IMG/VR virus record: IMGVR_UViG_3300031853_000001
Location: 32,001 to 96,000 of that record
DNA from: a virus
Taxonomy: Duplodnaviria; Caudoviricetes
DNA length: 64,000 nucleotides
Direction: 5' to 3' (one strand)
In this document: in pieces, positions 1 through 64,000 of the stretch
Position numbering within the stretch: position 1 is the stretch's first letter
How the letters are laid out: each line of letters begins with the position of its first letter
Made by a program: the position numbers and the translations under genes
Notes under the pieces: generated by a model
What the model was told of the DNA's origin: nothing
Databases searched by the model: none
Seen by the model: only the letters and a program-made list of their open reading frames with translations

Positions 1-236
1 GAAGCCCAGCTTTGAGTTTCTGGGTCAAAAAAGCCAACAACAGGTGTGTTGCCTTGTGTAGCAGATTCAATAAGCTGATTCGCTACGGCTTCGGTTATAT
101 AAGAGCCATTTCTATTACCATACTTGGTAAAGACACGCACCTTTAAGCGACCGATATTTGGGTTACTTTCAGATATTCCTTGAAAGGGAGAATCAACTAT
201 TACGCTATCAAAGTAAATAGGTATTTGCTTTTCCAT
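1..236 (-). CDS. 5' part of probable prohead protease/head maturation protein (runs off window)
   Basis: ATG at 236 with GGAG SD; reads MEKQIPIYFDSV...GRLKVRVFTKYGNRNGSYIT...PVVGFFD open to position 1; immediately downstream of portal. Confidence 0.6.
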   Translation of the reverse strand, partial: MEKQIPIYFDSVIVDSPFQGISESNPNIGRLKVRVFTKYGNRNGSYITEAVANQLIESATQGNTPVVGFFDPETQSWA

Positions 237-247
237 AATTATTCTCC

Positions 248-1813
248 TTATCCTGCGGCCGCGATATTGGCCTGAGTTTTTTCAGATTTCTGTTCGTCAG
301 GGAGTTCTGGACGACCTCCCTTATTATTTAAGTCATCGCTCTTTTTAGTTATACTAGTTTTTTGTCCCGAAGAATTATTTTTTTCTTCATTAGCTACTTC
401 ACCGCCAGGAGTAGTGTATGAAGATTGTAATGGAATCATTTTCTCTGACATTTTTAAGAAATCATTTTCAAAGTCCATTAAACTAATTTGGTCGCGTTGT
501 TTAATACCCATTACGACACCCGCGAACATTTTAGAATAACCATACTGAGCAGCGCGGAAATAGTTTTGTTGAATATCTTGTCTATTAAATACAGTAGTTG
601 GTAGAATCTCAAAATCAAAAGATAAACCAGTGCGGGAAAAACGGTCATTTAGATGGAATTTAATCCAAGTTTCATACTGGTTTAGGTATGAAATCATTAA
701 AGCTTCGTCCTTTTTAATTGTGTATGCCAAAGCAGAACTACCATCAGCATTAAATAATAAAGAACTGCGGCCTAAGAAATCATAAGCATTATCTCTATAT
801 TTTTTAATTCTATCATTAGATTGAGTAGCGGCTGAATTTTCTTGTAAGCTCTCTAAATCAGTATCTCCAAAAGTAGTAAGAACATCAACTGTGTCAATAT
901 CTCCTAACATAGAAGCAACAGAAGCGTGAATTTCCGCAACTTCATCTAATTGGAATACTAATTCACCCTTGCTATCAATTGGCATTTTTTGAATTAATAA
1001 TTTATATAACTCATTTTCATCACGCTTTTCTTCGCGGCCAACTGCGTCTTCTAATTTCTTTAATTGCGGAATACTTGCAATTAGAAGGGGTGCTTGGTCG
1101 TCTATAAAGGTGAAACAAGCTCCGCCTGCCGCCGCGGGTATCATCACCCAAGGATCAATTTTTCTTTCAGCCTTTACCCAAGCAGCCCAAGCTTCTTGAA
1201 CAATTTCTGGAAAACTTTCAACTGCTTCAAGCTGCAATTCTTTATCGGGGATACTTTCAAAATAATGGAGGTTAAACTCTAATATAGGAAGATTATTAAA
1301 ATCCTTAAAACGAGTTCTACAATAGGTAAGAGGTAAATCTTGAATAACTACATCTTCCCCATTAGTTCGTAAAATACCATTATATATTCCCGTCTTTAAC
1401 CATTCTTTGGTAATATGAGTAAAGGTATTAGGAACATCTAATTTTTCTACAAAGGAACAAGCCTTGTCAAAGTCTTTTAAAATTTGAGCTTGGGAACCTT
1501 TACTAGTGAGAACTGGAATTACAACTGTATCATATAGTGGTAAAACCGCGAGAAAATCTATATTGTTTCTATAATCGCCATTAGTGCGATAATAGTAATT
1601 AGATAATTCGCGGTAGGCTTCTAATTCGCCAGAACGAATAATCGCATTAATTTCTTCTAGTGTAAAATCTTCACGAACACTACTTCTATTATTACGATAG
1701 CCCCAGCGGGAATATGCTCCATCAGTTATTGGCGCACGAGAAGCACTTCTAGCTACTTGTAGCCTAAATTTAGAAAAATCATATTTCTTTTTTGTATTGT
1801 CCAAAGTAATCAT
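248..1813 (-). CDS. phage portal protein
   Basis: 521 aa, directly after terminase large subunit, low-complexity charged C-terminal tail (GGRPELPDEQKSEKT) typical of portals; synteny-based. Confidence 0.75.
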   Translation of the reverse strand: MITLDNTKKKYDFSKFRLQVARSASRAPITDGAYSRWGYRNNRSSVREDFTLEEINAIIRSGELEAYRELSNYYYRTNGDYRNNIDFLAVLPLYDTVVIPVLTSKGSQAQILKDFDKACSFVEKLDVPNTFTHITKEWLKTGIYNGILRTNGEDVVIQDLPLTYCRTRFKDFNNLPILEFNLHYFESIPDKELQLEAVESFPEIVQEAWAAWVKAERKIDPWVMIPAAAGGACFTFIDDQAPLLIASIPQLKKLEDAVGREEKRDENELYKLLIQKMPIDSKGELVFQLDEVAEIHASVASMLGDIDTVDVLTTFGDTDLESLQENSAATQSNDRIKKYRDNAYDFLGRSSLLFNADGSSALAYTIKKDEALMISYLNQYETWIKFHLNDRFSRTGLSFDFEILPTTVFNRQDIQQNYFRAAQYGYSKMFAGVVMGIKQRDQISLMDFENDFLKMSEKMIPLQSSYTTPGGEVANEEKNNSSGQKTSITKKSDDLNNKGGRPELPDEQKSEKTQANIAAAG

Positions 1814-4800
1814 CCCCTTTTTCTAGGGCTAAAAAATGCATATTGTCCAAAATTTTTTTTCTTCGCGTTTTTAATTGCTTTATCTTCATAATACTTAACT
1901 CGGTATAAGCCATATTCAAGCGCGGAGAAACGGTCTTTATTTACCGAACGACTAATTTGTTCTATTTTAAATTGATTTTGGACACCAGTTGGTTTTAATT
2001 TTAAGTTATTTAATTCATCAACTAAACGAGAAGTCATTTCATATGGAAGTAAATAAACACGTCTATCATACAACGACATCTTCTTACCTTTTTTAGTTTG
2101 TAGTAACTTATCTTTTACAATGCGCTCATGCGCGAGTAAGGATAAAGTTCCGTTATTAAGCTGGGCAAAAAAATTTGAATGAATTGCATCATCATTAGAA
2201 GAACCTGCTTTTATATCATATATAATTGCACGATATTCAGGAATAGGTTCTTCTGATTCACTTTTCTTTTCAGGAGGTAAGTGATGATCGTTATTAAAGG
2301 CGAAGTATGCTGGAAATTGTTCTCCGGTTTTTACATCAAAAGAAGGTAAAGCCATTGCATCTAATAAACCGATACCAGGACCATTACCGTCAATAACAAT
2401 TTCTCTTGGTTCATACAATTCAATTAACTTTTTTAAACGGGGTGCTTGGTCTGAAATATAATTAGCACCGTGAATAACTTCTGTATAAACAACTTTCTTT
2501 CTAAAACCATTCAAATTAGGAATTACTTTAATTACCATAATAGCCGTGTTGGCTTCATATCTGGCAACATCACAATTATCTTCCATACAATTCGCTAGAT
2601 TGTATGCGTTTATTAAACTGCTATATGTTTCCATATAGTTGAGACTATATTTTTATCTCATAGAGATAACTCTTCTTTCGGGAATCAATCGCTTATTCCC
2701 TACTCCTTATCAGGATAGTCGTTGAACCAATCTTTCAAAATTATTTCTATATTTTTAAATTCTGTGTAAGGAATAATTAAATAATTTAATCCATGTTCTT
2801 TTGCTTCTTTTTCTTTTATTTTATCATGTTCTTGTCTTTCTTGTAAAGTATCGTGAAAAAAAGTTACTTCTTGGTAATGTTGCGCGCCCATATACTCAAT
2901 AATTAATTGATATTTTGGCAAATAAAAATCATATCTAAATTTTGAGTTTGAAGACCAAGAAAAAATCTGCTCTTCGATAAAAATTATCTTGTTATTTTTT
3001 AACCAATTAGCGATTTTTAATTCACCCTTACTTCTTTTATGGTTACATTGCGGGCAACCACAGTATCCATTATTTATTTTTTGAATAAAATTATGAGGTT
3101 TAATATTCCATATAAAACCACATTCATGTTGAATTAAGACTTTATTTTCTGTGCCGGTATAGTCATTTATTAATTTGTATTCATCTGGCAAAATAGCTTT
3201 AAAACCTAAAGTGTTTAAATTATGCTTTGAATTGCAATAAGGGCAAGTTTGATTTTTTAAGAAAGATTGTAAAGTTTTATTAAAAACTTGTTGGCATTTT
3301 TTACAAAAGATATTAACACTATATTTTTTAACTTTTTCTCGATAATCAAAACTTAAAAAATCAATCTCATTATTATTGTTACATAACTGTAAAACTTTTT
3401 CTTTATTTTCTTTATGTTTAGTTAAATTATTATTGCTATTATAACAATGACATAAAAAATTACGAGTATTAGAGCCGGCATTTAAAAAATTCTTACAACT
3501 AGAATAAGTTTTTTCTTCTCCACACATTAAACAACGAATACTAAAGGGTTTTGTCATTTGCGTATAATTTAAAATTTCAAATGGTTGATTTGGAAATCTA
3601 TTATTAATTCGTTGTTTAACTTCTTTAATAGAAATAATTTTCATAATATCACCTCAAATAGATTGGTGCTGATTGCCCTTTAATAGTACTTAGAATCACT
3701 TCATATACCTTCTTATTTTTTGTTTCTACTTTCGTAACTTAATAAATGAGGATTTTATTTATTAAGTAAAATAAGACTTTCGGGTTTCCCAGCTTTTAAA
3801 GAGTTTATTGCCCTACTATTACTAGCAGGCGGGGCAAATGTTTCACCCCTATCATATAAAAAGTATTTGGATTACTAGGATTTTCTTGTGCTTTTCGCTC
3901 GCATTTTAATAATGTTCTTCTTTTATTAATTCGCTTAGAATCAAGCCAAGCCTCTTTACTATTACCAGTCCAAATTGATAATGATTCGCGGGCGAATGAA
4001 TCTTCGCTCATAGTATTAGAGTAGCGTTGGTCCATTAGGGTTGCTTTATCTAAAAGCCCGTAATGTAGGGGGACTTCATAGGAGAGGCCCCAAACAAAAT
4101 ATTCATTTGGCCGCAAAACAGCGTTTGCCGCGCATTCAATTAATTTACCATACATAAATACCGTTTTTTCTCGCGCGGTGGTTATAAAGATTTGAGCAGA
4201 AGTTGGTTCTTCTGGGTTTAATGTTCCATCAACTTCACGACGAGCAACGTTCATTTGAGGTAGTAGAACTTCGTTGTAATCCTCTTCCTCAATTGTCGCA
4301 CATTCTTCTAAAATACCTGCAGTCGCACGAAGTCCACGGCTTGTATCCTTAGAAACAACAGTAATCATACTGCCATTGCGGAATCTTAATTCATAGTAGT
4401 TGCCGCTCTTCTTTTCACCTTGTTGGCCGCCACTTTCACGAGTTTGTAATTCATTTTTAAGTAGAGGCCAATGTCGCCAAATTTCGTTAAACTTGGCTTC
4501 GGCAATTTTAATAACTGTTCCCTTAACATCAGAAGAAATGAAGATGTTAGAGCCTGGTAATAAGACCGCCCGCACAACAGCACTTAAATAAGCTGTGAAA
4601 GATTTAGATGTTGCACGTGTAGCACATAATTTTTACATTAGGTCGTTAATCTAATGCCATTGGGCTATATGTTTCCATATAGATAAGACTATATCTTCAC
4701 TTTTATAAGTGAGCATCATTTCGATTCACTTGAATCTACGTTCAAAGAACTAGTCGTTGAGCTACTAAAAAGTTTATTTATGTAAGCTTTTATTTCTATA

Positions 4801-6092
4801 TTAGAAAAAGTATAAGGAATAATAATTAATTCAATATTATTTTTTTGGCAGTATTGCATCTTTCTTTTATCTCGTTCCTGGTATTTTTTAAATATATCTA
4901 TGTCGCGTCCGTGAAAAAAAGGATTATATTGATAATGCTGTTCTCCATTATATTCAATCGCATATTTTTTATTATTAAATTCTAGATAAAAATCAAAGCG
5001 TTGTAAAGAATTATTTAAGAATTTTTCTTTTTCAAATTGAAGATTTAAATTTTGTAATTGTTGTTCAATAATTTTGCTACCTTTGCTTTGCTTTTTACAA
5101 CATTTTGGGCAACCTGTTTTATTATAAAGAATGTGTGCAGGAGTAGTACTCCAAATAAAACCGCAACTATGTTTAAATAATGATTTATCATTAACAGTTT
5201 TAAACGGTGTTAATAAAGTATACTCATTACCGTATTCTTGTAATATTTTTTCTTTGAATTCTTTTTCAGTCCAACGATTACCATTTCCTTCACAACGGCA
5301 AGTGTTTTCTAAAAAAGAAACTAATAAATGTTTAGAAATTCTAGCGCATTTTTTGCATTTACAGGTATACCAAATTTTTCCTGTGGAATCTATATCTTTA
5401 TCTAAAATTTCATATTTTTCTTGTAATAAAATTAAATTATGTGTATTTTTTGCTCGTAGTCCATTACAATCTGAACAGCCAACTTTTTTATTTTTAGCTA
5501 AAAAATTTTTCGCTTGTGGATATAATAAAATTTTATTACAATTAAGGCATTGAATTTTTAATGGTTTACTACTAGTAGTATATTCAATAATTTTAAAATT
5601 TTCATTTGGGTAACGCTCTTTAATTCGTTTTTCAAATTCTGATTGTGAAATAGCTTTCATATAAATAAACCTCCTAATAGTTGCTGATTGCCCATTATGT
5701 AAAGTTTAGGATTTAACCTTGCTTCATCCAGACACTTATTTCTACTTTCGTTCCAAGGAGTTTGGCAGTCTGGCTTTAGGGGTTCCCAGCAGTTAAATGC
5801 TTTTTCTATACTCTTTACGAATATAGGGATTACTTTTATTAGTCCAATAGTGATAACGATAGCGCATTGAAGCACGCAAAGCAATTCGCTGATAAAAGAA
5901 TAAGTGAAAATTTTTTGCGTCATCTCGCGGCTGAATAGCATCTAGAAATAGGTCTGGATACAATAGCCAATAATTTAAATAATTAGTAAACAATTCTTGA
6001 TTCGCATCAAGATATTCCTTGGTAAGAACAACTCCTTTCTCAATTGGGATGCCATCGCGCATTTCCACTTCTTGAGTAACAAAATCAATCAT
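1810..6092 (-). CDS. terL: terminase large subunit, 3 exons: 5842-6092, 3845-4624, 1810-2572 (597 aa spliced)
   Basis: Exon lengths 251+780+763=1794 nt join in frame and restore Walker A region YWT/ATRATSKS, Walker B-like ILEECA, coupling motif FITTA, nuclease motifs YMIGV/DVAR, IVIDGNGPG and KDRFSA. Confidence 0.9.
2573..3844 (-). mobile_element. group I intron 2 in terL
   Basis: P1 GGGGU/GCCCC with U.G at splice site; Q-like GGGCAAUCAGCA; R UUCAACGACUA; S AAAAUAUAGUC; terminal G at 2573; P10 AACAUU pairs with 3' exon GAUGUU. Confidence 0.9.
2700..3644 (-). CDS. intron-encoded homing endonuclease (Cys-rich Zn-binding repeats + C-terminal Vsr/PD-(D/E)XK-like domain)
   Basis: CxxC repeats; C-term SKGE..I..RYDFYL..IEYMGAQHY..QEHD..K..IIPY; ORF end (WFNDY) overlaps intron R element. 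Confidence 0.8.
   Translation of the reverse strand: MKIISIKEVKQRINNRFPNQPFEILNYTQMTKPFSIRCLMCGEEKTYSSCKNFLNAGSNTRNFLCHCYNSNNNLTKHKENKEKVLQLCNNNNEIDFLSFDYREKVKKYSVNIFCKKCQQVFNKTLQSFLKNQTCPYCNSKHNLNTLGFKAILPDEYKLINDYTGTENKVLIQHECGFIWNIKPHNFIQKINNGYCGCPQCNHKRSKGELKIANWLKNNKIIFIEEQIFSWSSNSKFRYDFYLPKYQLIIEYMGAQHYQEVTFFHDTLQERQEHDKIKEKEAKEHGLNYLIIPYTEFKNIEIILKDWFNDYPDKE
4625..5841 (-). mobile_element. group I intron 1 in terL
   Basis: P AACUGCUGGGAA; Q GGGCAAUCAGCA; R CUCAACGACUA; S AAGAUAUAGUC; terminal G at 4625; IGS AGUAAUCC pairs across ligated exons GGAC|UGCU. Confidence 0.88.
4716..5660 (-). CDS. intron-encoded homing endonuclease, same family as 2700-3644
   Basis: CxxC repeats, HSCGFIW shared with paralog (HECGFIW); QRFDFYL..IEYNGEQHY..QERD..IIIPY. 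Confidence 0.8.
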   Translation of the reverse strand: MKAISQSEFEKRIKERYPNENFKIIEYTTSSKPLKIQCLNCNKILLYPQAKNFLAKNKKVGCSDCNGLRAKNTHNLILLQEKYEILDKDIDSTGKIWYTCKCKKCARISKHLLVSFLENTCRCEGNGNRWTEKEFKEKILQEYGNEYTLLTPFKTVNDKSLFKHSCGFIWSTTPAHILYNKTGCPKCCKKQSKGSKIIEQQLQNLNLQFEKEKFLNNSLQRFDFYLEFNNKKYAIEYNGEQHYQYNPFFHGRDIDIFKKYQERDKRKMQYCQKNNIELIIIPYTFSNIEIKAYINKLFSSSTTSSLNVDSSESK

Positions 6093-7018
6093 ATTAAATC
6101 TTGAACCAATTCTGATTCATCCTCATACTCAATATCAGCGGTTTCGTCAAACTCAACTGCTTCGTTCTCAATGGTTTCAAGCCGCTCAGTTAAGTTATAG
6201 CGTTCTCGCCTATCTTCAACTTGCTCTGCAAAATTCCCCTCATTCACAACTAAACGTTTTAAATAGTTTTGAATGTTTTGCATACAGAAATCAACGTCAT
6301 CTTTTGGCTCTGAATGCCATTTTGGATGCCAACCTTTTTTGCCATAATAAACCATTAATTCACCTACGCTTTCAAAGTCTGCGGCGTTCTTAGCATTAGT
6401 TGCTTCAAAGTGCGCGATTTTTATTATGTTGTCGCGGGCATCCATATCCTTTTTAATATCTCCTCCATCACGGAGTCCCTTTTTAATACGCAATTCAATT
6501 TCACATAAGTCGCGGGCGTAATGTTGGAGAATTGGGGTTGAAACATTTTGAGTAGCAAGTATTTGATTATAGTAATCTTCAAGAAAAAGTAATTCTTCTG
6601 CGGAATATGAAGACGACCAAATTCTTTTCAATTTGCGAACTTTCGCTTCGGAAAGGGCTTCAATTTCTTCGTCAATGGTACCTTCGTTTCGGGCAAGCCG
6701 CCATCGTTCATTTTCATCGGCCCATTGAAGAGCTTGGTAGTGCTCGTCAAGTAGGGTATTAAAGTAAGCGGTTAATGTATGGTCTTTGTGTATAGAGTAT
6801 AATTGCGTCCATTTGTTTAGGTCAAAAGGCACATCAAGCCAGCGGCAAAGTCTATCAACTTCACCCATATTATCCTGATGAACCATTAGTTCTAAACAAG
6901 ATGTACAAATTTGAGAGCGATGAGAAGGAAAGAAATTGGATGGAGTGTATTGAAACTCATGAATTGGTTTCTCCTGCTTGCACTTCAAGCATTTTCGCAT
7001 CTTTATTTCGTCTGTCAT
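6089..7018 (-). CDS. conserved phage protein upstream of terL (possible terminase small subunit), N-terminal CxxC..CxxC
   Basis: 309 aa, overlaps terL start; position-based. Confidence 0.4.
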   Translation of the reverse strand: MTDEIKMRKCLKCKQEKPIHEFQYTPSNFFPSHRSQICTSCLELMVHQDNMGEVDRLCRWLDVPFDLNKWTQLYSIHKDHTLTAYFNTLLDEHYQALQWADENERWRLARNEGTIDEEIEALSEAKVRKLKRIWSSSYSAEELLFLEDYYNQILATQNVSTPILQHYARDLCEIELRIKKGLRDGGDIKKDMDARDNIIKIAHFEATNAKNAADFESVGELMVYYGKKGWHPKWHSEPKDDVDFCMQNIQNYLKRLVVNEGNFAEQVEDRRERYNLTERLETIENEAVEFDETADIEYEDESELVQDLI

Positions 7019-8291
7019 ATGCGGACTGACCTCCTCTTGTTATTCTTTTTTGTTTTTCGCATTCTTTACAATTAGAAGCAAATTTATCTTTGCGGCTGTT
7101 ATTGGTGGCGAAAAAATAGTTGTTTCGCGGCAACCATTTTTTGCAAGTGAAACAACGTTTGCGTTCGCCCATTGGTGTGGTAAGAAGCATACGATGTTTG
7201 GTTGCAGCCGCCGCCATCTTTTCAGGTATTTCTTTGGCAAGAATGGTGCATATATGGTTCTCGTTATACTTTAAACCATATTTTTCTTGTAGTTCTTCTC
7301 GAATTTCGGTATAGGAAGCACGGTCAATTTTTCGAGTTAAAATGTATTCGCGCACTGGGGTAAAGCCGGCCATATCAAAGTAGCGGTCAAAATCGTAGAT
7401 AAGGGTGCGGCCCCAACTATCCAATTTTTCACCTAGCTCCATATAAATTGCTGAATAATTGTTTATTAATGCCTTAATGTGGGATGGGTTTTCCCAATCA
7501 AAGGTATGTTGCCTTACCACCCATTTTACTTCAATTTGTTTCGTGTTTGGATTTTCACGGGTTTCATAGTCTTCTAAATTTTTACTAATGGTGTGTAAGA
7601 GGGCATTATTTACACGTTCTTGCCATTTATCTAGCGGCATCCAATAAAAAGAATCTTCGTCCCAGTTATAGGTTTGGGCTTTTGGTGGAGTGAGGGCAAG
7701 AAAGTGCAAGGTGGGCTTGTAGGCATCTTTAAGGTAGTATTGATGGCGGCGAATATCTATAAGGGAATGCTTTAGTTGGTAAAGACGATACGAGTCATTG
7801 AAAATTTGGGTATTTTCGTCGGGTGGCAATTTGCCTTCATTTACCGCTACAATGTGGTCTAATCGGTCAATACAGTTCCAAAGGTCTTGCATTCCAGGTA
7901 TTTCGGAATCACCAGGGTCTATAAGTTCACCAGTTTTTTTGTCATATTTAGGGCGATGTATGGTGGGCTTTTTTTTGGTGTAAATGTATCTAGATTCCAG
8001 TGATTGAAGAGCTTGTTGGTCACTTAATGGATTTTCTAAAATTTCATCAAGCGATTGAACCTTATCAGCCGCGCGCTGAAAGCTATTATAGCGTTTATTA
8101 GAGTCGGTAGTTTCGCCACGTTGTATAGCGTTTTTCCCATCTTCATCTTTCCCATATAGGATGTAAGATGCCATTTGCTCCAATTCGGCATTGGTTGGTC
8201 TAGAATCCAATGTGTCTAAAATGTCTTCAACGGCGTGAAGACGGTCCCAGTCACGTTCAATAGAGTAGTCGAGTGAGTATTTCTTTTTCAT
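6957..8291 (-). CDS. hypothetical protein with C-terminal HTH-like segment and CxxC/CxxC zinc finger (possible transcription factor)
   Basis: RASYTEIREELQEKYG..HICTIL followed by CFTC...CKEC; start chosen at ATG 8291 behind GGAG. Confidence 0.45.
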   Translation of the reverse strand: MKKKYSLDYSIERDWDRLHAVEDILDTLDSRPTNAELEQMASYILYGKDEDGKNAIQRGETTDSNKRYNSFQRAADKVQSLDEILENPLSDQQALQSLESRYIYTKKKPTIHRPKYDKKTGELIDPGDSEIPGMQDLWNCIDRLDHIVAVNEGKLPPDENTQIFNDSYRLYQLKHSLIDIRRHQYYLKDAYKPTLHFLALTPPKAQTYNWDEDSFYWMPLDKWQERVNNALLHTISKNLEDYETRENPNTKQIEVKWVVRQHTFDWENPSHIKALINNYSAIYMELGEKLDSWGRTLIYDFDRYFDMAGFTPVREYILTRKIDRASYTEIREELQEKYGLKYNENHICTILAKEIPEKMAAAATKHRMLLTTPMGERKRCFTCKKWLPRNNYFFATNNSRKDKFASNCKECEKQKRITRGGQSAYDRRNKDAKMLEVQAGETNS

Positions 8292-8792
8292 ATATTGCAT
8301 CTCCGTTTGAAGATACAACTCCCTTCATTTTGTATTTTATCATATTTTGGAAGGAAAGTCAAGTATTTGATTTAATTTTTTGGCGGTTGGTGGAATTTGG
8401 GTTATAAAATAAAAAGGTTGGTGGAATTTGGGGAGGGGAGGGAGTTGTGTTGGCGAATGGGCGCAAAAATCCTGCATATAACCCCCGGTTGCGTTAAGAA
8501 ACGGTAAACTTGTGAAATAGGGCTTGTGTTTTTGCGCGCCACGTGCTATTATATTCACGTCGGGAGGGCAAGCGGACAGCCCATCCGGGCAAGCAAGAGT
8601 TCGAGAGTCCGCAGGGCATGGCCACGCATGAAGGTAACGTGGATGTACCTTGAAAATTTTACACAAGGAAAACCACTCCCGGATGGGTAGATAACAACGC
8701 GCATTAAGGACACGGCGCGTGGCCGACATGGGAATGGTAAGTACTGGAGGAAGCACACAAGACCGACAGAATATTAAGAGGAGGTTATTTCC

Positions 8793-9314
8793 ATGTTAAA
8801 TGAGAATGTTCGCATTGAGGTTAAGGGCCTCAAAGGTCGCTTTGTCCCGTTCGGTAAGACTATGCCGGACATGTTGCCTGTTGACGGCGCGCGCTATTAC
8901 TTGACTGAAATTAGCCGCGCGGACTTTGTCGCCGTTCCTGCTATTCGCAAGGGCGGGCGCGGCATGGCTACAAACGCCGGGCAGGTTTTCGTGTACATGT
9001 ACACGAAAAACGCGGTTATGTCCGCGCTTGATAAGCTTGAAGCGGGCACGCTTACTGCGTTGCGCGTTGTCGAAGGACAGGTCAAGCTTGTGAACATTGC
9101 GCTTGACAAAATCCGTCAAACGTTCGGCACTCCGGTTGCAATCTATGCAACCGACTTGCATAAGTGGGACGACATCGAGCCCGATGCAGGTTGTCCGAAC
9201 GCGCCCAAAGCCCGTGCATGGGAAAAGATTTGCGCGAATGCTTGCAATGGCCATTGGGTCGGCGCGTTGCGCGGTGTGCAGGTTGACATCATCATCAACC
9301 CGCTGGATGACTAA
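8793..9314 (+). CDS. hypothetical protein (GC-rich block)
   Basis: GAGGAGG SD, 173 aa ORF, followed by GC hairpin. Confidence 0.7.
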   Translation: MLNENVRIEVKGLKGRFVPFGKTMPDMLPVDGARYYLTEISRADFVAVPAIRKGGRGMATNAGQVFVYMYTKNAVMSALDKLEAGTLTALRVVEGQVKLVNIALDKIRQTFGTPVAIYATDLHKWDDIEPDAGCPNAPKARAWEKICANACNGHWVGALRGVQVDIIINPLDD

Positions 9315-9378
9315 ACCAACAGGGCCGGGGCGCAAGCCCCGGCCAACCAAATCAATCAATATAAGGGAGGATAAAACC

Positions 9379-9681
9379 ATGTTCAATACCATCATCATCT
9401 ATGCCCAGCTCGCACAGGACGCCGAGCAGATTCTCAAGTACGCCGAGCGCGTACTGCGCTACAACTGGAACCTTTATGGTTTCCAGCGCCTTGGCTCCGG
9501 TTATGAAGTAGTAACGACCGACGGTTTTGGCAATCCCTACGGCAGCGAGCGCGAGCTCAAATTGTTCGGAATTGCTATCAAGGTGCCGGAGCACATGGAC
9601 TACCGCACGGCAATGACCTTCTTGCGTTGCGGTGACCGCAAAGTGAACTGCTACGCTGAGTACCACTACACGAACATCTGA
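9379..9681 (+). CDS. hypothetical protein
   Basis: GGGAGG SD before ATG 9379 (MFNTIIIY...). Confidence 0.7.
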   Translation: MFNTIIIYAQLAQDAEQILKYAERVLRYNWNLYGFQRLGSGYEVVTTDGFGNPYGSERELKLFGIAIKVPEHMDYRTAMTFLRCGDRKVNCYAEYHYTNI

Positions 9682-9745
9682 CCGACAACGGGAGGGCGCA
9701 AGCCCTCCCACTCTCACCGACAGCAAAATTGAGGAGGTTTTAACA

Positions 9746-10105
9746 ATGATGCATATCTGCAATTACAACGTCACCAAGGAAAATTCCGGAGCCCTGTTTT
9801 TCGACGAAAATTTCTGCATGGCCGAGTTTTCCATGCACTTTGATGTTGACCCTGACAATTGGGACGGCGAGTTCGGTCACCTTGACATTGAGCCCATGAA
9901 GCGCAGCGCGACGCTGTACTTCTACGGCCATCCCGAGGACCTGAGCGCGAGCATTGAGACCTTCGACCTGTACGACTTCGACGGTCCGGGCAGCGAGTTG
10001 CTCGAGGCGTTCCACCGCTACAATCTGAGCGCTTTGTATCACGCCGCTGAGCGGTTTACGCTCAAGACGGTCACCAACTACCTTGAAAAAATGGAGCGGG
10101 CATAA
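9746..10105 (+). CDS. acidic hypothetical protein
   Basis: GAGGAGG SD; D/E/F-rich 119 aa. Confidence 0.7.
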   Translation: MMHICNYNVTKENSGALFFDENFCMAEFSMHFDVDPDNWDGEFGHLDIEPMKRSATLYFYGHPEDLSASIETFDLYDFDGPGSELLEAFHRYNLSALYHAAERFTLKTVTNYLEKMERA

Positions 10106-10142
10106 GCCCGCTCCATGGTCTAATGAAAAGGAGGATTTTACA

Positions 10143-10412
10143 ATGAAGGTTATTAACTGCGGACGCGTTATCTACGTCCTGACCGCCCATCACATCGCCA
10201 CTATCGTATATGACTATAACAACGGCCAACCTTCAGCGCACATCTACTATGATGGGCAGAACGGTGAGATTGTTGAAGCAATGAACGGGCAAACTTTGCG
10301 ATATGCAATACGCCTTGCCAAATGGCATGTCAAGCGCGACGAATACATCGACAAGAACCACGACCAGTGGATTGCAACCTTATTAAAACACAGCGGGCTT
10401 GCTTATCACTAA
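10143..10412 (+). CDS. hypothetical protein
   Basis: AAGGAGG SD before ATG 10143. Confidence 0.7.
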   Translation: MKVINCGRVIYVLTAHHIATIVYDYNNGQPSAHIYYDGQNGEIVEAMNGQTLRYAIRLAKWHVKRDEYIDKNHDQWIATLLKHSGLAYH

Positions 10413-10416
10413 CATA

Positions 10417-10450
10417 AAATTAACACGGCGAAAGCCGTGTTAATTTTTTA
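10417..10450 (+). terminator. intrinsic terminator closing the GC-rich block
   Basis: aattaacacggc-gaaa-gccgtgttaatt followed by T-run. Confidence 0.8.
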
Positions 10451-10727
10451 AACATAGTAGTTAGTCGCCACTAACATTAAGACTGTGTAAATTAGACTAT
10501 CCGGGCAGTCTAATTTACCTTCATTTAACAAAATCAAATTAACAAATAATTTATTTTAACTACGTTGATTTTTAACTTGACTTATGATACAATAAAGATG
10601 ATGGGAGGATGTTAAGATTTTGTTAAGAAGAAGGTGAAATTTATGTTAAAAATAGGTAAAAATATCTCTGGGACACGTCTGCCTTTGCGCTGCCTGCCTC
10701 GGCTTCGGTCAGCCAGTGTTGGTGGGC

Positions 10728-10903
10728 AGCTGGAAGTTCCTCGGCTTCGGCCGCGAGTGGGAGCTGGGAGCTGGATGGAGCTGAGAGCTGAATAAAGCTG
10801 AAGCTGGGAGCTGAAACACAAAAATGGGAGCTGGATTTTAATTAACATAAAATTAACATTGGAGCTGCAAATTTAACATAAAATTAACATTTAAATGAAG
10901 CTG
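10728..10903 (+). repeat. cluster of 11 AGCTG motifs plus 11-bp-phased TTAAC repeats
   Basis: gggagctgggagctggatggagctgagagctgaataaagctgaagctgggagctg...; attaacataaaattaacat twice. Confidence 0.85.
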
Positions 10904-11102
10904 AAATTAATAAAAATTAATAACTAGAAATACAACAAATATAGACAGATTAGCGCTTATAAACACTTTAAAAAGCAAAACGTAGACGTTAAATCTATGT
11001 TATTTATAGCATACGGATATTCAAATTAACTTATCATTAACTTGACTACTCATATAATCTATGCTATAATATATACAATAAAAGAAAGAGAGAGAACGCG
11101 CT

Positions 11103-11489
11103 ATGACTAACAACAAAATGACCTTCACCCCTCAACAGATTGATGCCGCTTACATTAACTCTCTTGTTGACCTTGTGAATGCTTGCCGTTACCGTCACAT
11201 CGAAATTGACAAGGTGCGCTACTACCAAAATGGTTGGCATGTAACCTTCGCGGAACATCCGCACGCAGATGCTGTCTGTCATGATGGAAGTTATGGTAGT
11301 CCTTGCTACATGGCGAATTATCTTAGTCAAGGGTATGACAACGACTGGTCGCGCTCTGGCTCTTGGGAGACTATTGGCTTCCCTTGGGACTATGGTGATG
11401 TTAGCGTCCATACCGCGGAAGAACTCACGTTCTATCTATGGTCTTTGAACAATGGTAAAACTCCATGGGAAGAAAACGAGGACTGTTAG
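11103..11489 (+). CDS. hypothetical early protein
   Basis: own promoter; 128 aa; terminator overlapping stop. Confidence 0.75.
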   Translation: MTNNKMTFTPQQIDAAYINSLVDLVNACRYRHIEIDKVRYYQNGWHVTFAEHPHADAVCHDGSYGSPCYMANYLSQGYDNDWSRSGSWETIGFPWDYGDVSVHTAEELTFYLWSLNNGKTPWEENEDC

Positions 11490-11566
11490 TCCTCGTTCTT
11501 CTTATTTTACCTTTGTTAATTTAATTTCCCGGCTATTTTATTTTACCTTCCATTAATATTACCTTT

Positions 11567-11749
11567 TTAATAGAAAAAATGAGGGATAATGAAAATTAAA
11601 ATAAAACTTAAAATCATAATTATAATTTCAATTATGCATTTACCACAAATTTTTATAAACTTTTCAATATCCCGAAATGTCAATCTATAAAACCACATTT
11701 TAATTTTATATTGAAAACTTTTTCTTCTTTTATAATCTTGATAGCGCAT
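11567..11749 (-). CDS. small membrane protein (inverted unit)
   Basis: AAGGAGG SD on minus strand; hydrophobic C-terminus. Confidence 0.65.
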   Translation of the reverse strand: MRYQDYKRRKSFQYKIKMWFYRLTFRDIEKFIKICGKCIIEIIIMILSFILIFIIPHFFY

Positions 11750-11980
11750 CCCGAAACCTCCCTCCTTTTATACATATATTATACTATAAACTAATTTCAA
11801 AATCAAATCATTTTTAAAGTTTTTATTATGACATTTTTTAGACAATCCCAAAACTTATATAATTTAAATCTATGTAAATTATAACATACGGATATTTTAT
11901 TTTACATAAAAATAACTTGACATTTCATTTTAAATTTGCTATAATAATTCCAGAAACAAACGAAAGGGGATTTTCCTAAA

Positions 11981-12121
11981 ATGACAGTTTATGCTATTGA
12001 TTGTAATGGTTTTCAAGGTTCTTCCTATTATCGCACGCGAGAAGAGGCGCAAAATGCGGCAAATTGGCGCACGTATTGCACAGGAATGAAATGGGATGTT
12101 AAGGAAATATTAATTCCTTAA
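11981..12121 (+). CDS. 46-aa micro-protein (paralog of 13849-13992)
   Basis: MTVYAIDCNGFQGSSYYRTREEAQNAANWRTYCTGMKW; promoter and SD; below ORF-track cutoff. Confidence 0.75.
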   Translation: MTVYAIDCNGFQGSSYYRTREEAQNAANWRTYCTGMKWDVKEILIP

Positions 12122-12283
12122 TTTCAATTTCAAATTGCGAAACATAAAAAGTTTCGCAATTTCATTTTAAATTCCTGTTAATTAAACCTCACGTATAATC
12201 TAATTAATAATCATTTAACTTGACATTTCATTTTAATTTTGATATAATATATCCAGAAAAAGAACAGAGGAGGAAATCCTAAA

Positions 12284-12412
12284 ATGCGCGAATGGAATGA
12301 ATTGACAGATGAGGAGCAGGTTCGGCTTTGGTGGGAATACGATGCTAATTCAGGAGAAGAAATTTCATTTTCTGAATTTGACGAAATGATGCAAGGGATT
12401 TACTTTGAGTAA
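12284..12412 (+). CDS. 42-aa acidic micro-protein
   Basis: GAGGAGG SD; MREWNELTDEEQVRLWWEYD...; terminator overlapping stop. Confidence 0.7.
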   Translation: MREWNELTDEEQVRLWWEYDANSGEEISFSEFDEMMQGIYFE

Positions 12413-12546
12413 ATCCCTTAATTTCATTTTTCTTTTACTTTTATTTTCCTAATTTTTAATTTAATTTTCAAATCCCAAAATTAAATCTATGTAAATTAAA
12501 TAACCCGGTTTCTGTAATTAACATAATTTCAAAATAAAACCGTATG

Positions 12547-12735
12547 TTAAACATACGGCGCGAAAATATTTTCCAAATCCCGAATCTCATGAGGATAATA
12601 CAGCACGTAGATTTCCATATAGCCAGGCGCGGGCCAATGCTCTTCACACTCATAATCAAAACCGTAATCATCCAACTGTTCAAACAGGCCGTCCAGCGCG
12701 GAGTTCAGTTCAACGGCATAGCACTTTCTTTTCAT
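12547..12735 (-). CDS. acidic hypothetical protein (inverted unit)
   Basis: minus-strand promoter at ~12770-12800 and GAGG SD. Confidence 0.7.
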   Translation of the reverse strand: MKRKCYAVELNSALDGLFEQLDDYGFDYECEEHWPAPGYMEIYVLYYPHEIRDLENIFAPYV

Positions 12736-12916
12736 TTCAAATTACCTCGCTCTCTTAATTTCTGTAATCATTATAGCACAGCAATCCCGAAATGTCAAGT
12801 TAAACAATTGTAAAATATAATATCCGTATTTTTTATTTTACTTCTTTTTAACTTGACATTTTAAAATAATTTTGGTATAATAATTATAGAAAAAAGAGAG
12901 AGGAGAAAATCCCAAA

Positions 12917-13180
12917 ATGAAGAAGATTATTGTTATCACTCTGATTATCGCTCTGTGCCTGACTCTTACCGCGTGCCAGGTCGGCAACCGCAAAATCGGT
13001 TTTGATACTACGCAGACTTTCCATTGGGCCATCATTCAGATGGGAAATGGTGAACTAATTGAAGGCCCAGTGGATTCGTGGCGAGATTTTAACGAATCTG
13101 ACGCAGTCCAGATTACTATTAATGGTATTACCTATCTGACGCATTACTCCAACGCCATCCTCGCAACCGAGAAGCCTTAA
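12917..13180 (+). CDS. small lipoprotein
   Basis: signal peptide MKKIIVITLIIALCLTLTAC with lipobox LTAC. Confidence 0.75.
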   Translation: MKKIIVITLIIALCLTLTACQVGNRKIGFDTTQTFHWAIIQMGNGELIEGPVDSWRDFNESDAVQITINGITYLTHYSNAILATEKP

Positions 13181-13304
13181 CGGTTTCTCGGTTATTTTTA
13201 TATTAATTATATAATCCGGAATTTATATTTTACTATTATTTAACTTGACTTATTAAAATATATTTGATATACTATATATAAGATAAAGAGAGGAGATTAC
13301 CACT

Positions 13305-13616
13305 ATGATGCCTATTTATGATGCCGATACTCTTCGCAAAGTTTCTTCTGATGCTCGTCTTGCCGAGTTCAATTATGTTAGAGATAACTATGTTCCAAAA
13401 GCACTTTGCAAAATAAATGAAGCTAATTTCACCGCAGCCAATGCCGGGCGGAGTTTTTCCCATGAAAAACTTAATTTGCTTGTTATGGGTCTTGCTACAG
13501 AAGAATCGCAAAACTATCTTAGAATTGGACTAAAAACAGAATTAGAAACATTAGGACTAAAAGTTGATATAGTCATGCGGCCAAATGGCATGATGGAAAT
13601 TACTTGTAGATGGTAA
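13305..13616 (+). CDS. hypothetical early protein
   Basis: promoter, GAGGAG SD, terminator. Confidence 0.7.
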   Translation: MMPIYDADTLRKVSSDARLAEFNYVRDNYVPKALCKINEANFTAANAGRSFSHEKLNLLVMGLATEESQNYLRIGLKTELETLGLKVDIVMRPNGMMEITCRW

Positions 13617-13848
13617 AATTGCGGGTAACCGCAATTTCATTTTAATTTTATGTAAATTAGATTAAACGGGAATTTTATTTTACTTTCCTTTAACTTTTGT
13701 CAATTTCATTTTGTTTTATACATCCTAAAACTAATGTTAATTTCATATTAAATCTCCTATTTCTTATTGACAATTTTATTTTCTTTTGGTATAATATAAT
13801 TGTTCCAAAGAGAACAACAATCAATCCCGAAAGAGAGGCAATTTCAAA

Positions 13849-13992
13849 ATGTATAAGTTCGCAATCTTTTGTATCACTGGTTTGCAGGGCTCTTCCTATT
13901 ATTCTACCCATGAAGAGGCGCTTAACGCCGCGCGTTTCCGTACTAATTGCACCGGATTGCCGTGGTATGTTTCCGCAATAAAGGTTAGGTAA
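13849..13992 (+). CDS. 47-aa micro-protein (paralog of 11981-12121)
   Basis: MYKFAIFCITGLQGSSYYSTHEEALNAARFRTNCTGLPW. Confidence 0.75.
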   Translation: MYKFAIFCITGLQGSSYYSTHEEALNAARFRTNCTGLPWYVSAIKVR

Positions 13993-14124
13993 CTAACCTT
14001 TTTAATTTTATGTTAATTACATAACCCGGATAATCTAATTTCCTTACTTTTAACACTCAAACTTATTGACAATACATATTATATGTGCTATAATAAATAC
14101 ATCAAAAGCAAGGAGGTTCCAATC

Positions 14125-14310
14125 ATGAACATGCCGCTTTACTCCATTGATTACATCGTAACCGCTACCAATACCGCCACTTATCAGTATTTTTATACTA
14201 CTCACGACGCGCGCAACTTTCTTTGGAATAATCGTAACAAAATTCATGATGTAATTATTTATCTGTTTGGTTCTATGACAGAAATCAGCGAAAAAGATTT
14301 GCGGGATTAA
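14125..14310 (+). CDS. hypothetical early protein
   Basis: AAGGAGG SD before ATG 14125. Confidence 0.7.
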   Translation: MNMPLYSIDYIVTATNTATYQYFYTTHDARNFLWNNRNKIHDVIIYLFGSMTEISEKDLRD

Positions 14311-14439
14311 CCCGCATTTCTTTTTTATCGTTATGTTAATTAAATTGTCCGGGCTACCTAATTTACACAAATATAACTTGCATTTATGCCAATTCTATGC
14401 TATAATATATACAAGATAAAGAAAGGATGGTAATACACA

Positions 14440-14622
14440 ATGACGGTTAAAGAATTGATGGAAGTTTTTGAGTGCTATGAAAAACTGTGGGGCGAAAAGT
14501 TCACATCTCTGCCGATTGTGACAGTTGGCCACGATGCAAACGGTGAACGACAGTATAACATTCCAGTAACTGATTACACCTTCAATATTGAAGATAACGA
14601 CTTTACCCTTTGGGACAATTAA
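14440..14622 (+). CDS. hypothetical early protein
   Basis: promoter, SD, terminator. Confidence 0.7.
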   Translation: MTVKELMEVFECYEKLWGEKFTSLPIVTVGHDANGERQYNIPVTDYTFNIEDNDFTLWDN

Positions 14623-14788
14623 GCGCGCAAGCGCTTAATTTTTTAATATAATGTAAATTACAATGTCCGGGTCTTTTAATTTATATATATTTTACATTCC
14701 ATAGATATTTTTTACTATTGACAACTATTAAAAAATATGATAAAATAGTCTTGTAGTTGAGGGAATAAAGCATAAAGGAGTGTATCAT

Positions 14789-14998
14789 ATGTATACTGTC
14801 TATGATTGCAAGGATGAATACCGCGCCACTTTTTACTCTAAAGAGGAAGCTTTTTCCGCCGCAATTAATCATTGCGTTACGGAAGGACTTTATGTTAATA
14901 ATGTCCTCTCCGACATTGAAGATTCCTTCACAATCATTTACCTTGACCCGGATGATAATAGCCCGCAAGAAATCGCGATTTATAAGGTGTGCGAATAG
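14789..14998 (+). CDS. hypothetical early protein
   Basis: AAGGAG SD; terminator with stop in loop. Confidence 0.7.
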   Translation: MYTVYDCKDEYRATFYSKEEAFSAAINHCVTEGLYVNNVLSDIEDSFTIIYLDPDDNSPQEIAIYKVCE

Positions 14999-15135
14999 CA
15001 CACCTTTTATTATTAAATAGATGTTAAATAAAATACCCGGCCAGTCTATTTTCCAAACCTTTAACATACATACCTATTGCAAAAAGTCTGTGCATATGCT
15101 ATAATATACTCAACAAAGCAAAGGAGGGCACCACA

Positions 15136-15276
15136 ATGAAGTACATCGTAGTGAACATGACCACCAAAGAGCAGATTATTTGCACGACTCGCCGCGAGGG
15201 CCGCGACCTTGCAGAACGTCTGAGCATTGAAACCACTTGTCTCTGGTTTCTGATGATTGTCCCCGAAGGCGCATAA
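15136..15276 (+). CDS. 46-aa micro-protein
   Basis: AAGGAGG SD; MKYIVVNMTTKEQIICTTRREGRDLAERLSIETTCLW. Confidence 0.7.
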   Translation: MKYIVVNMTTKEQIICTTRREGRDLAERLSIETTCLWFLMIVPEGA

Positions 15277-15376
15277 GCGCCTTTTTTATTATATCTGTGT
15301 AAATTAAATTACCCGGCACTTATAGTTTACGATTATTTAACTTGACTTCTTTTATGCTCTATGCTATAATAGACTT

Positions 15377-15552
15377 GTCGAAAGGAAGAAAGGAGTGTTG
15401 AGAGATGGAGCCACCCTACTAATGCAAGGGGTAATGTCTGACATGGCGGGCGTAGGACATCCCCACTTACAAAGGGAACCGACCCGCGGCAGGAGTGGCG
15501 CACTGACCGCGAACGAGCCAACCGCGCGGAGTAGCTAACCGCGCGGCTTTTA
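15377..15552 (+). ncRNA. candidate small structured RNA (only a 5-codon ORF, MEPPY)
   Basis: consensus promoter at 15342-15370, GC-rich body, terminator ccgcgcgg..ccgcgcgg-TTTT, no real ORF. Confidence 0.5.
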
Positions 15553-15662
15553 TTATACTAATGTTAATTATAATTCCCGGATACTCTAATTTACCATCTT
15601 TTAACTTGACAGTTTTAGCGCCACATGCTATAATAAGGTATCAAATGAAGGAGGTAACCAAC

Positions 15663-15839
15663 ATGAACAAACCCTATTGCTTAATCTATCGCCGCTTTAA
15701 TTTCCCTGAGGTTGAACGGTATTTCTCACGCGAAATTGATATGGAAGGTTACATCAATATTTGGTTTGATGACGATGTAGATTACATCCACTTCTTTTAT
15801 TGGAATGTGGAATACACCCCGACATGGTGGGCCGAGTAA
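15663..15839 (+). CDS. hypothetical early protein
   Basis: AAGGAGG SD before ATG 15663. Confidence 0.7.
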   Translation: MNKPYCLIYRRFNFPEVERYFSREIDMEGYINIWFDDDVDYIHFFYWNVEYTPTWWAE

Positions 15840-15961
15840 TCGGCCTTTTATATTTATGTTAATTAAAATACCCGGAATTTCTAAATAACGAACAATTAAC
15901 TTGCTTTTTCTTAGTTCCTATGCTATAATATACTTACAAAAAGGAAAGCGAGGTCAATCTT

Positions 15962-16210
15962 ATGAAGTATTTCATGGTAATGTGCCACCGTGGGCATTGT
16001 GGAACAGGTCACAGCACTGAAATTAAGTTTGCAATTCGCGCGGATAATCTTTTAGAAGCTTGTGATAAAGCACGGAAAATGCCGAGCGTTAAACATACAA
16101 GATTGGCAATTTACGGAAAAGAAATAACCGAACAAGAATATCATGAATACAGACAAATAAGCGCTTATCAAAGATTTAATCAAACAAGCACAAAAAGAAA
16201 ATGGCATTAA
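15962..16210 (+). CDS. hypothetical protein (CHRGHCG motif)
   Basis: promoter, SD, terminator; possible metal-binding His/Cys motif. Confidence 0.7.
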   Translation: MKYFMVMCHRGHCGTGHSTEIKFAIRADNLLEACDKARKMPSVKHTRLAIYGKEITEQEYHEYRQISAYQRFNQTSTKRKWH

Positions 16211-16335
16211 GCCATTTTCTTATTTTAATTATATGTAAATTAAACTATCCGGATATTCTATTTTACCAATAGTTAACTTGACAATTATCTTTCTATGTAT
16301 TATAATATATACAGAAATTGAGAGGAGGCAACCCC

Positions 16336-16554
16336 ATGAAACAGATTAACAAAGTGCAGGCCCGTAAACTCTACGAACAAAAAAAGCCGTTCATCATTGT
16401 ACCCGCGAATATGCGCCCTGATTCGCAATTCGCTGTCCACATGAAACCCGGTTGGATGTTTCGCAATTTTAACAACTTTTACAACGAATTTTGCTACTAT
16501 AATTGTAATAACCGCGAGGTCGGCCGCTACCCGCGCTTTTACGTGGAGGAATAA
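16336..16554 (+). CDS. hypothetical early protein
   Basis: GAGGAGG SD before ATG 16336. Confidence 0.7.
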   Translation: MKQINKVQARKLYEQKKPFIIVPANMRPDSQFAVHMKPGWMFRNFNNFYNEFCYYNCNNREVGRYPRFYVEE

Positions 16555-16713
16555 TCCTCCACTTTTTTATTAAGTATATGTAAATTAGAATATACGGACA
16601 TTCTAATATACGTAATTTTAACATAGAAAAACTATTGACAAATCAATTTTTTGTGGTATAATAAAATAAAAAACGGTTCAACGACAACGACAACATGAAA
16701 GGAGATTTTCACA

Positions 16714-17004
16714 ATGAGGTTTTTTGAGATTCAGATTCGCCACGTTTTGGTCTATGGTTACATCTACAACAACGGCATGTTTGAAATTAACATGTGGGAT
16801 TTTGATGCCGACGACTATTGGTTCAGGGACGGACGTAAAAAGAACGTTAAGGCCGCGTGGTGTATGATTTACCACATGACGCGCGACATGGACAGGTTTA
16901 ACCACATCTTTGATGAAGATGGAGTTAAGGAAGTTAAGGAAGCTATGGAGCTTTTCTTTGACGAAGACTTGGAAATGTTAAATTTTGATGAAGACTGGGA
17001 ATAG
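16714..17004 (+). CDS. acidic hypothetical protein
   Basis: AAGGAG SD; D/E-rich C-terminus. Confidence 0.7.
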   Translation: MRFFEIQIRHVLVYGYIYNNGMFEINMWDFDADDYWFRDGRKKNVKAAWCMIYHMTRDMDRFNHIFDEDGVKEVKEAMELFFDEDLEMLNFDEDWE

Positions 17005-17284
17005 GCCACGGCCTATTCTTTTTTTAAGCGTATGTAAATTAGAATACCCGGACAATCTAATTTACTCAAATTTAACTTGACTTCTATCGCGTTATATGTT
17101 AAGATAGTATAGAGTAGGTAAGGGAGGTGAGTGTTATGATTCAGTTAAGGAGCGATTAAAGTATGGTTAAGCGCGTATTAAAATCGTGTAAAGTGGCCTG
17201 TGTATCAGGTCTATTAAGCGTGCGTAAAATCTATGTAAGCTTGAGTCCCATGGCTGAAGTTTATTTAACATACTCTTTAATTCC

Positions 17285-17396
17285 AGCTGGAAGCTGGAAG
17301 CTGGAGCTGGAATTAACATACTTTTAACTTGACATGAAGCTGGGAAGCTGGTATAATATAATCAAAAGAAAGGAGCTGTGAGCTGTGAAGAAGCTG
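17285..17396 (+). repeat. cluster of 9 AGCTG motifs woven through a promoter, SD and start of a gene
   Basis: ccagctggaagctggaagctggagctgg...ttgacatgaagctgggaagctggtataat...aaggagctgtgagctgtgaagaagctg. Confidence 0.85.
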
Positions 17397-17636
17397 AACA
17401 TTGTATACGAAATGAAGTTTACTTGTGATGAATGGTTAATTGAGCATATTAACCATGAATGGGAATATGCTCTGGATGAAACAGAAGGAACGGAAACAGA
17501 AGAAGAAATTTTTGAAATTGCTCTCTCTTACGCTCTGGAAGAGAATTATGCTCTTAGTTATAATGAACGTGAAGCAATTTTTTCTCAATCGCATGAAATT
17601 TATAAATGGTGGAAGGAGAACAAAGAAAATGAATGA
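17385..17636 (+). CDS. acidic hypothetical protein
   Basis: GTG start behind AAGGAG; Glu-rich. Confidence 0.65.
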   Translation: MKKLNIVYEMKFTCDEWLIEHINHEWEYALDETEGTETEEEIFEIALSYALEENYALSYNEREAIFSQSHEIYKWWKENKENE

Positions 17637-17787
17637 AGTTATTGAAACACTTTTCCGCGTGCAAGATTCATTGCTTTCTATCAATAATGATATTGAAGAA
17701 CAATTTTCTGACTATTCAAAAACATGTTTGCGTTGTGCATTAGAGGATATTCAAGCAATTTTAGAAGAAGCATCTAACGCGGTTTAA
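17629..17787 (+). CDS. small hypothetical protein
   Basis: AAGGAG SD, ATG 17629 overlapping upstream stop. Confidence 0.6.
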   Translation: MNEVIETLFRVQDSLLSINNDIEEQFSDYSKTCLRCALEDIQAILEEASNAV

Positions 17788-17911
17788 CCGCGTTTTTTTT
17801 ATAATTGTGTTAAATAAAATGCACGGTAATTGTATTTTACATACTTTTAACTTGACTTATCCTCTAAAATTTGATATACTATATTCAGAAAAGGAAAGGG
17901 GATATAAAAGA

Positions 17912-18352
17912 ATGAAAATTTGGTTTGACATGGACGGCACGATTGCGAATCTTTATGGTGTTAATGGTTGGCTTTCCGCGCTTAATGCCTATGACCCTTC
18001 ACCTTATGAGATTGCTAAACCTCTTGTTAATCTTTCCAGACTTGCGCGGTATCTTAATCGATTGCAAGCAATGGGACATGAAATCGGCATTATTTCATGG
18101 CTTTCCAAGTATTCAACCCCAGAATATGACAAACTTGTGACAGATGCTAAAAAGTATTGGCTTTCTTATCATATGCCAAGCGTCAAATGGGATGAAGTCA
18201 TAATTACTTCATATGGGATTAACAAATGGGAAACATGCGGCGCGGGAATTTTGTTTGATGATGAAGAAAAAAACCGCGATGCATGGGGCAATACAGCATA
18301 TGAGCCTAACGAAATTTTTAACGTTCTTATAGAAATGGTTAAGGCGGGCTAA
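17912..18352 (+). CDS. HAD-superfamily phosphatase (5'(3')-deoxyribonucleotidase-like)
   Basis: motif I FDMDGT, motif IV LFDD. Confidence 0.8.
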   Translation: MKIWFDMDGTIANLYGVNGWLSALNAYDPSPYEIAKPLVNLSRLARYLNRLQAMGHEIGIISWLSKYSTPEYDKLVTDAKKYWLSYHMPSVKWDEVIITSYGINKWETCGAGILFDDEEKNRDAWGNTAYEPNEIFNVLIEMVKAG

Positions 18353-18478
18353 CCGCCTTTTCTTTTTTTGAAATTATGTTAATTAAAATTCCCGGGTATT
18401 CAAATTAACAAAAAATTTACTTGACTTTTTATAGAAATTATGGTATTATATTTATAGAAAGTGAAGGGAGAAAGTCAA

Positions 18479-18601
18479 ATGAAAGTTACTTACACAATGA
18501 ATATAAAACTTAGTCCGTGGCTTGTAATTTTTGCTCCATTTGTCGCTTTTTTCTTTGTGTGTTGGGTTAATATAAAATTTCTTTACAAAAACTTAACTTG
18601 A
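18479..18601 (+). CDS. 40-aa membrane peptide
   Basis: own promoter and SD; hydrophobic WLVIFAPFVAFFFVCW. Confidence 0.5.
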   Translation: MKVTYTMNIKLSPWLVIFAPFVAFFFVCWVNIKFLYKNLT

Positions 18602-18674
18602 CTTTCCCTCCCAAATCTGCTATAATAATTCCAGAAAGTGAAGGAAAACACTAAACCAGAAAGGACTAACACCT

Positions 18675-19076
18675 ATGAGTAAGGCATCTCTTGAAACCGA
18701 AATCCGCAACAACGTCCTCCAGACCATCATCGACGCGGTGAATCCCATTAGCGACATTCTCCCGATTAGTGCCAGCGAACTCGCCCTCCCCATTGTGGAT
18801 AGTGAGGGCAACGAAAAGTTCGCCGTTATCAAGGTGAGTATTCCTCGCGGTGAGCGCGACGGTAACGGCGGTTATATCCCCTTTGATGGCTACGCCGCCG
18901 CCGAAGATTGGAAACTTGTGCTTGCCGAGCGCGCAGATAAGGCGGCAAAGCGTAAGGAAAAGGCAGAGCGTGCCGAAAAGGAAAAGGAACGCAAGCGCGC
19001 GGCGCGCAAGGTTGTAAAAGACCTTAACACTGTAGGATTTAAGGCGCTTGTATCCCAGCCGATTGAGGGTGAGTAA
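18675..19076 (+). CDS. hypothetical protein with K/A/E-rich helical tail (family B)
   Basis: similar layout to 24688 and 28539; conserved leader. Confidence 0.75.
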   Translation: MSKASLETEIRNNVLQTIIDAVNPISDILPISASELALPIVDSEGNEKFAVIKVSIPRGERDGNGGYIPFDGYAAAEDWKLVLAERADKAAKRKEKAERAEKEKERKRAARKVVKDLNTVGFKALVSQPIEGE

Positions 19077-19200
19077 TCACCCTCTTTTTTAATTATATGT
19101 AAATTATACTAACCGGATACTTTATTTTACTCAATCTTAACTTGACTTCTGCGTATGAATAGTGTATAATATACGCAGAAAGACAGAAAGGAAGAACATT

Positions 19201-19356
19201 ATGCTGATTTTTAGTATTATTCTTTTTGTTTGGGGTTTTCTTGGTATTTGCGGATTGATAAATTGTAAAAAAGAAAGAATAATTTGGGAGCTTTTAATTT
19301 TTGGGATTACCATACCTTTTCTGCCAGTTATTGCCAAACTTTGTGGTTTAATATAA
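19201..19356 (+). CDS. small two-TM membrane protein
   Basis: promoter, SD, hydrophobic. Confidence 0.6.
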   Translation: MLIFSIILFVWGFLGICGLINCKKERIIWELLIFGITIPFLPVIAKLCGLI

Positions 19357-19422
19357 TCTTAACTTGACTTCTACGTGTAGATGGTATATACTATATATAG
19401 AAAATGAAGGGAGATTATAAAT

Positions 19423-19608
19423 ATGAAAGACGTCCGCAAAATTGCTATCAATTCTAATATTACAAAAGAATTTGTAGACAAACTATTTGCATCTAAAATT
19501 GATTATGATATTGAACGTTATAATGCCCTTCTTTTTATTACTTTCCATTGTAAAAATAACCAAGAAGCAACTTTTATCAATAAACTTTATAAGTTAATAA
19601 AACCTTAA
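19423..19608 (+). CDS. hypothetical protein
   Basis: promoter and GGGAG SD. Confidence 0.65.
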   Translation: MKDVRKIAINSNITKEFVDKLFASKIDYDIERYNALLFITFHCKNNQEATFINKLYKLIKP

Positions 19609-19664
19609 CTTGACTTCTTCTCTCCAATATGATATAATAATTTCAGAAAGTGAGGGGAAACGAA

Positions 19665-19805
19665 ATGGAAAAGAAAAACCAGAATCGTGAAACTTGGTGC
19701 GGCTATCGTCCTTCCGTGATGCCCACGAAAAAGAAAAATAAGAAGCACGAACGTAAAGAGGGCAAGCAGATTTGCCGCAACGCTATGAAAGGAGAGAAGG
19801 ATTGA
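19665..19805 (+). CDS. 46-aa basic peptide
   Basis: MEKKNQNRETWCGYRPSVMPTKKKNKKHERKEGK; promoter and GAGGGG SD. Confidence 0.65.
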   Translation: MEKKNQNRETWCGYRPSVMPTKKKNKKHERKEGKQICRNAMKGEKD

Positions 19806-19984
19806 TGTTTACCAACTATAGTTTTACAATAACTCAATTCCTTAATTATCTTGATCGATTCCATAAAGGATATTCCATTACCTTTTTATCTCAAGGAAGA
19901 ACTCGCGTTCTCTATAATGGTTGGTATTGGTACTTTAACAACAATGACATCTTTTGGTATAAAGTGCCTATGGAGGAAGTATAA
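19805..19984 (+). CDS. hypothetical protein
   Basis: TGATG coupling with upstream gene. Confidence 0.6.
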   Translation: MFTNYSFTITQFLNYLDRFHKGYSITFLSQGRTRVLYNGWYWYFNNNDIFWYKVPMEEV

Positions 19985-20187
19985 TGCGTACTAATCTTGA
20001 AATCGCCGCCGAGCTTATCGCCGCGGATGTTCGTAATCTCAATAATATTGAGGAATATTGTGGCTATCCTGACTTTAATCGGCTTGACGCGATTGAGCGT
20101 GATAAACTCTCTAAAATGGTTGATGAACTTTTAATCATTCTCCATCGGCGGCAGGAACGTCAGCGGAGAGAATGGGAGAACAGTTAG
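19984..20187 (+). CDS. hypothetical protein
   Basis: GGAGG SD, TAATG coupling. Confidence 0.65.
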   Translation: MRTNLEIAAELIAADVRNLNNIEEYCGYPDFNRLDAIERDKLSKMVDELLIILHRRQERQRREWENS

Positions 20188-20440
20188 TTCTCCCAATTTC
20201 ATTTTAAATCAATGTAAACTAAAATACCCGTCAATTTCAATTTACAAACCTTTAACCTAACCGGGTATTGACATTTCATTTCAATTCTGATATAATAAAT
20301 ACAGTTGAGGGCGAGGAAAGAAAATCCTAAAACTGCCCAAAACTTCACAAAGAATTAACTTGACATTATAAGCACAACGTGCTATAATGAATATACAAAA
20401 AAGAGAAGGAAACTCTTAAAAACCAGAAAGGGTAATAATT

Positions 20441-20779
20441 ATGAAGAAGACCACCATCACCGCTCTGTATAACTACTTTGTGAAGAACGACGACACCATT
20501 GACCTGTCTGTTGTGGTTGAGGACATCCGCGCCGAGTATGAGAAGTCCGCTGCGAAGGTCAGCGCGAAGATGGACGCCTACGAGCAGGCAAAGCCCATTG
20601 TGTTCGCCGCAATTGCGGATGCTCCTCTGACTGTGAAGGACATCTTCACCGCTTGCGAGGACAAACTGCCCGAGGGCTTCACGCCCCACAAGATTCAGTA
20701 TGCTCTCCTGCATTACTGGATGGACGAGGTTGACAAGATTGACAATGGCAAGGGCCCTTTCACCTATAAGGTAAAGTGA
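20441..20779 (+). CDS. small winged-helix-like protein (family A)
   Basis: C-term T.KDIF..LPEGFT..KIQYALL..W.DEV.K.DNGK...Y shared with 21421 and 23784. Confidence 0.7.
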   Translation: MKKTTITALYNYFVKNDDTIDLSVVVEDIRAEYEKSAAKVSAKMDAYEQAKPIVFAAIADAPLTVKDIFTACEDKLPEGFTPHKIQYALLHYWMDEVDKIDNGKGPFTYKVK

Positions 20780-20909
20780 GCATAAGAAAATGGGCGAAAG
20801 CCCATTTTCTTTTAAGCTAATGTAAATTACACTGTCCGGGTTTTGTATTTTACTAACTCTTAACACGCAAAACTCTTGACTTTTTGTGGGAGTTCTGCTA
20901 TAATATATC

Positions 20910-21001
20910 TACAAGGTGAGGGAAACAAGAGCGCGCGGCAGATAGCAGCGTTGTGGTAAGACAAAACCAGTCACAATTGATCGGCCACCCAAATCCTTGT
21001 G
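20910..21001 (+). ncRNA. candidate small RNA
   Basis: promoter ttgact..tgctataat, no ORF, ends complementary (acaagg...ccttgt). Confidence 0.4.
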
Positions 21002-21062
21002 ACAAACTTTTAACTTGACATTATATCAAATCCATGGTATAATAAATACGTTGAAAGGACAT

Positions 21063-21138
21063 GGGAGTGTAGCTCAGTTGGAAGAGCACCAGACTTTTAA
21101 TCTGGGTGTCGCGGGTTCGATCCCCGCCACTCTCACCA
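21063..21138 (+). tRNA. trnK: tRNA-Lys(UUU)
   Basis: acceptor GGGAGUG/CACUCUC, D arm gctc/gagc, anticodon stem ccaga/tctgg with loop CUUUUAA, T loop GUUCGAU, encoded CCA; own promoter. Confidence 0.97.
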
Positions 21139-21189
21139 CTTCACGAAATCTTAACTTGACAAGGTTGGGAAATCGTGATATAATAAGGA

Positions 21190-21331
21190 TGTTGAAGGGC
21201 AGAGAAACAGGGGATAGCCGCTTCAACCACGCAGGCGCCGCGTGAGAACTCCCCGCAACTTACGACCACCTGTTCCCAAGCGCAAACGCAGGTGTTGTTA
21301 AGAGAAACGAAAAGGAATAACTCTTAACAAA
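21190..21331 (+). ncRNA. candidate multi-hairpin small RNA
   Basis: own promoter; stems gttgaag/cttcaac, cacgc/gcgtg, cacctg/caggtg, ttgttaagag/ctcttaacaa; no SD-led ORF. Confidence 0.55.
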
Positions 21332-21420
21332 CTCTTAACTTGACATTATAGCCGATTGGTGCTATAATAAATACATCAAAGGGAAGGAAAACCCAACAAA
21401 CCAGAAAGGAACACAACACT

Positions 21421-21750
21421 ATGAAGAAGAACGTTTTTGAGATGGTTGTCGCTATGGTCAATGGCCGTGAGGTTGCCGATATGGATACTCTGCGCAATGA
21501 AATCAATGCCGAGTATGAGCGCATGAATGCCAAGCGGCAGGCTAATCAGGATGTTTACGCCACCGCGCATGATGTTCTGATGAATGCTCTGACGGATAAG
21601 GAACAGACATCCAAGGAACTGTTTGAGAGGAATGAGTGGCCCGATGGCTTCACGCAGGGCAAGCTCAATTACGCCCTGCGGGCTATGTGGGCGGACGAGG
21701 TTCGCAAGGTTGACAACGGCAAGAGCGCGAACACCTACACGCGTAAGTAA
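21421..21750 (+). CDS. small winged-helix-like protein (family A)
   Basis: paralog of 20441; WPDGFTQGKLNYAL..WADEVRKVDNGK. Confidence 0.7.
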   Translation: MKKNVFEMVVAMVNGREVADMDTLRNEINAEYERMNAKRQANQDVYATAHDVLMNALTDKEQTSKELFERNEWPDGFTQGKLNYALRAMWADEVRKVDNGKSANTYTRK

Positions 21751-21892
21751 GAAAAGCCCTTCGGGGCTTTTCTTTTTTTATTAAGGATAAGTTAATTAAA
21801 ATGCCCGGTCAATTTAATTAATAATCATTTAACTTGACAAATAGTTTTATTAATGATATACTAAATATAACAAAAGAAAGGGGCTTACACTA

Positions 21893-22351
21893 ATGAATAA
21901 TGAAGTTATTAAAGCTATGCGGGGCAAGAGGGGCCACAAGATGCACAAGTGGTGGCGCAAGAATGGTTATAAGATTTGGCGTGTAATATTGTTTCCAATT
22001 TGGGCTTGCGTGAAAATGAAGGAAAAAATCTCCGAGTGGTTGGATAATCGACAGGCATGGGACGAAAAACGCGCGGATGAAATTCTCAATTACTACATTC
22101 CGCGTGTGTCTCACTGGCACGATGAAGAAAAATGTCTCTACTTCTTTGATAATGGTATGGGATGGAATTTGGCACTTGCTAAAAGGTATTTGAAGCGAAA
22201 AGACCGCCGCTTTTGGCAAATTCACACCGGCTTCTTCGGCGGGAAAATTCGGGAATATCTGATCGACAAATTCCAGCTTGAAGGCTTTACCAAAGAAGTC
22301 GGACCCTATGATGACTGGACTGAAATTACTTTTAATCTTAACAGAAATTAA
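21893..22351 (+). CDS. hypothetical Trp-rich protein
   Basis: promoter, SD, terminator. Confidence 0.7.
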   Translation: MNNEVIKAMRGKRGHKMHKWWRKNGYKIWRVILFPIWACVKMKEKISEWLDNRQAWDEKRADEILNYYIPRVSHWHDEEKCLYFFDNGMGWNLALAKRYLKRKDRRFWQIHTGFFGGKIREYLIDKFQLEGFTKEVGPYDDWTEITFNLNRN

Positions 22352-22518
22352 AGTAGTGGTTCGCCGCTACTTTAATTTTATATTAATTTCATTTTCCGGG
22401 CAGTCTAATTTACGCATACTTAACATAAAAACCTATTGACAAAAACCCTAACCCCATGTTATAATATACCCACAAGGTGAAGGGAAACACCAGACAAACC
22501 AGAAAGGAACTTTGAACT

Positions 22519-23511
22519 ATGGCGAATAAAAAGATGTATTGCGTTGTTGACACCGAAACCGCAACCTTGCCTTATGCTGATGAAATTGCGCAGGGTGACC
22601 CCGAGCGCAAAAAGAAGATTGCGATTGCAAAGCCTCTTGTATATGACATTGGTTGGACTATCTGTGACCGTGCCGGAGTTATCCACGACCGCAAGCAGTT
22701 TTTGATTGCCGAAACTTTTTCAGTTCCTGCTGTGTTTAATACCGCCTATTATGCAGAAAAGCGCCCTATTTATCTTGAGATGTTGAAAAAGGGCGAAACC
22801 ACTATTAAACCTTGGAATGAAGTCATGGAAATTTTTATGGCTGACCTTGAAAAAGTTGATTCTGTCGGGGCTTTTAATGCTATGTTTGATTTTAAGAAAG
22901 CAATTCCCTTTACTGAATTGTATGTTAATATGCTCTATTCCCCCGATTATTTCAAGTGGGAAGAAATCCAGCGTAACTCTTGCCGTCGAATTGCTTTTGA
23001 AAAGCCTTCTAACGATAAGAATCCCGATTTTGATGCCGAACATTTTTTGTTCCGTGGTCGTCTGTATGACCTCTTTGATTTGTGGGGACTTGCAACCACT
23101 TATCTTTTGAATAATGTTACTTATAAGAATAACTGTTTAAAATATGGAATGCTGACTAATAGTGGCGTTTATTTTAAAACCAGTGCTGAAACCAGTTACC
23201 GCTATTTGTGCGATAAGTACGATTTTATGGAAAGTCATACCGCATTGGATGATGCAGAAATTGAATCCTATATTCTGCACAAGATTGCGCAAAAACATGC
23301 CGTGTCTAATGGAATTAAATATTTTCCTTTCCGTGAACTTGGTTATACTTATGACCATTGTATGCGGCGCAAAGTCCCTAACATTGAGGAATGCGAAACG
23401 GTTTTTAACGCTATGAAAACTTACGTTGATTCTAAAGATGAAGAATCCCGATATATTAAGGGATTGTTAAAGAAAATGGAAATGCTTTTGGAGTATATGG
23501 AAGGGCGCTAA
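22519..23511 (+). CDS. DEDDh 3'-5' exonuclease (DnaQ-like)
   Basis: ExoI VVDTETA, ExoII AFNAMFD, ExoIII HTALDDAEIE. Confidence 0.85.
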   Translation: MANKKMYCVVDTETATLPYADEIAQGDPERKKKIAIAKPLVYDIGWTICDRAGVIHDRKQFLIAETFSVPAVFNTAYYAEKRPIYLEMLKKGETTIKPWNEVMEIFMADLEKVDSVGAFNAMFDFKKAIPFTELYVNMLYSPDYFKWEEIQRNSCRRIAFEKPSNDKNPDFDAEHFLFRGRLYDLFDLWGLATTYLLNNVTYKNNCLKYGMLTNSGVYFKTSAETSYRYLCDKYDFMESHTALDDAEIESYILHKIAQKHAVSNGIKYFPFRELGYTYDHCMRRKVPNIEECETVFNAMKTYVDSKDEESRYIKGLLKKMEMLLEYMEGR

Positions 23512-23783
23512 GCCCTTTCTTTTTATTAAACCAACGTTAATTAAAAATCCCGGACAGTGTATTTTACTTACGTTTAACACAAAAAAGTATTGACAAAATA
23601 CGGAAATTCTGATATACTATTCTTGTCGAAAGGGGAAAGGGAAACCGCGTCGTGCGCGTCCCGTGGCGGCGGAATCCCTCCCAATCGCAACAAAATCTTA
23701 ACTTGACATTACATCACAAACGTGATATAATGAATACACAACAGAGGAAGGAAAACCTCAACAAAACCAGAAAGGGAAATACT

Positions 23784-24185
23784 ATGAAGAACACTCTGAC
23801 TCGCGTTGACGCTCTGAACTACGCTATTGCCGCCGTGACCAACTCCACCGAAGTGCTGACTAATCCCGATGAAATCGTGGACGTGCTGACCAAGATTCGC
23901 GACCAGATTGCGAAGCCCCGCAAGACCAGCGACGAAGCCAAGGCGAAGGCCAAGGACAAGCGTGCCAAGGCTCGCACCGCTCTGATGGAGCAGGTTCTGC
24001 CCATCATCCGCGAAGCCGTTGCTGATGGCGGTACCGCCAAGGAAATTTACGAGCGCTGTGCTAACGCTCTGCCCGAGGACTTCACCGTCGCCAAGGTACA
24101 GTATATTCTGCTCCATGAGATGGCGGGCGAGGTTGTAAAGACCGAAGCCAAGGGCAAGCCCAACGTCTACACGATGAAGGGTTAA
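23784..24185 (+). CDS. small winged-helix-like protein (family A)
   Basis: TAKEIYE..LPEDFTVAKVQYILLH..EVVK..KGKPNVY. Confidence 0.7.
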   Translation: MKNTLTRVDALNYAIAAVTNSTEVLTNPDEIVDVLTKIRDQIAKPRKTSDEAKAKAKDKRAKARTALMEQVLPIIREAVADGGTAKEIYERCANALPEDFTVAKVQYILLHEMAGEVVKTEAKGKPNVYTMKG

Positions 24186-24325
24186 TAAAGAGGGCGAAAG
24201 CCCTCTTTTAATTTAATTAAATGTTAATTACAGTACCCGGCATTTTTAATTAACCAAATATTTACTTGACTTTATTCAATTTCTATGTTATAATATATAT
24301 AGAAAAAAGAAAGGGGATACCGATT

Positions 24326-24538
24326 ATGGCTATCAACATTCGTCACACCTACGCCACCCATGTCACTGTTGTTTTCTACGATGACGATGCAGGAATTTCT
24401 CTACGCTATGATGATTGTGGCTCTATGGACGACATTGCCGAGCAGGTATGTGAAGTTCTGGTTAAGCATAATTTTTCTTACGCGGATGTGTGCTCCGCTG
24501 AAACTGGTGAAGTCCTAATGACGATTGAACGAACTTAA
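24326..24538 (+). CDS. acidic hypothetical protein
   Basis: promoter, SD; ETGEVL motif. Confidence 0.7.
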   Translation: MAINIRHTYATHVTVVFYDDDAGISLRYDDCGSMDDIAEQVCEVLVKHNFSYADVCSAETGEVLMTIERT

Positions 24539-24687
24539 CGAGGTTAATACCTCGTTAACTATAGCATCCGGTCATTTTAATTTACTCACAATTAACAGAA
24601 AAAAGTATTGACAAAATCCCAAATTTCTGCTATACTATATACATCAAGTGAAGGAAAACACTTACAAACCAGAAAGGGAAAAACACT

Positions 24688-25023
24688 ATGAAGATTTCCA
24701 AGGCTATCGTCGATTCCAACATCCGCACCGCTATCTTTTCCGCTCTGAACGTCGCTAACATCGAAGGCTTCCACAAGATTAACGACCGTCAGTATGGTTG
24801 CATCGTCGAGGATGTAAACGGCGAACGCCGTTACGCTCGCGTCGGTGTTATCGTCGCAGAGCAGCGGGAGGATGTTACCGCGGACGAACTGATGGCGTCC
24901 GAAATCGCGGACTATGAGGACAAGCAGGCAAAGAAGGCCGAGCGTGCCGCCGCTCGTGCGGAAAAGGCCGCCAAGGATAGGGCGAAGCGTGAAGCCGCCA
25001 AGAAAGAAAAGGAAGGGGATTAA
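24688..25023 (+). CDS. hypothetical protein with K/A/E-rich tail (family B)
   Basis: IVEDVNGERRYA vs IVDSEGNEKFA in 18675; conserved leader. Confidence 0.7.
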   Translation: MKISKAIVDSNIRTAIFSALNVANIEGFHKINDRQYGCIVEDVNGERRYARVGVIVAEQREDVTADELMASEIADYEDKQAKKAERAAARAEKAAKDRAKREAAKKEKEGD

Positions 25024-25166
25024 CCCTTCCTTTTTAATTATATGTTAATTATATCGCCCGGCTATTTTTATTTACACTCTTTTAACTTGACAAATTTGCC
25101 TATATAGTATATACTATATACATGAAGTGAAGGAAAACACTTACAAACCAGAAAGGAAAAAGAAGA

Positions 25167-25844
25167 ATGTTTAAGTATGAGCAGGAGATTCAGCAGGCTA
25201 ACAAGATTTATCAGGAGCAGTATCAGATTTGCAAGGATGCTTGCAAAGACATGCTTGGAGAGGAAGATTTTATTTATTCCGAAGATGAAGCAATGTGTCG
25301 TTTTATCGCATTTGGTGATGGAGAGTGCATTATTGAAGGATATGAAAACGAAAAGGGAAGTCTTTCGTCTAACGCACGTATAGCCATTAAAAAGTATTAT
25401 GACTTTGTTGAAGGCGAAGGTTATGTTCGTGTAAAAGAGTCCAATCTCTTTTCTATTGAAAGTCTTTTCCCTGCCGCGTCGCTTCCTGTTAAGGAATTTG
25501 ATTTTGCTAATGGCGAAGCCGATTGTCCCGGCCTTTATTTCCTTGGCATGATTGGCCGCAATCCTAATGGTGAAGATTTTTATCTTGTGAAAATCGGTTG
25601 CGCTAAAAACATTAAAGAACGTGTAAATCAATATAGATCTTACAACCCTATGATTTATCATAATAATATTATTTATTGCCCTAATATTGATTTGAGAGAA
25701 GCAGAAAAACAGGCACACCGTGCGCTTGCCGACCTTGCGATTGCTCGCGCTGCTCATGCCATGGAATGGTTTTATGTTGATAAAGAAACTTATTTTGCTC
25801 TGTGTGAAAATCCTTGGCAATATATTTTTGAGGAAGAGGCGTAA
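25167..25844 (+). CDS. T5orf172/GIY-YIG-like domain protein
   Basis: GLYF...VKIG..NIKERVNQY..EKQAH..EWF. Confidence 0.7.
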   Translation: MFKYEQEIQQANKIYQEQYQICKDACKDMLGEEDFIYSEDEAMCRFIAFGDGECIIEGYENEKGSLSSNARIAIKKYYDFVEGEGYVRVKESNLFSIESLFPAASLPVKEFDFANGEADCPGLYFLGMIGRNPNGEDFYLVKIGCAKNIKERVNQYRSYNPMIYHNNIIYCPNIDLREAEKQAHRALADLAIARAAHAMEWFYVDKETYFALCENPWQYIFEEEA

Positions 25845-25963
25845 GCCTTTTCTTTTTAAAAGAAAAGTTAATTAAAATAACCGGACAATTTAAATAACAC
25901 GCTTTTAACTTGACATTTTTCTATATTTCTGTTATACTATATCTAAAGAAAGGGGAATTGTCA

Positions 25964-26161
25964 ATGAAAGTAAAAGATATTGTCGCTCGCGCGCAACAGC
26001 ATATTTCCATTAAAAACGTATTGATTAGAAATGCAAATATGAAAACTTTGCTTTACTTCGGGCCTATCAATACTATTCCCGCTCAATTTCTTAACAAAGA
26101 AGTTACTTGTTATCTTTACAATTCTTCGCGCAAACTTTTCATTTTGAAAATCACCACTTAA
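25964..26161 (+). CDS. basic hypothetical protein
   Basis: promoter, SD, terminator. Confidence 0.6.
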   Translation: MKVKDIVARAQQHISIKNVLIRNANMKTLLYFGPINTIPAQFLNKEVTCYLYNSSRKLFILKITT

Positions 26162-26294
26162 AAGAACGATTATTCGTTCTTTTAAATTTCTGTAAACTAT
26201 ATCGCCCGGTAATTTTAGTTAATTAAATCTTAACTTGACTTCTATTATTTTACATGATATAATAATACCATCAAGTGAAGGGAGACTAAATAAT

Positions 26295-26504
26295 ATGAGA
26301 ATTACTTGGACTGAAACACACACCATTGAAATTGATGACACTTGGATTAAGGAAATTTTTTCTGAAAATACTTCTGAAGATGCAAGAAACATTATTGAAA
26401 ATAATATGTATGAGATTATATATGAGGTTGAGCGCGCGAACATTTTCCAATACATAAATAATTGGAATGAAATTATTGATTCCATTTGCCAGAAGAATAA
26501 TTAA
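26295..26504 (+). CDS. acidic hypothetical protein
   Basis: GGGAG SD before ATG 26295. Confidence 0.65.
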   Translation: MRITWTETHTIEIDDTWIKEIFSENTSEDARNIIENNMYEIIYEVERANIFQYINNWNEIIDSICQKNN

Positions 26505-26579
26505 CCGAATCTTAACTTGACTTTTCCAGCGAACAGGATTATAATATATACAGAAAGAAACGAAAGGGGATTTCACAGT

Positions 26580-26825
26580 ATGGCAATTTACGTTGTCTTT
26601 TCCAACTACTTTAACAGCGGTGTTTTCGGCACCTATTCCAGCGTCAAGCGTGCCCGCATTGCGTTTGAGCACTTCCTCGCGGAAGATGAGGACATTGTGG
26701 CTTTTGAGGATCTCGGCGGCTATTCCTACCAGTTCACTACCAAGATCGGTGAAACCTTCGGTGCGGAAATTGACTTTGATGTTCTTGATGCCGAATTTGT
26801 TGAGGGAGTTTGTAAGGAGGGTTAA
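26580..26825 (+). CDS. hypothetical protein
   Basis: promoter, SD. Confidence 0.7.
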   Translation: MAIYVVFSNYFNSGVFGTYSSVKRARIAFEHFLAEDEDIVAFEDLGGYSYQFTTKIGETFGAEIDFDVLDAEFVEGVCKEG

Positions 26826-26831
26826 TAATTT

Positions 26832-27017
26832 ATGAATTGTCTTAAATGTGGTCATACCTTTGCCGGTCCTGATTGTTATAGCACTGAACAGGATGGCGAT
26901 TCTTATACCAACTACATAAGTGCCTATTGCCCTTGGTGCCGCAAGTGGTTTGAATGGATGGAGATTTTCACACTTTCGGAAATCACCCCACCAGAAGAAA
27001 TGGAAGGAGAAGAATAA
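26832..27017 (+). CDS. small zinc-ribbon protein
   Basis: CLKC...CPWC; paralog of next ORF. Confidence 0.7.
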   Translation: MNCLKCGHTFAGPDCYSTEQDGDSYTNYISAYCPWCRKWFEWMEIFTLSEITPPEEMEGEE

Positions 27018-27020
27018 ATT

Positions 27021-27221
27021 ATGAAGTGTCCGAATTGCGGAAATGACGTTTTCTTTGATGAAGTAGTAGACACCGAATATTATACTGGTACACACATTGA
27101 TATTGGTTATGGCACGTGTTCAAAGTGTCATAAAGATTGGGGATGGAGTGAGGTTTTCACTTATTCTAAAGATATTGACATCGAAGAGATGCCGCCCTTG
27201 CCTAATAACGACCATCTTTGA
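27021..27221 (+). CDS. small zinc-ribbon protein
   Basis: CPNC...CSKC; W.E.FT motif shared with 26832. Confidence 0.7.
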   Translation: MKCPNCGNDVFFDEVVDTEYYTGTHIDIGYGTCSKCHKDWGWSEVFTYSKDIDIEEMPPLPNNDHL

Positions 27222-27303
27222 TGGTCGTTAATTTTATATTAACTACAATTCCCGGACAATTTAATTTACACAACTATAAAAAAATAAGCGCCTAAGCGCT
27301 TAT

Positions 27304-27831
27304 TCACCATCTTTCCGTAACTTCCTCAGACATAGCATAATCAATCAAGCAAGCCTTTCCGTCACGGATTCCCCAATTATAAGAATGAATATCTTTATTA
27401 AATTCTGTCACCCAATTAAATTCATCTTCGGTCAGATAATAATCAATATAATGCCCCTTATGCAACCTACCACCTACATGCTTAATTCGCGGCATAATCA
27501 TAAAATAATAACCCTGATATTCAATAAGCGTAGGTTCAGCCAATAAGTAATCATAGCCCGCTTCTTTGGCTTTCATAAAAGCCTTGTGTTCATCTGCGCA
27601 ACCACCACATTCATAAGCGCATTCTTTATCATAATCCCACTTAATAACATAATCAGAGGTAATCAACGCGATTCACGCAACACCATAATTAAAAAGAACT
27701 TTCCTATGCTTATAAGCATTATAACGCCAAACCGCCTCTTGCGCATCGTATTTATCAGTCAAACAATTACAAATATAAGGGAAAATGTCCTTCAAAAACT
27801 TTGCGGCGCGAATACGATAATCAGACTTCAT
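27304..27831 (-). pseudogene. protein-kinase-like (APH/RIO fold) gene with in-frame TGA at 27673-27675
   Basis: SD and ATG at 27831 read in frame to YGVA*IALITSDYVIK; DIHSYN and IDYA motifs downstream; paralog has GATR at this position. Confidence 0.7.
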
Positions 27832-27958
27832 ATTGATTAACCCCTTTCGTTTTTCTAATATAATTATACAGATAATCCGCTATTTTGTCAAGTTAAAATT
27901 ATGTAAACTACATAATACGTGTACTTTAATTTACACAACTTTAAAATAAAATCCTAAC

Positions 27959-28192
27959 TCAAAGAGTTAGGAAATAAATATTCATTACTATTAAAGCCAA
28001 CCGCATAACCACATTATTAATATGCGGCTTTGTGTGCAAATCCCATATCAAGCCCACCACATTAACAGGCAAGCCAACCCACGCGCCACGATTCCATGCG
28101 ATTATTGCGATTGTGTTAAGTATGGCAAAAATTGCCACTAAATCCATTCGCTCAAACTGATAAGGCGTGGTGATACTGAAAAACTTTTTCAT
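27959..28192 (-). CDS. small membrane protein
   Basis: hydrophobic 77 aa, coupled to upstream ORF. Confidence 0.65.
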   Translation of the reverse strand: MKKFFSITTPYQFERMDLVAIFAILNTIAIIAWNRGAWVGLPVNVVGLIWDLHTKPHINNVVMRLALIVMNIYFLTL

Positions 28193-28413
28193 TCTTCATA
28201 CCTCGTTAAATCATTTTGTGAACGTTGAAAATCAGCATATCCATTCATATAAAAACTTTTATATACTCTAACTGTATAGAATACATAATTAGTTTTTTCA
28301 AACCTAACATCAACTTCTTCAAGTGGGTCAATCTCAATTTTGACGATATAACCATAAATCGGTTTTCCATCTACATTACTAATAAAAGATACCTTATCGC
28401 CAATATTAAACAT
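28189..28413 (-). CDS. hypothetical SH3/KOW-like small protein
   Basis: FNIGDKV start motif; minus-strand promoter and SD. Confidence 0.6.
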   Translation of the reverse strand: MFNIGDKVSFISNVDGKPIYGYIVKIEIDPLEEVDVRFEKTNYVFYTVRVYKSFYMNGYADFQRSQNDLTRYEE

Positions 28414-28538
28414 ATTTTATTTACTCCCTTCATTTGATACTCTAATTATATACTATCCGCGCGCGATTGTCAAGTTAAATAATAATAAATTAAATTACCC
28501 GGGCATTTTAATTAACATACAATTAAAAAAAAGAAGGC

Positions 28539-28862
28539 TTACGCCTTCTTCTCCTTGGCCTTGGCTACCTTAGCAGCCTTCTCAGCTTCCTTGGCCGCCT
28601 TGTTATCAGCCTTGACCCTCTTCTCGGCTTCCCACTCCTGCGCGGCCTCAAAGGGGTCAAACGCCTTGGATACCTTGGTGTCCTTGTAAGCCTTGGACTT
28701 AACAGAAACTTCCGTCCAAACTTCCTGACCGTCAACGACTTGTAGGATAGCAAAGGAACCGTCCGCGAACTTCACGGCCTCATTCTCCATCAGAGAAGGC
28801 ATGATCGCGGCAATAGTCATCTGGCGAGCGGTGGACTTGATTTCGTTAGCATTCATAGACAT
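28539..28862 (-). CDS. hypothetical protein with K/A-rich tail (family B)
   Basis: AFDPFEAAQEW vs PFDGYAAAEDW in 18675; variant of conserved leader. Confidence 0.7.
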   Translation of the reverse strand: MSMNANEIKSTARQMTIAAIMPSLMENEAVKFADGSFAILQVVDGQEVWTEVSVKSKAYKDTKVSKAFDPFEAAQEWEAEKRVKADNKAAKEAEKAAKVAKAKEKKA

Positions 28863-29093
28863 AGTGTAAACCCTTTCTCGTTTTTAGGAGTTTCGTTCTC
28901 CTCTTGATGTATCCATTATAGCAGAGTTTCAGCGGAATGTCAAGTTAAAACTTTGTTAAGTCTTGCTTATCCGTCCTTGCCACTCTTGCCCCTTGGATTG
29001 ATTTAATTATACATCCAAATCCAAGAAAAGTCAAGTTAAACATATGTGAATTAGAAAGACCGGGTAGTTTAAATAACATAAAATTAAAGTGGG

Positions 29094-29447
29094 CTATTCG
29101 CCCACTTTAACCCATTCCATTTCTTTCCAATCATATTCATACAAGCCCACTTCATCCCACGGCAATTCATAGCCAAAATAAGAATAAATCAGTTTTCTAA
29201 CTTCGTGAGAAACAATTTTCTTTACACGAATCTTTTCGCATCTCTCGAAAGCATATTTAATAGCGTATAGACCCTGTTCTACTTCATTCAAGAAAATCCA
29301 AATATACGCACCATTTTTCCCAAAAAAATCATAAGCATTAAAAAATTCGTTCAACAAATCAAAGGCTTTGCTCTCATATTCTTCACATTCTTCCAAATTA
29401 TCAAACTCGGTATCATCATAAGCAACATAAGTAATAATTTCACGCAT
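29094..29447 (-). CDS. hypothetical protein
   Basis: YVAYDDTEFD..EC..YE motif common in phage proteins; own promoter. Confidence 0.7.
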   Translation of the reverse strand: MREIITYVAYDDTEFDNLEECEEYESKAFDLLNEFFNAYDFFGKNGAYIWIFLNEVEQGLYAIKYAFERCEKIRVKKIVSHEVRKLIYSYFGYELPWDEVGLYEYDWKEMEWVKVGE

Positions 29448-29622
29448 AACTCATATCTCCCTTGCTTTTCTACATATATAATATCATAAACCCAACCCAA
29501 AGTCAAGTTAAATAATTATAAATTAAAATATCCGGGCACCCTAATTAACACACAATTAACTTGCTTTTTCTTTATTGATATGCTATACTATATACATCAA
29601 ATGAAAGAGAGGTAACACTTCT

Positions 29623-30339
29623 ATGATTGACAAACGCAAGCATTATTATTTGGTTCTTGACACCGAAACCGCGAACGGTTTAGACGATGCTCTTGTATAT
29701 GATTTGGGCGGTTGTGTCGTTGATAAGTCCGGCATAATCTATGCACAATTTTCTTTCACTATTCGCGACATTTTTGTCTATGAGCGCGAAATGATGCGTA
29801 CCGCCTACTATGCGGATAAAATTCCTTCTTATGTGAAGGAACACCATGAGGGCACGCGCAAGATGGTAAGTTTTTACGATGCCCGGCAATATGTTCTCGC
29901 GTTGATGCACGAATACAACATTACAGATGTTTGCGCATATAATGTCAACTTTGACAGGAACGCGCTAAACACAACTCAAAGATGGCTCACCAAGTCCAAG
30001 TATAGGTATTTCTTCCCGCGCAATACTAACTTTATCTGTATTTGGAATATGGCTTGCCAAACCCTTTGCCAGCGCAAAACTTATAAAGAGTTTTGTGAAG
30101 CTAACAACTTTACAAGCAATCGCAAAGGCGCGCCCGATGCCCGCAATTATAGCACAAGTGCGGAAACGGTTTATAGGTATTTGATACTCAATGCCGAATA
30201 TGAAGAGGAACACAAAGGCATTGATGATGTAAAAATTGAAACTTACATTTTTGCCCGTTGTATCGCCGCGCATAAGGCTTTCCCGTATGGCAAAGGAATA
30301 AGACGGAATTGTTGGATGGACGTTAAGAGAACGGTTTAA
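29623..30339 (+). CDS. DEDDh 3'-5' exonuclease (paralog of 22519)
   Basis: VLDTETA, AYNVNFD, HKGIDDVKIE; shared TSAET.YRYL. Confidence 0.85.
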   Translation: MIDKRKHYYLVLDTETANGLDDALVYDLGGCVVDKSGIIYAQFSFTIRDIFVYEREMMRTAYYADKIPSYVKEHHEGTRKMVSFYDARQYVLALMHEYNITDVCAYNVNFDRNALNTTQRWLTKSKYRYFFPRNTNFICIWNMACQTLCQRKTYKEFCEANNFTSNRKGAPDARNYSTSAETVYRYLILNAEYEEEHKGIDDVKIETYIFARCIAAHKAFPYGKGIRRNCWMDVKRTV

Positions 30340-30428
30340 CCGTTCTCTTTTTTATTAAACATATGTAAACTATAATGCCCGGATATTTTAATTTACATAT
30401 AATTAAAATTAAAGAGGAAAACTCCTCT

Positions 30429-31112
30429 TTAAATAATATTTAATGCCATTAATATTTTTTTCCACAAAGGTGCTAAATGAAAACGCACACTATAATTATA
30501 ATGCTGTTGTATAAGTTTCTTTTCCTCTTCATAGCTTTGAACAAGTTGCAAATAAGATTGATTTATCTTTTTTAATTCTTCAATTTCCTTTTCTTGTTTT
30601 TTATTAATAGTTGCATAATTAATAACTTGTTCAGTCATTGTTTTATCATGCTTATATATTTTATCATATTCATTTTTATTTATATAAAAACGATTATCAT
30701 TTTTTGTATTTTGAGCTAATTTAATAAGTTCATCCATTCTATTAACATCAAAAATTTGCCAAGGATTTTTACACAATTCAAAATATATAGGTTCACTAAC
30801 ATAATACCATTCGCGGCTATAAGAAGGAAGCCCTATTGCAAGCAACTCCAACATTAAATGAGCATAAGTTTCCATGTCATAACCTTTGGGAATAGGTAAT
30901 TTTTTAGTTAAGATATGATGCTCTTGATGAAATAGTTGGCAACTATGGGTTTTATATTGTTTAATACGTCTTGACAAATCTCCGCCCCAGCCAATTTTAA
31001 CAGAACATAACAATTCTCCATCCGGAGTAAGACCACGCTCTCCGAAAAAATATATACCACTATCATGATTATCACATGTAATATTATTGTTACTTAAAAC
31101 TTTCAATGCCAT
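30429..31112 (-). CDS. T5orf172/GIY-YIG-like domain protein with coiled-coil tail
   Basis: GIYF..VKIG..RRIKQY..EWYYV..YFELCKNPWQIF, matching 25167 (YFALCENPWQYIF). Confidence 0.7.
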   Translation of the reverse strand: MALKVLSNNNITCDNHDSGIYFFGERGLTPDGELLCSVKIGWGGDLSRRIKQYKTHSCQLFHQEHHILTKKLPIPKGYDMETYAHLMLELLAIGLPSYSREWYYVSEPIYFELCKNPWQIFDVNRMDELIKLAQNTKNDNRFYINKNEYDKIYKHDKTMTEQVINYATINKKQEKEIEELKKINQSYLQLVQSYEEEKKLIQQHYNYSVRFHLAPLWKKILMALNII

Positions 31113-31216
31113 ATTTTTTATTTCCTTTCTTTTGATACCTCAATTATAATACATAAATCATGTTATGTCAAGTTAAATCATTGTAAATCAAACTGTCCGG
31201 GCACTTTATTTTACAA

Positions 31217-31620
31217 AAAGTCAACAATTAGAAATCACTTTACCATGCTACTATGCTACCATAGCAGTATATTATCACTTTACTATGCTAAAGTGGTAGC
31301 ACTTTACTATACTACTATAGAAAACCTACTATTTGACTTTACTATAAAATTATGTTATACTATTATTAGAGAGGGAGAGGAGGAGCCCTCCTCAGTATAT
31401 TATTAGACAGATAAGCTGGACCGTAGGAGCTGGAATTTTATAGAAGCTGGAAAAGCTGGAACTTCTAATCAGACAACGAGCTGGAAATGTCAAGTATTTG
31501 ACAAGTGAAATTCCAGTTAGCTGGATATCAAGTATTAAACAAGATAAATTTAATTTTGTTAGCGAGTGATGTCAAATATTTGACAAGTTGGAAATCTGAT
31601 CAGTTGAAGCAGGAGCTGGA
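31217..31620. repeat. repeat-rich non-coding boundary: CACTTTAC(C/T)AT repeats, 7 AGCTGG, two TGTCAA-N4-TTGACA palindromes
   Basis: cactttaccatgcta, cactttactatgcta, cactttactatacta; tgtcaagtatttgaca (31488), tgtcaaatatttgaca (31570). Confidence 0.75.
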
Positions 31621-31821
31621 GAAGTTGGGCGTCTGGCCAAATTATATCAGTTAGACAAATTTTTTATATATATAAAAATATCCCATTTTATTATACTATA
31701 AATTATTTATTTTGTCAAATAAATAATTATTTTTTTTAATTTAAAAAATAAATTAAAATAATTTTAAAATAATAAAAATACTTTTTATTTGAGAAAATAA
31801 AAATAAAAGGAGTTTGAGAAA

Positions 31822-33063
31822 ATGAAAGAAGGGTTACATTTATCAGATGCATTGGAGCTGGAACAACCACGATACGAAAGAGGCCGTTTAAATTTAATAA
31901 ACGCACAAACGGGCCAGGGAAAGACAACCGCCGCAATTCATACAATCCCAGAACAATTGGGTATTGAGCCGCAACGTTGCTTAATTCTAATAGACACAAC
32001 AATGGGAGAAGAAGAAAAAATAGCACTTGACGAATGTCAAATGTGGGGTGAGAAGCTGGATAAACCCTATATATTAAATTATCAAAAATTTGGAGCAATG
32101 GTAAAACGCGGTGAAATTTCGGCCGCAATGTTTGATTATGTTGCGTGCGATGAAATTCATAATTTAATTAAATATGTCAGAATAGATGAAGCGAATATAT
32201 GGAAAAGAAACCCAGAAAGTGACAGAGAAGTAATTTGTTTATTACTTTCGCACGAATCGCTTTCGTATGTAGCCATAGACACTTTGTTTCATTGGGCTGA
32301 GCTACAAGGAGTTTGGTGGTTTGGTTTAACCGCGACCGCGGACAACCTAGAAAAATGGCCTCGTCTTAAAAACTATATAAATGAGATCCAAATTCAAGAG
32401 CAATTAATGGCGTATGAAGTATTCCAAAAATATGAATACTCAGACGTTCATGTGCTACTGCGAGCGAACCCAGAAGTTAAACGTTTAATTTTTGTCCCTA
32501 CAATAGAACAAGGAGAGCAATTTGCGCGCGAAATTCAAGAAAATACAGGACGTAATGTAATAAACCTATGGTCTCGCAACTCAACCAGAACTATGTCCGC
32601 GGGCCAGTTAGACACGGTTGAATATTTAAAGAATAAACATTGCTATCCAGACCATATTGATGACATTATATTAACAGAAGCATACGCCACAGGCTGGAAC
32701 CTTATTGATGATAACGTTCAAATTGTAATTGTTCATAGCGGAAATAAAGATATTCAAATTCAATTTCCTGGAAGAAAACGTGGAGATTGGCAAATACAAT
32801 ATAATTATAATAGTCAGCTAGCATTAAATGATAAGCGACAAGAACGTTATACAAAAGCAAGAGAACGTATTAGCAATCAAAATTGGATTGTGCCAGATGA
32901 ATATTTAAATAGGAAGTTAGGAAAACAAGAGAAAGAAGATTTATTAAAAGCAATGAATTATCCAAAGAAGTGGACTTCATTAAAAAAGGATTTAGCACAA
33001 AACTATAGAATAGAACAAACTGGAACTGGTATTTATTATGGGCATATTATTACCAAGTTATGA
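31822..33063 (+). CDS. SF2 (DExH) helicase-like protein
   Basis: Walker A AQTGQGKTT, DEIH, motif III GLTATA, motif V YATGWN, motif VI QFPGRKR. Confidence 0.8.
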   Translation: MKEGLHLSDALELEQPRYERGRLNLINAQTGQGKTTAAIHTIPEQLGIEPQRCLILIDTTMGEEEKIALDECQMWGEKLDKPYILNYQKFGAMVKRGEISAAMFDYVACDEIHNLIKYVRIDEANIWKRNPESDREVICLLLSHESLSYVAIDTLFHWAELQGVWWFGLTATADNLEKWPRLKNYINEIQIQEQLMAYEVFQKYEYSDVHVLLRANPEVKRLIFVPTIEQGEQFAREIQENTGRNVINLWSRNSTRTMSAGQLDTVEYLKNKHCYPDHIDDIILTEAYATGWNLIDDNVQIVIVHSGNKDIQIQFPGRKRGDWQIQYNYNSQLALNDKRQERYTKARERISNQNWIVPDEYLNRKLGKQEKEDLLKAMNYPKKWTSLKKDLAQNYRIEQTGTGIYYGHIITKL

Positions 33064-33091
33064 GTGATAACATAGGAAAATAGAAAAAAAA

Positions 33092-33128
33092 TTTATCCGG
33101 GGGTGTCTATATTACACCCCCGGATAAA
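33092..33128. terminator. perfect 15-bp hairpin after helicase (terminator or origin element)
   Basis: tttatccgggggtgt-ctatatt-acacccccggataaa. Confidence 0.6.
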
Positions 33129-33569
33129 AATTTTGTCGGTAAAAATTACTACCAGTTAAAAACTTGACTTTTTCTAAATTCCAGAAATATAATTTTTAAT
33201 AGAAATAAATACTTGACTTTGCCTGGAATTTAGGCGCACTACTACCCACTATATACCAAATTTCTCTACCTACCAGAAAACCCTACCTCCCCTCCCAAAA
33301 ATTTACTCCCTTACCTTCTCCCTATACTCCAACTTCCTTTATTTAAAATTACTTATCTTCTCCTTTCTTTACACATCAGATGTACCTGTTATTAAATATT
33401 TAAAATGCTATATTTTTCCCTTTTCTCGCGGCCACAAGAAAACCTTGCGTCCCCCTCTACGTTTGTTAAAAGGTGCTTCGCACCTTTTAACAAACCGCTC
33501 CCCAGGGAGCGAGATTTTTGACTTTTGGTAAAATTTGATGTATAATATAAATAAAGGAAGTGAAAGTAG

Positions 33570-34049
33570 ATGAAAAAGGGTAAGGAATATATTGTTAATC
33601 AATATGATAATTATCAAATTGTTTGGTATAATTATTATTTTGAAAATAGAGAAGAATGCGAAAACTATCAATTAAAAGATAACGAGCGAGTGATTGATGT
33701 AAAATTTGCTGCGGAAGACTATCCAAATTTTAAATGGGTAATGTGCGTGCAAGAAATTCGCACAGTTCAAAAAAATGGGAGGTTTAGTATGAATAATGGT
33801 GAAGAATTAAATAACTTTTTTAATAAGAAAGATGAAAAATTTGATGCAGATTATTGTAATGAGAAGACTCACGAAATTATTGCTGCACACGAAAAAGAAA
33901 CTGTTAGAGAACTGATTTTGTTTGCGGCGAAAAGTGGTTGTTTTCGCACAATTTTACCTAGATGTCATTCTGATACTACGAAATGGTTAACTGAATTGGG
34001 TTTTAAAGTTTATTATCAAGGTCAAACAGAAGTAAGTTGGGAGGATTGA
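33570..34049 (+). CDS. hypothetical protein
   Basis: promoter ttgact..tataat upstream; 159 aa. Confidence 0.6.
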   Translation: MKKGKEYIVNQYDNYQIVWYNYYFENREECENYQLKDNERVIDVKFAAEDYPNFKWVMCVQEIRTVQKNGRFSMNNGEELNNFFNKKDEKFDADYCNEKTHEIIAAHEKETVRELILFAAKSGCFRTILPRCHSDTTKWLTELGFKVYYQGQTEVSWED

Positions 34050-34053
34050 GAAT

Positions 34054-34284
34054 ATGTTTAATGCGGCGAAAGCCAATTCGCTTATGAATAAGGCAAAAAA
34101 TAATCAGTTGAACAGTTGGTTTAAATTACAGCAAGAAATTAGAGAACGCGCAATTCGCGGTTTTGACTTTCTTTATTTAACAAATCCAAATTATTTAAAT
34201 TTAACAACTTCGTTACAAGTTAATGGGTATGAAGTTGCTTATGATAAAATTGCGGGATTGTGGTATTGTAGTTGGGCTTATTAA
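34054..34284 (+). CDS. hypothetical protein
   Basis: GGGAGG SD. Confidence 0.6.
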   Translation: MFNAAKANSLMNKAKNNQLNSWFKLQQEIRERAIRGFDFLYLTNPNYLNLTTSLQVNGYEVAYDKIAGLWYCSWAY

Positions 34285-34588
34285 GATTAAATAAGTGCAA
34301 TTTCATTTTCATCTCTACAATTTTATTTTGATTTTATTTTATAGGTATATGGCCTTTAAACCAACCCCTCTTATATTTGCAATTTCATTTTCATTTCAAT
34401 TTGAAATTTCATTTTAAATTTTCGCGCGAAAATATCCCTTAACATAACCCCAGTTTGCAATTTCATTTTCATTTTAAAACTATTTTCGCGCGAAAATTTT
34501 AATTTTATAAAATCCTATAAACCAACCCCTTGACTTTATATTAAAATTATATTATAATAAATATAGAAAAGAAAAGGAGTTATTGGTT

Positions 34589-35725
34589 ATGTATTTAACT
34601 AAATTTATGAATGAAAATCTCGATTGGCAGACTAAGCTCGTAGCTGCTCCGTATTTTCTGGAAATTCATTCTGATATTATTGAAGGCGTTGAATATTATA
34701 TTTTGAAATATAATATGATTATGTCTGATATGAGCTTGCCTGAGGTTCAAGAAGCTCGTGGTTCCATCTTTCGCAAGAACGAAGATGGCTATTGGATATG
34801 CGTATGCCATCCGTTTGACAAGTTCTTCAACTATGGAGAATCCCAGTCTGCGGTTAATCGCATTGATTGGTCTACTGCTTCTGTTCAGCAGAAGGTGGAT
34901 GGAAGTCTTATCAAATTTTGGTATGGCAATGATGGTTGGGTGGTCTCTACAAATGGAACAATAGATGCTTACAAAGCAGAGTGCGGCGATACCACCTATG
35001 GCGCGTTGGTAGAGCAGGTTATTGACCGTATTCCTAATTTTTTCAAGATGTTAGACCGCGACTATACTTATATGTTTGAACTAACTTCTCCTTTTAATCG
35101 TATTGTTATACATTATGAAGGGGTTAATTTGTGGTATCTTGGTCGACGCAACATTTCAAATCATATTGAAGACAATGAACCCTTGATGATTAGCGGCATA
35201 CTTCATCCCGAAATATACCTCCATCACTCTCTTTCTGAATGTATTGCGGCCGCACACGAAATGGGCGATGATGAAGAGGGATATGTAGTGTGTGATGCGA
35301 ACTTCAACCGTATTAAAATTAAAGGTGATGAGTATTTACGCCTGCATAAAATGCGTGGCAATGGGCCGCTAAATATCACCCAAGTAATAGAAATGTATCA
35401 GAATGATTCTCTTGATGACTTTATCGCCTACTACCCCGAGTTTAAGTCTTTCGTAGATGAAGTTATTGGACAACTGCGACATTTAATTGATATTGCTGAT
35501 ATTGCTTTTTCTGCTATAATGTCACATTCTCCCGCTACTCGTGCGGATTTCGCACAGTATGCTTGCACTTATATCGGACCGTTAAAGTCTTTCTTGTTCG
35601 CACGACTGGATAACAAGGTTGCAAATGCTACCGAATTTTATAAGGAGATGCGCGCGAAGAGTCTTTCCGCGCACCTTCAAACCATTTTAACTCATAAAGA
35701 AATTGGGATTATGGAGGACGATTAA
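34589..35725 (+). CDS. RNA ligase (T4 Rnl1-like)
   Basis: EARG..F, PFDKFFNYGE, motif I KVDGS, FEL..P.NRIV, EGYVV, RIKIK. Confidence 0.9.
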   Translation: MYLTKFMNENLDWQTKLVAAPYFLEIHSDIIEGVEYYILKYNMIMSDMSLPEVQEARGSIFRKNEDGYWICVCHPFDKFFNYGESQSAVNRIDWSTASVQQKVDGSLIKFWYGNDGWVVSTNGTIDAYKAECGDTTYGALVEQVIDRIPNFFKMLDRDYTYMFELTSPFNRIVIHYEGVNLWYLGRRNISNHIEDNEPLMISGILHPEIYLHHSLSECIAAAHEMGDDEEGYVVCDANFNRIKIKGDEYLRLHKMRGNGPLNITQVIEMYQNDSLDDFIAYYPEFKSFVDEVIGQLRHLIDIADIAFSAIMSHSPATRADFAQYACTYIGPLKSFLFARLDNKVANATEFYKEMRAKSLSAHLQTILTHKEIGIMEDD

Positions 35726-35728
35726 AGT

Positions 35729-35980
35729 ATGTATGATTATCTTAAAGAATTAGAACAAGAACATAAAGCAGAACTTCTTCAACTAAAAATGCAATGGGAA
35801 GCTATGAAACTTCAAGTTGAGTCAGAGAAGGATAAAAATCCTAAGATGGGCGAAAAACTTGATGCTTACTTAAATATGCTGAAGAATAGTATTAAAGAAT
35901 TGCTATCGAGTAGCGAAGATTGGGATGAAGATTCATTAGCTGACTATAATTATATTTTTGGTGAAGAGAATGAAGATTAA
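35729..35980 (+). CDS. hypothetical coiled-coil protein
   Basis: GGAGG SD; operon context. Confidence 0.6.
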   Translation: MYDYLKELEQEHKAELLQLKMQWEAMKLQVESEKDKNPKMGEKLDAYLNMLKNSIKELLSSSEDWDEDSLADYNYIFGEENED

Positions 35981-36389
35981 AGAAAAGTTAATTCACTTTC
36001 TTGGCGGCTTAACCCAAGATGAGCACAATGAAGATGTTAATTCTTTAACTAAGGCACATGAAGTTATTTTAGCTAAACTAAATGAAAAAGAAGAACGGCT
36101 TCAAAGAAACTTAAATGCTCTTGAATGGGCAATAGAAGATAGTCGTATGACTGGCAGGATAAATGTGGTTAGAACTGAAAAGCCTATCCATACTATTAAA
36201 ACAGAAAATATTATTCTTGAAGAAGCCTATGAATTTCATCCAGAAGATGAAATTATTGAGCGCGCGAAACAGTATATAGGCGAACAATTATTTCATACGT
36301 TAATGGAAAGTAAGTTAATTGATTTTAAAATGTCTGATGATTTCGGAAAAAAGAAATTAACTGGAACAATTTATGTGAGGGAACCATAA
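35970..36389 (+). CDS. hypothetical protein
   Basis: operon context. Confidence 0.6.
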   Translation: MKIKEKLIHFLGGLTQDEHNEDVNSLTKAHEVILAKLNEKEERLQRNLNALEWAIEDSRMTGRINVVRTEKPIHTIKTENIILEEAYEFHPEDEIIERAKQYIGEQLFHTLMESKLIDFKMSDDFGKKKLTGTIYVREP

Positions 36390-36568
36390 GGAGAAAATTA
36401 TGAAACTTTGGAATAAAATTAATTGTCATTTTGGTAATCATAAATATCATTGGAATGATACTTATGTGACTTTAATTAATGAAGATGTTTGTAGAATTGA
36501 ACAAAATTGTTGTTATTGCGGCTATTGTAATTGTTTTCTAACTCATTATTTTAAGGAAGGAAATGTAG

Positions 36569-37081
36569 ATGAATAAAAATACAAAGAAATTAACTTTTAC
36601 GGCACTTGGTATTGCATTATACGTTCTATTAAGTATGACAATGAAAATCCCGCTAATTGGGCATATTGGTCTTGACCTTGGTTATATTGTTTTCGCAGTT
36701 TATTGCTATCATTTTGGCATTCTCCCCGGAGTAATGGTTGGTGGAATAGGCTGTATTTTAGTATCTTTACTAACTTCTGGTTGGTTTCCTCCTGGATGGC
36801 TACTTGGTAATATTCTAATTGGAATATTTTGCGGCTGGCTTTATAAGCACGAAAACACTAATTATGCTATTATTAGTAATATTGTCGTTACTATTGCGGC
36901 AGTTGCTCTTGGTATTTTAGGCGTTAAGACAATTGTTGAGTGTAGCTTATATAGTATTCCTCTCGCGGTTAAAGTCCCAAAGAGCATAGTTGCTTTTGTT
37001 ACTGACGCCATTGTTATGTGTGCAGGAACCCTACTCGCGCGAAACAAGACTATTACTCATTATCTGGAGGACTTCACTTAA
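36569..37081 (+). CDS. ECF transporter S component
   Basis: about 6 TM, KKLTFTALGIALY..IP...LDLG..G...G..VG..G pattern. Confidence 0.8.
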   Translation: MNKNTKKLTFTALGIALYVLLSMTMKIPLIGHIGLDLGYIVFAVYCYHFGILPGVMVGGIGCILVSLLTSGWFPPGWLLGNILIGIFCGWLYKHENTNYAIISNIVVTIAAVALGILGVKTIVECSLYSIPLAVKVPKSIVAFVTDAIVMCAGTLLARNKTITHYLEDFT

Positions 37082-37287
37082 TGAATACAGTTGAAGACAT
37101 TATTAACCTAATTTCTCGCCGCGACAATATTTCATATCTTGAAGCAATGAATATTGTGAATGAGTGCATGGAAGAAATGGAAGACGCAGTTATACGTGGG
37201 AATTGGCAAGAAGCAGAAGATATTTTAGCATCTTATTTAGGTCTTGAACCTGATTATCTTGATATTTTAATGACGGAGATGTTTTAA
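37081..37287 (+). CDS. acidic hypothetical protein
   Basis: GGAGG SD; RRD.IS..EA and LGLEPDY motif. Confidence 0.7.
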   Translation: MNTVEDIINLISRRDNISYLEAMNIVNECMEEMEDAVIRGNWQEAEDILASYLGLEPDYLDILMTEMF

Positions 37288-37430
37288 TATGGAGATTTTA
37301 AACATTCTAATTCTATTTCTAATTGTATTTTATCTTTCTAAACTCCTAGATTTTGGTATTAAACTGTGGCAGGCTCTACCTATAAAAGAAGAGCCAAGCA
37401 CCCCAATTTACATTACAAAGGAGCTTTAAT

Positions 37431-37679
37431 ATGAGGTTTATTAAAAAGCCAATTGCTATTGAAGCTGTCCAATGGACGGGCAATAATGTAGATGAAATTA
37501 TGAATTTTATGGAAGATAACCCTCCCATATTTGACTATTGGAATAGAATAACTATTCAAACTTTGGAAGGAGAAATGAAAGCTCCTGTTGGAAGTTGGAT
37601 TATTCGCGGCCCGAAGGGTGAATATTATCCTTGCCGACAGGATGTATTTGAGGAAACATATGAACAAATTTCTGAATGA
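37431..37679 (+). CDS. conserved phage protein (KKP..IEAVQWTG...TLEG..G.WII.G..GEYYPC..DVFEETY family)
   Basis: well-known phage hypothetical motif. Confidence 0.75.
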   Translation: MRFIKKPIAIEAVQWTGNNVDEIMNFMEDNPPIFDYWNRITIQTLEGEMKAPVGSWIIRGPKGEYYPCRQDVFEETYEQISE

Positions 37680-38372
37680 TTTTTCGCGTGAAGAACTTGA
37701 AAATATAATTAAAAATCAAGATTATACTATTAAAGATTTGCAAGAGCGTTTATATAGATTAACTGGTTGTCTTGATTTTGGAGGTTGTGACGGAACAGTG
37801 GGTTCTTGTCATTATTGTTTAGCAGAAGACCCTGAAATGTTTGAAAAATGTTGGCAATTTAAATATAAGAGGATTGATAAAAATGATTGCTCTAAATAGA
37901 AAAATGCCGCAAACTTGTTTTGAGTGCCCTTGTATGCAAACTTTATGTATAGATAAAGAAAATATTCAAAATGTTCAATATCTAATTCGTTATTGTGCGG
38001 CCGCGAAGCAAGAAATGGTTGTTATTGAATGGGATACTTCTGAAAGTATTCCCGATGTTTGGATGAATTGGTCTAAACCAAAGTGGTGCCCTTGGAAAGA
38101 AATTTCTGAAAATAAGAATGAAGAATATGCTTGGCAAATGTCTATGGCTGGTTTAGGAGGTTCTTATGCATAATATAAAATGTCCCAAATGCGGCGAAAG
38201 CTATTATATAGAGCGCTATTCTACTATAACCGCGATGTATTTTCCTCCTGTTTATAAAAATGGAATAAATATTAACCCAGATAGAAATATAACTACAACT
38301 GTATGTGAATGTTTAAATTGTAATAATATTTTTAGTTATCGAGCTAAAGGCGGTGAAATTTTAGATGAATAG
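37660..38372 (+). CDS. three small Cys-rich ORFs (37660-37899, 37883-38173, 38166-38372)
   Basis: overlapping start/stop, SD sites, CxxC motifs. Confidence 0.55.
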
Positions 38373-38752
38373 TTTTTTAGCTGAATTAGGAAGAGCTTTT
38401 GGAGTTGCTTTACTAATAATTATTTCAATTCCAATAATTTTAATTTGTATTATACTTTTTCCATTTGTTGCTTTAATTGGAATGTTATTTGATATATTAA
38501 ATGATAATTACTAATGCGGCATTGCCGCATTTTTATTTGACTTTTATTTTAATTTCTGTTATAATATTTATGAAAGGAGAATAGATATGATAGCAAAACT
38601 AATTTATAAAGATGATTGCTATTATTGTAGTGAATGTAGAATGAAGCAATCTAAAATTTTAGAACCATATTGTTTCTTTTGCGGTTCAACTTTTTCTAAT
38701 TATGAAGAAGAACTTATTAAAGTTTTTAGCAAAGAAGAAGAGGAGCAATTAA

Positions 38753-39094
38753 ATGGATAAAATGAGTTGTGGCATTATTTATGCCGTGAAATTAAATTCA
38801 GAAGGAAACAGATATAAAAGTATTGCTACTTTTATGTCTAAATATACTGGCACACCTGTTGAATATTATACTAATTCAATATTAGAAACAATACTTTCTA
38901 ACGCAGTTGCTGACTTATTAGAAAATCTAAAACATCCTTCTTCTTTCTGGTATAATTATTGGCGTTGGAAGCAATATCCTTGGAACATGAATGATTTTAA
39001 TGCTATTTGCGCATCTTTAACAGAAATCGCGGTTAAAGATAAAAATGATAATTATATAAATGGCTTTATGCCGCTGGAGGATTGTTATGATTAA
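38753..39094 (+). CDS. hypothetical protein
   Basis: GAGGAG SD. Confidence 0.6.
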   Translation: MDKMSCGIIYAVKLNSEGNRYKSIATFMSKYTGTPVEYYTNSILETILSNAVADLLENLKHPSSFWYNYWRWKQYPWNMNDFNAICASLTEIAVKDKNDNYINGFMPLEDCYD

Positions 39095-39905
39095 CGTGCA
39101 TGGAGAGCCTGTAGAGTTTAAACATTTTAATGATGGCACATTACGTTTAAACGCTACACCAATTTATTCTTTTGATGGGGTAATTGATATTACTTGGCTT
39201 TATGATAATGATGAAGAAATGACACAACTTTATTTTCTTGTAAATCATTTTCGGCAAAGTTATCAAAGTCCTAGAATAATTTTAAATTTAGCTTATATTC
39301 CAAATGCTAGAATGGATAGAGTTAAAAGTGAAAAAGAATGCTTTACTTTGAAATATTTCTGTCAATTTATAAATGATTTAAATTTTGAAAAAGTTATTGT
39401 ATTTGACCCACATTCTAATGTCGCTACCGCACTTTTAGATAGAGTAGAAATTCATGGGCCTTATTGGTGTATTCATTCTCTTTTAAATACCTATCCTTCT
39501 GCTACTCTTGCTTTTGTGGATGAAGGCGGTTATAAACGCTATAAAGATATGATTGATGACCATTATTTTATTTTTGGTGTTAAAGACCGTGATTGGTCTA
39601 GCCAAAATATTAAGTCAATGCAAATTTTAGGCGCCAAACACATGATTGCAGGCCATGATATTTTAATAGTAGATGATATTGTTTCGCGCGGCAGTTCATT
39701 ATATTTACTTGCTAAGCAGCTAAAAGAGATGGGCGCGGAAAATATTTATGCGTGGATTTCTCATTGTGAAGATACAGTATTACAGCCGCATATTAACGGA
39801 CAATCACTATTAGATGTCCCAAATTTAATTACAAAGATATATACTACAAACAGTATTTATCGCGCAAATAACCCTAAAATTGAAGTTGTTAAAGAATTTA
39901 GATAG
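39087..39905 (+). CDS. ribose-phosphate pyrophosphokinase-like protein (phage Prs/Adps type)
   Basis: F.DG, YIPNARMDR, FDPHS, DEGG..RY, K.RD, PRPP loop LIVDDIVSRGSS. Confidence 0.85.
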   Translation: MINVHGEPVEFKHFNDGTLRLNATPIYSFDGVIDITWLYDNDEEMTQLYFLVNHFRQSYQSPRIILNLAYIPNARMDRVKSEKECFTLKYFCQFINDLNFEKVIVFDPHSNVATALLDRVEIHGPYWCIHSLLNTYPSATLAFVDEGGYKRYKDMIDDHYFIFGVKDRDWSSQNIKSMQILGAKHMIAGHDILIVDDIVSRGSSLYLLAKQLKEMGAENIYAWISHCEDTVLQPHINGQSLLDVPNLITKIYTTNSIYRANNPKIEVVKEFR

Positions 39906-39914
39906 GAGAAAATT

Positions 39915-40908
39915 ATGTCATTATTTAAGAAAAAATCCACACCAGCGCTACATCTTTTACTTAGTGAAGAACTTTCTCGCGCGAAAACAAAAGAGCAGCA
40001 TCATTTTTATTATGCTCTTTATGATAATGAGCGCGATTTAGCGCAGAAATGGTGTAATAAAAATAAAGTATATATGGAAGTAGACCATCAAACGAATGGT
40101 AATATTTTCTATAAGTTTATATTCTAATGGCTCAAACAGTTTTTGTTGTAGATTTATATGACAAATTTTCTCTTGACCACATTATTTCTAAACATAGAAT
40201 AAATGGCCGATGGTGGGCTATAAAAGAAGTACATTTAGAATGGGGAATCCCTCAATTATCTAAAATTGAGGATGGAAGTCCTATGCCATTTCGTTTATAT
40301 GAAACTATTGAAGAGGCCGAAGATTATATTAAGAAAATAAAAAGATTTGAAGGAGTTAGTTTTTAATGGATTTAAATGTATTCAAATGGTCTTTTAGACC
40401 CCGCTATTATTTAACTCATCCTTGGAAATGGATAAAAGAATTATTCAATAATATTCGCGCGGCATGGATGCGCGCGACTAAGGGCTATTGTTACTCTGAT
40501 TGTTGGAATTTTAATAGTTACTTTTGCGCGGTTGTTCCTCTTATTTTACGTCATATGGCAGATTATGGGATGGGTTATCCTGGTGGGGAACCATTTGATA
40601 CAAAAGAAAAATGGGAAACTTGGCTCCATGAAATGGCCAATAAAATTGAGCGTTTAGACTATGACGATTGGATGGAAGATTTAAACGAATATAGTAAAGA
40701 TTATGAAAAAACCTTTGAAGATGATTTTTATAAAGAAAAGCATCCAAATGGGCCATTTATAACAACTACTTATGATTCTTCTTTAAGCAAAGAAGAAATT
40801 CGTAAGAAATATTACGAACGTTGTGTAGAAATACATAAAATACGGCCACAAGTATTAGAAGATTTTGGAAAGTCCTTCTTTAAATTTTTTGATTGTCTCT
40901 GGGACTGA
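39915..40908 (+). CDS. three hypothetical ORFs (39915-40127, 40127-40366, 40366-40908)
   Basis: translationally coupled TAATG junctions. Confidence 0.6.
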
Positions 40909-40965
40909 TTTTATAAAAGAGGGAAAAATAATGTATTTTGGGACTAATATAAAGGAGGTATAATT

Positions 40966-41202
40966 ATGGCACAAGCTTATTCAAGACACGTTTGGAGTTC
41001 TAATGAACTAATTACTGAAGCTAAATTAAATCATATTGAGGAAGGTATAGCTAATGCTGACTCTAAAGCCACGGAACAAATTGCTAGTATTATCGAGAAT
41101 AAAGACTTTATAAATGAAAAAGTTGGAGAAATGATTACTAACTTGGGTTTTTCAGTTAATGCGGAAAATCAAACTTTAAATATAGGAATAACGGGAACTT
41201 AA
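40966..41202 (+). CDS. small protein with ITEAKLNHIEEGI motif (virion-protein-like)
   Basis: AAGGAGG SD; motif typical of phage structural N-termini. Confidence 0.55.
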   Translation: MAQAYSRHVWSSNELITEAKLNHIEEGIANADSKATEQIASIIENKDFINEKVGEMITNLGFSVNAENQTLNIGITGT

Positions 41203-41271
41203 TTTAATAGTTGACTTTTTTCTAAAATTTTGTTATAATAAATATAGAAAAGAGAGAGAGAAGATTTTAAT

Positions 41272-41625
41272 ATGTTTAAGTATTGTTATGTTTGCGGGAA
41301 AATTATTCCAAATAATGCTCCCTATTATAAGATTGGTGAGAATAGTTATACTTGTCTAAATAATGAATGTTTTAACTTTTATTACTGGGATAATTTAGCG
41401 ACTAAAATGGTTGATAATAAAAATCATGAGTATGCTATTATCAATCAAAAAGTTTATCAAATTGGTAGTGAGAATGATGAACCACGAGGTTTTGGTGGAC
41501 AATCTTGGACTATTCAATTTAATGATGGAGTTATAATAAATACTAATTCTCTTTGGTATCGAGGAGAATTGCCCGGACGATTGCGACATGATTTTAAGGA
41601 TAACGCAAAATTTATAATGCATTAG
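41272..41625 (+). CDS. hypothetical protein (CxxC, GFGG...T..LW..G)
   Basis: own promoter. Confidence 0.65.
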   Translation: MFKYCYVCGKIIPNNAPYYKIGENSYTCLNNECFNFYYWDNLATKMVDNKNHEYAIINQKVYQIGSENDEPRGFGGQSWTIQFNDGVIINTNSLWYRGELPGRLRHDFKDNAKFIMH

Positions 41626-41732
41626 AAAGGATAAAATTAACTTTGTAATTTTACTACAAAGTTAATTTTTTAAGAAGAAAATATACTTATTTTATTATTT
41701 TACCACTACTATTCTAATGGAGGGAATAGAGA

Positions 41733-41930
41733 ATGAGTATAAAAGAAAAATTGCAATACTTTTCTGACCACGGTATGTCAGTTACATACATAGCGAAAAA
41801 AATGAATATTTCGCCGCCGACGCTTACAAAATGGTTAAATGGTCAAAAGGGTATTACACACAAAAATGAAGAATTACTTTATTCCACTCTAAAAGAAATA
41901 GCGAAAGATTTTTCGTTAATATTGGAGTGA
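41733..41930 (+). CDS. HTH DNA-binding protein
   Basis: SVTYIAKKMNISPPTLTKWLNG. Confidence 0.75.
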   Translation: MSIKEKLQYFSDHGMSVTYIAKKMNISPPTLTKWLNGQKGITHKNEELLYSTLKEIAKDFSLILE

Positions 41931-42832
41931 GAACAATGGGAAATCTTATTGATTTAACAGGAAAAAAATTTGGCCGTTTGACAGTTTTAGAACGAGATTT
42001 TTCTAAAGAAAGAGTATATTGGATTTGTAAATGTCAATGTGGAAATTTAAAATCTATTCGTTCAGATAGTTTAAAAAATGGGGCAATTCAATCTTGCGGA
42101 TGTTTATGGAAAGAACGAATAAGAGAAAATAATAACATAGATTTAATAAATCAACAATTTGGGAAATTACTTGTAAAAGAAAAAATTATTATTAATAATA
42201 AAACTAAATGGAGATGTTTGTGTAATTGTGGAAAAGAAGTTTTTGTTTCTACTGGTAATTTAACAAGTGGGCATACTAAAAGTTGTGGATGCTTACAAAA
42301 AGAAATTGTTCATAATAATAATTTTATTGATTTAACTGGTCAAACTTTTGGAAAATTAAAAGTATTAGAATTAACAGGAAAGAAAAATAATCGTACTATG
42401 TGGCGTTGTCAATGTGAATGTGGAAATATTATTGAAACTCGTGGCACCGATTTACGTTATAGAAAAAATAGAAGTTGTGGTTGTGTTGAATCTAAGGGAG
42501 AACAAATTATTACTAATTTATTAATACAAAATAATGTTTCTTTTGTCACCCAAAAAAGATTTGCTACGTGTAGAAATCCAGAAACCAACGCTCAATTAAT
42601 TTTTGATTTTTATATTAATGATTCTTTCTTGTTAGAGTATGATGGTGTTCAGCATTATCAAACATCAAGCGGATGGAATAATGAACAACATTTAAATTAT
42701 ACTAAGTTGCATGATAATATAAAAAATCAATGGTGTTGTGAAAATAATATACCATTAAAAAGAATTCCTTATTGGGAATTAGATAGTATAACAATAGAAA
42801 ATATAATGGATAATACATTTTTAATCACTTGA
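41927..42832 (+). CDS. free-standing homing-endonuclease-like protein
   Basis: 3x DL.G..FG.L.V..W.C.C.CG..SCGC repeats + SKGE..FDFY..EYDG.QHY..HD..K..IPY. Confidence 0.8.
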   Translation: MRTMGNLIDLTGKKFGRLTVLERDFSKERVYWICKCQCGNLKSIRSDSLKNGAIQSCGCLWKERIRENNNIDLINQQFGKLLVKEKIIINNKTKWRCLCNCGKEVFVSTGNLTSGHTKSCGCLQKEIVHNNNFIDLTGQTFGKLKVLELTGKKNNRTMWRCQCECGNIIETRGTDLRYRKNRSCGCVESKGEQIITNLLIQNNVSFVTQKRFATCRNPETNAQLIFDFYINDSFLLEYDGVQHYQTSSGWNNEQHLNYTKLHDNIKNQWCCENNIPLKRIPYWELDSITIENIMDNTFLIT

Positions 42833-42888
42833 TTTTTTTTAAAAATTATAGTATAATAAATGTATAAAAAGGAGAAAGGAAAATAAAT

Positions 42889-43770
42889 ATGAGTGATATT
42901 AAGCTTCATTTTTTTGTGGGCATTAGTGCGAGTGGGAAAACGACTAAGGCCTATGAAATGTTTGGTAAAAATTCTGTTATTATAGATTCAGATAATGTTC
43001 GTGCACGAATTTGTCCTGGTGGCGCTACTGACCAGTCTATGAACGCCCGTGTTTTTGAACATATGTATCGTGAAACCTGTGAGTGTCTTTCTCGCGGAGT
43101 TTCTGTTTGCTATGTTGCTACTAATCTATCTGCGAAGCGTCGTATTTCCTTTCTAAAAAATATCCGTAAGCGTTTTCCTGGCCTGGAATGTATCTGCTAC
43201 ATTATTAACACTCCTATTGAAACTTGTTATGCGCGAAACGATAGCCGTTCTCGCACCGTTCCTGATTATGTAATCGGACGCCAGCTTCAGTCTTTTCAAA
43301 TTCCGTGCGAAGCAGAAGGATGGTCGCGGATTGAGGTTGTTGATAACTTTGATAAAAAAGAAGAATATCGTGAAGATACTGTAATGAAGGTTATGAAGTT
43401 TGGCTCCCAACAGAATAAACATCATTCTTTAAGTTTATTTGACCATTGCACTAAGTGCGGCCGCCTTGCTGAAGATATGGGATATGGGGATACTTTGCAG
43501 CAGGCCGCGTATATTCACGATTATGGTAAAATCCATACTGCTGTGCGCTGGCCCGATAAGGATGATGACCTTCATTATCCTAATCATGCACAGGTTGGAG
43601 GTTATCTCGCTTTGAATATGGGTTATTCCCTATATGTCGCACAATTAGTTGGAGCACATATGTATCCCTATGCTTCCGCGCGCGAACAGGAAGTTTGGCG
43701 TGTTCGTTTTGGTGAAAAACTTTGGAATGATGTTCTAAAATTACATAAACTAGATTTGGAGGCCCACTAA
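42889..43770 (+). CDS. polynucleotide kinase (P-loop) fused to HD domain
   Basis: GISASGKTT, DSD..R, ATN....R, RN..R.R.VP; H...H, IHDYGK, HAQVG. Confidence 0.85.
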   Translation: MSDIKLHFFVGISASGKTTKAYEMFGKNSVIIDSDNVRARICPGGATDQSMNARVFEHMYRETCECLSRGVSVCYVATNLSAKRRISFLKNIRKRFPGLECICYIINTPIETCYARNDSRSRTVPDYVIGRQLQSFQIPCEAEGWSRIEVVDNFDKKEEYREDTVMKVMKFGSQQNKHHSLSLFDHCTKCGRLAEDMGYGDTLQQAAYIHDYGKIHTAVRWPDKDDDLHYPNHAQVGGYLALNMGYSLYVAQLVGAHMYPYASAREQEVWRVRFGEKLWNDVLKLHKLDLEAH

Positions 43771-43771
43771 T

Positions 43772-45714
43772 ATGAAGTTTATCCCAGAAAATTTTGTATC
43801 TTATGATGAAATCGCAACTGCTAATGAGCAAGGAGTAGCAATTGAAGTGCGTCTTTGCCGCAGTTGCCCACTGTTCCAGCCTGATGGTATTCAAACGGAG
43901 AAGCCAATTATTCACGGCTGGTGTGCTCGTCTTTCTGATGAGGAACTTCCACATTATATTCGCGTAACTACGGAAGATTTTTGCCGAGAAAGTCGTATTA
44001 AAGATGAAGTATTATAATAAGAAAGGGTAAACAATGAGTATGTTGCTTTTTATTATTTTTGTTCTATTATTTATATTACTAGACCAAAATGATAATCATG
44101 GAGGTTTTGTATGATTTATATGATGTTTGTTGGGATTATTTTGCTTACTATTGGGTGTTCTGGGATTATCTTTTGTGATGATGAAGATAAAGATGAAAGT
44201 AATTAGTTCAACTTTTCCTGGCCGAATTGCTATTTGTCCTAGTTGTGGGGCGCTTTTTGGTGATATAAAAGATAGTGATATTTATGGTAAAGATTTATAC
44301 TGCTTAATCTGTAAGCAAAAAATTCCTATTGATTATGATAAAAATTATAATGGAATTATAGAGGAGAAAAAAGATGTTGTATAATCCAAATTATTATAGT
44401 TGGGGGCCAGAAGGATGGCGTTGCCCAGAGTGCGGCCGCGTGTATAGTCCTACAACCCCAATGTGTTTTTATTGTAGTAATAAAGAAGGAACTGTTCTAT
44501 CTACGGGAACTGGCATCAATGATAGTAAATGGTGGGAAGAGTATCTAAAACAATCTCAAACTGGAAAACCAGTTGATGATAATCCTTCTACTACAACCTC
44601 TACTACAAATATAGACCCAAATGCCAAGACAATAACTTGGAATAATATGGGAACTGGCCACATTGAAGTTGGTAAAGATGGTTCTATTATGTGGAAAGGC
44701 CCTGTTCCCGAAATTCATTATCCTTCTACTTTACAAGAATGGTTTGAGGTATTTAATAATGAAGAATGAAAAAGCTATTGAGATTTTAGCCAACATTAGA
44801 GTTCAATCTTTATTAGATAATAAACAAGAAGAAGCAGATGCTTTGTTTTTAGGAATGAGGTATTTGGCTTCAATTACAAATCGTCCATATGTCAAATGTA
44901 AATATTGCGGCAAATGGTATAGAAGGCAAGTTGAAGAGCAGGCTTATGATGAAAATGATATAGTCGTATATTATTGTTATTGTCCTTATTGCGGCGAAGA
45001 GTATGAGTGGAATGAGTGTTATTGGAGGTAAATATGATTATTTCCGCGGCCGTGAGAGCAACTGTGAATGGCGAAAAAGTTATCATACCTTGCCACCGCC
45101 ATTGCGATTTCTTCGAAATTATGAAAGTATTACACTGTCAGTATGATAAGGCAAGCGTAGAACAAGGTTTTATAGACTGGAATGAATTAGAACGAAAAGA
45201 AGAATTTGTTTCGCGCGTGGAAGCTTTTAAACGCGCGCAAATAGCAAATCAAATTCCTAAATGTAAAGAACCAACTGAATTATTTAGCGAAATGCTTTGG
45301 TAAAGGAGAAAATATATTATGTTATTTATTATTTGTTTAATCGTTACTGTTATTTCTATTTTTCTAGCTTTTATGTTTAATAAAAAGGATTGTGATATAG
45401 CCAGTTTAATCGCTGGTATTGTCGCTCTTCCTACCGCTGCAGCGACTATAATAATGTTGTTTGTTCTATTAATTACTTATACCGGTTGTCCAAAAACGGA
45501 AGCACAATGGCAAGAACGTTATGCCTCTTTAAATACTAGAATTGAAAATCATATGTATTATCCTTGGGATCGTGAAGATTTAATTGAAGAAGTCCAAAAG
45601 TGGAATGAAGATTTTGCTGCACAAGAGCGCTCGCACAATGATTTTTGGGTAGGTATTTTTAATCCTGAATCTATTGAGGGTTTAGATAAGATTGATTTAA
45701 CGAGGATTGAGTAA
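43772..45714 (+). CDS. run of small hypothetical ORFs (43772-44017, ~44192-44384, 44374-44769, 44759-45031, 45034-45303, 45319-45714)
   Basis: coupled ORFs, several CxxC; last has two N-terminal TM segments. Confidence 0.55.
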
Positions 45715-45803
45715 TTTATAGAGAAAGTTTTTAACTTTCTCTATAAAATTATTTTTTTAAGTAGAAAACCCCTTGTTCTTGGGCTAGCGAACCCACAATT
45801 ATA

Positions 45804-46019
45804 ATGGAGGTGAGAGTATTGGATACTCAAAAACTTTTACAACAAGTAAATGAAACTGGAACACCAATTGCTTTTATAGCTAAAAATATAGGAAAAGACC
45901 CATCTACTCTTCATAAGTGGATGCGAGGAACAAGTAAATATCTTGCGACAGAAACGCAAGAAAAACTAATTCAAGAGATAAAAAGAATTAAACAACTTTG
46001 GGAAAATATTGAAATTTAA
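45804..46019 (+). CDS. HTH DNA-binding protein
   Basis: IAFIAKNIGKDPSTLHKWMRG; resembles 41733. Confidence 0.7.
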   Translation: MEVRVLDTQKLLQQVNETGTPIAFIAKNIGKDPSTLHKWMRGTSKYLATETQEKLIQEIKRIKQLWENIEI

Positions 46020-46028
46020 GGTGATAAT

Positions 46029-46199
46029 ATGACATTATTTCCAGTTTTTTCAAGACGAATTGTGTCTGAATTAGAAAAATTAGGTTTCCAAGTGGTTAAT
46101 ATTGCCCCTAATAGAAAATTACCTGGTTTTAAAGTTTATTATTTTGAAGAGACAGTAGAATTAAGAAATGCTGTTCAAAAACTTATCCAGAGAAAATAA
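46029..46199 (+). CDS. 56-aa DUF5659-like protein
   Basis: VFSRRIVSELEKLGF......PN......VYYFEET; below ORF-track cutoff. Confidence 0.6.
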   Translation: MTLFPVFSRRIVSELEKLGFQVVNIAPNRKLPGFKVYYFEETVELRNAVQKLIQRK

Positions 46200-46242
46200 T
46201 TCTCTGACACTATTTAACACATATACAACGGAGTTGATTATT

Positions 46243-46587
46243 ATGGCTAATTATGCTAATCAATTAACTATAAAATTAGAGCTTGATAAAACATTATATC
46301 AAGGCGGTGATAATCGCGGCGAAATGTATACGAAAAAAGTATATTGGAAATATAAAAAAGCCGCAATGAAAAAATTAACCGGCAATGGTTATAAACTTTG
46401 GGATTATTTATATTCTTGGGCAGGTGCTAATTCTTTTGATTTTTCACCAAAGAAAATTACAGATGAAATTGGAATTAGCGATAAAGGAATTCGTCTTGCT
46501 AGACAAGAATTAGAACGTTTTAATTGTTTAAAATTAGAAGAAGGAAAAAATAATATTTATATTTTTACTCCTGACGCAATCCTGTAA
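46243..46587 (+). CDS. winged-HTH protein, replication-initiator-like
   Basis: LTGNGYKLWDYL..FSPKKI..EIGIS.KGI..ARQEL....L; followed by repeat cluster. Confidence 0.55.
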   Translation: MANYANQLTIKLELDKTLYQGGDNRGEMYTKKVYWKYKKAAMKKLTGNGYKLWDYLYSWAGANSFDFSPKKITDEIGISDKGIRLARQELERFNCLKLEEGKNNIYIFTPDAIL

Positions 46588-46710
46588 TTTTTACCGCATT
46601 CAATACGGTAAAAATTACTAGAGTCTAACAATCAAAATTACCATTACCTTTGGTAATTTTTACTAGAGCATACGGTAATTTTTACCAGAGATTATGGTAA
46701 AAATTATAGG
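46585..46710. repeat. iteron-like GGTAAAAATTAC / GTAATTTTTACC repeats followed by AT-rich tract
   Basis: about 5 copies in both orientations (46585, 46607, 46652, 46674, 46696); one more at 33138. Confidence 0.7.
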
Positions 46711-46849
46711 AGTAATATAAATAATATATAAATAATTATATAAATAAAAATAAAAATAAAATAAAAATATGGCGGCAAGCCGCGAAAAATTCTTGACTTT
46801 TTTCAAAATTTCTGCTATAATTATTATAGAAAGTGAAAAGGAGAAGAGT

Positions 46850-47632
46850 ATGAATAAGCAAGAAATCTTCAATCATTTTTCTACAATAATTGACGAAATG
46901 ATTAACAATTCTCTTTTTTGGTCTACCTATTGGCAGCGTCCCTATGGTTTTGGTGATACCATAGACGGAAGCGATTATGACGAAATGCCTGCGCACATTT
47001 TAGTGTGTAGCGGTGCGACTCGTACTTGCCTTGTCGATGAAGACTACGATTGGGTTGTTAAGTTTGATGTTGAAGAAGATGCTTATGGTAGCGCTTGTGA
47101 GCGCGAAGAACGTATTTATGACGCGGCGAAGGCTTATGCTCTTGACCGCTATTTTGCGGAAGTAGTGTATCTTGGTCGCTATACGCGCGAAATTAACTTC
47201 TATGACATCTGCGACATTGAGCGTTGGTGTGATTTGTTTGATTATGACCCGAAGTATTTTGAACAGGCTTTTATGGAGAATGAGGAAAAGTTTGGGCCTA
47301 TTCGTCCTATTGTAATTTCTGTGCCGCTTTATGCCTATCGTAAGGCTACTGCTTATGATTGCGGGCCTGTTGATGCAGATAGTCGTGCTCGCGCGAAGAA
47401 GATTGCTAGTCCGCTTTATTCTCGCAATATTGCGGTTGCAACTGCTTTCATCCGCGAATTTGGTATGGATGAATATAAGGCTTTTTCTGAATTTGGTCTT
47501 GAATGGGATATTAACGACCTTCATTGTAATAATGTTGGGGAAATTGACGGACATTTTTGTATAATTGATTACTCTGGATACCACGACCCTTATTATGATG
47601 ACGAAGATGAAGATTGGAAGAAAGGAGATTAA
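46850..47632 (+). CDS. protein-kinase-like (APH/RIO fold) protein
   Basis: SGATR..VVK..E..IY; DLHCNN; IIDYSG. Confidence 0.75.
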   Translation: MNKQEIFNHFSTIIDEMINNSLFWSTYWQRPYGFGDTIDGSDYDEMPAHILVCSGATRTCLVDEDYDWVVKFDVEEDAYGSACEREERIYDAAKAYALDRYFAEVVYLGRYTREINFYDICDIERWCDLFDYDPKYFEQAFMENEEKFGPIRPIVISVPLYAYRKATAYDCGPVDADSRARAKKIASPLYSRNIAVATAFIREFGMDEYKAFSEFGLEWDINDLHCNNVGEIDGHFCIIDYSGYHDPYYDDEDEDWKKGD

Positions 47633-47640
47633 AAATAATA

Positions 47641-48450
47641 ATGGACCATTCTGATATTGGTGCCCGTATGAAGGCATACGAAAATTGTTATAGACTATAT
47701 CTACCGAAGCGCCAGGCCGTTATTGTCCGTATTGATGGCAAGGCGTTCCACAGCTTTACAAAGGGTTTTAACCGACCATATGATACTGTATTCGCAAAGG
47801 CTATGTGGGAAACCGCAAAGCAGCTTTGTGAAAATATTGGTGGTTGTGTGTTTGGTTATACACAAAGCGACGAAATTTCCCTTGTTCTGGTAGATTATAA
47901 GAATATTAACACCGAGCCTTGGTTTGGCAATAATCTACAAAAAATTGTAAGTATCAGCGCGAGTATGGCTACTTTCTTTTTTAGGCAGAATTTTATAAAC
48001 TCTATTGTAAAGCATGACCATCTTTCTCCAGAAGAGCAAAACGCTCATTTTAAAGCTTATGGAGAAAAAATGGCTGTATTTGATGCTCGTGCGTTTATTC
48101 TTCCACGAGAAGAAGTTTCTAATTATATTTACTGGCGGCAACTAGACTGCGTGCGAAATAGTATTCAACTTGCGGGCCAGACTTACTTCTCGCACAAGCA
48201 ACTTCAAAATAAGAATTGCGACCAGATTCAGGAAATGCTTTGGCAAGAGCACCAAGTAAATTGGTCTAAGTATCCTACTTGGTTTAAGAATGGTGTCGCT
48301 ATTTACAAGCAGCCACGAGAAATTTCTTACGCAAATGAAGATGGTTCCGCCGCGTGCGTAGTGCGAGATAAGTGGACTATTGACCTAGAAATGCCAATGG
48401 TTTCTCAAAATCCTGACTTTATTAATAAGTGGGTTATTTTTAAGGAGTAA
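47641..48450 (+). CDS. tRNA(His) guanylyltransferase Thg1/TLP family
   Basis: RIDGKAFHSFT, YTQSDEIS, QKIVSISAS, FDAR, YWRQ.DC.RNS. Confidence 0.92.
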   Translation: MDHSDIGARMKAYENCYRLYLPKRQAVIVRIDGKAFHSFTKGFNRPYDTVFAKAMWETAKQLCENIGGCVFGYTQSDEISLVLVDYKNINTEPWFGNNLQKIVSISASMATFFFRQNFINSIVKHDHLSPEEQNAHFKAYGEKMAVFDARAFILPREEVSNYIYWRQLDCVRNSIQLAGQTYFSHKQLQNKNCDQIQEMLWQEHQVNWSKYPTWFKNGVAIYKQPREISYANEDGSAACVVRDKWTIDLEMPMVSQNPDFINKWVIFKE

Positions 48451-48452
48451 AT

Positions 48453-48806
48453 ATGGCTGAATATAATAAAGTAATGGAAGAGTATAATCGGATGTGCGAT
48501 TATTATTGCAAAAATTATGGTATTGATGAAGAATGCTCGCTTGAATGCCCTTTAAGCGGGAAAAATAATCCAGATTTAAGATACTATTCTGGATGTGATG
48601 AATTTTTATATAAAGAAGCAGAAAAAGCAGAACAAATAATTATGAAATGGGCGCGCGAACACCCACCAATTTATCCAACTATTGGAGAAGTAGTAGAAGA
48701 AATTTGTCGGCTAATGAACATTCCTCCAAAAACGAATCTTAATACTATTTATGATGAGCATTTAACAGAAGAAGCCGCGGATAGATTTAATATTAAACCC
48801 CGTTAA
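48453..48806 (+). CDS. hypothetical protein
   Basis: RMC..CPL..KWAREHP motif common in Clostridia phages. Confidence 0.6.
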   Translation: MAEYNKVMEEYNRMCDYYCKNYGIDEECSLECPLSGKNNPDLRYYSGCDEFLYKEAEKAEQIIMKWAREHPPIYPTIGEVVEEICRLMNIPPKTNLNTIYDEHLTEEAADRFNIKPR

Positions 48807-48875
48807 TAAATATTTGACTAACTCCCCAAATTATAGTATAATAAATATGTAAGCAAGGAAAGGGGATATTTTGAA

Positions 48876-49310
48876 GTGAATGAGAGGTTTTTTAAATTCG
48901 CGCGTGAAGCGTCCAAGAAAGCGGATTATTGTGGTGATAATGGAAAAGGCCATGCACCCGCGATAGGCGGCGTTGCAGTTTTGAAAGGCTCTATTGTAGC
49001 AGAAGCTTGGAACACCAATAAAACCTCTCCTCTTCAAGCAAAGTATAATAAGTATCGGTATTATAATCCTTCTCTAAAGGATAAATCTCATTGTGAGACA
49101 GTTCTTTGTCAAAGATTGAGATGGAAATTTGGAGATAATTTAGATTGGTCAAAAATTGATATTTATCTTTATAGGGAATATAAAGATGGTAGACTCGCAA
49201 TGTGTCGTCCTTGTTGTAGTTGCTTGCATATGTTGAAAGAAGAATTTGGTATTAAAAGAATTTTTTATACTACTCCAGATGGTTTTTGTGAAGAAAAATT
49301 TAAATTATGA
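48876..49310 (+). CDS. cytidine/dCMP-deaminase-fold protein
   Basis: HCE (HxE) and RPCCSC (PCxxC) zinc motifs; IFYTT. Confidence 0.8.
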   Translation: MNERFFKFAREASKKADYCGDNGKGHAPAIGGVAVLKGSIVAEAWNTNKTSPLQAKYNKYRYYNPSLKDKSHCETVLCQRLRWKFGDNLDWSKIDIYLYREYKDGRLAMCRPCCSCLHMLKEEFGIKRIFYTTPDGFCEEKFKL

Positions 49311-49391
49311 AAAAAAATTCTATTTTTTATTGTGTATCAACAGCTATAAATTATTGCCCCATTTGCGGCAGAAAGTTAAAGGATACAGAAA

Positions 49392-50111
49392 ATGTTTGAT
49401 GTAGGTCATGTGTTAGTAGGCTCCCAAAATTATAATTTGGACGGCCCCAATAGCGACAGGGATTATAAAATTCTTATGTGCCCTGATTTAGATGACCTTT
49501 ATTTCCGCAGACGAGCAGAAAAAGGTAATCTTCCAGAGGAATATAAAACTAATAGTGAGCATTATAGCGTAATGGACATTCGCACCTTTAACCAAAATGT
49601 CCTTGATGGCAATGTTAATGCTTTGGAAATGCTTTTTTCTACTGGACAAGCAGACCTTAATGCTAGTTTGTTCCGGTGGATGACATATACACAAAAGCTA
49701 TATCAAGATGGCTATCTTGTAACTGTTTTCCCGCATTTCTTTATGACTATGAACGGTCTTGTATTCAATTCTTTTGACCGTTATGGTGTTAATAGAAAAA
49801 CTGCTTCGCGCGCTCTTTACTTTGGTAATTTTGTAGAGTATATTGTAGCAAATAATTTTAAAATTAGTTGGGATAGTTGGAGAAATGAAATTGTAACAAC
49901 TTCCGCGCGCGGAATGCGTTTTGACAAAACTATTCCACTTCCTACCAGAGTGCAATTTGATGTTCGTTTTGATTGTTTGGAACAAATGTCTTTGGATGCT
50001 GCGGCAGAAGCTAATCATAAATTAACTTATGAACAAGTAAACGCTTTTGAGACAAGGAAAAAGGATTTGTTCAATAAAATGAAAGACTTAGTAGTTCTAC
50101 AACTACTTTAA
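49392..50111 (+). CDS. pol-beta-type nucleotidyltransferase
   Basis: GSQNYNLD..SDRD (GS..DxD); GNVNALEMLF. Confidence 0.75.
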   Translation: MFDVGHVLVGSQNYNLDGPNSDRDYKILMCPDLDDLYFRRRAEKGNLPEEYKTNSEHYSVMDIRTFNQNVLDGNVNALEMLFSTGQADLNASLFRWMTYTQKLYQDGYLVTVFPHFFMTMNGLVFNSFDRYGVNRKTASRALYFGNFVEYIVANNFKISWDSWRNEIVTTSARGMRFDKTIPLPTRVQFDVRFDCLEQMSLDAAAEANHKLTYEQVNAFETRKKDLFNKMKDLVVLQLL

Positions 50112-50278
50112 TTAAAGGAGATATAAATATATGCTATATAATAAGGAAACAACTTTGGCACTAATTAACTATCGTATCAATCTGCTTCGTGCTCGTGGTG
50201 AGCAGATGAATGAACATCTAATTAATGCACTAATCCGTGAAGCAAGAGTCATTGAAAATGAAAAGGAGAATAACTAAA

Positions 50279-50755
50279 ATGAAGTATAAGTTTAATATTC
50301 ATCCAGAAGATTGCCGTTATATTGTAAATGAAGATAAGCGTAAGATTATTTGTCTAATTGAGAATACTGAGAATATGTTCACTGCATTTGCAAGCAATAA
50401 TTTTGATATCCCCTATGATTGTATGGATTCTCTTTGGAGCAACGCAACTCCAAAGCATCTGCATGAAAAGCTTCGTATGCCCAATCGTTTTTGGGGCATT
50501 GCTACTTGCGCAGAAGATGATGAGTGGGATGAGGAGAAAGGTAAGCTACTTGCTTTTACAAAGGCCAAGGATAAGTTAAACAAGAGTTTCTTTAAGCGCG
50601 CGAATCTATATATTAACACATTTGATAAGAGTATTAATGATGCTGTTGATATTCTAAATACTCTTGGAGATAAGCTTACTGCTAATACTAAGCATAGATA
50701 TGCTAAGCTTAATGAGCTACTTGGAGATACTGAAAATGGCGTGTCGGAAAATTAA
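50279..50755 (+). CDS. hypothetical protein
   Basis: GIATC..DD.WDEE.G..LA motif; preceded by micro-ORF 50131-50277. Confidence 0.65.
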   Translation: MKYKFNIHPEDCRYIVNEDKRKIICLIENTENMFTAFASNNFDIPYDCMDSLWSNATPKHLHEKLRMPNRFWGIATCAEDDEWDEEKGKLLAFTKAKDKLNKSFFKRANLYINTFDKSINDAVDILNTLGDKLTANTKHRYAKLNELLGDTENGVSEN

Positions 50756-51308
50756 TGATAGATACGCCAATGAAGGCTATATTATAAAAGAAATCAATTT
50801 AGACGACCTCCCTTGGCAAACAAAAGTAAATCGTAATTTCCCAAAAGATGGAAACCCAAATGAGATTTATAAAATTTTTGAAGAATGTAATATGAATAGT
50901 ATAACTCAACAGGCAATTATGCAACAGTATAATGAGTTATATATTTATAATGAAGCAACACCAGAAGAAAGAGAAATTCTGGCCCCACAAGTTAAAGTTG
51001 TATATTCTTTATTCAATCTTCCCGACATTTATTATCCAAAGTTCTATCCGCTAATGGATGAAAAAGAAGTTTGGTCTTTAAATGAACGCGATTTAAGTGT
51101 TAAACTTGGTTCGCGGCTTCAACAACTTGGAGTTTCTTTCTTTGATTATAAGAAGTTTGTTGACGGTGTAGTTAATTTATGTGAAGAATTTAATCTGCGT
51201 GAAGATGATATTCTTCTAAACCCATCTAATATTGGTTATCATCCAGTATTAGGCTTACGAATAATTGATTATGGTTTGACGAATGATAACCAATTACTTG
51301 ACTTTTAA
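50736..51308 (+). CDS. divergent kinase-like protein
   Basis: YIIK..Q..NE..IY; DILLNPSNIG; IIDYG. Confidence 0.6.
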   Translation: MACRKINDRYANEGYIIKEINLDDLPWQTKVNRNFPKDGNPNEIYKIFEECNMNSITQQAIMQQYNELYIYNEATPEEREILAPQVKVVYSLFNLPDIYYPKFYPLMDEKEVWSLNERDLSVKLGSRLQQLGVSFFDYKKFVDGVVNLCEEFNLREDDILLNPSNIGYHPVLGLRIIDYGLTNDNQLLDF

Positions 51309-51376
51309 GACATTTTATGATATAGTGTAATAAAGATAAGGAAACTTATCTTAAAATAAAGAAAACGAGGAAATAT

Positions 51377-51574
51377 ATGAAGTATTACGACGAAGAATCT
51401 TATCTAGCTTCTCAAGAACCTGAAACACCAGTAATAGAAGCCGAATTTGGTTGTGGTTTCTGCTGGGATAAGAAAAGAAAGAAGTCTAAGGAACTATTCT
51501 TTTTAGATGCCGCAAACAATATGAGGTTATGTAATTATTGCCCTTCTTGCGGTCGCAAGTATGAAGAAGAGTAA
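51377..51574 (+). CDS. small zinc-finger protein
   Basis: CGFC...YCPSCGR. Confidence 0.6.
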   Translation: MKYYDEESYLASQEPETPVIEAEFGCGFCWDKKRKKSKELFFLDAANNMRLCNYCPSCGRKYEEE

Positions 51575-51684
51575 GATTCAATCTTACTCTTTCTTTTTTT
51601 ATAGAGTAGAAGAAAATAGAAAATTATTCAATTTATTTCCATACTTTTCTTATGAAAGATATTTTCTAAATCTCGGAGGTTGTT

Positions 51685-52125
51685 ATGAATAGTCTTAATC
51701 AAATGCCTAATAATGGGATGAATTGGAATACAGGCAACTTTAACGGTTACCCTAATCAAACTCCAAATTATTTTGGAGGGATGAATGCGAACAATTTCCC
51801 TCGTTATAGTATAATTCAAGTTCGCGGCCAGAATGGTGCCGAAGCACTACAAATGGCACCAAACAGTAAAGTATTACTTCTTGACGAAACAGACCCCTTA
51901 ATTTGGTTTGTTCAAACCGATGGAGCGGGTTATAAAACTGTAACTCCATACACTATTTCTCCATACCAACCCGCGCCTCCTGTAGATTTAAATTCTATTG
52001 AACAAAGACTTTCAGCATTGGAGGAAAAGATAAATGCCAAATCCTATAATGGAGCAAATAAACAGCGGAAGCAGGCCAGCAATAGGGCCGATGACGCAGT
52101 TGAATCAACAAATCCAGCCAGCTAA
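51685..52125 (+). CDS. N/Q-rich hypothetical protein, first gene of spore-protein-like operon
   Basis: IIQV.G..GA....APNS..LLLDE..P..W..QTDGAG motif. Confidence 0.7.
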   Translation: MNSLNQMPNNGMNWNTGNFNGYPNQTPNYFGGMNANNFPRYSIIQVRGQNGAEALQMAPNSKVLLLDETDPLIWFVQTDGAGYKTVTPYTISPYQPAPPVDLNSIEQRLSALEEKINAKSYNGANKQRKQASNRADDAVESTNPAS

Positions 52126-52324
52126 ACAAGCCTTACGACAAGCGATGAGTTTGAAAAATCCACAAGCAATGATGAATCAAATGCTAATGAACAATCCTAA
52201 TGTTCAACAAGCAATGAATTTTATAAAACAATCAGGGAATAATCCTGCGGCAGCATTCGTCGCGCTAGCAAAGCAAAAGGGTGTTGACCCACAAGCTTTT
52301 ATGAATGAATTATTGAGTCAGTAA
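52034..52324 (+). CDS. Q/M/N-rich small protein
   Basis: NPQAMMNQML.NNP...GNNP..AF..LA.QKGVDP. Confidence 0.7.
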   Translation: MPNPIMEQINSGSRPAIGPMTQLNQQIQPAKQALRQAMSLKNPQAMMNQMLMNNPNVQQAMNFIKQSGNNPAAAFVALAKQKGVDPQAFMNELLSQ

Positions 52325-52400
52325 TTTAATTACTGACTCTTTTATTATGCTAAAAAGTCCGCTATGCGGATTTTTTATTATATATAAAGAGGTGTCCCCT

Positions 52401-53099
52401 ATGAATGGTAATGAAGGACTATCTGCTTCTGATGTTGCTCTATTAACTGGTAATGGCAATAACGGCTGGGGCATGGATGGAGGTTGGGGTAGCATGATTT
52501 GGCTATTCGCAATTATCGCTCTAATGGGCGGCTGGGGCAACGGTGGTTTTGGTGGCAATGGCTATCATCCACAGTATGCAACCCAAGATTTCGTACAGAA
52601 TGGTTTCAACTTTAATGACTTACAATCTCAGAACCGCGACATTATGACAGCTATTAACAATGGAGTTGCTCAAGCTGTCGCAACAACCAATCAAGCTAAG
52701 TACGACAATATTAATGTTATGAAAGACATTCAAACAGCACTTACAGCTCAAATTGGTGATGTAAAAACCAATCAGATGCAATTACTCGCGAATCAGAACG
52801 ACTGTTGCTGCTCTACCAAGATGCTAATTAACGAAGTTGGCAACAACATTATGTCTGAACTAGCACAGGCTCGTTATGAGAATGCTATGAATACTTCCGC
52901 AATTAATGCTAATACTACAGCACAAACTCAACGTATTATTGACCTTATGACCGGCAATACTATTCAAGACTTACGCGACCAAGTTGGACAATTACAACTA
53001 GCTAATCAATTACAAGGTGTAATGCGTTATCCACAAGGATGGACTTATAACGCTGGTACAAATCCCTTCTGTAATGGTGGCTGCGGTTGCAACATGTAA
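52401..53099 (+). CDS. Gly-rich TM + coiled-coil protein with CCC and terminal CGC
   Basis: GGWG repeats, one TM, DCCC, FCNGGCGC. Confidence 0.7.
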   Translation: MNGNEGLSASDVALLTGNGNNGWGMDGGWGSMIWLFAIIALMGGWGNGGFGGNGYHPQYATQDFVQNGFNFNDLQSQNRDIMTAINNGVAQAVATTNQAKYDNINVMKDIQTALTAQIGDVKTNQMQLLANQNDCCCSTKMLINEVGNNIMSELAQARYENAMNTSAINANTTAQTQRIIDLMTGNTIQDLRDQVGQLQLANQLQGVMRYPQGWTYNAGTNPFCNGGCGCNM

Positions 53100-53193
53100 T
53101 TAAACACCGAACACATTCAGTGTGTCTAGTTTAATATGAGAGGCACTTGTTTTCGGGCAAGTGCCTCTTTTTTTTATTATAGGAGGAATTAAA

Positions 53194-53610
53194 ATGATTC
53201 AAGTTTATAGTAATGGTGTTACGGTTGCTGCTGGTAGCACTTATCCATTAAATAATGTTACTTTTTATAAAGGTCAAACCGCGGTTCAAAACGCAGTTGG
53301 TTCTGTCGCATTAGATAGAAAAGGCGTTTATGTTGTACAAGTTGATGGTTTCGGCACTGTTGCCGCGGACGGAGTTTACTCTATTCAGTTAGCTGTAAAT
53401 GGAGTTCCAGTACCACAAGCTGTGAGCACTACAACCGCGGCCGCAAATAGTATTGGTTCTGGTAGTTTTACTACTTTAGTTACTGTTTCTCAAAGTGATT
53501 GTCCTTGTAATTGGACTACTTCTGCGACCAATTTGAGCATTATAAATCCTGAAGGAGCAGGTGACGTAACTGAAGGTCATGTTAATATGATTGTTACTAA
53601 ACTTTGCTAA
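53194..53610 (+). CDS. BclA-C-terminal/C1q-like beta protein
   Basis: beta-rich, GVY.V, L..NGVPVP.A, terminal VTKLC. Confidence 0.55.
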   Translation: MIQVYSNGVTVAAGSTYPLNNVTFYKGQTAVQNAVGSVALDRKGVYVVQVDGFGTVAADGVYSIQLAVNGVPVPQAVSTTTAAANSIGSGSFTTLVTVSQSDCPCNWTTSATNLSIINPEGAGDVTEGHVNMIVTKLC

Positions 53611-53623
53611 GGAGGGATGAGTT

Positions 53624-54475
53624 ATGGCACAAGCAAACCAAGAACTACAAACTCTTTATTCAGAGTTAATCAATAGAATGAAGCAGGGAGTAGAAATGCA
53701 CGAACAGCTCGCTGATTATTATGCTTTTCTAAATCTCCCTGGTTATCAGAAATGCCACGAATATCAGATGCTTTGTGAGTTATTAACTTATCGTAAAGCA
53801 AAAGATATGTATATGAAGGAGTATAATCAGTTAGTTCAGCCTACATATATGGTAAGCGGTATGCTTTCCAATATGACCAATATGGCAAATAATAACAATA
53901 GCGGCAATAATAACAATAATACTCCTAATCAGATGAATACAAATAATATGAACAACAATGGAATGACAAGTATGGCTAATTCTGGTAAGAATTATGCGAA
54001 TAATGTTATTCCTACAAATTGGTATAATTATACTCGCTATGATGTTGATGCAGGAACCAAGCGTTCTGCGGTTAAAGATGGATTTAAGAAGTGGCTAGAA
54101 TATGAGAAAGAAACTCGTCAGTATCTATCTCAAATGGCCCAGCGTTTAGAGCAAATGAATGAGCGTGAGGCCGCACGCAAACTAGACCATCTAATTGAGC
54201 ATGTTGAGAAGGAAATTCAAACTGCGGAAAATAAGATGATGGATTTAGAAAGCACTGGATATGATATGTCTTATATTCTACAGCAGCAGAAACCTCTACA
54301 AGAACACTATGCTGAAAAGATTCGTACAATGAATGATAAGAATCTACAATTCCGCCGTCGCGGCGAAGGCAATTATGCCAATTATAATTTAAGTGATTAT
54401 GATGATGAGGATGAAGAAGAGTTCGCACGTTATGGCCACGACTATCCTCGCTATTATCGCAGATATTATCGTTAA
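53624..54475 (+). CDS. ferritin-like four-helix protein with Asn-rich insert and Tyr/Arg tail
   Basis: G..MHEQ.ADYY.FL.L.GY..CHEY; W..YEKET..Y; EKE. Confidence 0.6.
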   Translation: MAQANQELQTLYSELINRMKQGVEMHEQLADYYAFLNLPGYQKCHEYQMLCELLTYRKAKDMYMKEYNQLVQPTYMVSGMLSNMTNMANNNNSGNNNNNTPNQMNTNNMNNNGMTSMANSGKNYANNVIPTNWYNYTRYDVDAGTKRSAVKDGFKKWLEYEKETRQYLSQMAQRLEQMNEREAARKLDHLIEHVEKEIQTAENKMMDLESTGYDMSYILQQQKPLQEHYAEKIRTMNDKNLQFRRRGEGNYANYNLSDYDDEDEEEFARYGHDYPRYYRRYYR

Positions 54476-54491
54476 AAAGTAGGTGATGAAA

Positions 54492-57400
54492 ATGATTAGA
54501 TTAATTCAACGTCGTCTAATCATTCCACGCGGAGATACTGGTTCTTTTTCCATACCAGTTTTAAAAAATAGCACCGATAATATCGCAGTTTTTACTATTT
54601 TTGATGAAGTAACTCATACAAAAATGTTTCAAAAAATGGTTCCAAGTGAAGGCGATGTAATTAACATCGCCTTCACGCATAGCGATACCGTTAATTTAAA
54701 ACCGGGTAAATATGTTTGGGATATTAAATATTATAGTAATCCTGAATATATAGATGATGAACTTGTAAATGGAGAAGAAATAGATTCTTATTATGCGGGA
54801 TTTTCACTACCGGTTTGTGAAATTAGAGAAACTGCGGATAATTATTTGGTTTCGCCGGAAGCCCCAACAGCAACTTTATCTCCACAGCAGTTAGAGATAG
54901 TTACTGGCGCGATACATAGCCTAAATGAAGCAATTAGAAAAACTCAAGAAAATGTTGAACATTATCCTGAAATTAGAAATGAAGTTTGGTATGTTTGGGA
55001 CGCGGAATTAGGCGATTATGTTAGCACTAATGTGCGGGCAAATGGTATTGTTGGTAATGGTATTGCTTCCGCGGTTTTAAATAATGATTATACTTTAACT
55101 TTGAATTTTACTGATGGCACTTCTTTTACTTCTCCAAGTATTCGAGGCCAGAGAGGTAATGGAATTGAGGACATCGTTTTAAATAATGATTTTACTTTAA
55201 CTATTACTTATACTGATGGAGATAGTTATACAACTCCATCTATTAGAGGCTCAGTTGGTGCTACTCCACAATTTAGTATTGGCACAGTGCAGGATGGTGC
55301 AGTTGCCGCCGCGAGTATTACTGGAACTGCGGAAAATCCCGTATTGAATTTGACGTTACCGAACGCGAATGTGCCTACGAGAGTAAGTGAGTTGGAGAAT
55401 GATAGTGGGTATTTGACAGAGCATCAGGATTTGAGTGATTATGTACAGAAGACGGATTATGCAGATGATATTAATGCTGGTTTAATACGTGTAAATAGTA
55501 ATTATGGCCTTACGAATGTTTCTAAACAAGACGTAATTACTGGTGAATCAGTAATATATACAGCAGTTATGGAAGCGACTGCCAATAATATTAAAGAAGG
55601 AACAGATAGATATAGAATAATTTCATCAAGAAGAACCCCTAATGCTACATTTTACGGTTTAGCCAAAGCAGCCGGCGATACAACTCAAAGCCAAAGCTCT
55701 AACGCAGTCGGTACTTATACAAATGAAGCCAAAGCCGCAATTCAAACAATGTTAGATGTCCCTTCCAATGCAGACATTCCAACACAAGTTAGCGAGCTAA
55801 CAAATGATGCAGGCTATCTAACAGCAGAAACCGACCCAACTGTTCCCGCGTGGGCTAAGGCCGCACAAAAGCCTTCATACACAGCGGCGGAAGTTGGCGC
55901 GCCTACTGTTGCAGAAATGAATACTGCAATTGGAACTGCTATTGGCCAAATTAATTCTTTTGATATGGCAGTTGTTCAAACATTGCCAACGCAAGATATT
56001 AGCACACATACTATTTATTTAGTTCCTAAAACTGGGGAAACTAATGATGTATATGACGAATATGTGTATATTGATAATAAATGGGAAATGGTTGGTAATA
56101 CGCAGATTGATTTGAGTAATTATGCGACTAAGAGTGAGATACCGGATACAAGTATTTATGCTACAAAAGCAGATACTGTACTTGATACTACATTGAGTAG
56201 GGGGAGAAAAAAAGATACAACAATTGGTGAGGGTAGCTTCGCGTTTGGTAGTAATGTTGAAGCCAGTGGTGCTAATTCATTTGCTATTGGAAACTATGCG
56301 ACAGCAAAAGGAGAATCGTCATATGCAAGAGGCACTTATGCTAAAGCCTTAGGAAATAATTCATCAGCAGAAGGATCATATATACACGCACTTGCTGCTT
56401 CCTCTCATGCAGAAGGTGGCGCAAGTACCAAAACCATAAAATTTACAGGTGAAGCCAACGCAATCATATATAGTATCAATTCATTTATTCCAGTTGGTTC
56501 AATTGTCTCGAATCCATCTGCTCCTAATGGGACATGTTCACTTGTGATGCGCGTAGAACAAATAGATGATTTATGGTATGTAACATTAGATAATACACTA
56601 AATTCAGAAAGTGCATTAATAGAGCAAAGAAGAACAGTTTATATTGGTGGTGCATTAGAAACCTATTCTCACACCGAAGGTTCGAATTCAATTGCTATTG
56701 GACCAATGCAACATGTTGAGGGAAAAAATAATTACGCAGATATAAATTATGCGCATATTGTTGGTAATGGTTTTACCAGCACTCAACGTTCCAATGCCTA
56801 CGCTCTCGATTGGGACGGTAATGGACACTATGCTGGCGACGTCTATGTTCACGCAAACACAGATTCTAGTGGCGGTACAAAGTTAGCCACAATTGAGGAT
56901 ATACCAGAAGTGCCTGTTACTGATGTTCAAGTTGCTGGTGTGAGCGTACTGAGTGATGGAGTAGCGAATGTGCCGGTGGCGAGCAATAATAACGTCGGCG
57001 TGGTTAAAACGTCTAATCAATATGGTATAGCTAATAATCCTGAAAACGGTTTACTTTTTGTTACAAGCTCGACAAGCCCTTTGGTCAAGGCAGGTACTGA
57101 TGACTATAATCCAATTTCTCCGAAAAAACAGCACGAATCCACCTTCTACGGCCTATCTAAAGTCGCAGGCGTAGACCTAGCAAACGAGACAGTTACTCTT
57201 GGCACCTACCCTGAAACATCTAAAACCGCAATTCGTTCAATGATAGGTGCGGCCAGTACTAATGTAATTGCAGTTCAGGATACTCAACCAACTGATACTG
57301 ATACAAAAATTTGGTTGCCTGAAACTGCGGAAACACCTGTTCAAGTGCCTACTGTTGAAGAAATGAATACGGCATTGAGTGAGAAGGTTGATGATGTGCA

Positions 57401-58385
57401 AGTTAATGGGGTTAGTGTGGTAAGTAATGGGGTGGCAAATGTGCCAGTGGCAACAGTTATAAATTTAGGTGTTGTTAAATCAAGTGCCACTGAAGGCATA
57501 GTTATAGATGCGTCTGGTGTTTTAAAGATTTCCACGCCATCATCAAGTGATTATAAGGCATTGTCAAATAAGAAAGCAATTATTCTTAACGCTGCACATC
57601 ATGCAGTATTTTATGCACTTGCCAAGGCCGCTGGCGACACCACACAGTCTGCGTCCTCAAACCCTGTCGGAACTTATACGGACGATGCCAAGGCGGCCAT
57701 TCAGCAGATGCTGGATGTGCCGTCCAATGACGATATACCTGACGTGCCCGTGCAGGATGTACAGGTCAACGGCGTCTCCGTGTTGGATGCGCAGGGTGTG
57801 GCGAATGTTCCTGTGGCGACATCAAACGGTAATTATGGAGCTGTCAGAATAGATACAAATTATGGAATAGCTAGTTATAATAATAACGGCACACTTATGG
57901 TTGTGCCGTCTAATAGCGAACAGATTAAAACAGGCACTAATGGGTTTCGACCAATCGTAGCTACACGACAGCACGAATCCACCTTCTACGGCTTAGCTAA
58001 GGCTGCTGGTGATATTACCCAATCCGCATCTTCCAATGCAGTTGGCGTCTACACCGACAATGCTAAAGCATCCATTAAATCCATGCTCGGTATTCAAGAT
58101 GGCTCAACTGGCACCGTAGACATTACCGGCGCGACACCTACAATTAACGCAGTTGAAAATACACGTTACGTCTGCGGCGAAGTAACATCGCTATCCTTTA
58201 CTCCTCCTTCAAGCGGCATCAGTATTGTTCGCTTTACATCTGGCAGTACAGTAACAGTACTTACAATTCCGAGTACAGTAAAGTTCCCAGAGTGGTTTGA
58301 TCCAACCGCGCTTGAAACTAATACGATATATGAAATTTGCGTTACGGACGGTACGTTCGGGGCGGTGATGTCATGGGCACTGTAA
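54492..58385 (+). CDS. large tail fibre/adhesin-like virion protein with internal repeats
   Basis: baseplate-like N-term (RGDT..), YadA-like SHAEG repeats, 3x DVQV.GVSV..GVANVPVA, 4x FY(G/A)L(A/S)K(A/V)AG. Confidence 0.7.
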   Translation: MIRLIQRRLIIPRGDTGSFSIPVLKNSTDNIAVFTIFDEVTHTKMFQKMVPSEGDVINIAFTHSDTVNLKPGKYVWDIKYYSNPEYIDDELVNGEEIDSYYAGFSLPVCEIRETADNYLVSPEAPTATLSPQQLEIVTGAIHSLNEAIRKTQENVEHYPEIRNEVWYVWDAELGDYVSTNVRANGIVGNGIASAVLNNDYTLTLNFTDGTSFTSPSIRGQRGNGIEDIVLNNDFTLTITYTDGDSYTTPSIRGSVGATPQFSIGTVQDGAVAAASITGTAENPVLNLTLPNANVPTRVSELENDSGYLTEHQDLSDYVQKTDYADDINAGLIRVNSNYGLTNVSKQDVITGESVIYTAVMEATANNIKEGTDRYRIISSRRTPNATFYGLAKAAGDTTQSQSSNAVGTYTNEAKAAIQTMLDVPSNADIPTQVSELTNDAGYLTAETDPTVPAWAKAAQKPSYTAAEVGAPTVAEMNTAIGTAIGQINSFDMAVVQTLPTQDISTHTIYLVPKTGETNDVYDEYVYIDNKWEMVGNTQIDLSNYATKSEIPDTSIYATKADTVLDTTLSRGRKKDTTIGEGSFAFGSNVEASGANSFAIGNYATAKGESSYARGTYAKALGNNSSAEGSYIHALAASSHAEGGASTKTIKFTGEANAIIYSINSFIPVGSIVSNPSAPNGTCSLVMRVEQIDDLWYVTLDNTLNSESALIEQRRTVYIGGALETYSHTEGSNSIAIGPMQHVEGKNNYADINYAHIVGNGFTSTQRSNAYALDWDGNGHYAGDVYVHANTDSSGGTKLATIEDIPEVPVTDVQVAGVSVLSDGVANVPVASNNNVGVVKTSNQYGIANNPENGLLFVTSSTSPLVKAGTDDYNPISPKKQHESTFYGLSKVAGVDLANETVTLGTYPETSKTAIRSMIGAASTNVIAVQDTQPTDTDTKIWLPETAETPVQVPTVEEMNTALSEKVDDVQVNGVSVVSNGVANVPVATVINLGVVKSSATEGIVIDASGVLKISTPSSSDYKALSNKKAIILNAAHHAVFYALAKAAGDTTQSASSNPVGTYTDDAKAAIQQMLDVPSNDDIPDVPVQDVQVNGVSVLDAQGVANVPVATSNGNYGAVRIDTNYGIASYNNNGTLMVVPSNSEQIKTGTNGFRPIVATRQHESTFYGLAKAAGDITQSASSNAVGVYTDNAKASIKSMLGIQDGSTGTVDITGATPTINAVENTRYVCGEVTSLSFTPPSSGISIVRFTSGSTVTVLTIPSTVKFPEWFDPTALETNTIYEICVTDGTFGAVMSWAL

Positions 58386-60958
58386 AATATACAGGGCCTA
58401 TGGCATCATTCCATTGCCCTACTAATGCGGAAATTAGAAGTTTGAAGGTTCATTTTAGCCCGAAGCAGTTAGGTAGCGGAGATCCTAGTCCGGAGAATGT
58501 AAGACCGATTGTTGGATGGGATGAGGTGGAAGTCAAGACAGCAGGAAAAAATATAGCGGTTTTACCTATTCCTGCTCATGGATTTGAAACAGGAACGTCT
58601 ATATATAGTGATAGACCCAATGGAACATTTGAAAATCTTCAAAACGGTTTTCGCGCGCAGCCTCCGAGTCAATCTACTGGTGTTTATGCTTTATTTGGAT
58701 ATGTATTTGCTGGAATAACTTATACTATATCATTTAATTCCACTTTTGATTTTAGTAGAATACGTATAGAAGTTAGAGATAATGATAGTTTCAATGAAAC
58801 GGCGACAACAGAAGGAGACGGGAGAAGTTTTTCTACGGGTTGGAAAACATATAATAGTTTTCCGTATACTTTTACGCCAAGCAACAACGGTTATTTATGG
58901 GGCTGTTTCCATCAGAATACAAATCCCACATCAGCTTTTATAGTATCTGATATTCAATTAGAACTCGCTTCTTCTGCACCCTATTATGAGCCCTACCAAG
59001 GTTCCACAACAAATTATGAGTTTGGGGTGTTGGGGAAGAATAAGCTTAATGTTAATGGTTATACTCAGCTTCATTCTGTTTCACTTAACAATAATTATTT
59101 AACAAATACTAATACAGATACTCGTGATAATTTTCAATTGTCCGTGGATGGCTATAATGGTTCAACCAGGTTGGGGCAATTGTTCGGACAAATCAATATA
59201 CCAACCGGTGCTTATTCTAATACCTTTGTACTATCAAACACATATGAAAATATGAATTTAATATACATCAAGCATAATGGAATTACACGCGACATTGGTA
59301 TTAGAATTCCAGTAGACCTCGTTGTCGGACAAACGTATACCATAAGTATGGATGTAACTGGAAACGATCCGACTACAGTTGGCGGCTTATCATTCGGAAA
59401 CATCCAACTCGAACTCGGCTCAACCGCAACAGAATACGAATCCTATGACCCAAATCATACGGTGTATGGTGGGTGGGTTGATTTGATTACGGGGGAAGTT
59501 TGTGAAGAATGGAAATCTATTGCATTAGAATCTTTAAATTGGAGTGGAAGCAGCACTAGGGCCAGGGCTTCTAATTCTATAGACTTGGAAATTCCCAGTT
59601 ATACTGTTGCACCTGATTTTATAGCGGAAAAATATTACGCTGCATCATATTCTACAAATTTGACTAATTATCCATCAGCTATAGCTTTGGGTAGCGGAGG
59701 ATTTATCTGTTATTATGACGGAAAAACTTTGCCTAGCGATAAGATGGTTTATAAGTTGTCAGAGCCAATTATATATAATCTCGCACCCACCCAACTCCAA
59801 ACCTTCCTAGGCCAAAACAACGTCTGGTCTAACGCCGATTATGTTGAAGTCGAATACGACTTGCACGAAACGCAAGATATTCTCGCACGTAAGCAATTCA
59901 TTATTGCAAACCAACCCCACATTATTAAACCCGCGGCCGCGCCTTTACAAAACTTCGTAACGGATGTGGTGGCGCCGTTGAAGGAATGTAAGGTGTATTT
60001 TAGTCCGGTGCAGGAAGGAGAAGGTGACCCGAGTCCGGAGAATGTCAGGGCGATTAGTGGATGGACGGGAGTGGAAATATATAGGACTGGAAAGAATATG
60101 TTGGATACGGCTACGAGTGACGAAATCATTGAAAACTGGCCTCTGGTAAGACCAGCATATCAAAAGAGTATCGAGAAACTTCCAACAAATCTTGATTTTA
60201 CGTTACAAGCCAATGTTACGAAAGATTTGGGACAAAATATATCAAATTGCAGACTTTATATGAATGGCGCTTTAATCAGTGGCAAGTTCATAAATACTGC
60301 AACGCCTCTCGGAGTTCACACCGTAACCAATAAACCGGATGCCGATGGTGCATTTACAATTTCTCATAATTATTTAGGTTTTGATAGTTACGGCGCAACA
60401 TTTAACAACATGCAACTTGAACTTGGCACTACCGCCACCGATTACGAACCCTACTCAGGCACAACCCTCCCAATCGACTGGACAACCGAAGCAGGAACGA
60501 TTTATGGTGGGTATGTTGATTTGGTGACGGGGGAAGTTTGGAAAGCTTGGGACATTATTGATCTTGGGACTTGTACTTGGGTACAATATAATAATAATCC
60601 TTCTATATTTTATACACGTAATTTAAATAATTTAAAAGAACATTCTGACCAATATACTGTATTATGTACAGCTTATCCATATGAGCAACAAAAATATGTT
60701 ACAGCCACGAATGATAAAACTATAAATGATTCGCAACAATTAAATTTGGGTAATGTTGCAATTCGTGACACTAATTATACTAATTCTACTCCTGCAGAAT
60801 TTAAAGAAGCAATGAATGGAATTATATGTGCTTATAAACTTGCTACGCCGATTCTTATTACTACTCTCACTCCCACCCAACTCAAAACCCTCCGCGGCAC
60901 CAACAACATCTGGTCATCAGCAAGCGGAGACATCCAAGTAAAATACTGGTCACACTAA
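58373..60958 (+). CDS. tail-associated protein with duplicated module and carbohydrate-binding-like inserts
   Basis: 2x FSP.Q.G.GDPSPENVR.I.GW, 2x YGG.VDL.TGEV, 3x QLEL..AT/PYEPY-type motifs, 2x PTQL.T..G.NN.WS. Confidence 0.7.
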   Translation: MGTVKYTGPMASFHCPTNAEIRSLKVHFSPKQLGSGDPSPENVRPIVGWDEVEVKTAGKNIAVLPIPAHGFETGTSIYSDRPNGTFENLQNGFRAQPPSQSTGVYALFGYVFAGITYTISFNSTFDFSRIRIEVRDNDSFNETATTEGDGRSFSTGWKTYNSFPYTFTPSNNGYLWGCFHQNTNPTSAFIVSDIQLELASSAPYYEPYQGSTTNYEFGVLGKNKLNVNGYTQLHSVSLNNNYLTNTNTDTRDNFQLSVDGYNGSTRLGQLFGQINIPTGAYSNTFVLSNTYENMNLIYIKHNGITRDIGIRIPVDLVVGQTYTISMDVTGNDPTTVGGLSFGNIQLELGSTATEYESYDPNHTVYGGWVDLITGEVCEEWKSIALESLNWSGSSTRARASNSIDLEIPSYTVAPDFIAEKYYAASYSTNLTNYPSAIALGSGGFICYYDGKTLPSDKMVYKLSEPIIYNLAPTQLQTFLGQNNVWSNADYVEVEYDLHETQDILARKQFIIANQPHIIKPAAAPLQNFVTDVVAPLKECKVYFSPVQEGEGDPSPENVRAISGWTGVEIYRTGKNMLDTATSDEIIENWPLVRPAYQKSIEKLPTNLDFTLQANVTKDLGQNISNCRLYMNGALISGKFINTATPLGVHTVTNKPDADGAFTISHNYLGFDSYGATFNNMQLELGTTATDYEPYSGTTLPIDWTTEAGTIYGGYVDLVTGEVWKAWDIIDLGTCTWVQYNNNPSIFYTRNLNNLKEHSDQYTVLCTAYPYEQQKYVTATNDKTINDSQQLNLGNVAIRDTNYTNSTPAEFKEAMNGIICAYKLATPILITTLTPTQLKTLRGTNNIWSSASGDIQVKYWSH

Positions 60959-60973
60959 AAGGAGGTGGCATAA

Positions 60974-61351
60974 ATGCCAGTAACAATTTACCCAACAACT
61001 TTAAAATATAAAACAACCAACGGCACTTTTGAAAGCGCCACCGCCATTAAAGGTGATAGCGGTGCAGCAATCACAGTTCAAGTAGAAGGTAGCACACCAA
61101 CTATTGTGTGTGAAGATAACCATAGATATATTTGTGGGGAAGTTTTGAGTTTAAATATTACACTTCCCGATAGTGGTATTGTAGATGTAGTGTTTGAGTC
61201 TGGTAGTACCCCGACTGTGCTGACCGTCACCCCGCCGACAGGGCAGACGGTCAAGTGGGCGAATGGGTTTGACTCGACGAGCTTGGAGGCCGATACAACA
61301 TATGAAATCAACATAATGGATGGTCTGGGGGTGGCTGGAATATGGAATTGA
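60974..61351 (+). CDS. virion protein, homologous to the C-terminus of 54492
   Basis: RYICGEV.SL..T.P.SG...F.SGST.TVLT..LEA.T.YEI. Confidence 0.7.
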   Translation: MPVTIYPTTLKYKTTNGTFESATAIKGDSGAAITVQVEGSTPTIVCEDNHRYICGEVLSLNITLPDSGIVDVVFESGSTPTVLTVTPPTGQTVKWANGFDSTSLEADTTYEINIMDGLGVAGIWN

Positions 61352-61848
61352 TGGACATTAGAAGAAGATTGATGATGGGAATGGGTGAAAATATTGCAAA
61401 CGCACTACGCAGATTAAATATAGCTTATAATTTGACGTTTGAACCAGGTTATGTTGCCAGCAACGGTAATATAAGTCCTGCTTCGGGCACAAACAAAGAA
61501 GTTGTTTCTGATTACATCGAAAATCGTTTTTTAACGGATGAAAGATATATTACTGTTGTCGAATATGTCGGGAACACCACAGGGGTATCTACTGGTGGTT
61601 GGATGGGAATTGGTACGTATGATGATGCAAAAGTATTTAGAAATCGAACCGGGCCATCGGCAGTATTAAATATTCAAATTGGCGAAAATGGATATACGAT
61701 ATTCAATCCTTTTACTCTAACTTACAGCGATGGGTATTGCCGCATATCTTATCGATCTTATGGAAAATCGAATATTTACATTATACCAGCTATCCGATTG
61801 ATGACTGAGGTGTTTAATCCAAATAATATAAGCGGATACACAATATAA
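61342..61848 (+). CDS. hypothetical virion-associated protein
   Basis: MD.RRRLMM start typical of this gene neighbourhood. Confidence 0.6.
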   Translation: MELMDIRRRLMMGMGENIANALRRLNIAYNLTFEPGYVASNGNISPASGTNKEVVSDYIENRFLTDERYITVVEYVGNTTGVSTGGWMGIGTYDDAKVFRNRTGPSAVLNIQIGENGYTIFNPFTLTYSDGYCRISYRSYGKSNIYIIPAIRLMTEVFNPNNISGYTI

Positions 61849-62038
61849 AAAGAATAATACTATGTTTAGACAGATTTATATTGTTACTGCTTTTCAAATC
61901 GTAGCCTCTAACACTCACTCGAAGAGTATATAAATTTTTTCTTCTCTTACAAATATAAATATTTTTTCTATTATAAACCCACCTCTATAAAGAATCAATA
62001 TAGTCTTTTTAAAGGCTATAAAAAAGGAGGAAATCATT

Positions 62039-62317
62039 ATGAATCAATATTATATCATAGAAATCCAACAATACGCAAATGGCGAATATGGCCATCAAGT
62101 CCACTTCGCTTATGATGAAGACGCTTCTAAGGCTCGCCTTAAAGCCGAATCCAAATACCACGAAGTTCTCGCGGCAGCCGCTATTTCTGAACTTCAATCC
62201 CACGCCGCCACTCTCTTAACCGCAGATGGCCGCGTAATTATGAACCAATGCTATAAACACACAATTGCTACTCCTGAACCAGAGCAAGAAGTGATTGAAG
62301 ATGAACCAGAAGCTTGA
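62039..62317 (+). CDS. conserved small phage protein
   Basis: Y.IIEIQ..AESKYHEVLAAAAIS..H.A.L. Confidence 0.7.
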   Translation: MNQYYIIEIQQYANGEYGHQVHFAYDEDASKARLKAESKYHEVLAAAAISELQSHAATLLTADGRVIMNQCYKHTIATPEPEQEVIEDEPEA

Positions 62318-62789
62318 TTGGAATTATGAACGTTATCGTACTCGGGATTTACTTCTCGAGTACGATAAAGCAATTATGCCGCCACGCCCTCGCGTGGCTG
62401 GCCTTAGTAATATATATAGTTGGGGCTCTACAATTCCATCAGATGCAGATACTTTAGATTTTCCAATCCCACATCAAAAAGATGTTTCAATTATATATCC
62501 TTGGGAAAATTTACCTATATCAGTATTAACACGGCAATTATACACCATAGCCGAAAAAAGTGGTTTTAGTGGAACAGAGAAAGATTTTGAAGAAAGTTTT
62601 GGAACTTTCTTACAAAATAAACAAATTATCTATGCCAATTACATTGATTTCCCAGTAGTAGGAGAATTAGATAAATTGTATTTTGATTTAGAAGAAAAAA
62701 TCTTATATTACTGGGACCAAGACTACTATCCAATTAACGCTTTGTTAATTGAAAATACTATTCTTGACAATGGAAATGCAGAGGAATAA
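62301..62789 (+). CDS. hypothetical protein
   Basis: GFSGTE..F; FP.VG..DKLY.D motif; start uncertain; followed by acidic micro-ORF 62799-62930. Confidence 0.55.
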   Translation: MNQKLDWNYERYRTRDLLLEYDKAIMPPRPRVAGLSNIYSWGSTIPSDADTLDFPIPHQKDVSIIYPWENLPISVLTRQLYTIAEKSGFSGTEKDFEESFGTFLQNKQIIYANYIDFPVVGELDKLYFDLEEKILYYWDQDYYPINALLIENTILDNGNAEE

Positions 62790-62932
62790 GGTGATTTTAT
62801 GGAAGAAATTATTATTTACGAAGAAGAGTTAGAAATTCCCGAAGATTGGGTTTCAAATACAATTTTAGAAAGAGACGGAAAAGGAAATATTATAGAACTT
62901 TTAATACCTGATGATATAGAGGAGGAATAAAT

Positions 62933-63751
62933 ATGTTAGCTACTATTAAATTAGAGAGCAAAGGAGATTTAGTTAAAGTCGCTCAATATTTAATTGGATA
63001 TGCCGAAAGAAAACAAGCAACAAGTATTTATGACCAACTCTTTGCTAATGCTGTTGTAGAATGGCAATCTCGACATAGTTTAGTTACTGATGGTATTATT
63101 GGGGCAAAAAGTTGGGAAATTCTCGCGGCCGAAACACCAACTTGTTCTACTAGTAAAAACAGAACAAGTGCTTATACATGTGCTATTCAATTATTAATAG
63201 GTGGTCTTACAGTAGATGGTGTTTATGGTACAAACACTAAAAAGGCAATTGCCGCATTCCAAAGTGCTTCTGGCTTAAAAGCGGACGGTATTTGCGGCCC
63301 AAAAACTTGGGCGGCTTTAATTACTGGAAATTCTAATGCTACTCCCGTGGGCGCAAGCCAAACTACTAATGGTAAGATATTAAATAATTGCGTAAAATTC
63401 TTACAATGGGATAGTAAGTGGAAAAATGTTAAATATTCTACTCATACTTCTTCTCAAACTATTGGTAATTCAGGATGCGGCCCAACTTCTATGGCAATGA
63501 TACTTGCTACTTGGGAAAATAGTAAAATTACTCCTGTTGAATGCTGTGAAGAAGCCCTTAAAAATGGTTATAGAACTTATAACAGTGGAACAGCTTGGGG
63601 TTATTTTAAATATGTTTTCAAAAATCACGAATGTTTTTCAAAATATGTTGAAACAAGTAGTGTTTCCACTCTTACCGCCGCATTGCGAGAAGGGGCTCTT
63701 GCGGTTTGTAGTATGAATTCAAACGATAATCATTTTTGGACAAGTAGTGGT
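62933..63751 (+). CDS. exon 1 of cell-wall hydrolase: two PG_binding_1 domains + C39-like cysteine peptidase
   Basis: L..DGIIG.KSW, DG.YG..T..A...FQ...GL.ADGICGPKTW; Q.D..W, SGCGPTSMAM; ends WTSSG just before the expected catalytic His. Confidence 0.8.
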
Positions 63752-64000
63752 TGTGTATAAAATGGCCTCTACTATAAAACACACGGTGAACCTGTAAATG
63801 CAGGGTGTCGCATAAGCGGCTAACGGTGAAACCTAAGTCTGAAAAGATATGGCAATACCGTGCCAAGCCTTAATTACAAGGAAGGTGTAAAGACTATTCC
63901 GTAAGGAAGTACACGACTGGTGAAATTCCAGCGTGGAAGTGCCGTGCTTTATTTTAACACAACTTTTAAGGAGAAAAAAAATATGGGAAGAAAATATATA
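63752..64000 (+). mobile_element. group I intron in hydrolase gene (partial), with probable endonuclease ORF starting at 63983
   Basis: P1 GUAGUGGU/GCCUCUAC with U.G; P AACGGUGAAAC, Q GGCAAUACCGUG, R GUGUAAAGACUA; AAGGAG then ATG GGA AGA AAA. Confidence 0.8.

Follow-up and report, generated by a model that had tools for sequence, protein, structure and literature searches.

A 52-bp palindrome, putatively a protein-binding site, repeated 39 times in a reshuffled early-gene array of a 181-kb gut phage

About 38 small early genes of this 181-kb gut phage are carried in one 21-kb block as separate promoter-gene-terminator units, divided by 39 copies of a palindrome of about 52 bp. We see an even chance that the palindrome is the binding site of a putative dyad-symmetric protein with a control or boundary role, and that the cassettes are shuffled by homologous recombination. 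The window is the whole 64,000-nt stretch analysed, bases 32001–96000 of a 180,932-bp record whose completeness is estimated at 100% by CheckV. Features are listed in Table 1.

A pattern search of the window (GTWAATTA-N6-CCGG-N6-TAATTWAC, up to three mismatches) gave exactly 39 sites from 10487 to 31214, compared with a mean of 0.02 matches (maximum 1) in shuffled sequence. A scan of the whole record with a 60-bp symmetrised weight matrix (threshold at least 12 bits) also returned exactly 39 matches, each of at least 38 bits. All lie inside the array and none in the rest of the 180,932 bp, so the confinement is genome-wide and not a property of the window alone. Neighbouring sites are 264–1154 bp apart, and the GC content of cassettes ranges from 21 to 50%, a heterogeneous composition. 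The sequence-only reading, from which this analysis started, had described the same 39 copies, a spacing of about 0.3–1.2 kb, visibly heterogeneous composition and no copies outside 10.5–31.2 kb, and each of these observations was confirmed. The array is flanked by a conserved block upstream (9746–10412) and a conserved helicase-like gene on the other side (31822–33063).

Table 1. Features of the array in window coordinates; +0, +11 and +12 give the displacement of the promoter from canonical spacing
Feature	Position	Strand	Description
Whole array	10478..31224	.	39 palindromic boundary sites including outer TTAA, 38 cassettes
Site 1	10487..10518	.	array edge; nearest promoter about 60 nt downstream
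Site 2	10999..11030	.	promoter right, canonical spacing
Site 3	11515..11546	.	convergent junction, terminator left, no promoter
Site 4	11874..11905	.	promoter right (+0)
Site 5	12177..12208	.	terminator / promoter (+0)
Site 6	12491..12522	.	terminator of minus-strand gene right, no convincing promoter
Site 7	12810..12841	.	divergent junction, promoters both sides (+0)
Site 8	13202..13233	.	terminator / promoter (+0)
Site 9	13652..13683	.	terminator left, no adjacent promoter
Site 10	14012..14043	.	terminator / promoter (+11)
Site 11	14335..14366	.	terminator / promoter (+0)
Site 12	14653..14684	.	terminator left, promoter further downstream
Site 13	15023..15054	.	terminator / promoter (+11)
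Site 14	15299..15330	.	terminator / promoter (+0)
Site 15	15563..15594	.	promoter right (+0)
Site 16	15858..15889	.	terminator / promoter (+0)
Site 17	16235..16266	.	terminator / promoter (+0)
Site 18	16580..16611	.	terminator / promoter (+12)
Site 19	17034..17065	.	terminator / promoter (+0)
Site 20	17809..17840	.	terminator / promoter (+0)
Site 21	18378..18409	.	terminator / promoter (+0)
Site 22	19099..19130	.	terminator / promoter (+0)
Site 23	20214..20245	.	terminator / promoter (+11)
Winged-helix paralogue 1	20441..20779	+	112 aa, long N-terminal helix and C-terminal wHTH
Site 24	20822..20853	.	terminator / promoter (+11)
Winged-helix paralogue 2	21421..21750	+	109 aa
Site 25	21791..21822	.	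terminator / promoter (+0)
Site 26	22382..22413	.	terminator / promoter (+11)
Site 27	23536..23567	.	terminator / promoter (+11)
Winged-helix paralogue 3	23652..24185	+	177 aa, basic N-terminal extension, pI 9.8
Site 28	24223..24254	.	terminator / promoter (+0)
Site 29	24554..24585	.	promoter right (+11)
Site 30	25044..25075	.	terminator / promoter (+0)
Site 31	25867..25898	.	terminator / promoter (+0)
Site 32	26192..26223	.	terminator / promoter (+0)
Site 33	27238..27269	.	convergent junction, terminators both sides, no promoter
Site 34	27903..27934	.	leftward promoter (+0) / terminator (minus-strand cassettes)
Site 35	28485..28516	.	leftward promoter (+0) / terminator
Site 36	29046..29077	.	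leftward promoter (+0) / terminator
Site 37	29518..29549	.	divergent junction, promoters both sides (+0)
Site 38	30365..30396	.	convergent junction, terminators both sides
Site 39	31183..31214	.	array edge; leftward promoter (+0)

The element had been measured as 32 bp. This core matches at all 39 sites, but an outer TTAA is kept 6 bp past each arm in 36–39 of the 39 copies, so that the unit is about 52 bp (TTAA-N6-GTWAATTA-N-A-N4-CCGG-N4-T-N-TAATTWAC-N6-TTAA), with an information content of about 48 bits. The central CG is invariant, as had been claimed (C16 and G17, 39/39), A occupies position 10 in every copy (39/39) and T occupies position 23 in 37/39, while spacer positions 13–14 and 19–20 vary among copies. 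The 12-bp inverted arms reported for the best copy do not generalise: at the variable pairs 9/24, 11/22, 13/20 and 14/19, complementarity among the window copies is at chance level, with no covariation. Only conserved positions carry the symmetry, suggesting a protein-type site rather than a hairpin. All lineages retain the same half-site, though identity among the cassette proteins is just 35–90% and the N6 spacers, fixed in length, have randomised sequences.

The palindrome lies between the terminator T-run of one unit and the -35 of the next unit's sigma-A-type promoter, the terminator-promoter class accounting for 26 of the 39 sites. Promoter-like sites (116, 37 of them matching at 11–12/12; 65.9 ± 8.1 in shuffles) and terminator-like sites (45; 15.8 ± 3.9 in shuffles) bear out the earlier description of promoter-gene(s)-terminator units. 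Among 205 strong flanking promoters, the -35 hexamer is at site position 44 (11 bp past the 32-bp core) in 150, displaced by +10 to +12, or one helical turn, in 32 and by +21/22 in two; none is displaced by +1 to +9. Measured from its centre, the palindrome precedes the predicted start site by about 62 bp, and by about 73 bp in a second sub-class that keeps the helix face. Spacing on the terminator side is variable, the stem being 9 to 17 nt or more away. Divergent promoters at equal spacing flank 9–12 sites, and because it is symmetric the palindrome could serve a promoter on either side. This phased spacing points to a putative dimeric regulator or boundary protein, although the fixed geometry could come partly from common descent of junction modules.

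Promoters without the palindrome also occur: about 11 strong ones within multi-gene cassettes, and about 40 on the plus strand at 65–174 kb, with a different conserved spacer. Conversely, the promoter-less sites (37/212, including terminator-terminator junctions) are as conserved as the rest (p = 0.31), which argues against a pure promoter operator, and site 38 is among the best-conserved copies (57.8 bits). The sequence-only reading had held that its recombination proposal would fall if the motif were explained entirely as a promoter operator; that explanation goes most of the way but not all of it. Its alternative, a binding scaffold for a phage protein, fits better than recombination, given the dyad symmetry, the phased -35 spacing and the palindrome-free promoter class, and remains putative.

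The same geometry could arise with no trans-acting factor, from a composite terminator-spacer-promoter junction spread and homogenised by recombination or gene conversion, which we consider unlikely. The right half-site spans about -54 to -37, the UP-element zone, pyrimidine-purine steps recur at roughly helical periodicity, lineage-specific preferences at palindrome positions 9 and 15 resemble concerted evolution, and PeSL (promoter-early stem-loop) modules, known from T4-type phages, work without a special factor (PMC2839356). The property kept in such a junction would be bendable TA/CG steps every 10–12 bp, or an A+T-rich, UP-like stretch that the C-terminal domains of RNA polymerase alpha could use in either orientation. 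However, neither the invariant CG nor the G/C at the arm ends, both kept in all lineages, is expected of a merely A+T-rich or curved element, terminator-terminator sites are equally conserved and the other promoter class works without a palindrome. A poor match of the palindrome to the UP-element consensus also counts against this explanation.

At least 12 contigs in IMG/VR carry the same arrays, as do dozens of contigs from ruminant-gut metagenomes, in every case as a single 18–20-kb block. Cassettes are strongly reordered, gained, lost and sometimes inverted between relatives, whose synteny is interrupted within the boundary modules. The cassette idea is therefore right, and the claimed acquisition, loss and reordering of genes was upheld. 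At 111 junctions, the excess of identity beside a shared cassette fades across the site and is absent beyond it. Six independent recent indels between close relatives removed whole cassettes. In three the crossover interval is inside an arm and excludes the central CG; in the other three it misses the 32-bp core altogether and falls within the neighbouring promoter (-35, -10 or spacer), contrary to the prediction of breakpoints at the CG. At site 18, where relatives have 2–3 extra cassettes, the crossover interval is in the left arm, within positions 3–14.

Cre/FLP-type exchange would not tolerate differing spacer positions. The differing spacers (13–14/19–20), the scattered crossovers, which never required the CG, and the lack of any PF00589 or PF00239 match (tyrosine/serine recombinases) in the whole record count against integron, shufflon, loxP and serine-type mechanisms, and the site-specific system first proposed is not supported; that no recombinase is visible in the window had been stated correctly and now extends to the whole record. 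A dedicated process of another kind, in which an unrecognised recombinase or site-specific nuclease (such as HNH or T5orf172/GIY-YIG-like proteins) cuts or nicks the palindrome, starting exchange and actively diversifying the early genes, is improbable. It would suit a site that is present and conserved at every boundary whatever the gene orientation, convergent junctions included, and cassettes that are gained, lost, moved and inverted; break-induced repair would scatter crossovers around the site, as seen, and the array encodes two T5orf172 proteins and the window several HNH endonucleases. Against it, besides the missing recombinase and the spacers, no crossover needs the centre, T5orf172 cassettes occur in just 3–4 related fragments, and phased promoter spacing is given no role. 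The mechanism resembles that of T4 PeSL modules, ordinary homologous recombination with no dedicated integron-like recombinase, and the phage encodes an AAA_24/Sak4-like recombinase (E 6e-46).

For the protein-binding explanation, we infer that a dimeric or tetrameric sequence-specific protein, probably phage-encoded, would bind the palindrome, which would mark every transcription-unit boundary in the early hyperplastic region. Bound there, the protein would affect all promoters of the class together, most likely by switching them off or insulating the units. As a by-product, the conserved terminator-palindrome-promoter modules of about 100 bp would supply portable homology, through which general recombination, by the Sak4-like protein or with host machinery, could delete, duplicate, insert, reorder and occasionally invert cassettes, giving a T4 PeSL-like hyperplastic region. 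Three array-encoded winged-helix paralogues are candidate site-binding regulators. The structural model (AF2 pLDDT 91.5) gives VIA Z scores of 7.6–9.4 over 57–68 residues to wHTH domains of Fur/PerR, ArsR/SmtB, PadR and Z-alpha. The family evolves fast (median identity 39–46%) while the palindrome is nearly constant, and it was not seen in every fragment examined. For a simple wHTH dimer, 52 bp would be a long footprint.

A host protein exploited by the phage, such as a nucleoid protein or global regulator in a putative Bacillota-like host, is more doubtful still as the ligand. An almost constant palindrome in lineages with fast-diverging proteins is as expected with a conserved host partner, and the early genes have to be transcribed before the phage has made any protein of its own. 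However, an exact-match scan of 185,579 prokaryotic genomes, which misses degenerate sites, revealed no host regulon with the palindrome; the motif was present only in one 3.9-kb ruminant MAG contig, itself an array fragment, and so is not a host chromosomal operator.

Several known systems share parts of this arrangement. KorB operators (OB) of IncP plasmids are 13-bp palindromes in about a dozen copies, partly fixed just upstream of -35 hexamers, and give global co-ordinate repression on a mobile element. KorB is a ParB-family protein, and no ParB_N domain was found in this phage. Integron attC arrays likewise consist of single-gene cassettes with imperfect palindromes between them and differ in gene content from one relative to another, but here there is no IntI, a promoter and a terminator come with each cassette, the sites keep their sequence rather than a folded structure, and crossovers have no fixed point. 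In phi29, according to the account of Monsalve et al. (1996, PMC38568) given in PMC11806353, the p4 dimer bound at A2c contacts the alpha subunit of RNA polymerase and, from its upstream position, represses a consensus promoter. An inverted-repeat site ahead of the -35 in strong early promoters (A2c/A2b/A3) and the helix-face dependence are alike in that account, but phi29 has four sites against 39, the sequences are not similar, and the likeness is one of mechanism only. Stoperators of cluster A mycobacteriophages (L5 gp71 type) also repeat one operator 20–40 times in short intergenic spaces, and are thought to act on promoter initiation and as a block between transcription units (PMC9283540). 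They are 13 bp, asymmetric, monomer-bound, oriented with transcription, genome-wide and tied to lysogenic immunity (PMC9283540), whereas the 52-bp palindrome is confined to the early array, its binding protein is putative, and no integrase or immunity cassette was seen in this phage. The closest likeness is to PeSL modules (Arbiol et al. 2010, PMC2839356; Comeau et al. 2014, PMC4122927): in both, dozens of repeated composite modules, which join a terminator to a strong early promoter of the sigma-70 type, are concentrated in a hyperplastic region where the early genes are small and mostly unknown, and indel or replacement breakpoints between relatives lie inside the modules, attributed to homologous recombination. 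Here an extra and far more information-rich palindrome is placed at fixed spacing between terminator and promoter, strictly confined to one 21-kb block and present also without a promoter. The phages are unrelated, the present one having Gram-positive-type promoters and coming from the ruminant gut.

The sequence-only reading listed 39 palindromic sites between 10487 and 31214, and its pattern, allowing up to three mismatches (0.02 in shuffled sequence), refound exactly these, all of them intergenic. Their reported confinement to the array (10478..31224) holds over the whole 180,932-bp record, of which the window is bases 32001–96000; it is a single IMG/VR virus classed as linear and estimated by CheckV to be 100% complete. 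When this record was scanned with a symmetrised 60-bp weight matrix derived from the 39 copies, only the same 39 places were returned, each at 38 bits or more, and nothing elsewhere reaches 12 bits. The 32-bp extent first given to the site describes its core correctly and not its full length, since an outer TTAA lies 6 bp beyond each arm in 36–39 of the 39 copies. Counting from the start of the core, position 10 is always A, position 23 nearly always T, and C16 and G17 are invariant. The outer TTAA and the conserved positions 10 and 23 thus define a unit of about 52 bp and about 48 bits: TTAA-N6-GTWAATTA-N-A-N4-CCGG-N4-T-N-TAATTWAC-N6-TTAA.

The spacers within the site are randomised in sequence and fixed in length. 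Among the window copies, complementarity between variable mirror positions does not exceed chance, so that the symmetry is that of a dyad-symmetric protein site and not of a hairpin; folding as a hairpin, a cruciform or an attC-like structure was rejected because these positions do not covary. A MITE with TTAA target duplication was also rejected, as six variable bases part the TTAA from the arms. Genome-wide, CCGG is under-represented (132 copies observed, 215 expected under a Markov model), with 30 of the 132 accounted for by site centres. GATC (0.29), CATG (0.44), TCGA and GTAC (0.52) are likewise avoided, which suggests host restriction pressure.

An exact-pattern scan of IMG/VR returned 24 loci on 12 contigs, and a metagenome collection gave 69 further stretches, many from the same samples. 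All are arrays of the same site, with a median spacing of 434 bp and 215 sites in the non-redundant set. The sites form a single block in each of five related records (reversed-pattern control, 0), for example 34 sites at 56.9–75.3 kb of a 136,935-bp contig. A scan of 185,579 prokaryotic genomes gave one occurrence of the pattern, in a roe-deer gut MAG, where the 3.9-kb contig bearing it is an array fragment too. The motif can therefore be assigned to a single clade of ruminant-gut phages and not to host chromosomes. Megablast and blastn searches against a phage collection found no relatives. The half-site consensus is identical across lineages, with few lineage shifts, namely C or A at position 15 and a difference at position 9. 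Part of the array of one relative (G003, about 69–81 kb) carries a variant with ordinary arms and G+C-rich inner positions (GCGCCG-type centres), perhaps a site sub-class that has diverged.

The 38 intervals between sites measure 232–1122 bp, and most contain one small gene (40–330 aa). As described from the sequence alone, cassettes are heterogeneous in composition (GC 21 to 50%), and nearly every one has its own consensus promoter and terminator. A consensus scan found 116 promoter-like sites in the array against 65.9 ± 8.1 in shuffles, 37 of them matching 11–12 of 12 positions, and terminator-like hairpins number 45 against 15.8 ± 3.9; almost all of these end just ahead of a site. The 39 window sites comprise 26 terminator-promoter junctions, two with a promoter and two with a terminator on both sides, and the remainder have one recognisable signal or none. 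Minus-strand cassettes (27270–29517 and 30397–31182) show the mirror-image arrangement. Upstream of the array are late genes on the minus strand (portal protein, sigma-like protein); the long block downstream is on the plus strand.

At 10700–10900, in the first cassette, and at 31400–31640, an ORF-poor stretch directly past the last site, a (G/A)AGCTGGA repeat recurs many times downstream of a promoter; these tracts may bracket the array as non-coding RNAs or as repeats bound by protein. The stretch from the array to the helicase-like gene contains three 16-bp palindromes of the form TGTCAA-N4-TTGACA (31488–31503, 31525–31540 and 31570–31585), which could be an operator or origin-like element.

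The promoters are phased to the palindrome. Of 205 strong promoters flanking a site, 150 have their -35 hexamer beginning at site position 44, 32 have it 10–12 bp further on (25 at exactly +11) and two 21–22 bp further on; none has it at +1 to +9. The distance from the terminator stem end to the site is variable, 9 to 17 nt or more. With inferred start positions, the site would be centred at about -62 or -73, both on the same helical face, and these are classical positions for upstream-bound factors to touch the alpha C-terminal domain of RNA polymerase. Strong promoters are concentrated in the hyperplastic region: 47 of the genome's 110 fall in 11.5% of its length. A second, very uniform promoter family (about 40 strong members, plus strand, genome 65–174 kb) places a conserved ttttctaaaaatt.tg.-type spacer between TTGACT and TATAAT. 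This family has no palindrome, which is therefore specific to one promoter class, and its own conserved spacer suggests a separate class-specific factor.

A bound protein would act on the array promoters from upstream. Shut-off or insulation would be a likelier role than activation because the array promoters are already at consensus. According to PMC38568, as cited in PMC11806353, phi29 p4 acts upstream of the consensus A2c promoter and represses it by way of the alpha subunit, and in stoperators a single operator can have a further action between transcription units (PMC9283540). A simple promoter operator is at odds with two observations: sites without an adjacent promoter (37 of 212) are as conserved as the rest, and multi-gene cassettes hold about 11 strong internal promoters that lack a site. 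Accordingly, the palindrome behaves as a boundary element itself. On these grounds we give no more than about an even chance to our main explanation, in which the palindrome is a predicted protein-binding control or boundary site.

Most cassette proteins have no family match, and the candidate binder is a family of three array-encoded winged-helix (wHTH) paralogues, which aligns with members from 15 related fragments. In its predicted structure (pLDDT 91.5) a long helix precedes a winged helix, and the top structural matches are nearly all wHTH proteins of the Fur/PerR, ArsR/SmtB, PadR, MarR and Z-alpha types (VIA Z 7.6–9.4, rmsd 1.4–2.5 over 57–68 residues; Foldseek E-values only 0.02–0.1). 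The modelled fold makes this family a candidate, unproven site binder. A homodimer prediction scored 0.18 against a mark of 0.42 and was counted neither for nor against. The presumed recognition helix reads K-x-R-Y-G in two lineages whose sites are mostly ACGT-centred and K-x-Q/N/G-Y-A/G in ten CCGG-centred lineages; because the two Arg-bearing lineages are close kin, this co-variation is probably a single evolutionary event at most, and only a lead. The Z-alpha-like matches raised the idea of Z-DNA, which was dropped as the CCCGGG centres in the window do not alternate; alternating GTACGTAC centres are present in some related lineages.

Other binders were considered. A weak PF00216 match (E 0.0086) pointing to an HU/TF1-like protein proved to be a 68-aa acidic, all-helical ORF from 37082 with no HU fold. 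The central 14 bp of the site bear a faint resemblance to the Noc site, and a ParB/Noc/KorB-like binder was dropped for lack of a ParB_N domain. Three small paralogues with a long, histone-tail-like C-terminal tail rich in lysine, glutamate and alanine have no Pfam or PDB match and are possible further nucleic-acid binders.

Cassette content and order differ strongly between arrays. The most complete relative has 16 cassettes in common with the window at the DNA level, and only two of five shared pairs adjacent in the window remain adjacent there; at the protein level more cassettes are common to the relatives, some duplicated and some in opposite orientation. Where the neighbour of a shared cassette differs between arrays (111 junctions), the flank beside the shared cassette shows an identity excess of +0.15 to +0.20 over type-matched background, decaying across the site to +0.05 or less in the flank beyond. 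This decay places the breakpoints in the boundary modules, as do indels of close relatives, in agreement with what had been predicted. An initial profile in which the whole site travelled with the upstream terminator was gone after gene-orientation-based typing and with more junctions.

The accompanying proposal of a site-specific recombinase acting at the central CG fared less well. In the 180,932-bp record there was no PF00589 (tyrosine recombinase) match at E ≤ 0.1, with the control matched in 14 of 14 genomes, and no PF00239 (serine recombinase) match, with the control again matched. Nor is there an identical spacer of the loxP/FRT/dif type, as positions 13–14 and 19–20 vary among the 39 copies. 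Among close relatives (at least 90% identity), six recent and independent indels of whole cassettes, one or several at a time, were mapped by three-way comparison. Three crossovers fall in the core, two in the right arm (20–33 and 22–29) and one in the left (3–14, window site 16580); the others fall in the -35 block beyond the site, a promoter spacer, and the -10 region of the other-side promoter. In this small sample, the same parent supplies the informative bases either side of C16/G17 in all three core events, contrary to a crossover at that dinucleotide.

Scatter over all conserved blocks of the module is what homology-driven exchange would predict. The phage encodes an AAA_24 (Sak4-like) protein, and neither RecA nor RecT was found encoded in it. 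A break at one site repaired from another would give a similar scatter, and a nuclease-stimulated variant is therefore kept as a reading. Here the palindrome would be the recognition site of an unrecognised phage nuclease, or of a recombinase of neither the tyrosine nor the serine type, that opens the boundaries on purpose in a dedicated diversity-generating exchange of host-takeover and anti-defence cassettes, and the same site would also have transcriptional phasing built into it; we consider this improbable.

The likenesses to integrons and shufflons drawn in the sequence-only reading do not survive comparison. An integron has an IntI-type tyrosine recombinase with its array, attC sites whose folded structure is conserved with covarying paired boxes, and mostly promoterless cassettes under one common promoter, whereas here PF00589 is unmatched, sequence is what is conserved, and nearly every cassette has its own promoter and terminator. 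Shufflons (Rci/sfx) invert segments of a single coding region by an Rci-type tyrosine recombinase; no tyrosine recombinase match was found in the record, and the units here are independent genes with their own signals. Partner loxP, FRT or dif sites share an identical central overlap and exchange at its two edges, unlike the variable spacers and the crossovers scattered here from one promoter's -10 to the other's spacer. Serine-recombinase systems have a serine recombinase gene and cross over at the central dinucleotide, neither of which is seen. Stoperators likewise place many copies of one operator (here 39) in short intergenic spaces of one phage, but they are short, asymmetric, oriented with transcription and bound by a monomeric immunity repressor, whereas the present element is a 52-bp palindrome with the wHTH proteins as unproven candidate binders.

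The array works like the hyperplastic regions of T4-type phages built on promoter-early stem-loop (PeSL) modules, as both PeSL features tested are found: repeated strong sigma-70-type promoters with terminator stem-loops in a hyperplastic small-gene region (terminator-promoter junctions at 143 of 212 sites), and indel or replacement breakpoints between relatives within the modules. T4-type PeSL modules recombine by homology, with crossovers scattered likewise (PMC2839356, PMC4122927). The PeSL principle, in which repeated regulatory modules are the substrate for modular gene exchange, is thus extended beyond T4-like phages. What is new is an information-rich palindrome in every module, in one block, clade-conserved, promoter-phased and kept even where no promoter requires it. 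Terminator, 52-bp palindrome, consensus promoter and gene make an unusually clean natural case of standardised expression units, a layout reused about 40 times per genome in a clade of large ruminant-gut phages and found nowhere else. Should the palindrome be an operator, a single protein would govern or insulate some 38 early genes simultaneously, and this protein and its site could be isolated together and put to use in Gram-positive hosts as an orthogonal switch or insulator.

Almost none of the cassettes has a known function, so that together they provide a ready catalogue of candidate host-takeover or counter-defence genes. When about 25 cassette proteins were scanned against Pfam and PHROG, most gave no match; the exceptions were two T5orf172 proteins, one NT5C nucleotidase and two DEDD exonuclease-like proteins, and PDB sequence searches with two family profiles gave nothing usable. 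The exonuclease-type pair and the nucleotidase are reminiscent of the T5 pre-early set for host-DNA degradation. In an 82-aa basic protein of the array, C8, H12, C13, C34 and H45 are invariant. As a lead, a language-model search pointed to RpoY, the epsilon subunit of RNA polymerase (0.85, 182 shared features), and Foldseek matched YkzG (4njc, TMt 0.60) and T7 Gp2 weakly (E > 1). The protein may be an RNA-polymerase-binding takeover factor.

Features in and around the array (window positions)
Feature	Position	Strand	Remarks
Upstream flank of array	9746-10412		block conserved in relatives
82-aa basic protein	15962-16210	+	most conserved array protein (20 fragments, median identity 83%)
NT5C-type 5'-nucleotidase	17912-18352
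Lysine/glutamate/alanine-rich-tail paralogues	18675-19076, 24688-25023, 28539-28862	+, +, -
wHTH paralogues	20441-20779, 21421-21750, 23652-24185
tRNA-Lys(UUU) gene	21063-21138	+	inside cassette 24, own consensus promoter at 21015
DEDD (DnaQ-like) exonuclease-type paralogues	22519-23511, 29623-30339	+	separate cassettes, conserved in 22-23 related fragments
T5orf172 (GIY-YIG-clan) proteins	25167-25844, 30429-31112	+, -	inside array
Helicase-like gene	31822		downstream flank of array
Second-family promoters	e.g. 33164, 33518, 34530, 38537, 41211, 46793, 48814	+	33164-63000 and onward
HNH homing-endonuclease-like paralogues	2700-3644, 4716-5660, 41927-42832	-, -, +	about 300 aa, outside array

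Upstream of a gene at 8793, an ORF-free stretch of about 350 nt (8400–8790) is G+C-rich (about 50%) and has no Rfam match at gathering score. It contains repeats, with ggtggaatttgg present twice, and looks like a structured leader.

Follow-up and report, generated by a model that had tools for sequence, protein, structure and literature searches.

The window, that is the whole 64,000-nt stretch of DNA analysed, covers the early region of a 181-kb phage in which a palindrome with a 52-bp consensus occurs 39 times, once at nearly every boundary between small early genes. The units delimited in this way encode proteins of 40-330 aa, most of them without a Pfam or PHROG match. The 52-bp unit reads TTAA-N5-TGTWAATTA-nA-N4-[C/A]CG[G/T]-N4-Tn-TAATTWACA-N5-TTAA. 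Searches with its 33-nt core on both strands gave 75 matches, corresponding to the 39 sites, compared with 0.01 sites expected from shuffled sequence. Full palindromes span positions 10477-31224 of the window (33-nt core matches: 10486-31214), and the rest of the complete 180,932-bp genome, outside this 21-kb early region, contains no copy. Conservation over the 52 bp is strictly symmetric and involves around 24 positions. These form five blocks in which each conserved position is mirrored by a conserved partner, the central CG is invariant, and the intervening positions drift freely.

Most sites lie at tandem junctions of plus-strand units, upstream of a plus-strand promoter whose -35 box begins 27 nt from the site centre or else at 38 or 49 nt, in steps of one helical turn (coordinates are those of the window, without strand). 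The distance is 27 nt for sites 2 (10989-11040), 5 (12167-12218), 8 (13192-13243), 11 (14325-14376; promoter TTGCAT/TATAAT), 14 (15289-15340), 15 (15553-15604), 16 (15848-15899; TTGCTT/TATAAT), 17 (16225-16276), 19 (17024-17075; TTGACT/TAAGAT), 20 (17799-17850), 21 (18368-18419), 22 (19089-19140), 25 (21781-21832), 28 (24213-24264), 30 (25034-25085), 31 (25857-25908) and 32 (26182-26233). It is 38 nt for sites 10 (14002-14053), 13 (15013-15064), 23 (20204-20255), 24 (20812-20863), 26 (22372-22423), 27 (23526-23577) and 29 (24544-24595), 39 nt for site 18 (16570-16621) and 49 nt for site 12 (14643-14694). Two further tandem sites lie farther off: the nearest plus-strand promoter is about 71 nt from the centre of site 1 (10477-10528), and for site 9 (13642-13693) a strong promoter (13767) comes no nearer than 99 nt. 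Tandem junctions of minus-strand units hold sites 34 (27893-27944), 35 (28475-28526) and 36 (29036-29087), each with a minus-strand promoter at 27 nt; the right side of site 34 is occupied by the terminator of the next minus-strand unit.

All seven units that the earlier note had described as inverted are present on the minus strand, each with its own promoter. These are 11567-11749 (60 aa) and 12547-12735 (62 aa; orthologs in four relatives), the orthologs of both being flipped in phage G004; 27304-27831 (two genes of 120 and 52 aa; promoter 27891-27863); 27959-28413 (two genes of 77 and 74 aa; promoter 28473-28445); 28539-28862 (107 aa), with an ortholog elsewhere in the array of phage G001; 29094-29447 (117 aa; promoter 29506-29478); and 30429-31112 (227 aa, T5orf172 domain; promoter 31171-31143). 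Sites at promoter-less convergent junctions had also been reported, and each of the four such junctions (11514, 12490, 27237 and 30364) indeed holds one copy between terminators: site 3 (11505-11556; plus-strand terminator 11475-11497 on its left), site 6 (12481-12532; terminators plus 12393-12419, minus 12559-12539), site 33 (27228-27279; plus 27206-27230, minus 27305-27282) and site 38 (30355-30406; plus 30325-30349, minus 30432-30409), the orthologous site of the last being retained in phage G004. Antisense promoters at these sites had been named as an objection to the earlier reading; none were found, and no promoter matching at least 10/12 lies beside the four sites. At 18 convergent sites from five phages, the top-scoring adjacent hexamer pairs have a median of 8/12, as on the terminator sides of tandem sites, whereas promoter sides reach 10-12/12.

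The four divergent junctions likewise hold a single copy each, as the earlier note had seen at two of them. Sites 7 (12800-12851) and 37 (29508-29559), found at 12809 and 29517, have promoters 27 nt from the centre on each side, both scoring 12/12 for site 7 (minus 12798-12770, plus 12853-12881); those of site 37 are minus 29506-29478 and plus TTGCTT/TATACT from 29561. The junction 11749/11981 contains site 4 alone (11864-11915), with a plus-strand promoter at 27 nt and a weak minus-strand promoter (11806-11778) about 83 nt from the centre. Junction 31112/31822, at the end of the array, contains site 39 (31173-31224) with a minus-strand promoter at 27 nt, the nearest plus-strand promoter (31333) being 134 nt off. 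Related phages follow the same junction rule. They include phage G013, in which an unrelated 20-bp palindrome occurs 39 times; both of its convergent junctions have promoter-less copies, and its divergent junction has a single shared one.

The earlier note had held that the sites do not track promoters. This view is not borne out: in 138 of 158 sites from five phages a promoter lies at a quantised distance with 11-bp steps (offsets of the -35 box: 27 nt, 108 times; 37-39 nt, 26 times; 48-49 nt, twice). The extra 11 nt between site and promoter vary in sequence, not in length. Phage G013 shows offsets of 17-19, 27-29, 38-40 and 46-49 nt, grouped around 18, 28, 39 and 48 nt, and across three lineages the palindromes differ while the distance to the -35 box is the same. 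Descent from a few ancestral promoter cassettes could account for part of this spacing. Some 50 sequences between 11 and 32 kb match the promoter consensus at 10/12 or better, and around 12 strong promoters of the array lack a full site and have only its promoter-proximal TTWAC-N7-TTAAC part; the site is thus not needed for promoter activity as such. Terminator-like hairpins, four-fold more frequent than expected from shuffled sequence, also adjoin the sites.

Each side of every site has a close neighbour, a promoter in 150 cases and a predicted terminator in 111. This arrangement would suit a boundary or insulator at which a roadblock protein or the phage type II topoisomerase separates strong units and relieves supercoiling. 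Such a need would arise at every junction type, with or without promoters, and agrees with the finding that sites flanked by two terminators and lacking a promoter are conserved. The phage does encode a GyrA/ParC-like protein, and the site is symmetric with a conserved 4-bp centre; type II topoisomerases, however, are not known to need some 45 bits of sequence. Moreover, a distance to the -35 box that changes in 11-bp steps suggests that RNA polymerase is contacted, and not insulation alone, and divergent junctions keep their site although there is no read-through to block. We consider an insulator unlikely.

The symmetry of the site exists at the level of the consensus only. Among the 158 sites of five phages, complementarity of mirror positions between the two halves did not exceed chance at variable positions, so that hairpin covariation is absent and the symmetry points to a protein on duplex DNA rather than to a hairpin. 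Related phages have 29-42 sites apiece in a comparable region. The centre is CCGG, ACGT or GGCCGGCC depending on the lineage, and position 8 from the centre also varies with phage lineage. This lineage-specific sequence fits co-evolution with a putative phage-encoded protein, and the same design built on a different palindrome in phage G013 counts for an operator-like reading.

The order of the cassettes differs between relatives, and gene adjacency is seldom conserved. Their orientation is not fixed either, 13 of 110 ortholog pairs being flipped. Seven single-cassette indels between relatives of 84-96% DNA identity have their crossovers inside the site, and a 1.5-kb inversion left a chimeric site at one breakpoint, which became a promoter-less convergent site. 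The proposal that the sites are boundaries of cassette exchange, open to either orientation, is thereby upheld. Its further parts, namely exchange through a CG/CCGG core, a dedicated recombination system and the premise that the site is no operator, were not supported. The crossovers spread over both arms, between -25 and +18 relative to the centre (intervals -25 to -15, -18 to -6, -16 to -8, -13 to -5, -8 to +6 and +3 to +18); five of the seven exclude the centre, one (-8 to +6) includes it and one is ambiguous.

One site per junction regardless of orientation, the variable order and orientation among relatives, the invariant central CG and the one crossover interval spanning the centre would all be expected if a recombinase cut and rejoined the DNA at a self-complementary core, as in integrons or shufflons. 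The five crossovers that exclude the centre speak against this, as do the lack of attC-type covariation and the fixed helical phase to promoters, which a recombination site does not need. In addition, the complete 181-kb genome encodes no Resolvase (resolvase/invertase), Phage_integrase (tyrosine recombinase) or Y1_Tnp (Y1 transposase) domain, and dedicated site-specific recombination appears very improbable. Integron attC, shufflon sfx and hix/gix sites resemble the array in that repeated imperfect palindromes border small cassettes of variable order and orientation. The array differs from them in lacking a recombinase, a fixed crossover point and hairpin covariation, and each of its cassettes has its own promoter and terminator. 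Assignment to known elements was rejected for integrons (no Phage_integrase domain in the complete genome, no compensatory pairing of the arms), for shufflon or invertase switches (no Resolvase or integrase domain, crossovers scattered over both arms) and for REP/BIME elements with a RAYT transposase (no covariation, no Y1_Tnp domain).

Crossovers within the repeat and the high turnover of ORFan cassettes would also be explained if the element were purely a recombination module to which no protein binds, the repeat being kept only for cassette turnover and palindromy merely permitting inversions. A precedent is given by the PeSL (promoter-early stem-loop) cassettes of T4-type phages, for which such a role has been proposed (Arbiol et al. 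2010, PMC2839356; Comeau et al. 2014, PMC4122927). Yet symmetric conservation of about 24 positions is a recognition pattern beyond what homology alone requires, and three lineages with different palindromes at the same distance to the -35 box are not accounted for. We regard this explanation as improbable.

The promoter-less sites score as well as the other sites (42.5 and 43.4; p = 0.84). Orthologous convergent sites keep 21-24 of the 24 consensus positions but only 8-11 of the 20 variable ones. Promoter-less copies are under selection and thus probably still bind the putative protein, although repeated conversion by recombination instead of function could also conserve them.

Candidates for a site-binding protein encoded in the phage genome were checked and none was identified. 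The genome encodes no HU-like or ParB_N-domain protein, and its three small HTH_3 ORFs are not linked to the site. A small HTH_3 protein was rejected as binder since it is absent from a complete relative with the same site type, and T5orf172 proteins since they are missing from complete relatives. This outcome agrees with a decoy or recruitment array, in which a host regulator or nucleoid protein would be titrated or recruited by some 40 high-affinity palindromes shortly after the DNA has entered the cell. The central 14 bp presumably also bear a loose likeness to Bacillus Noc/Spo0J sites, which have A/T-rich flanks around CCCGGG or CACGTG. The variation of the site between close phage lineages is more easily explained by a phage-encoded partner, and we give a decoy very little credence.

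On balance we favour, with some reservation, the interpretation that the palindrome serves as an operator-like target of a symmetric protein, probably encoded by the phage, and that homologous recombination between its copies shuffles and inverts cassettes. The predicted binder would be a dimeric or tetrameric DNA-binding protein. Each site lies in the untranscribed stretch that separates the terminator of one early unit from the strong sigma-A-type promoter of the next; relative to the transcription start, its centre is about 62 bp upstream, or farther by one or two helical turns. A protein bound at this position could influence RNA polymerase at some 40 early promoters simultaneously, most plausibly to bring about late shut-off, or alternatively activation. 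Since the site occurs about 40 times and is its own inverted repeat, homologous or short-homology recombination between any two copies can remove or add the intervening cassette, shift it elsewhere or turn it round. After an inversion with both crossovers in sites, the newly formed convergent junction would have exactly one site, without a promoter, and the newly formed divergent junction a single shared one, which accounts for the junction pattern seen in the earlier note. The promoter-less copies may be links in a cooperative chain or barriers between units. More tentatively, and with more doubt than confidence on our part, a lineage-specific protein may bind all of the roughly 40 early-unit boundaries and, as a chain over 20 kb, switch the whole host-takeover region together; the operator being palindromic, the same sites would then form an orientation-free cassette exchange without a recombinase. 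Regulation and evolvability would in that case reside in a single element, which would have diversified into at least three specificities within one phage group.

Operators located upstream at about -60 to -80, a position from which they act on RNA polymerase, are known from CRP class I sites and from the sites of phage phi29 protein p4. The palindrome resembles them in its position upstream of the -35 box, with a centre near -62 and alternatives one or two helical turns further, and in that one site can serve two divergent promoters. The two-fold symmetric consensus and the fixed promoter position with helical-turn steps are features of dimeric operators, but the putative operator is longer (52 bp), present in about 40 copies and in some cases promoter-less. 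KorB of plasmid RK2 is a global regulator with a dozen palindromic operators, some far from any promoter. The array is similar in having many copies over the replicon, some promoter-adjacent at a fixed place and others away, whereas the phage has no ParB_N-domain protein and the site sequence is unrelated.

PeSL elements (PMC2839356, PMC4122927) and the phage array both consist of repeated composite terminator/promoter modules that lie on either side of single small ORFan genes, within an early region that is hyperplastic, and in both, homologous recombination between copies explains insertions, deletions and replacements in close relatives. The phage array shares the composite of terminator and sigma-70-like early promoter, the few small genes and the crossovers inside the element. 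Unlike PeSL, it has between terminator and promoter an additional protein-type palindrome of 52 bp, its best-conserved part, which also occurs promoter-less at convergent junctions and whose symmetry permits inversions, an outcome not mentioned in the consulted passages of the PeSL reports. One sequence would combine a putative regulatory site of the early gene block with a substrate for swapping and flipping these genes. Beyond the T4-type phages of Gram-negative hosts, the PeSL idea now covers a large group of uncultured phages of 170-185 kb, and inversion is added to its set of outcomes. The palindromes of the lineages (CCGG, ACGT and GGCCGGCC centres and the unrelated 20-mer) point to a putative new regulator family with diverged specificity, and the site could help to delimit early genes and possible anti-host-defence cassettes in metagenomic phage genomes. 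Promoters and ribosome-binding sites of the 170-185-kb group point to probable Firmicutes hosts. The phage is not T4-like; its portal protein shares about 29% identity with the portals of Enterococcus and Bacillus phages.

A search with a 33-nt core pattern (up to three mismatches, both strands) revealed 75 matches in the 180,932-bp virus record, rated complete by CheckV, of which the window covers bases 32001-96000. These correspond to 39 sites, with 0.01 expected. All sites are confined to positions 10486-31214 of the window; the remaining 160 kb of the genome yielded none in the core-pattern search. A weight matrix left a clean gap between the sites (>20 bits) and the background (<5 bits). 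With its flanks the conserved unit comprises 52 bp (TTAA-N5-TGTWAATTA-nA-N4-CCGG-N4-Tn-TAATTWACA-N5-TTAA), and every conserved position of this consensus has a mirror partner. Symmetry is broken only by a T that precedes the left GT and by a C that follows the right TTAA, the C being part of the next promoter. The typical unit consists of a terminator, the site, TTAAC fused to a TTGACA-17-TATAAT promoter, a ribosome-binding site and a small gene; most array gene products matched no known family. About twelve array promoters lack the full palindrome and retain only its promoter-side quarter. Most of them immediately follow a stop codon or the tRNA-Lys gene, with no preceding terminator. A full-text search of the literature yielded no report of a comparable palindrome array.

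The exact core pattern was also found in 24 stretches of other IMG/VR contigs. Five contigs taken whole, two of which are the same sequence, carry 14-42 sites each, again clustered in one region. A survey of junctions in five phages (158 sites) identified 120 tandem sites with one promoter, 18 convergent-junction sites without promoter and 13 divergent-junction sites flanked by two promoters; none of the divergent junctions contained two sites. Counted by side, the neighbour of a site was a promoter (150 sides), a predicted terminator (111 sides, with the stem ending 20-39 nt from the centre) or, with a strict predictor, neither (55 sides). Among the related contigs, the ends of G007 and G009 and those of G010 and G003 overlap by 127 identical bases, and each pair probably represents two pieces of one phage genome.

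Within the window, the seven minus-strand units described in the earlier note are all present, each with its own promoter. Its observation that sites occur between convergent units where no promoter is adjacent, and that divergent promoters share a single site, was confirmed: each of the four convergent junctions contains a single site, which lies between two terminators, and no promoter scoring at least 10/12; the four divergent junctions likewise contain a single site each. The divergent sites at 12809 and 29517 are flanked on either side by promoters that begin 27 nt from the centre. Antisense promoters at convergent sites were not apparent in the five phages, where the best hexamer pairs scored like background.

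Cassette orientation is not fixed across relatives. The arrays share 110 reciprocal-best ortholog pairs, and 13 of these show a flip against the conserved backbone, including a five-gene block (11567-13180) that is inverted in the relative G004; neighbour relations are kept in only about one ninth of ortholog pairs. The G004 site beside the conserved 82-aa array gene is a chimera: its left half matches the corresponding site of phage L070, and its right half matches, in reverse complement, the site that bounds the block on the far side. One inversion breakpoint thus lies inside a site, and a promoter-less convergent site was created; the other end of the inversion shows no recognisable site. 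Individual comparison of close relatives (84-96% identity) revealed seven single-cassette differences, in which site-cassette-site corresponds to a single chimeric site. The switch from left to right bases lies at +3 to +18, -13 to -5, -25 to -15, -8 to +6, -18 to -6 and -16 to -8 relative to the centre, and is ambiguous in the seventh case. The best-resolved difference comes from relatives with 96% identity: here the remaining site carries the left parent's centre, and its positions +2 and +3 do not match the right parent. Exchange therefore occurs inside the 52 bp at varying points, as expected for homology-driven rather than conservative site-specific recombination. The complete genome encodes no Resolvase, Phage_integrase or Y1 transposase domain and no RecA-like recombinase. 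For sites flanking orthologs in broken contexts, half-site identity was 0.68 on the proximal and 0.64 on the distal side (background 0.60), a weak trend among highly diverged phages.

Consider the order left half, right half, promoter, gene, terminator, left half, right half. If the unit inverts through two crossovers that each fall inside a site, one site would come to lie between two terminators and one between two promoters. Inversion of a whole unit including its own site would instead produce convergent junctions with no site and divergent ones with two, neither of which was ever seen in the junction survey. The single site at both junction types is thus explained by crossovers inside sites. 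Here the reasoning of the earlier note holds and its interpretation is partly supported: the sites behave as orientation-free cassette boundaries within which exchange takes place, but the scattered crossovers and the lack of the recombinase domains named above speak against its mechanism, recombination through a self-complementary CG/CCGG core.

Promoter-less sites score as highly as the others (42.5 vs 43.4, p = 0.84). Four convergent junctions are orthologous between phages, the proteins on either side being 35-77% identical; their sites retain 21-24 of the 24 consensus positions, compared with only 8-11 of 20 variable positions. The high scores and the retained consensus show that these sites are not decaying, owing either to purifying selection or to constant renewal by conversion. 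Of the two, we favour selection. Under selection, a predicted protein would bind the promoter-less sites and act there as a barrier or as a link in a cooperative chain.

Analysis of the half-sites revealed no covariation at variable positions, complementarity being at the chance value at each. The palindrome thus exists only in the consensus. This is consistent with a symmetric protein that binds duplex DNA, and speaks against an RNA or DNA hairpin, the structure that an attC-like site would need. Cruciform extrusion is unlikely, individual sites being only about 63% self-complementary. In the five phages, 108 promoters have a -35 hexamer starting 27 nt from the centre; the distance is 37-39 nt for 26, 48-49 nt for two and 62-63 nt for four. 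The extra 11 nt of the 38-nt class vary in sequence and are constant in length. With a 17-nt spacer the site centre falls near -62, -73 and -84, an arrangement typical of factors that contact RNA polymerase from a single helix face, as at CRP class I sites and with phi29 p4.

In the relative G013, which has the conserved 82-aa gene, an unrelated 20-bp palindrome (TTAGATGTTYRAACATCTAA; loci L075 and L086+L087) occurs 39 times within 19 kb. Its offsets are 17-19 nt (n=9), 27-29 nt (n=17), 38-40 nt (n=5) and 46-49 nt (n=3); the two convergent junctions of G013 have promoter-less copies, and its divergent junction has a single shared one. Other relatives (L068, L067, L060, L054 and L051) show the same layout with a palindrome centre GGCCGGCC between TGTTAA and TTAACA boxes. 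Among relatives with the 52-bp palindrome the centre is lineage-specific (CCGG in 33/33 sites of G001, ACGT in 26/34 of G006), as is the base 8 nt from the centre. Different sequences in the same geometry suggest a phage-encoded binding partner that co-evolves with its sites.

Candidate binders were examined individually. The genome encodes neither a ParB_N domain, as a ParB/Noc-like binder would have, nor an HU-like protein of the HU/TF1 kind. Of three small HTH_3 open reading frames in the genome, the only one in the window (41733-41930) is absent from the complete genome G014, which has the same site type. T5orf172 (GIY-YIG-like) proteins are encoded by two array cassettes (25167-25844 (+) and 30429-31112 (-)); the gene has the opposite orientation in G001 and is missing from four complete relatives, and these proteins are accessory cassettes rather than the binder. 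The 82-aa protein (15962-16210 (+)) has an invariant CHRGHCG...H...C...H pattern and is 70-89% identical in 27 of 28 related contigs and 60% in one, including contigs with different palindromes. It was set aside as a candidate binder; its structural model is of moderate confidence (pLDDT 69.5) and gave no significant structural match (best E 0.14). The phage also encodes a GyrA/ParC-like type IIA topoisomerase subunit (800-aa open frame, 152468-153781 of the whole genome, outside the window), which would be compatible with a topological role of the sites; we give this role low odds.

The nearest known system is the PeSL cassettes of T4-type phages, described in the accessible text of two reports as modules of terminator and promoter that shuffle ORFans through recombination between copies (PMC2839356, PMC4122927). 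The present element shows the tested PeSL features; however, its core is a long protein-type palindrome, it is kept at promoter-less junctions and, compared with that text, it allows inversions. It shows none of the defining features that were tested for integrons, shufflons, invertase switches and REP elements.

Megablast matched no known phage. The region adjoining the array contains a portal gene, the product of which is about 29% identical to portals of Enterococcus, Bacillus and Lactococcus phages, a sigma-like gene and HNH homing endonuclease genes (2700-3644, 4716-5660 (-) and 41927-42832 (+)). A 453-aa protein (6957-8318 (-)) has matches to a phage sigma-factor family and, close to the C-terminus, to an endonuclease VII family. 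A Firmicutes host is suggested by strong Shine-Dalgarno sequences and by promoters of the TTGACA-17-TATAAT type. Positions 8000-10000 form a G+C island (50%, about 35% genome-wide) with long overlapping open frames (8793-9314 (+), 8796-9398 (-) and 9097-9681 (+)) that gave no Pfam match.

An Rfam search detected tRNA as the only match. The tRNA-Lys(UUU) gene (21063-21138 (+)) is part of the early array and is preceded by a strong promoter of its own. Promoters at this locus are located at 20876, 21015, 21156 and 21340; besides that of the tRNA gene, the three other strong ones, about 140-185 nt apart and without evident open reading frame, may drive small RNAs. Four early transcripts share a conserved leader, GTGAAGGAAAACAC...AAACCAGAAAGG, between promoter and start codon (18626-18672, 21368-21414, 24636-24682 and 25115-25161). 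AGCTGGA(A) repeats cluster at 17290-17325 and at 31390-31640, the latter also holding the short inverted repeats TGTCAAGTATTTGACA and TGTCAAATATTTGACA and being followed by a very AT-rich stretch (31680-31800). This right edge of the array (31390-31800) looks like an iteron, origin-like or regulatory region.
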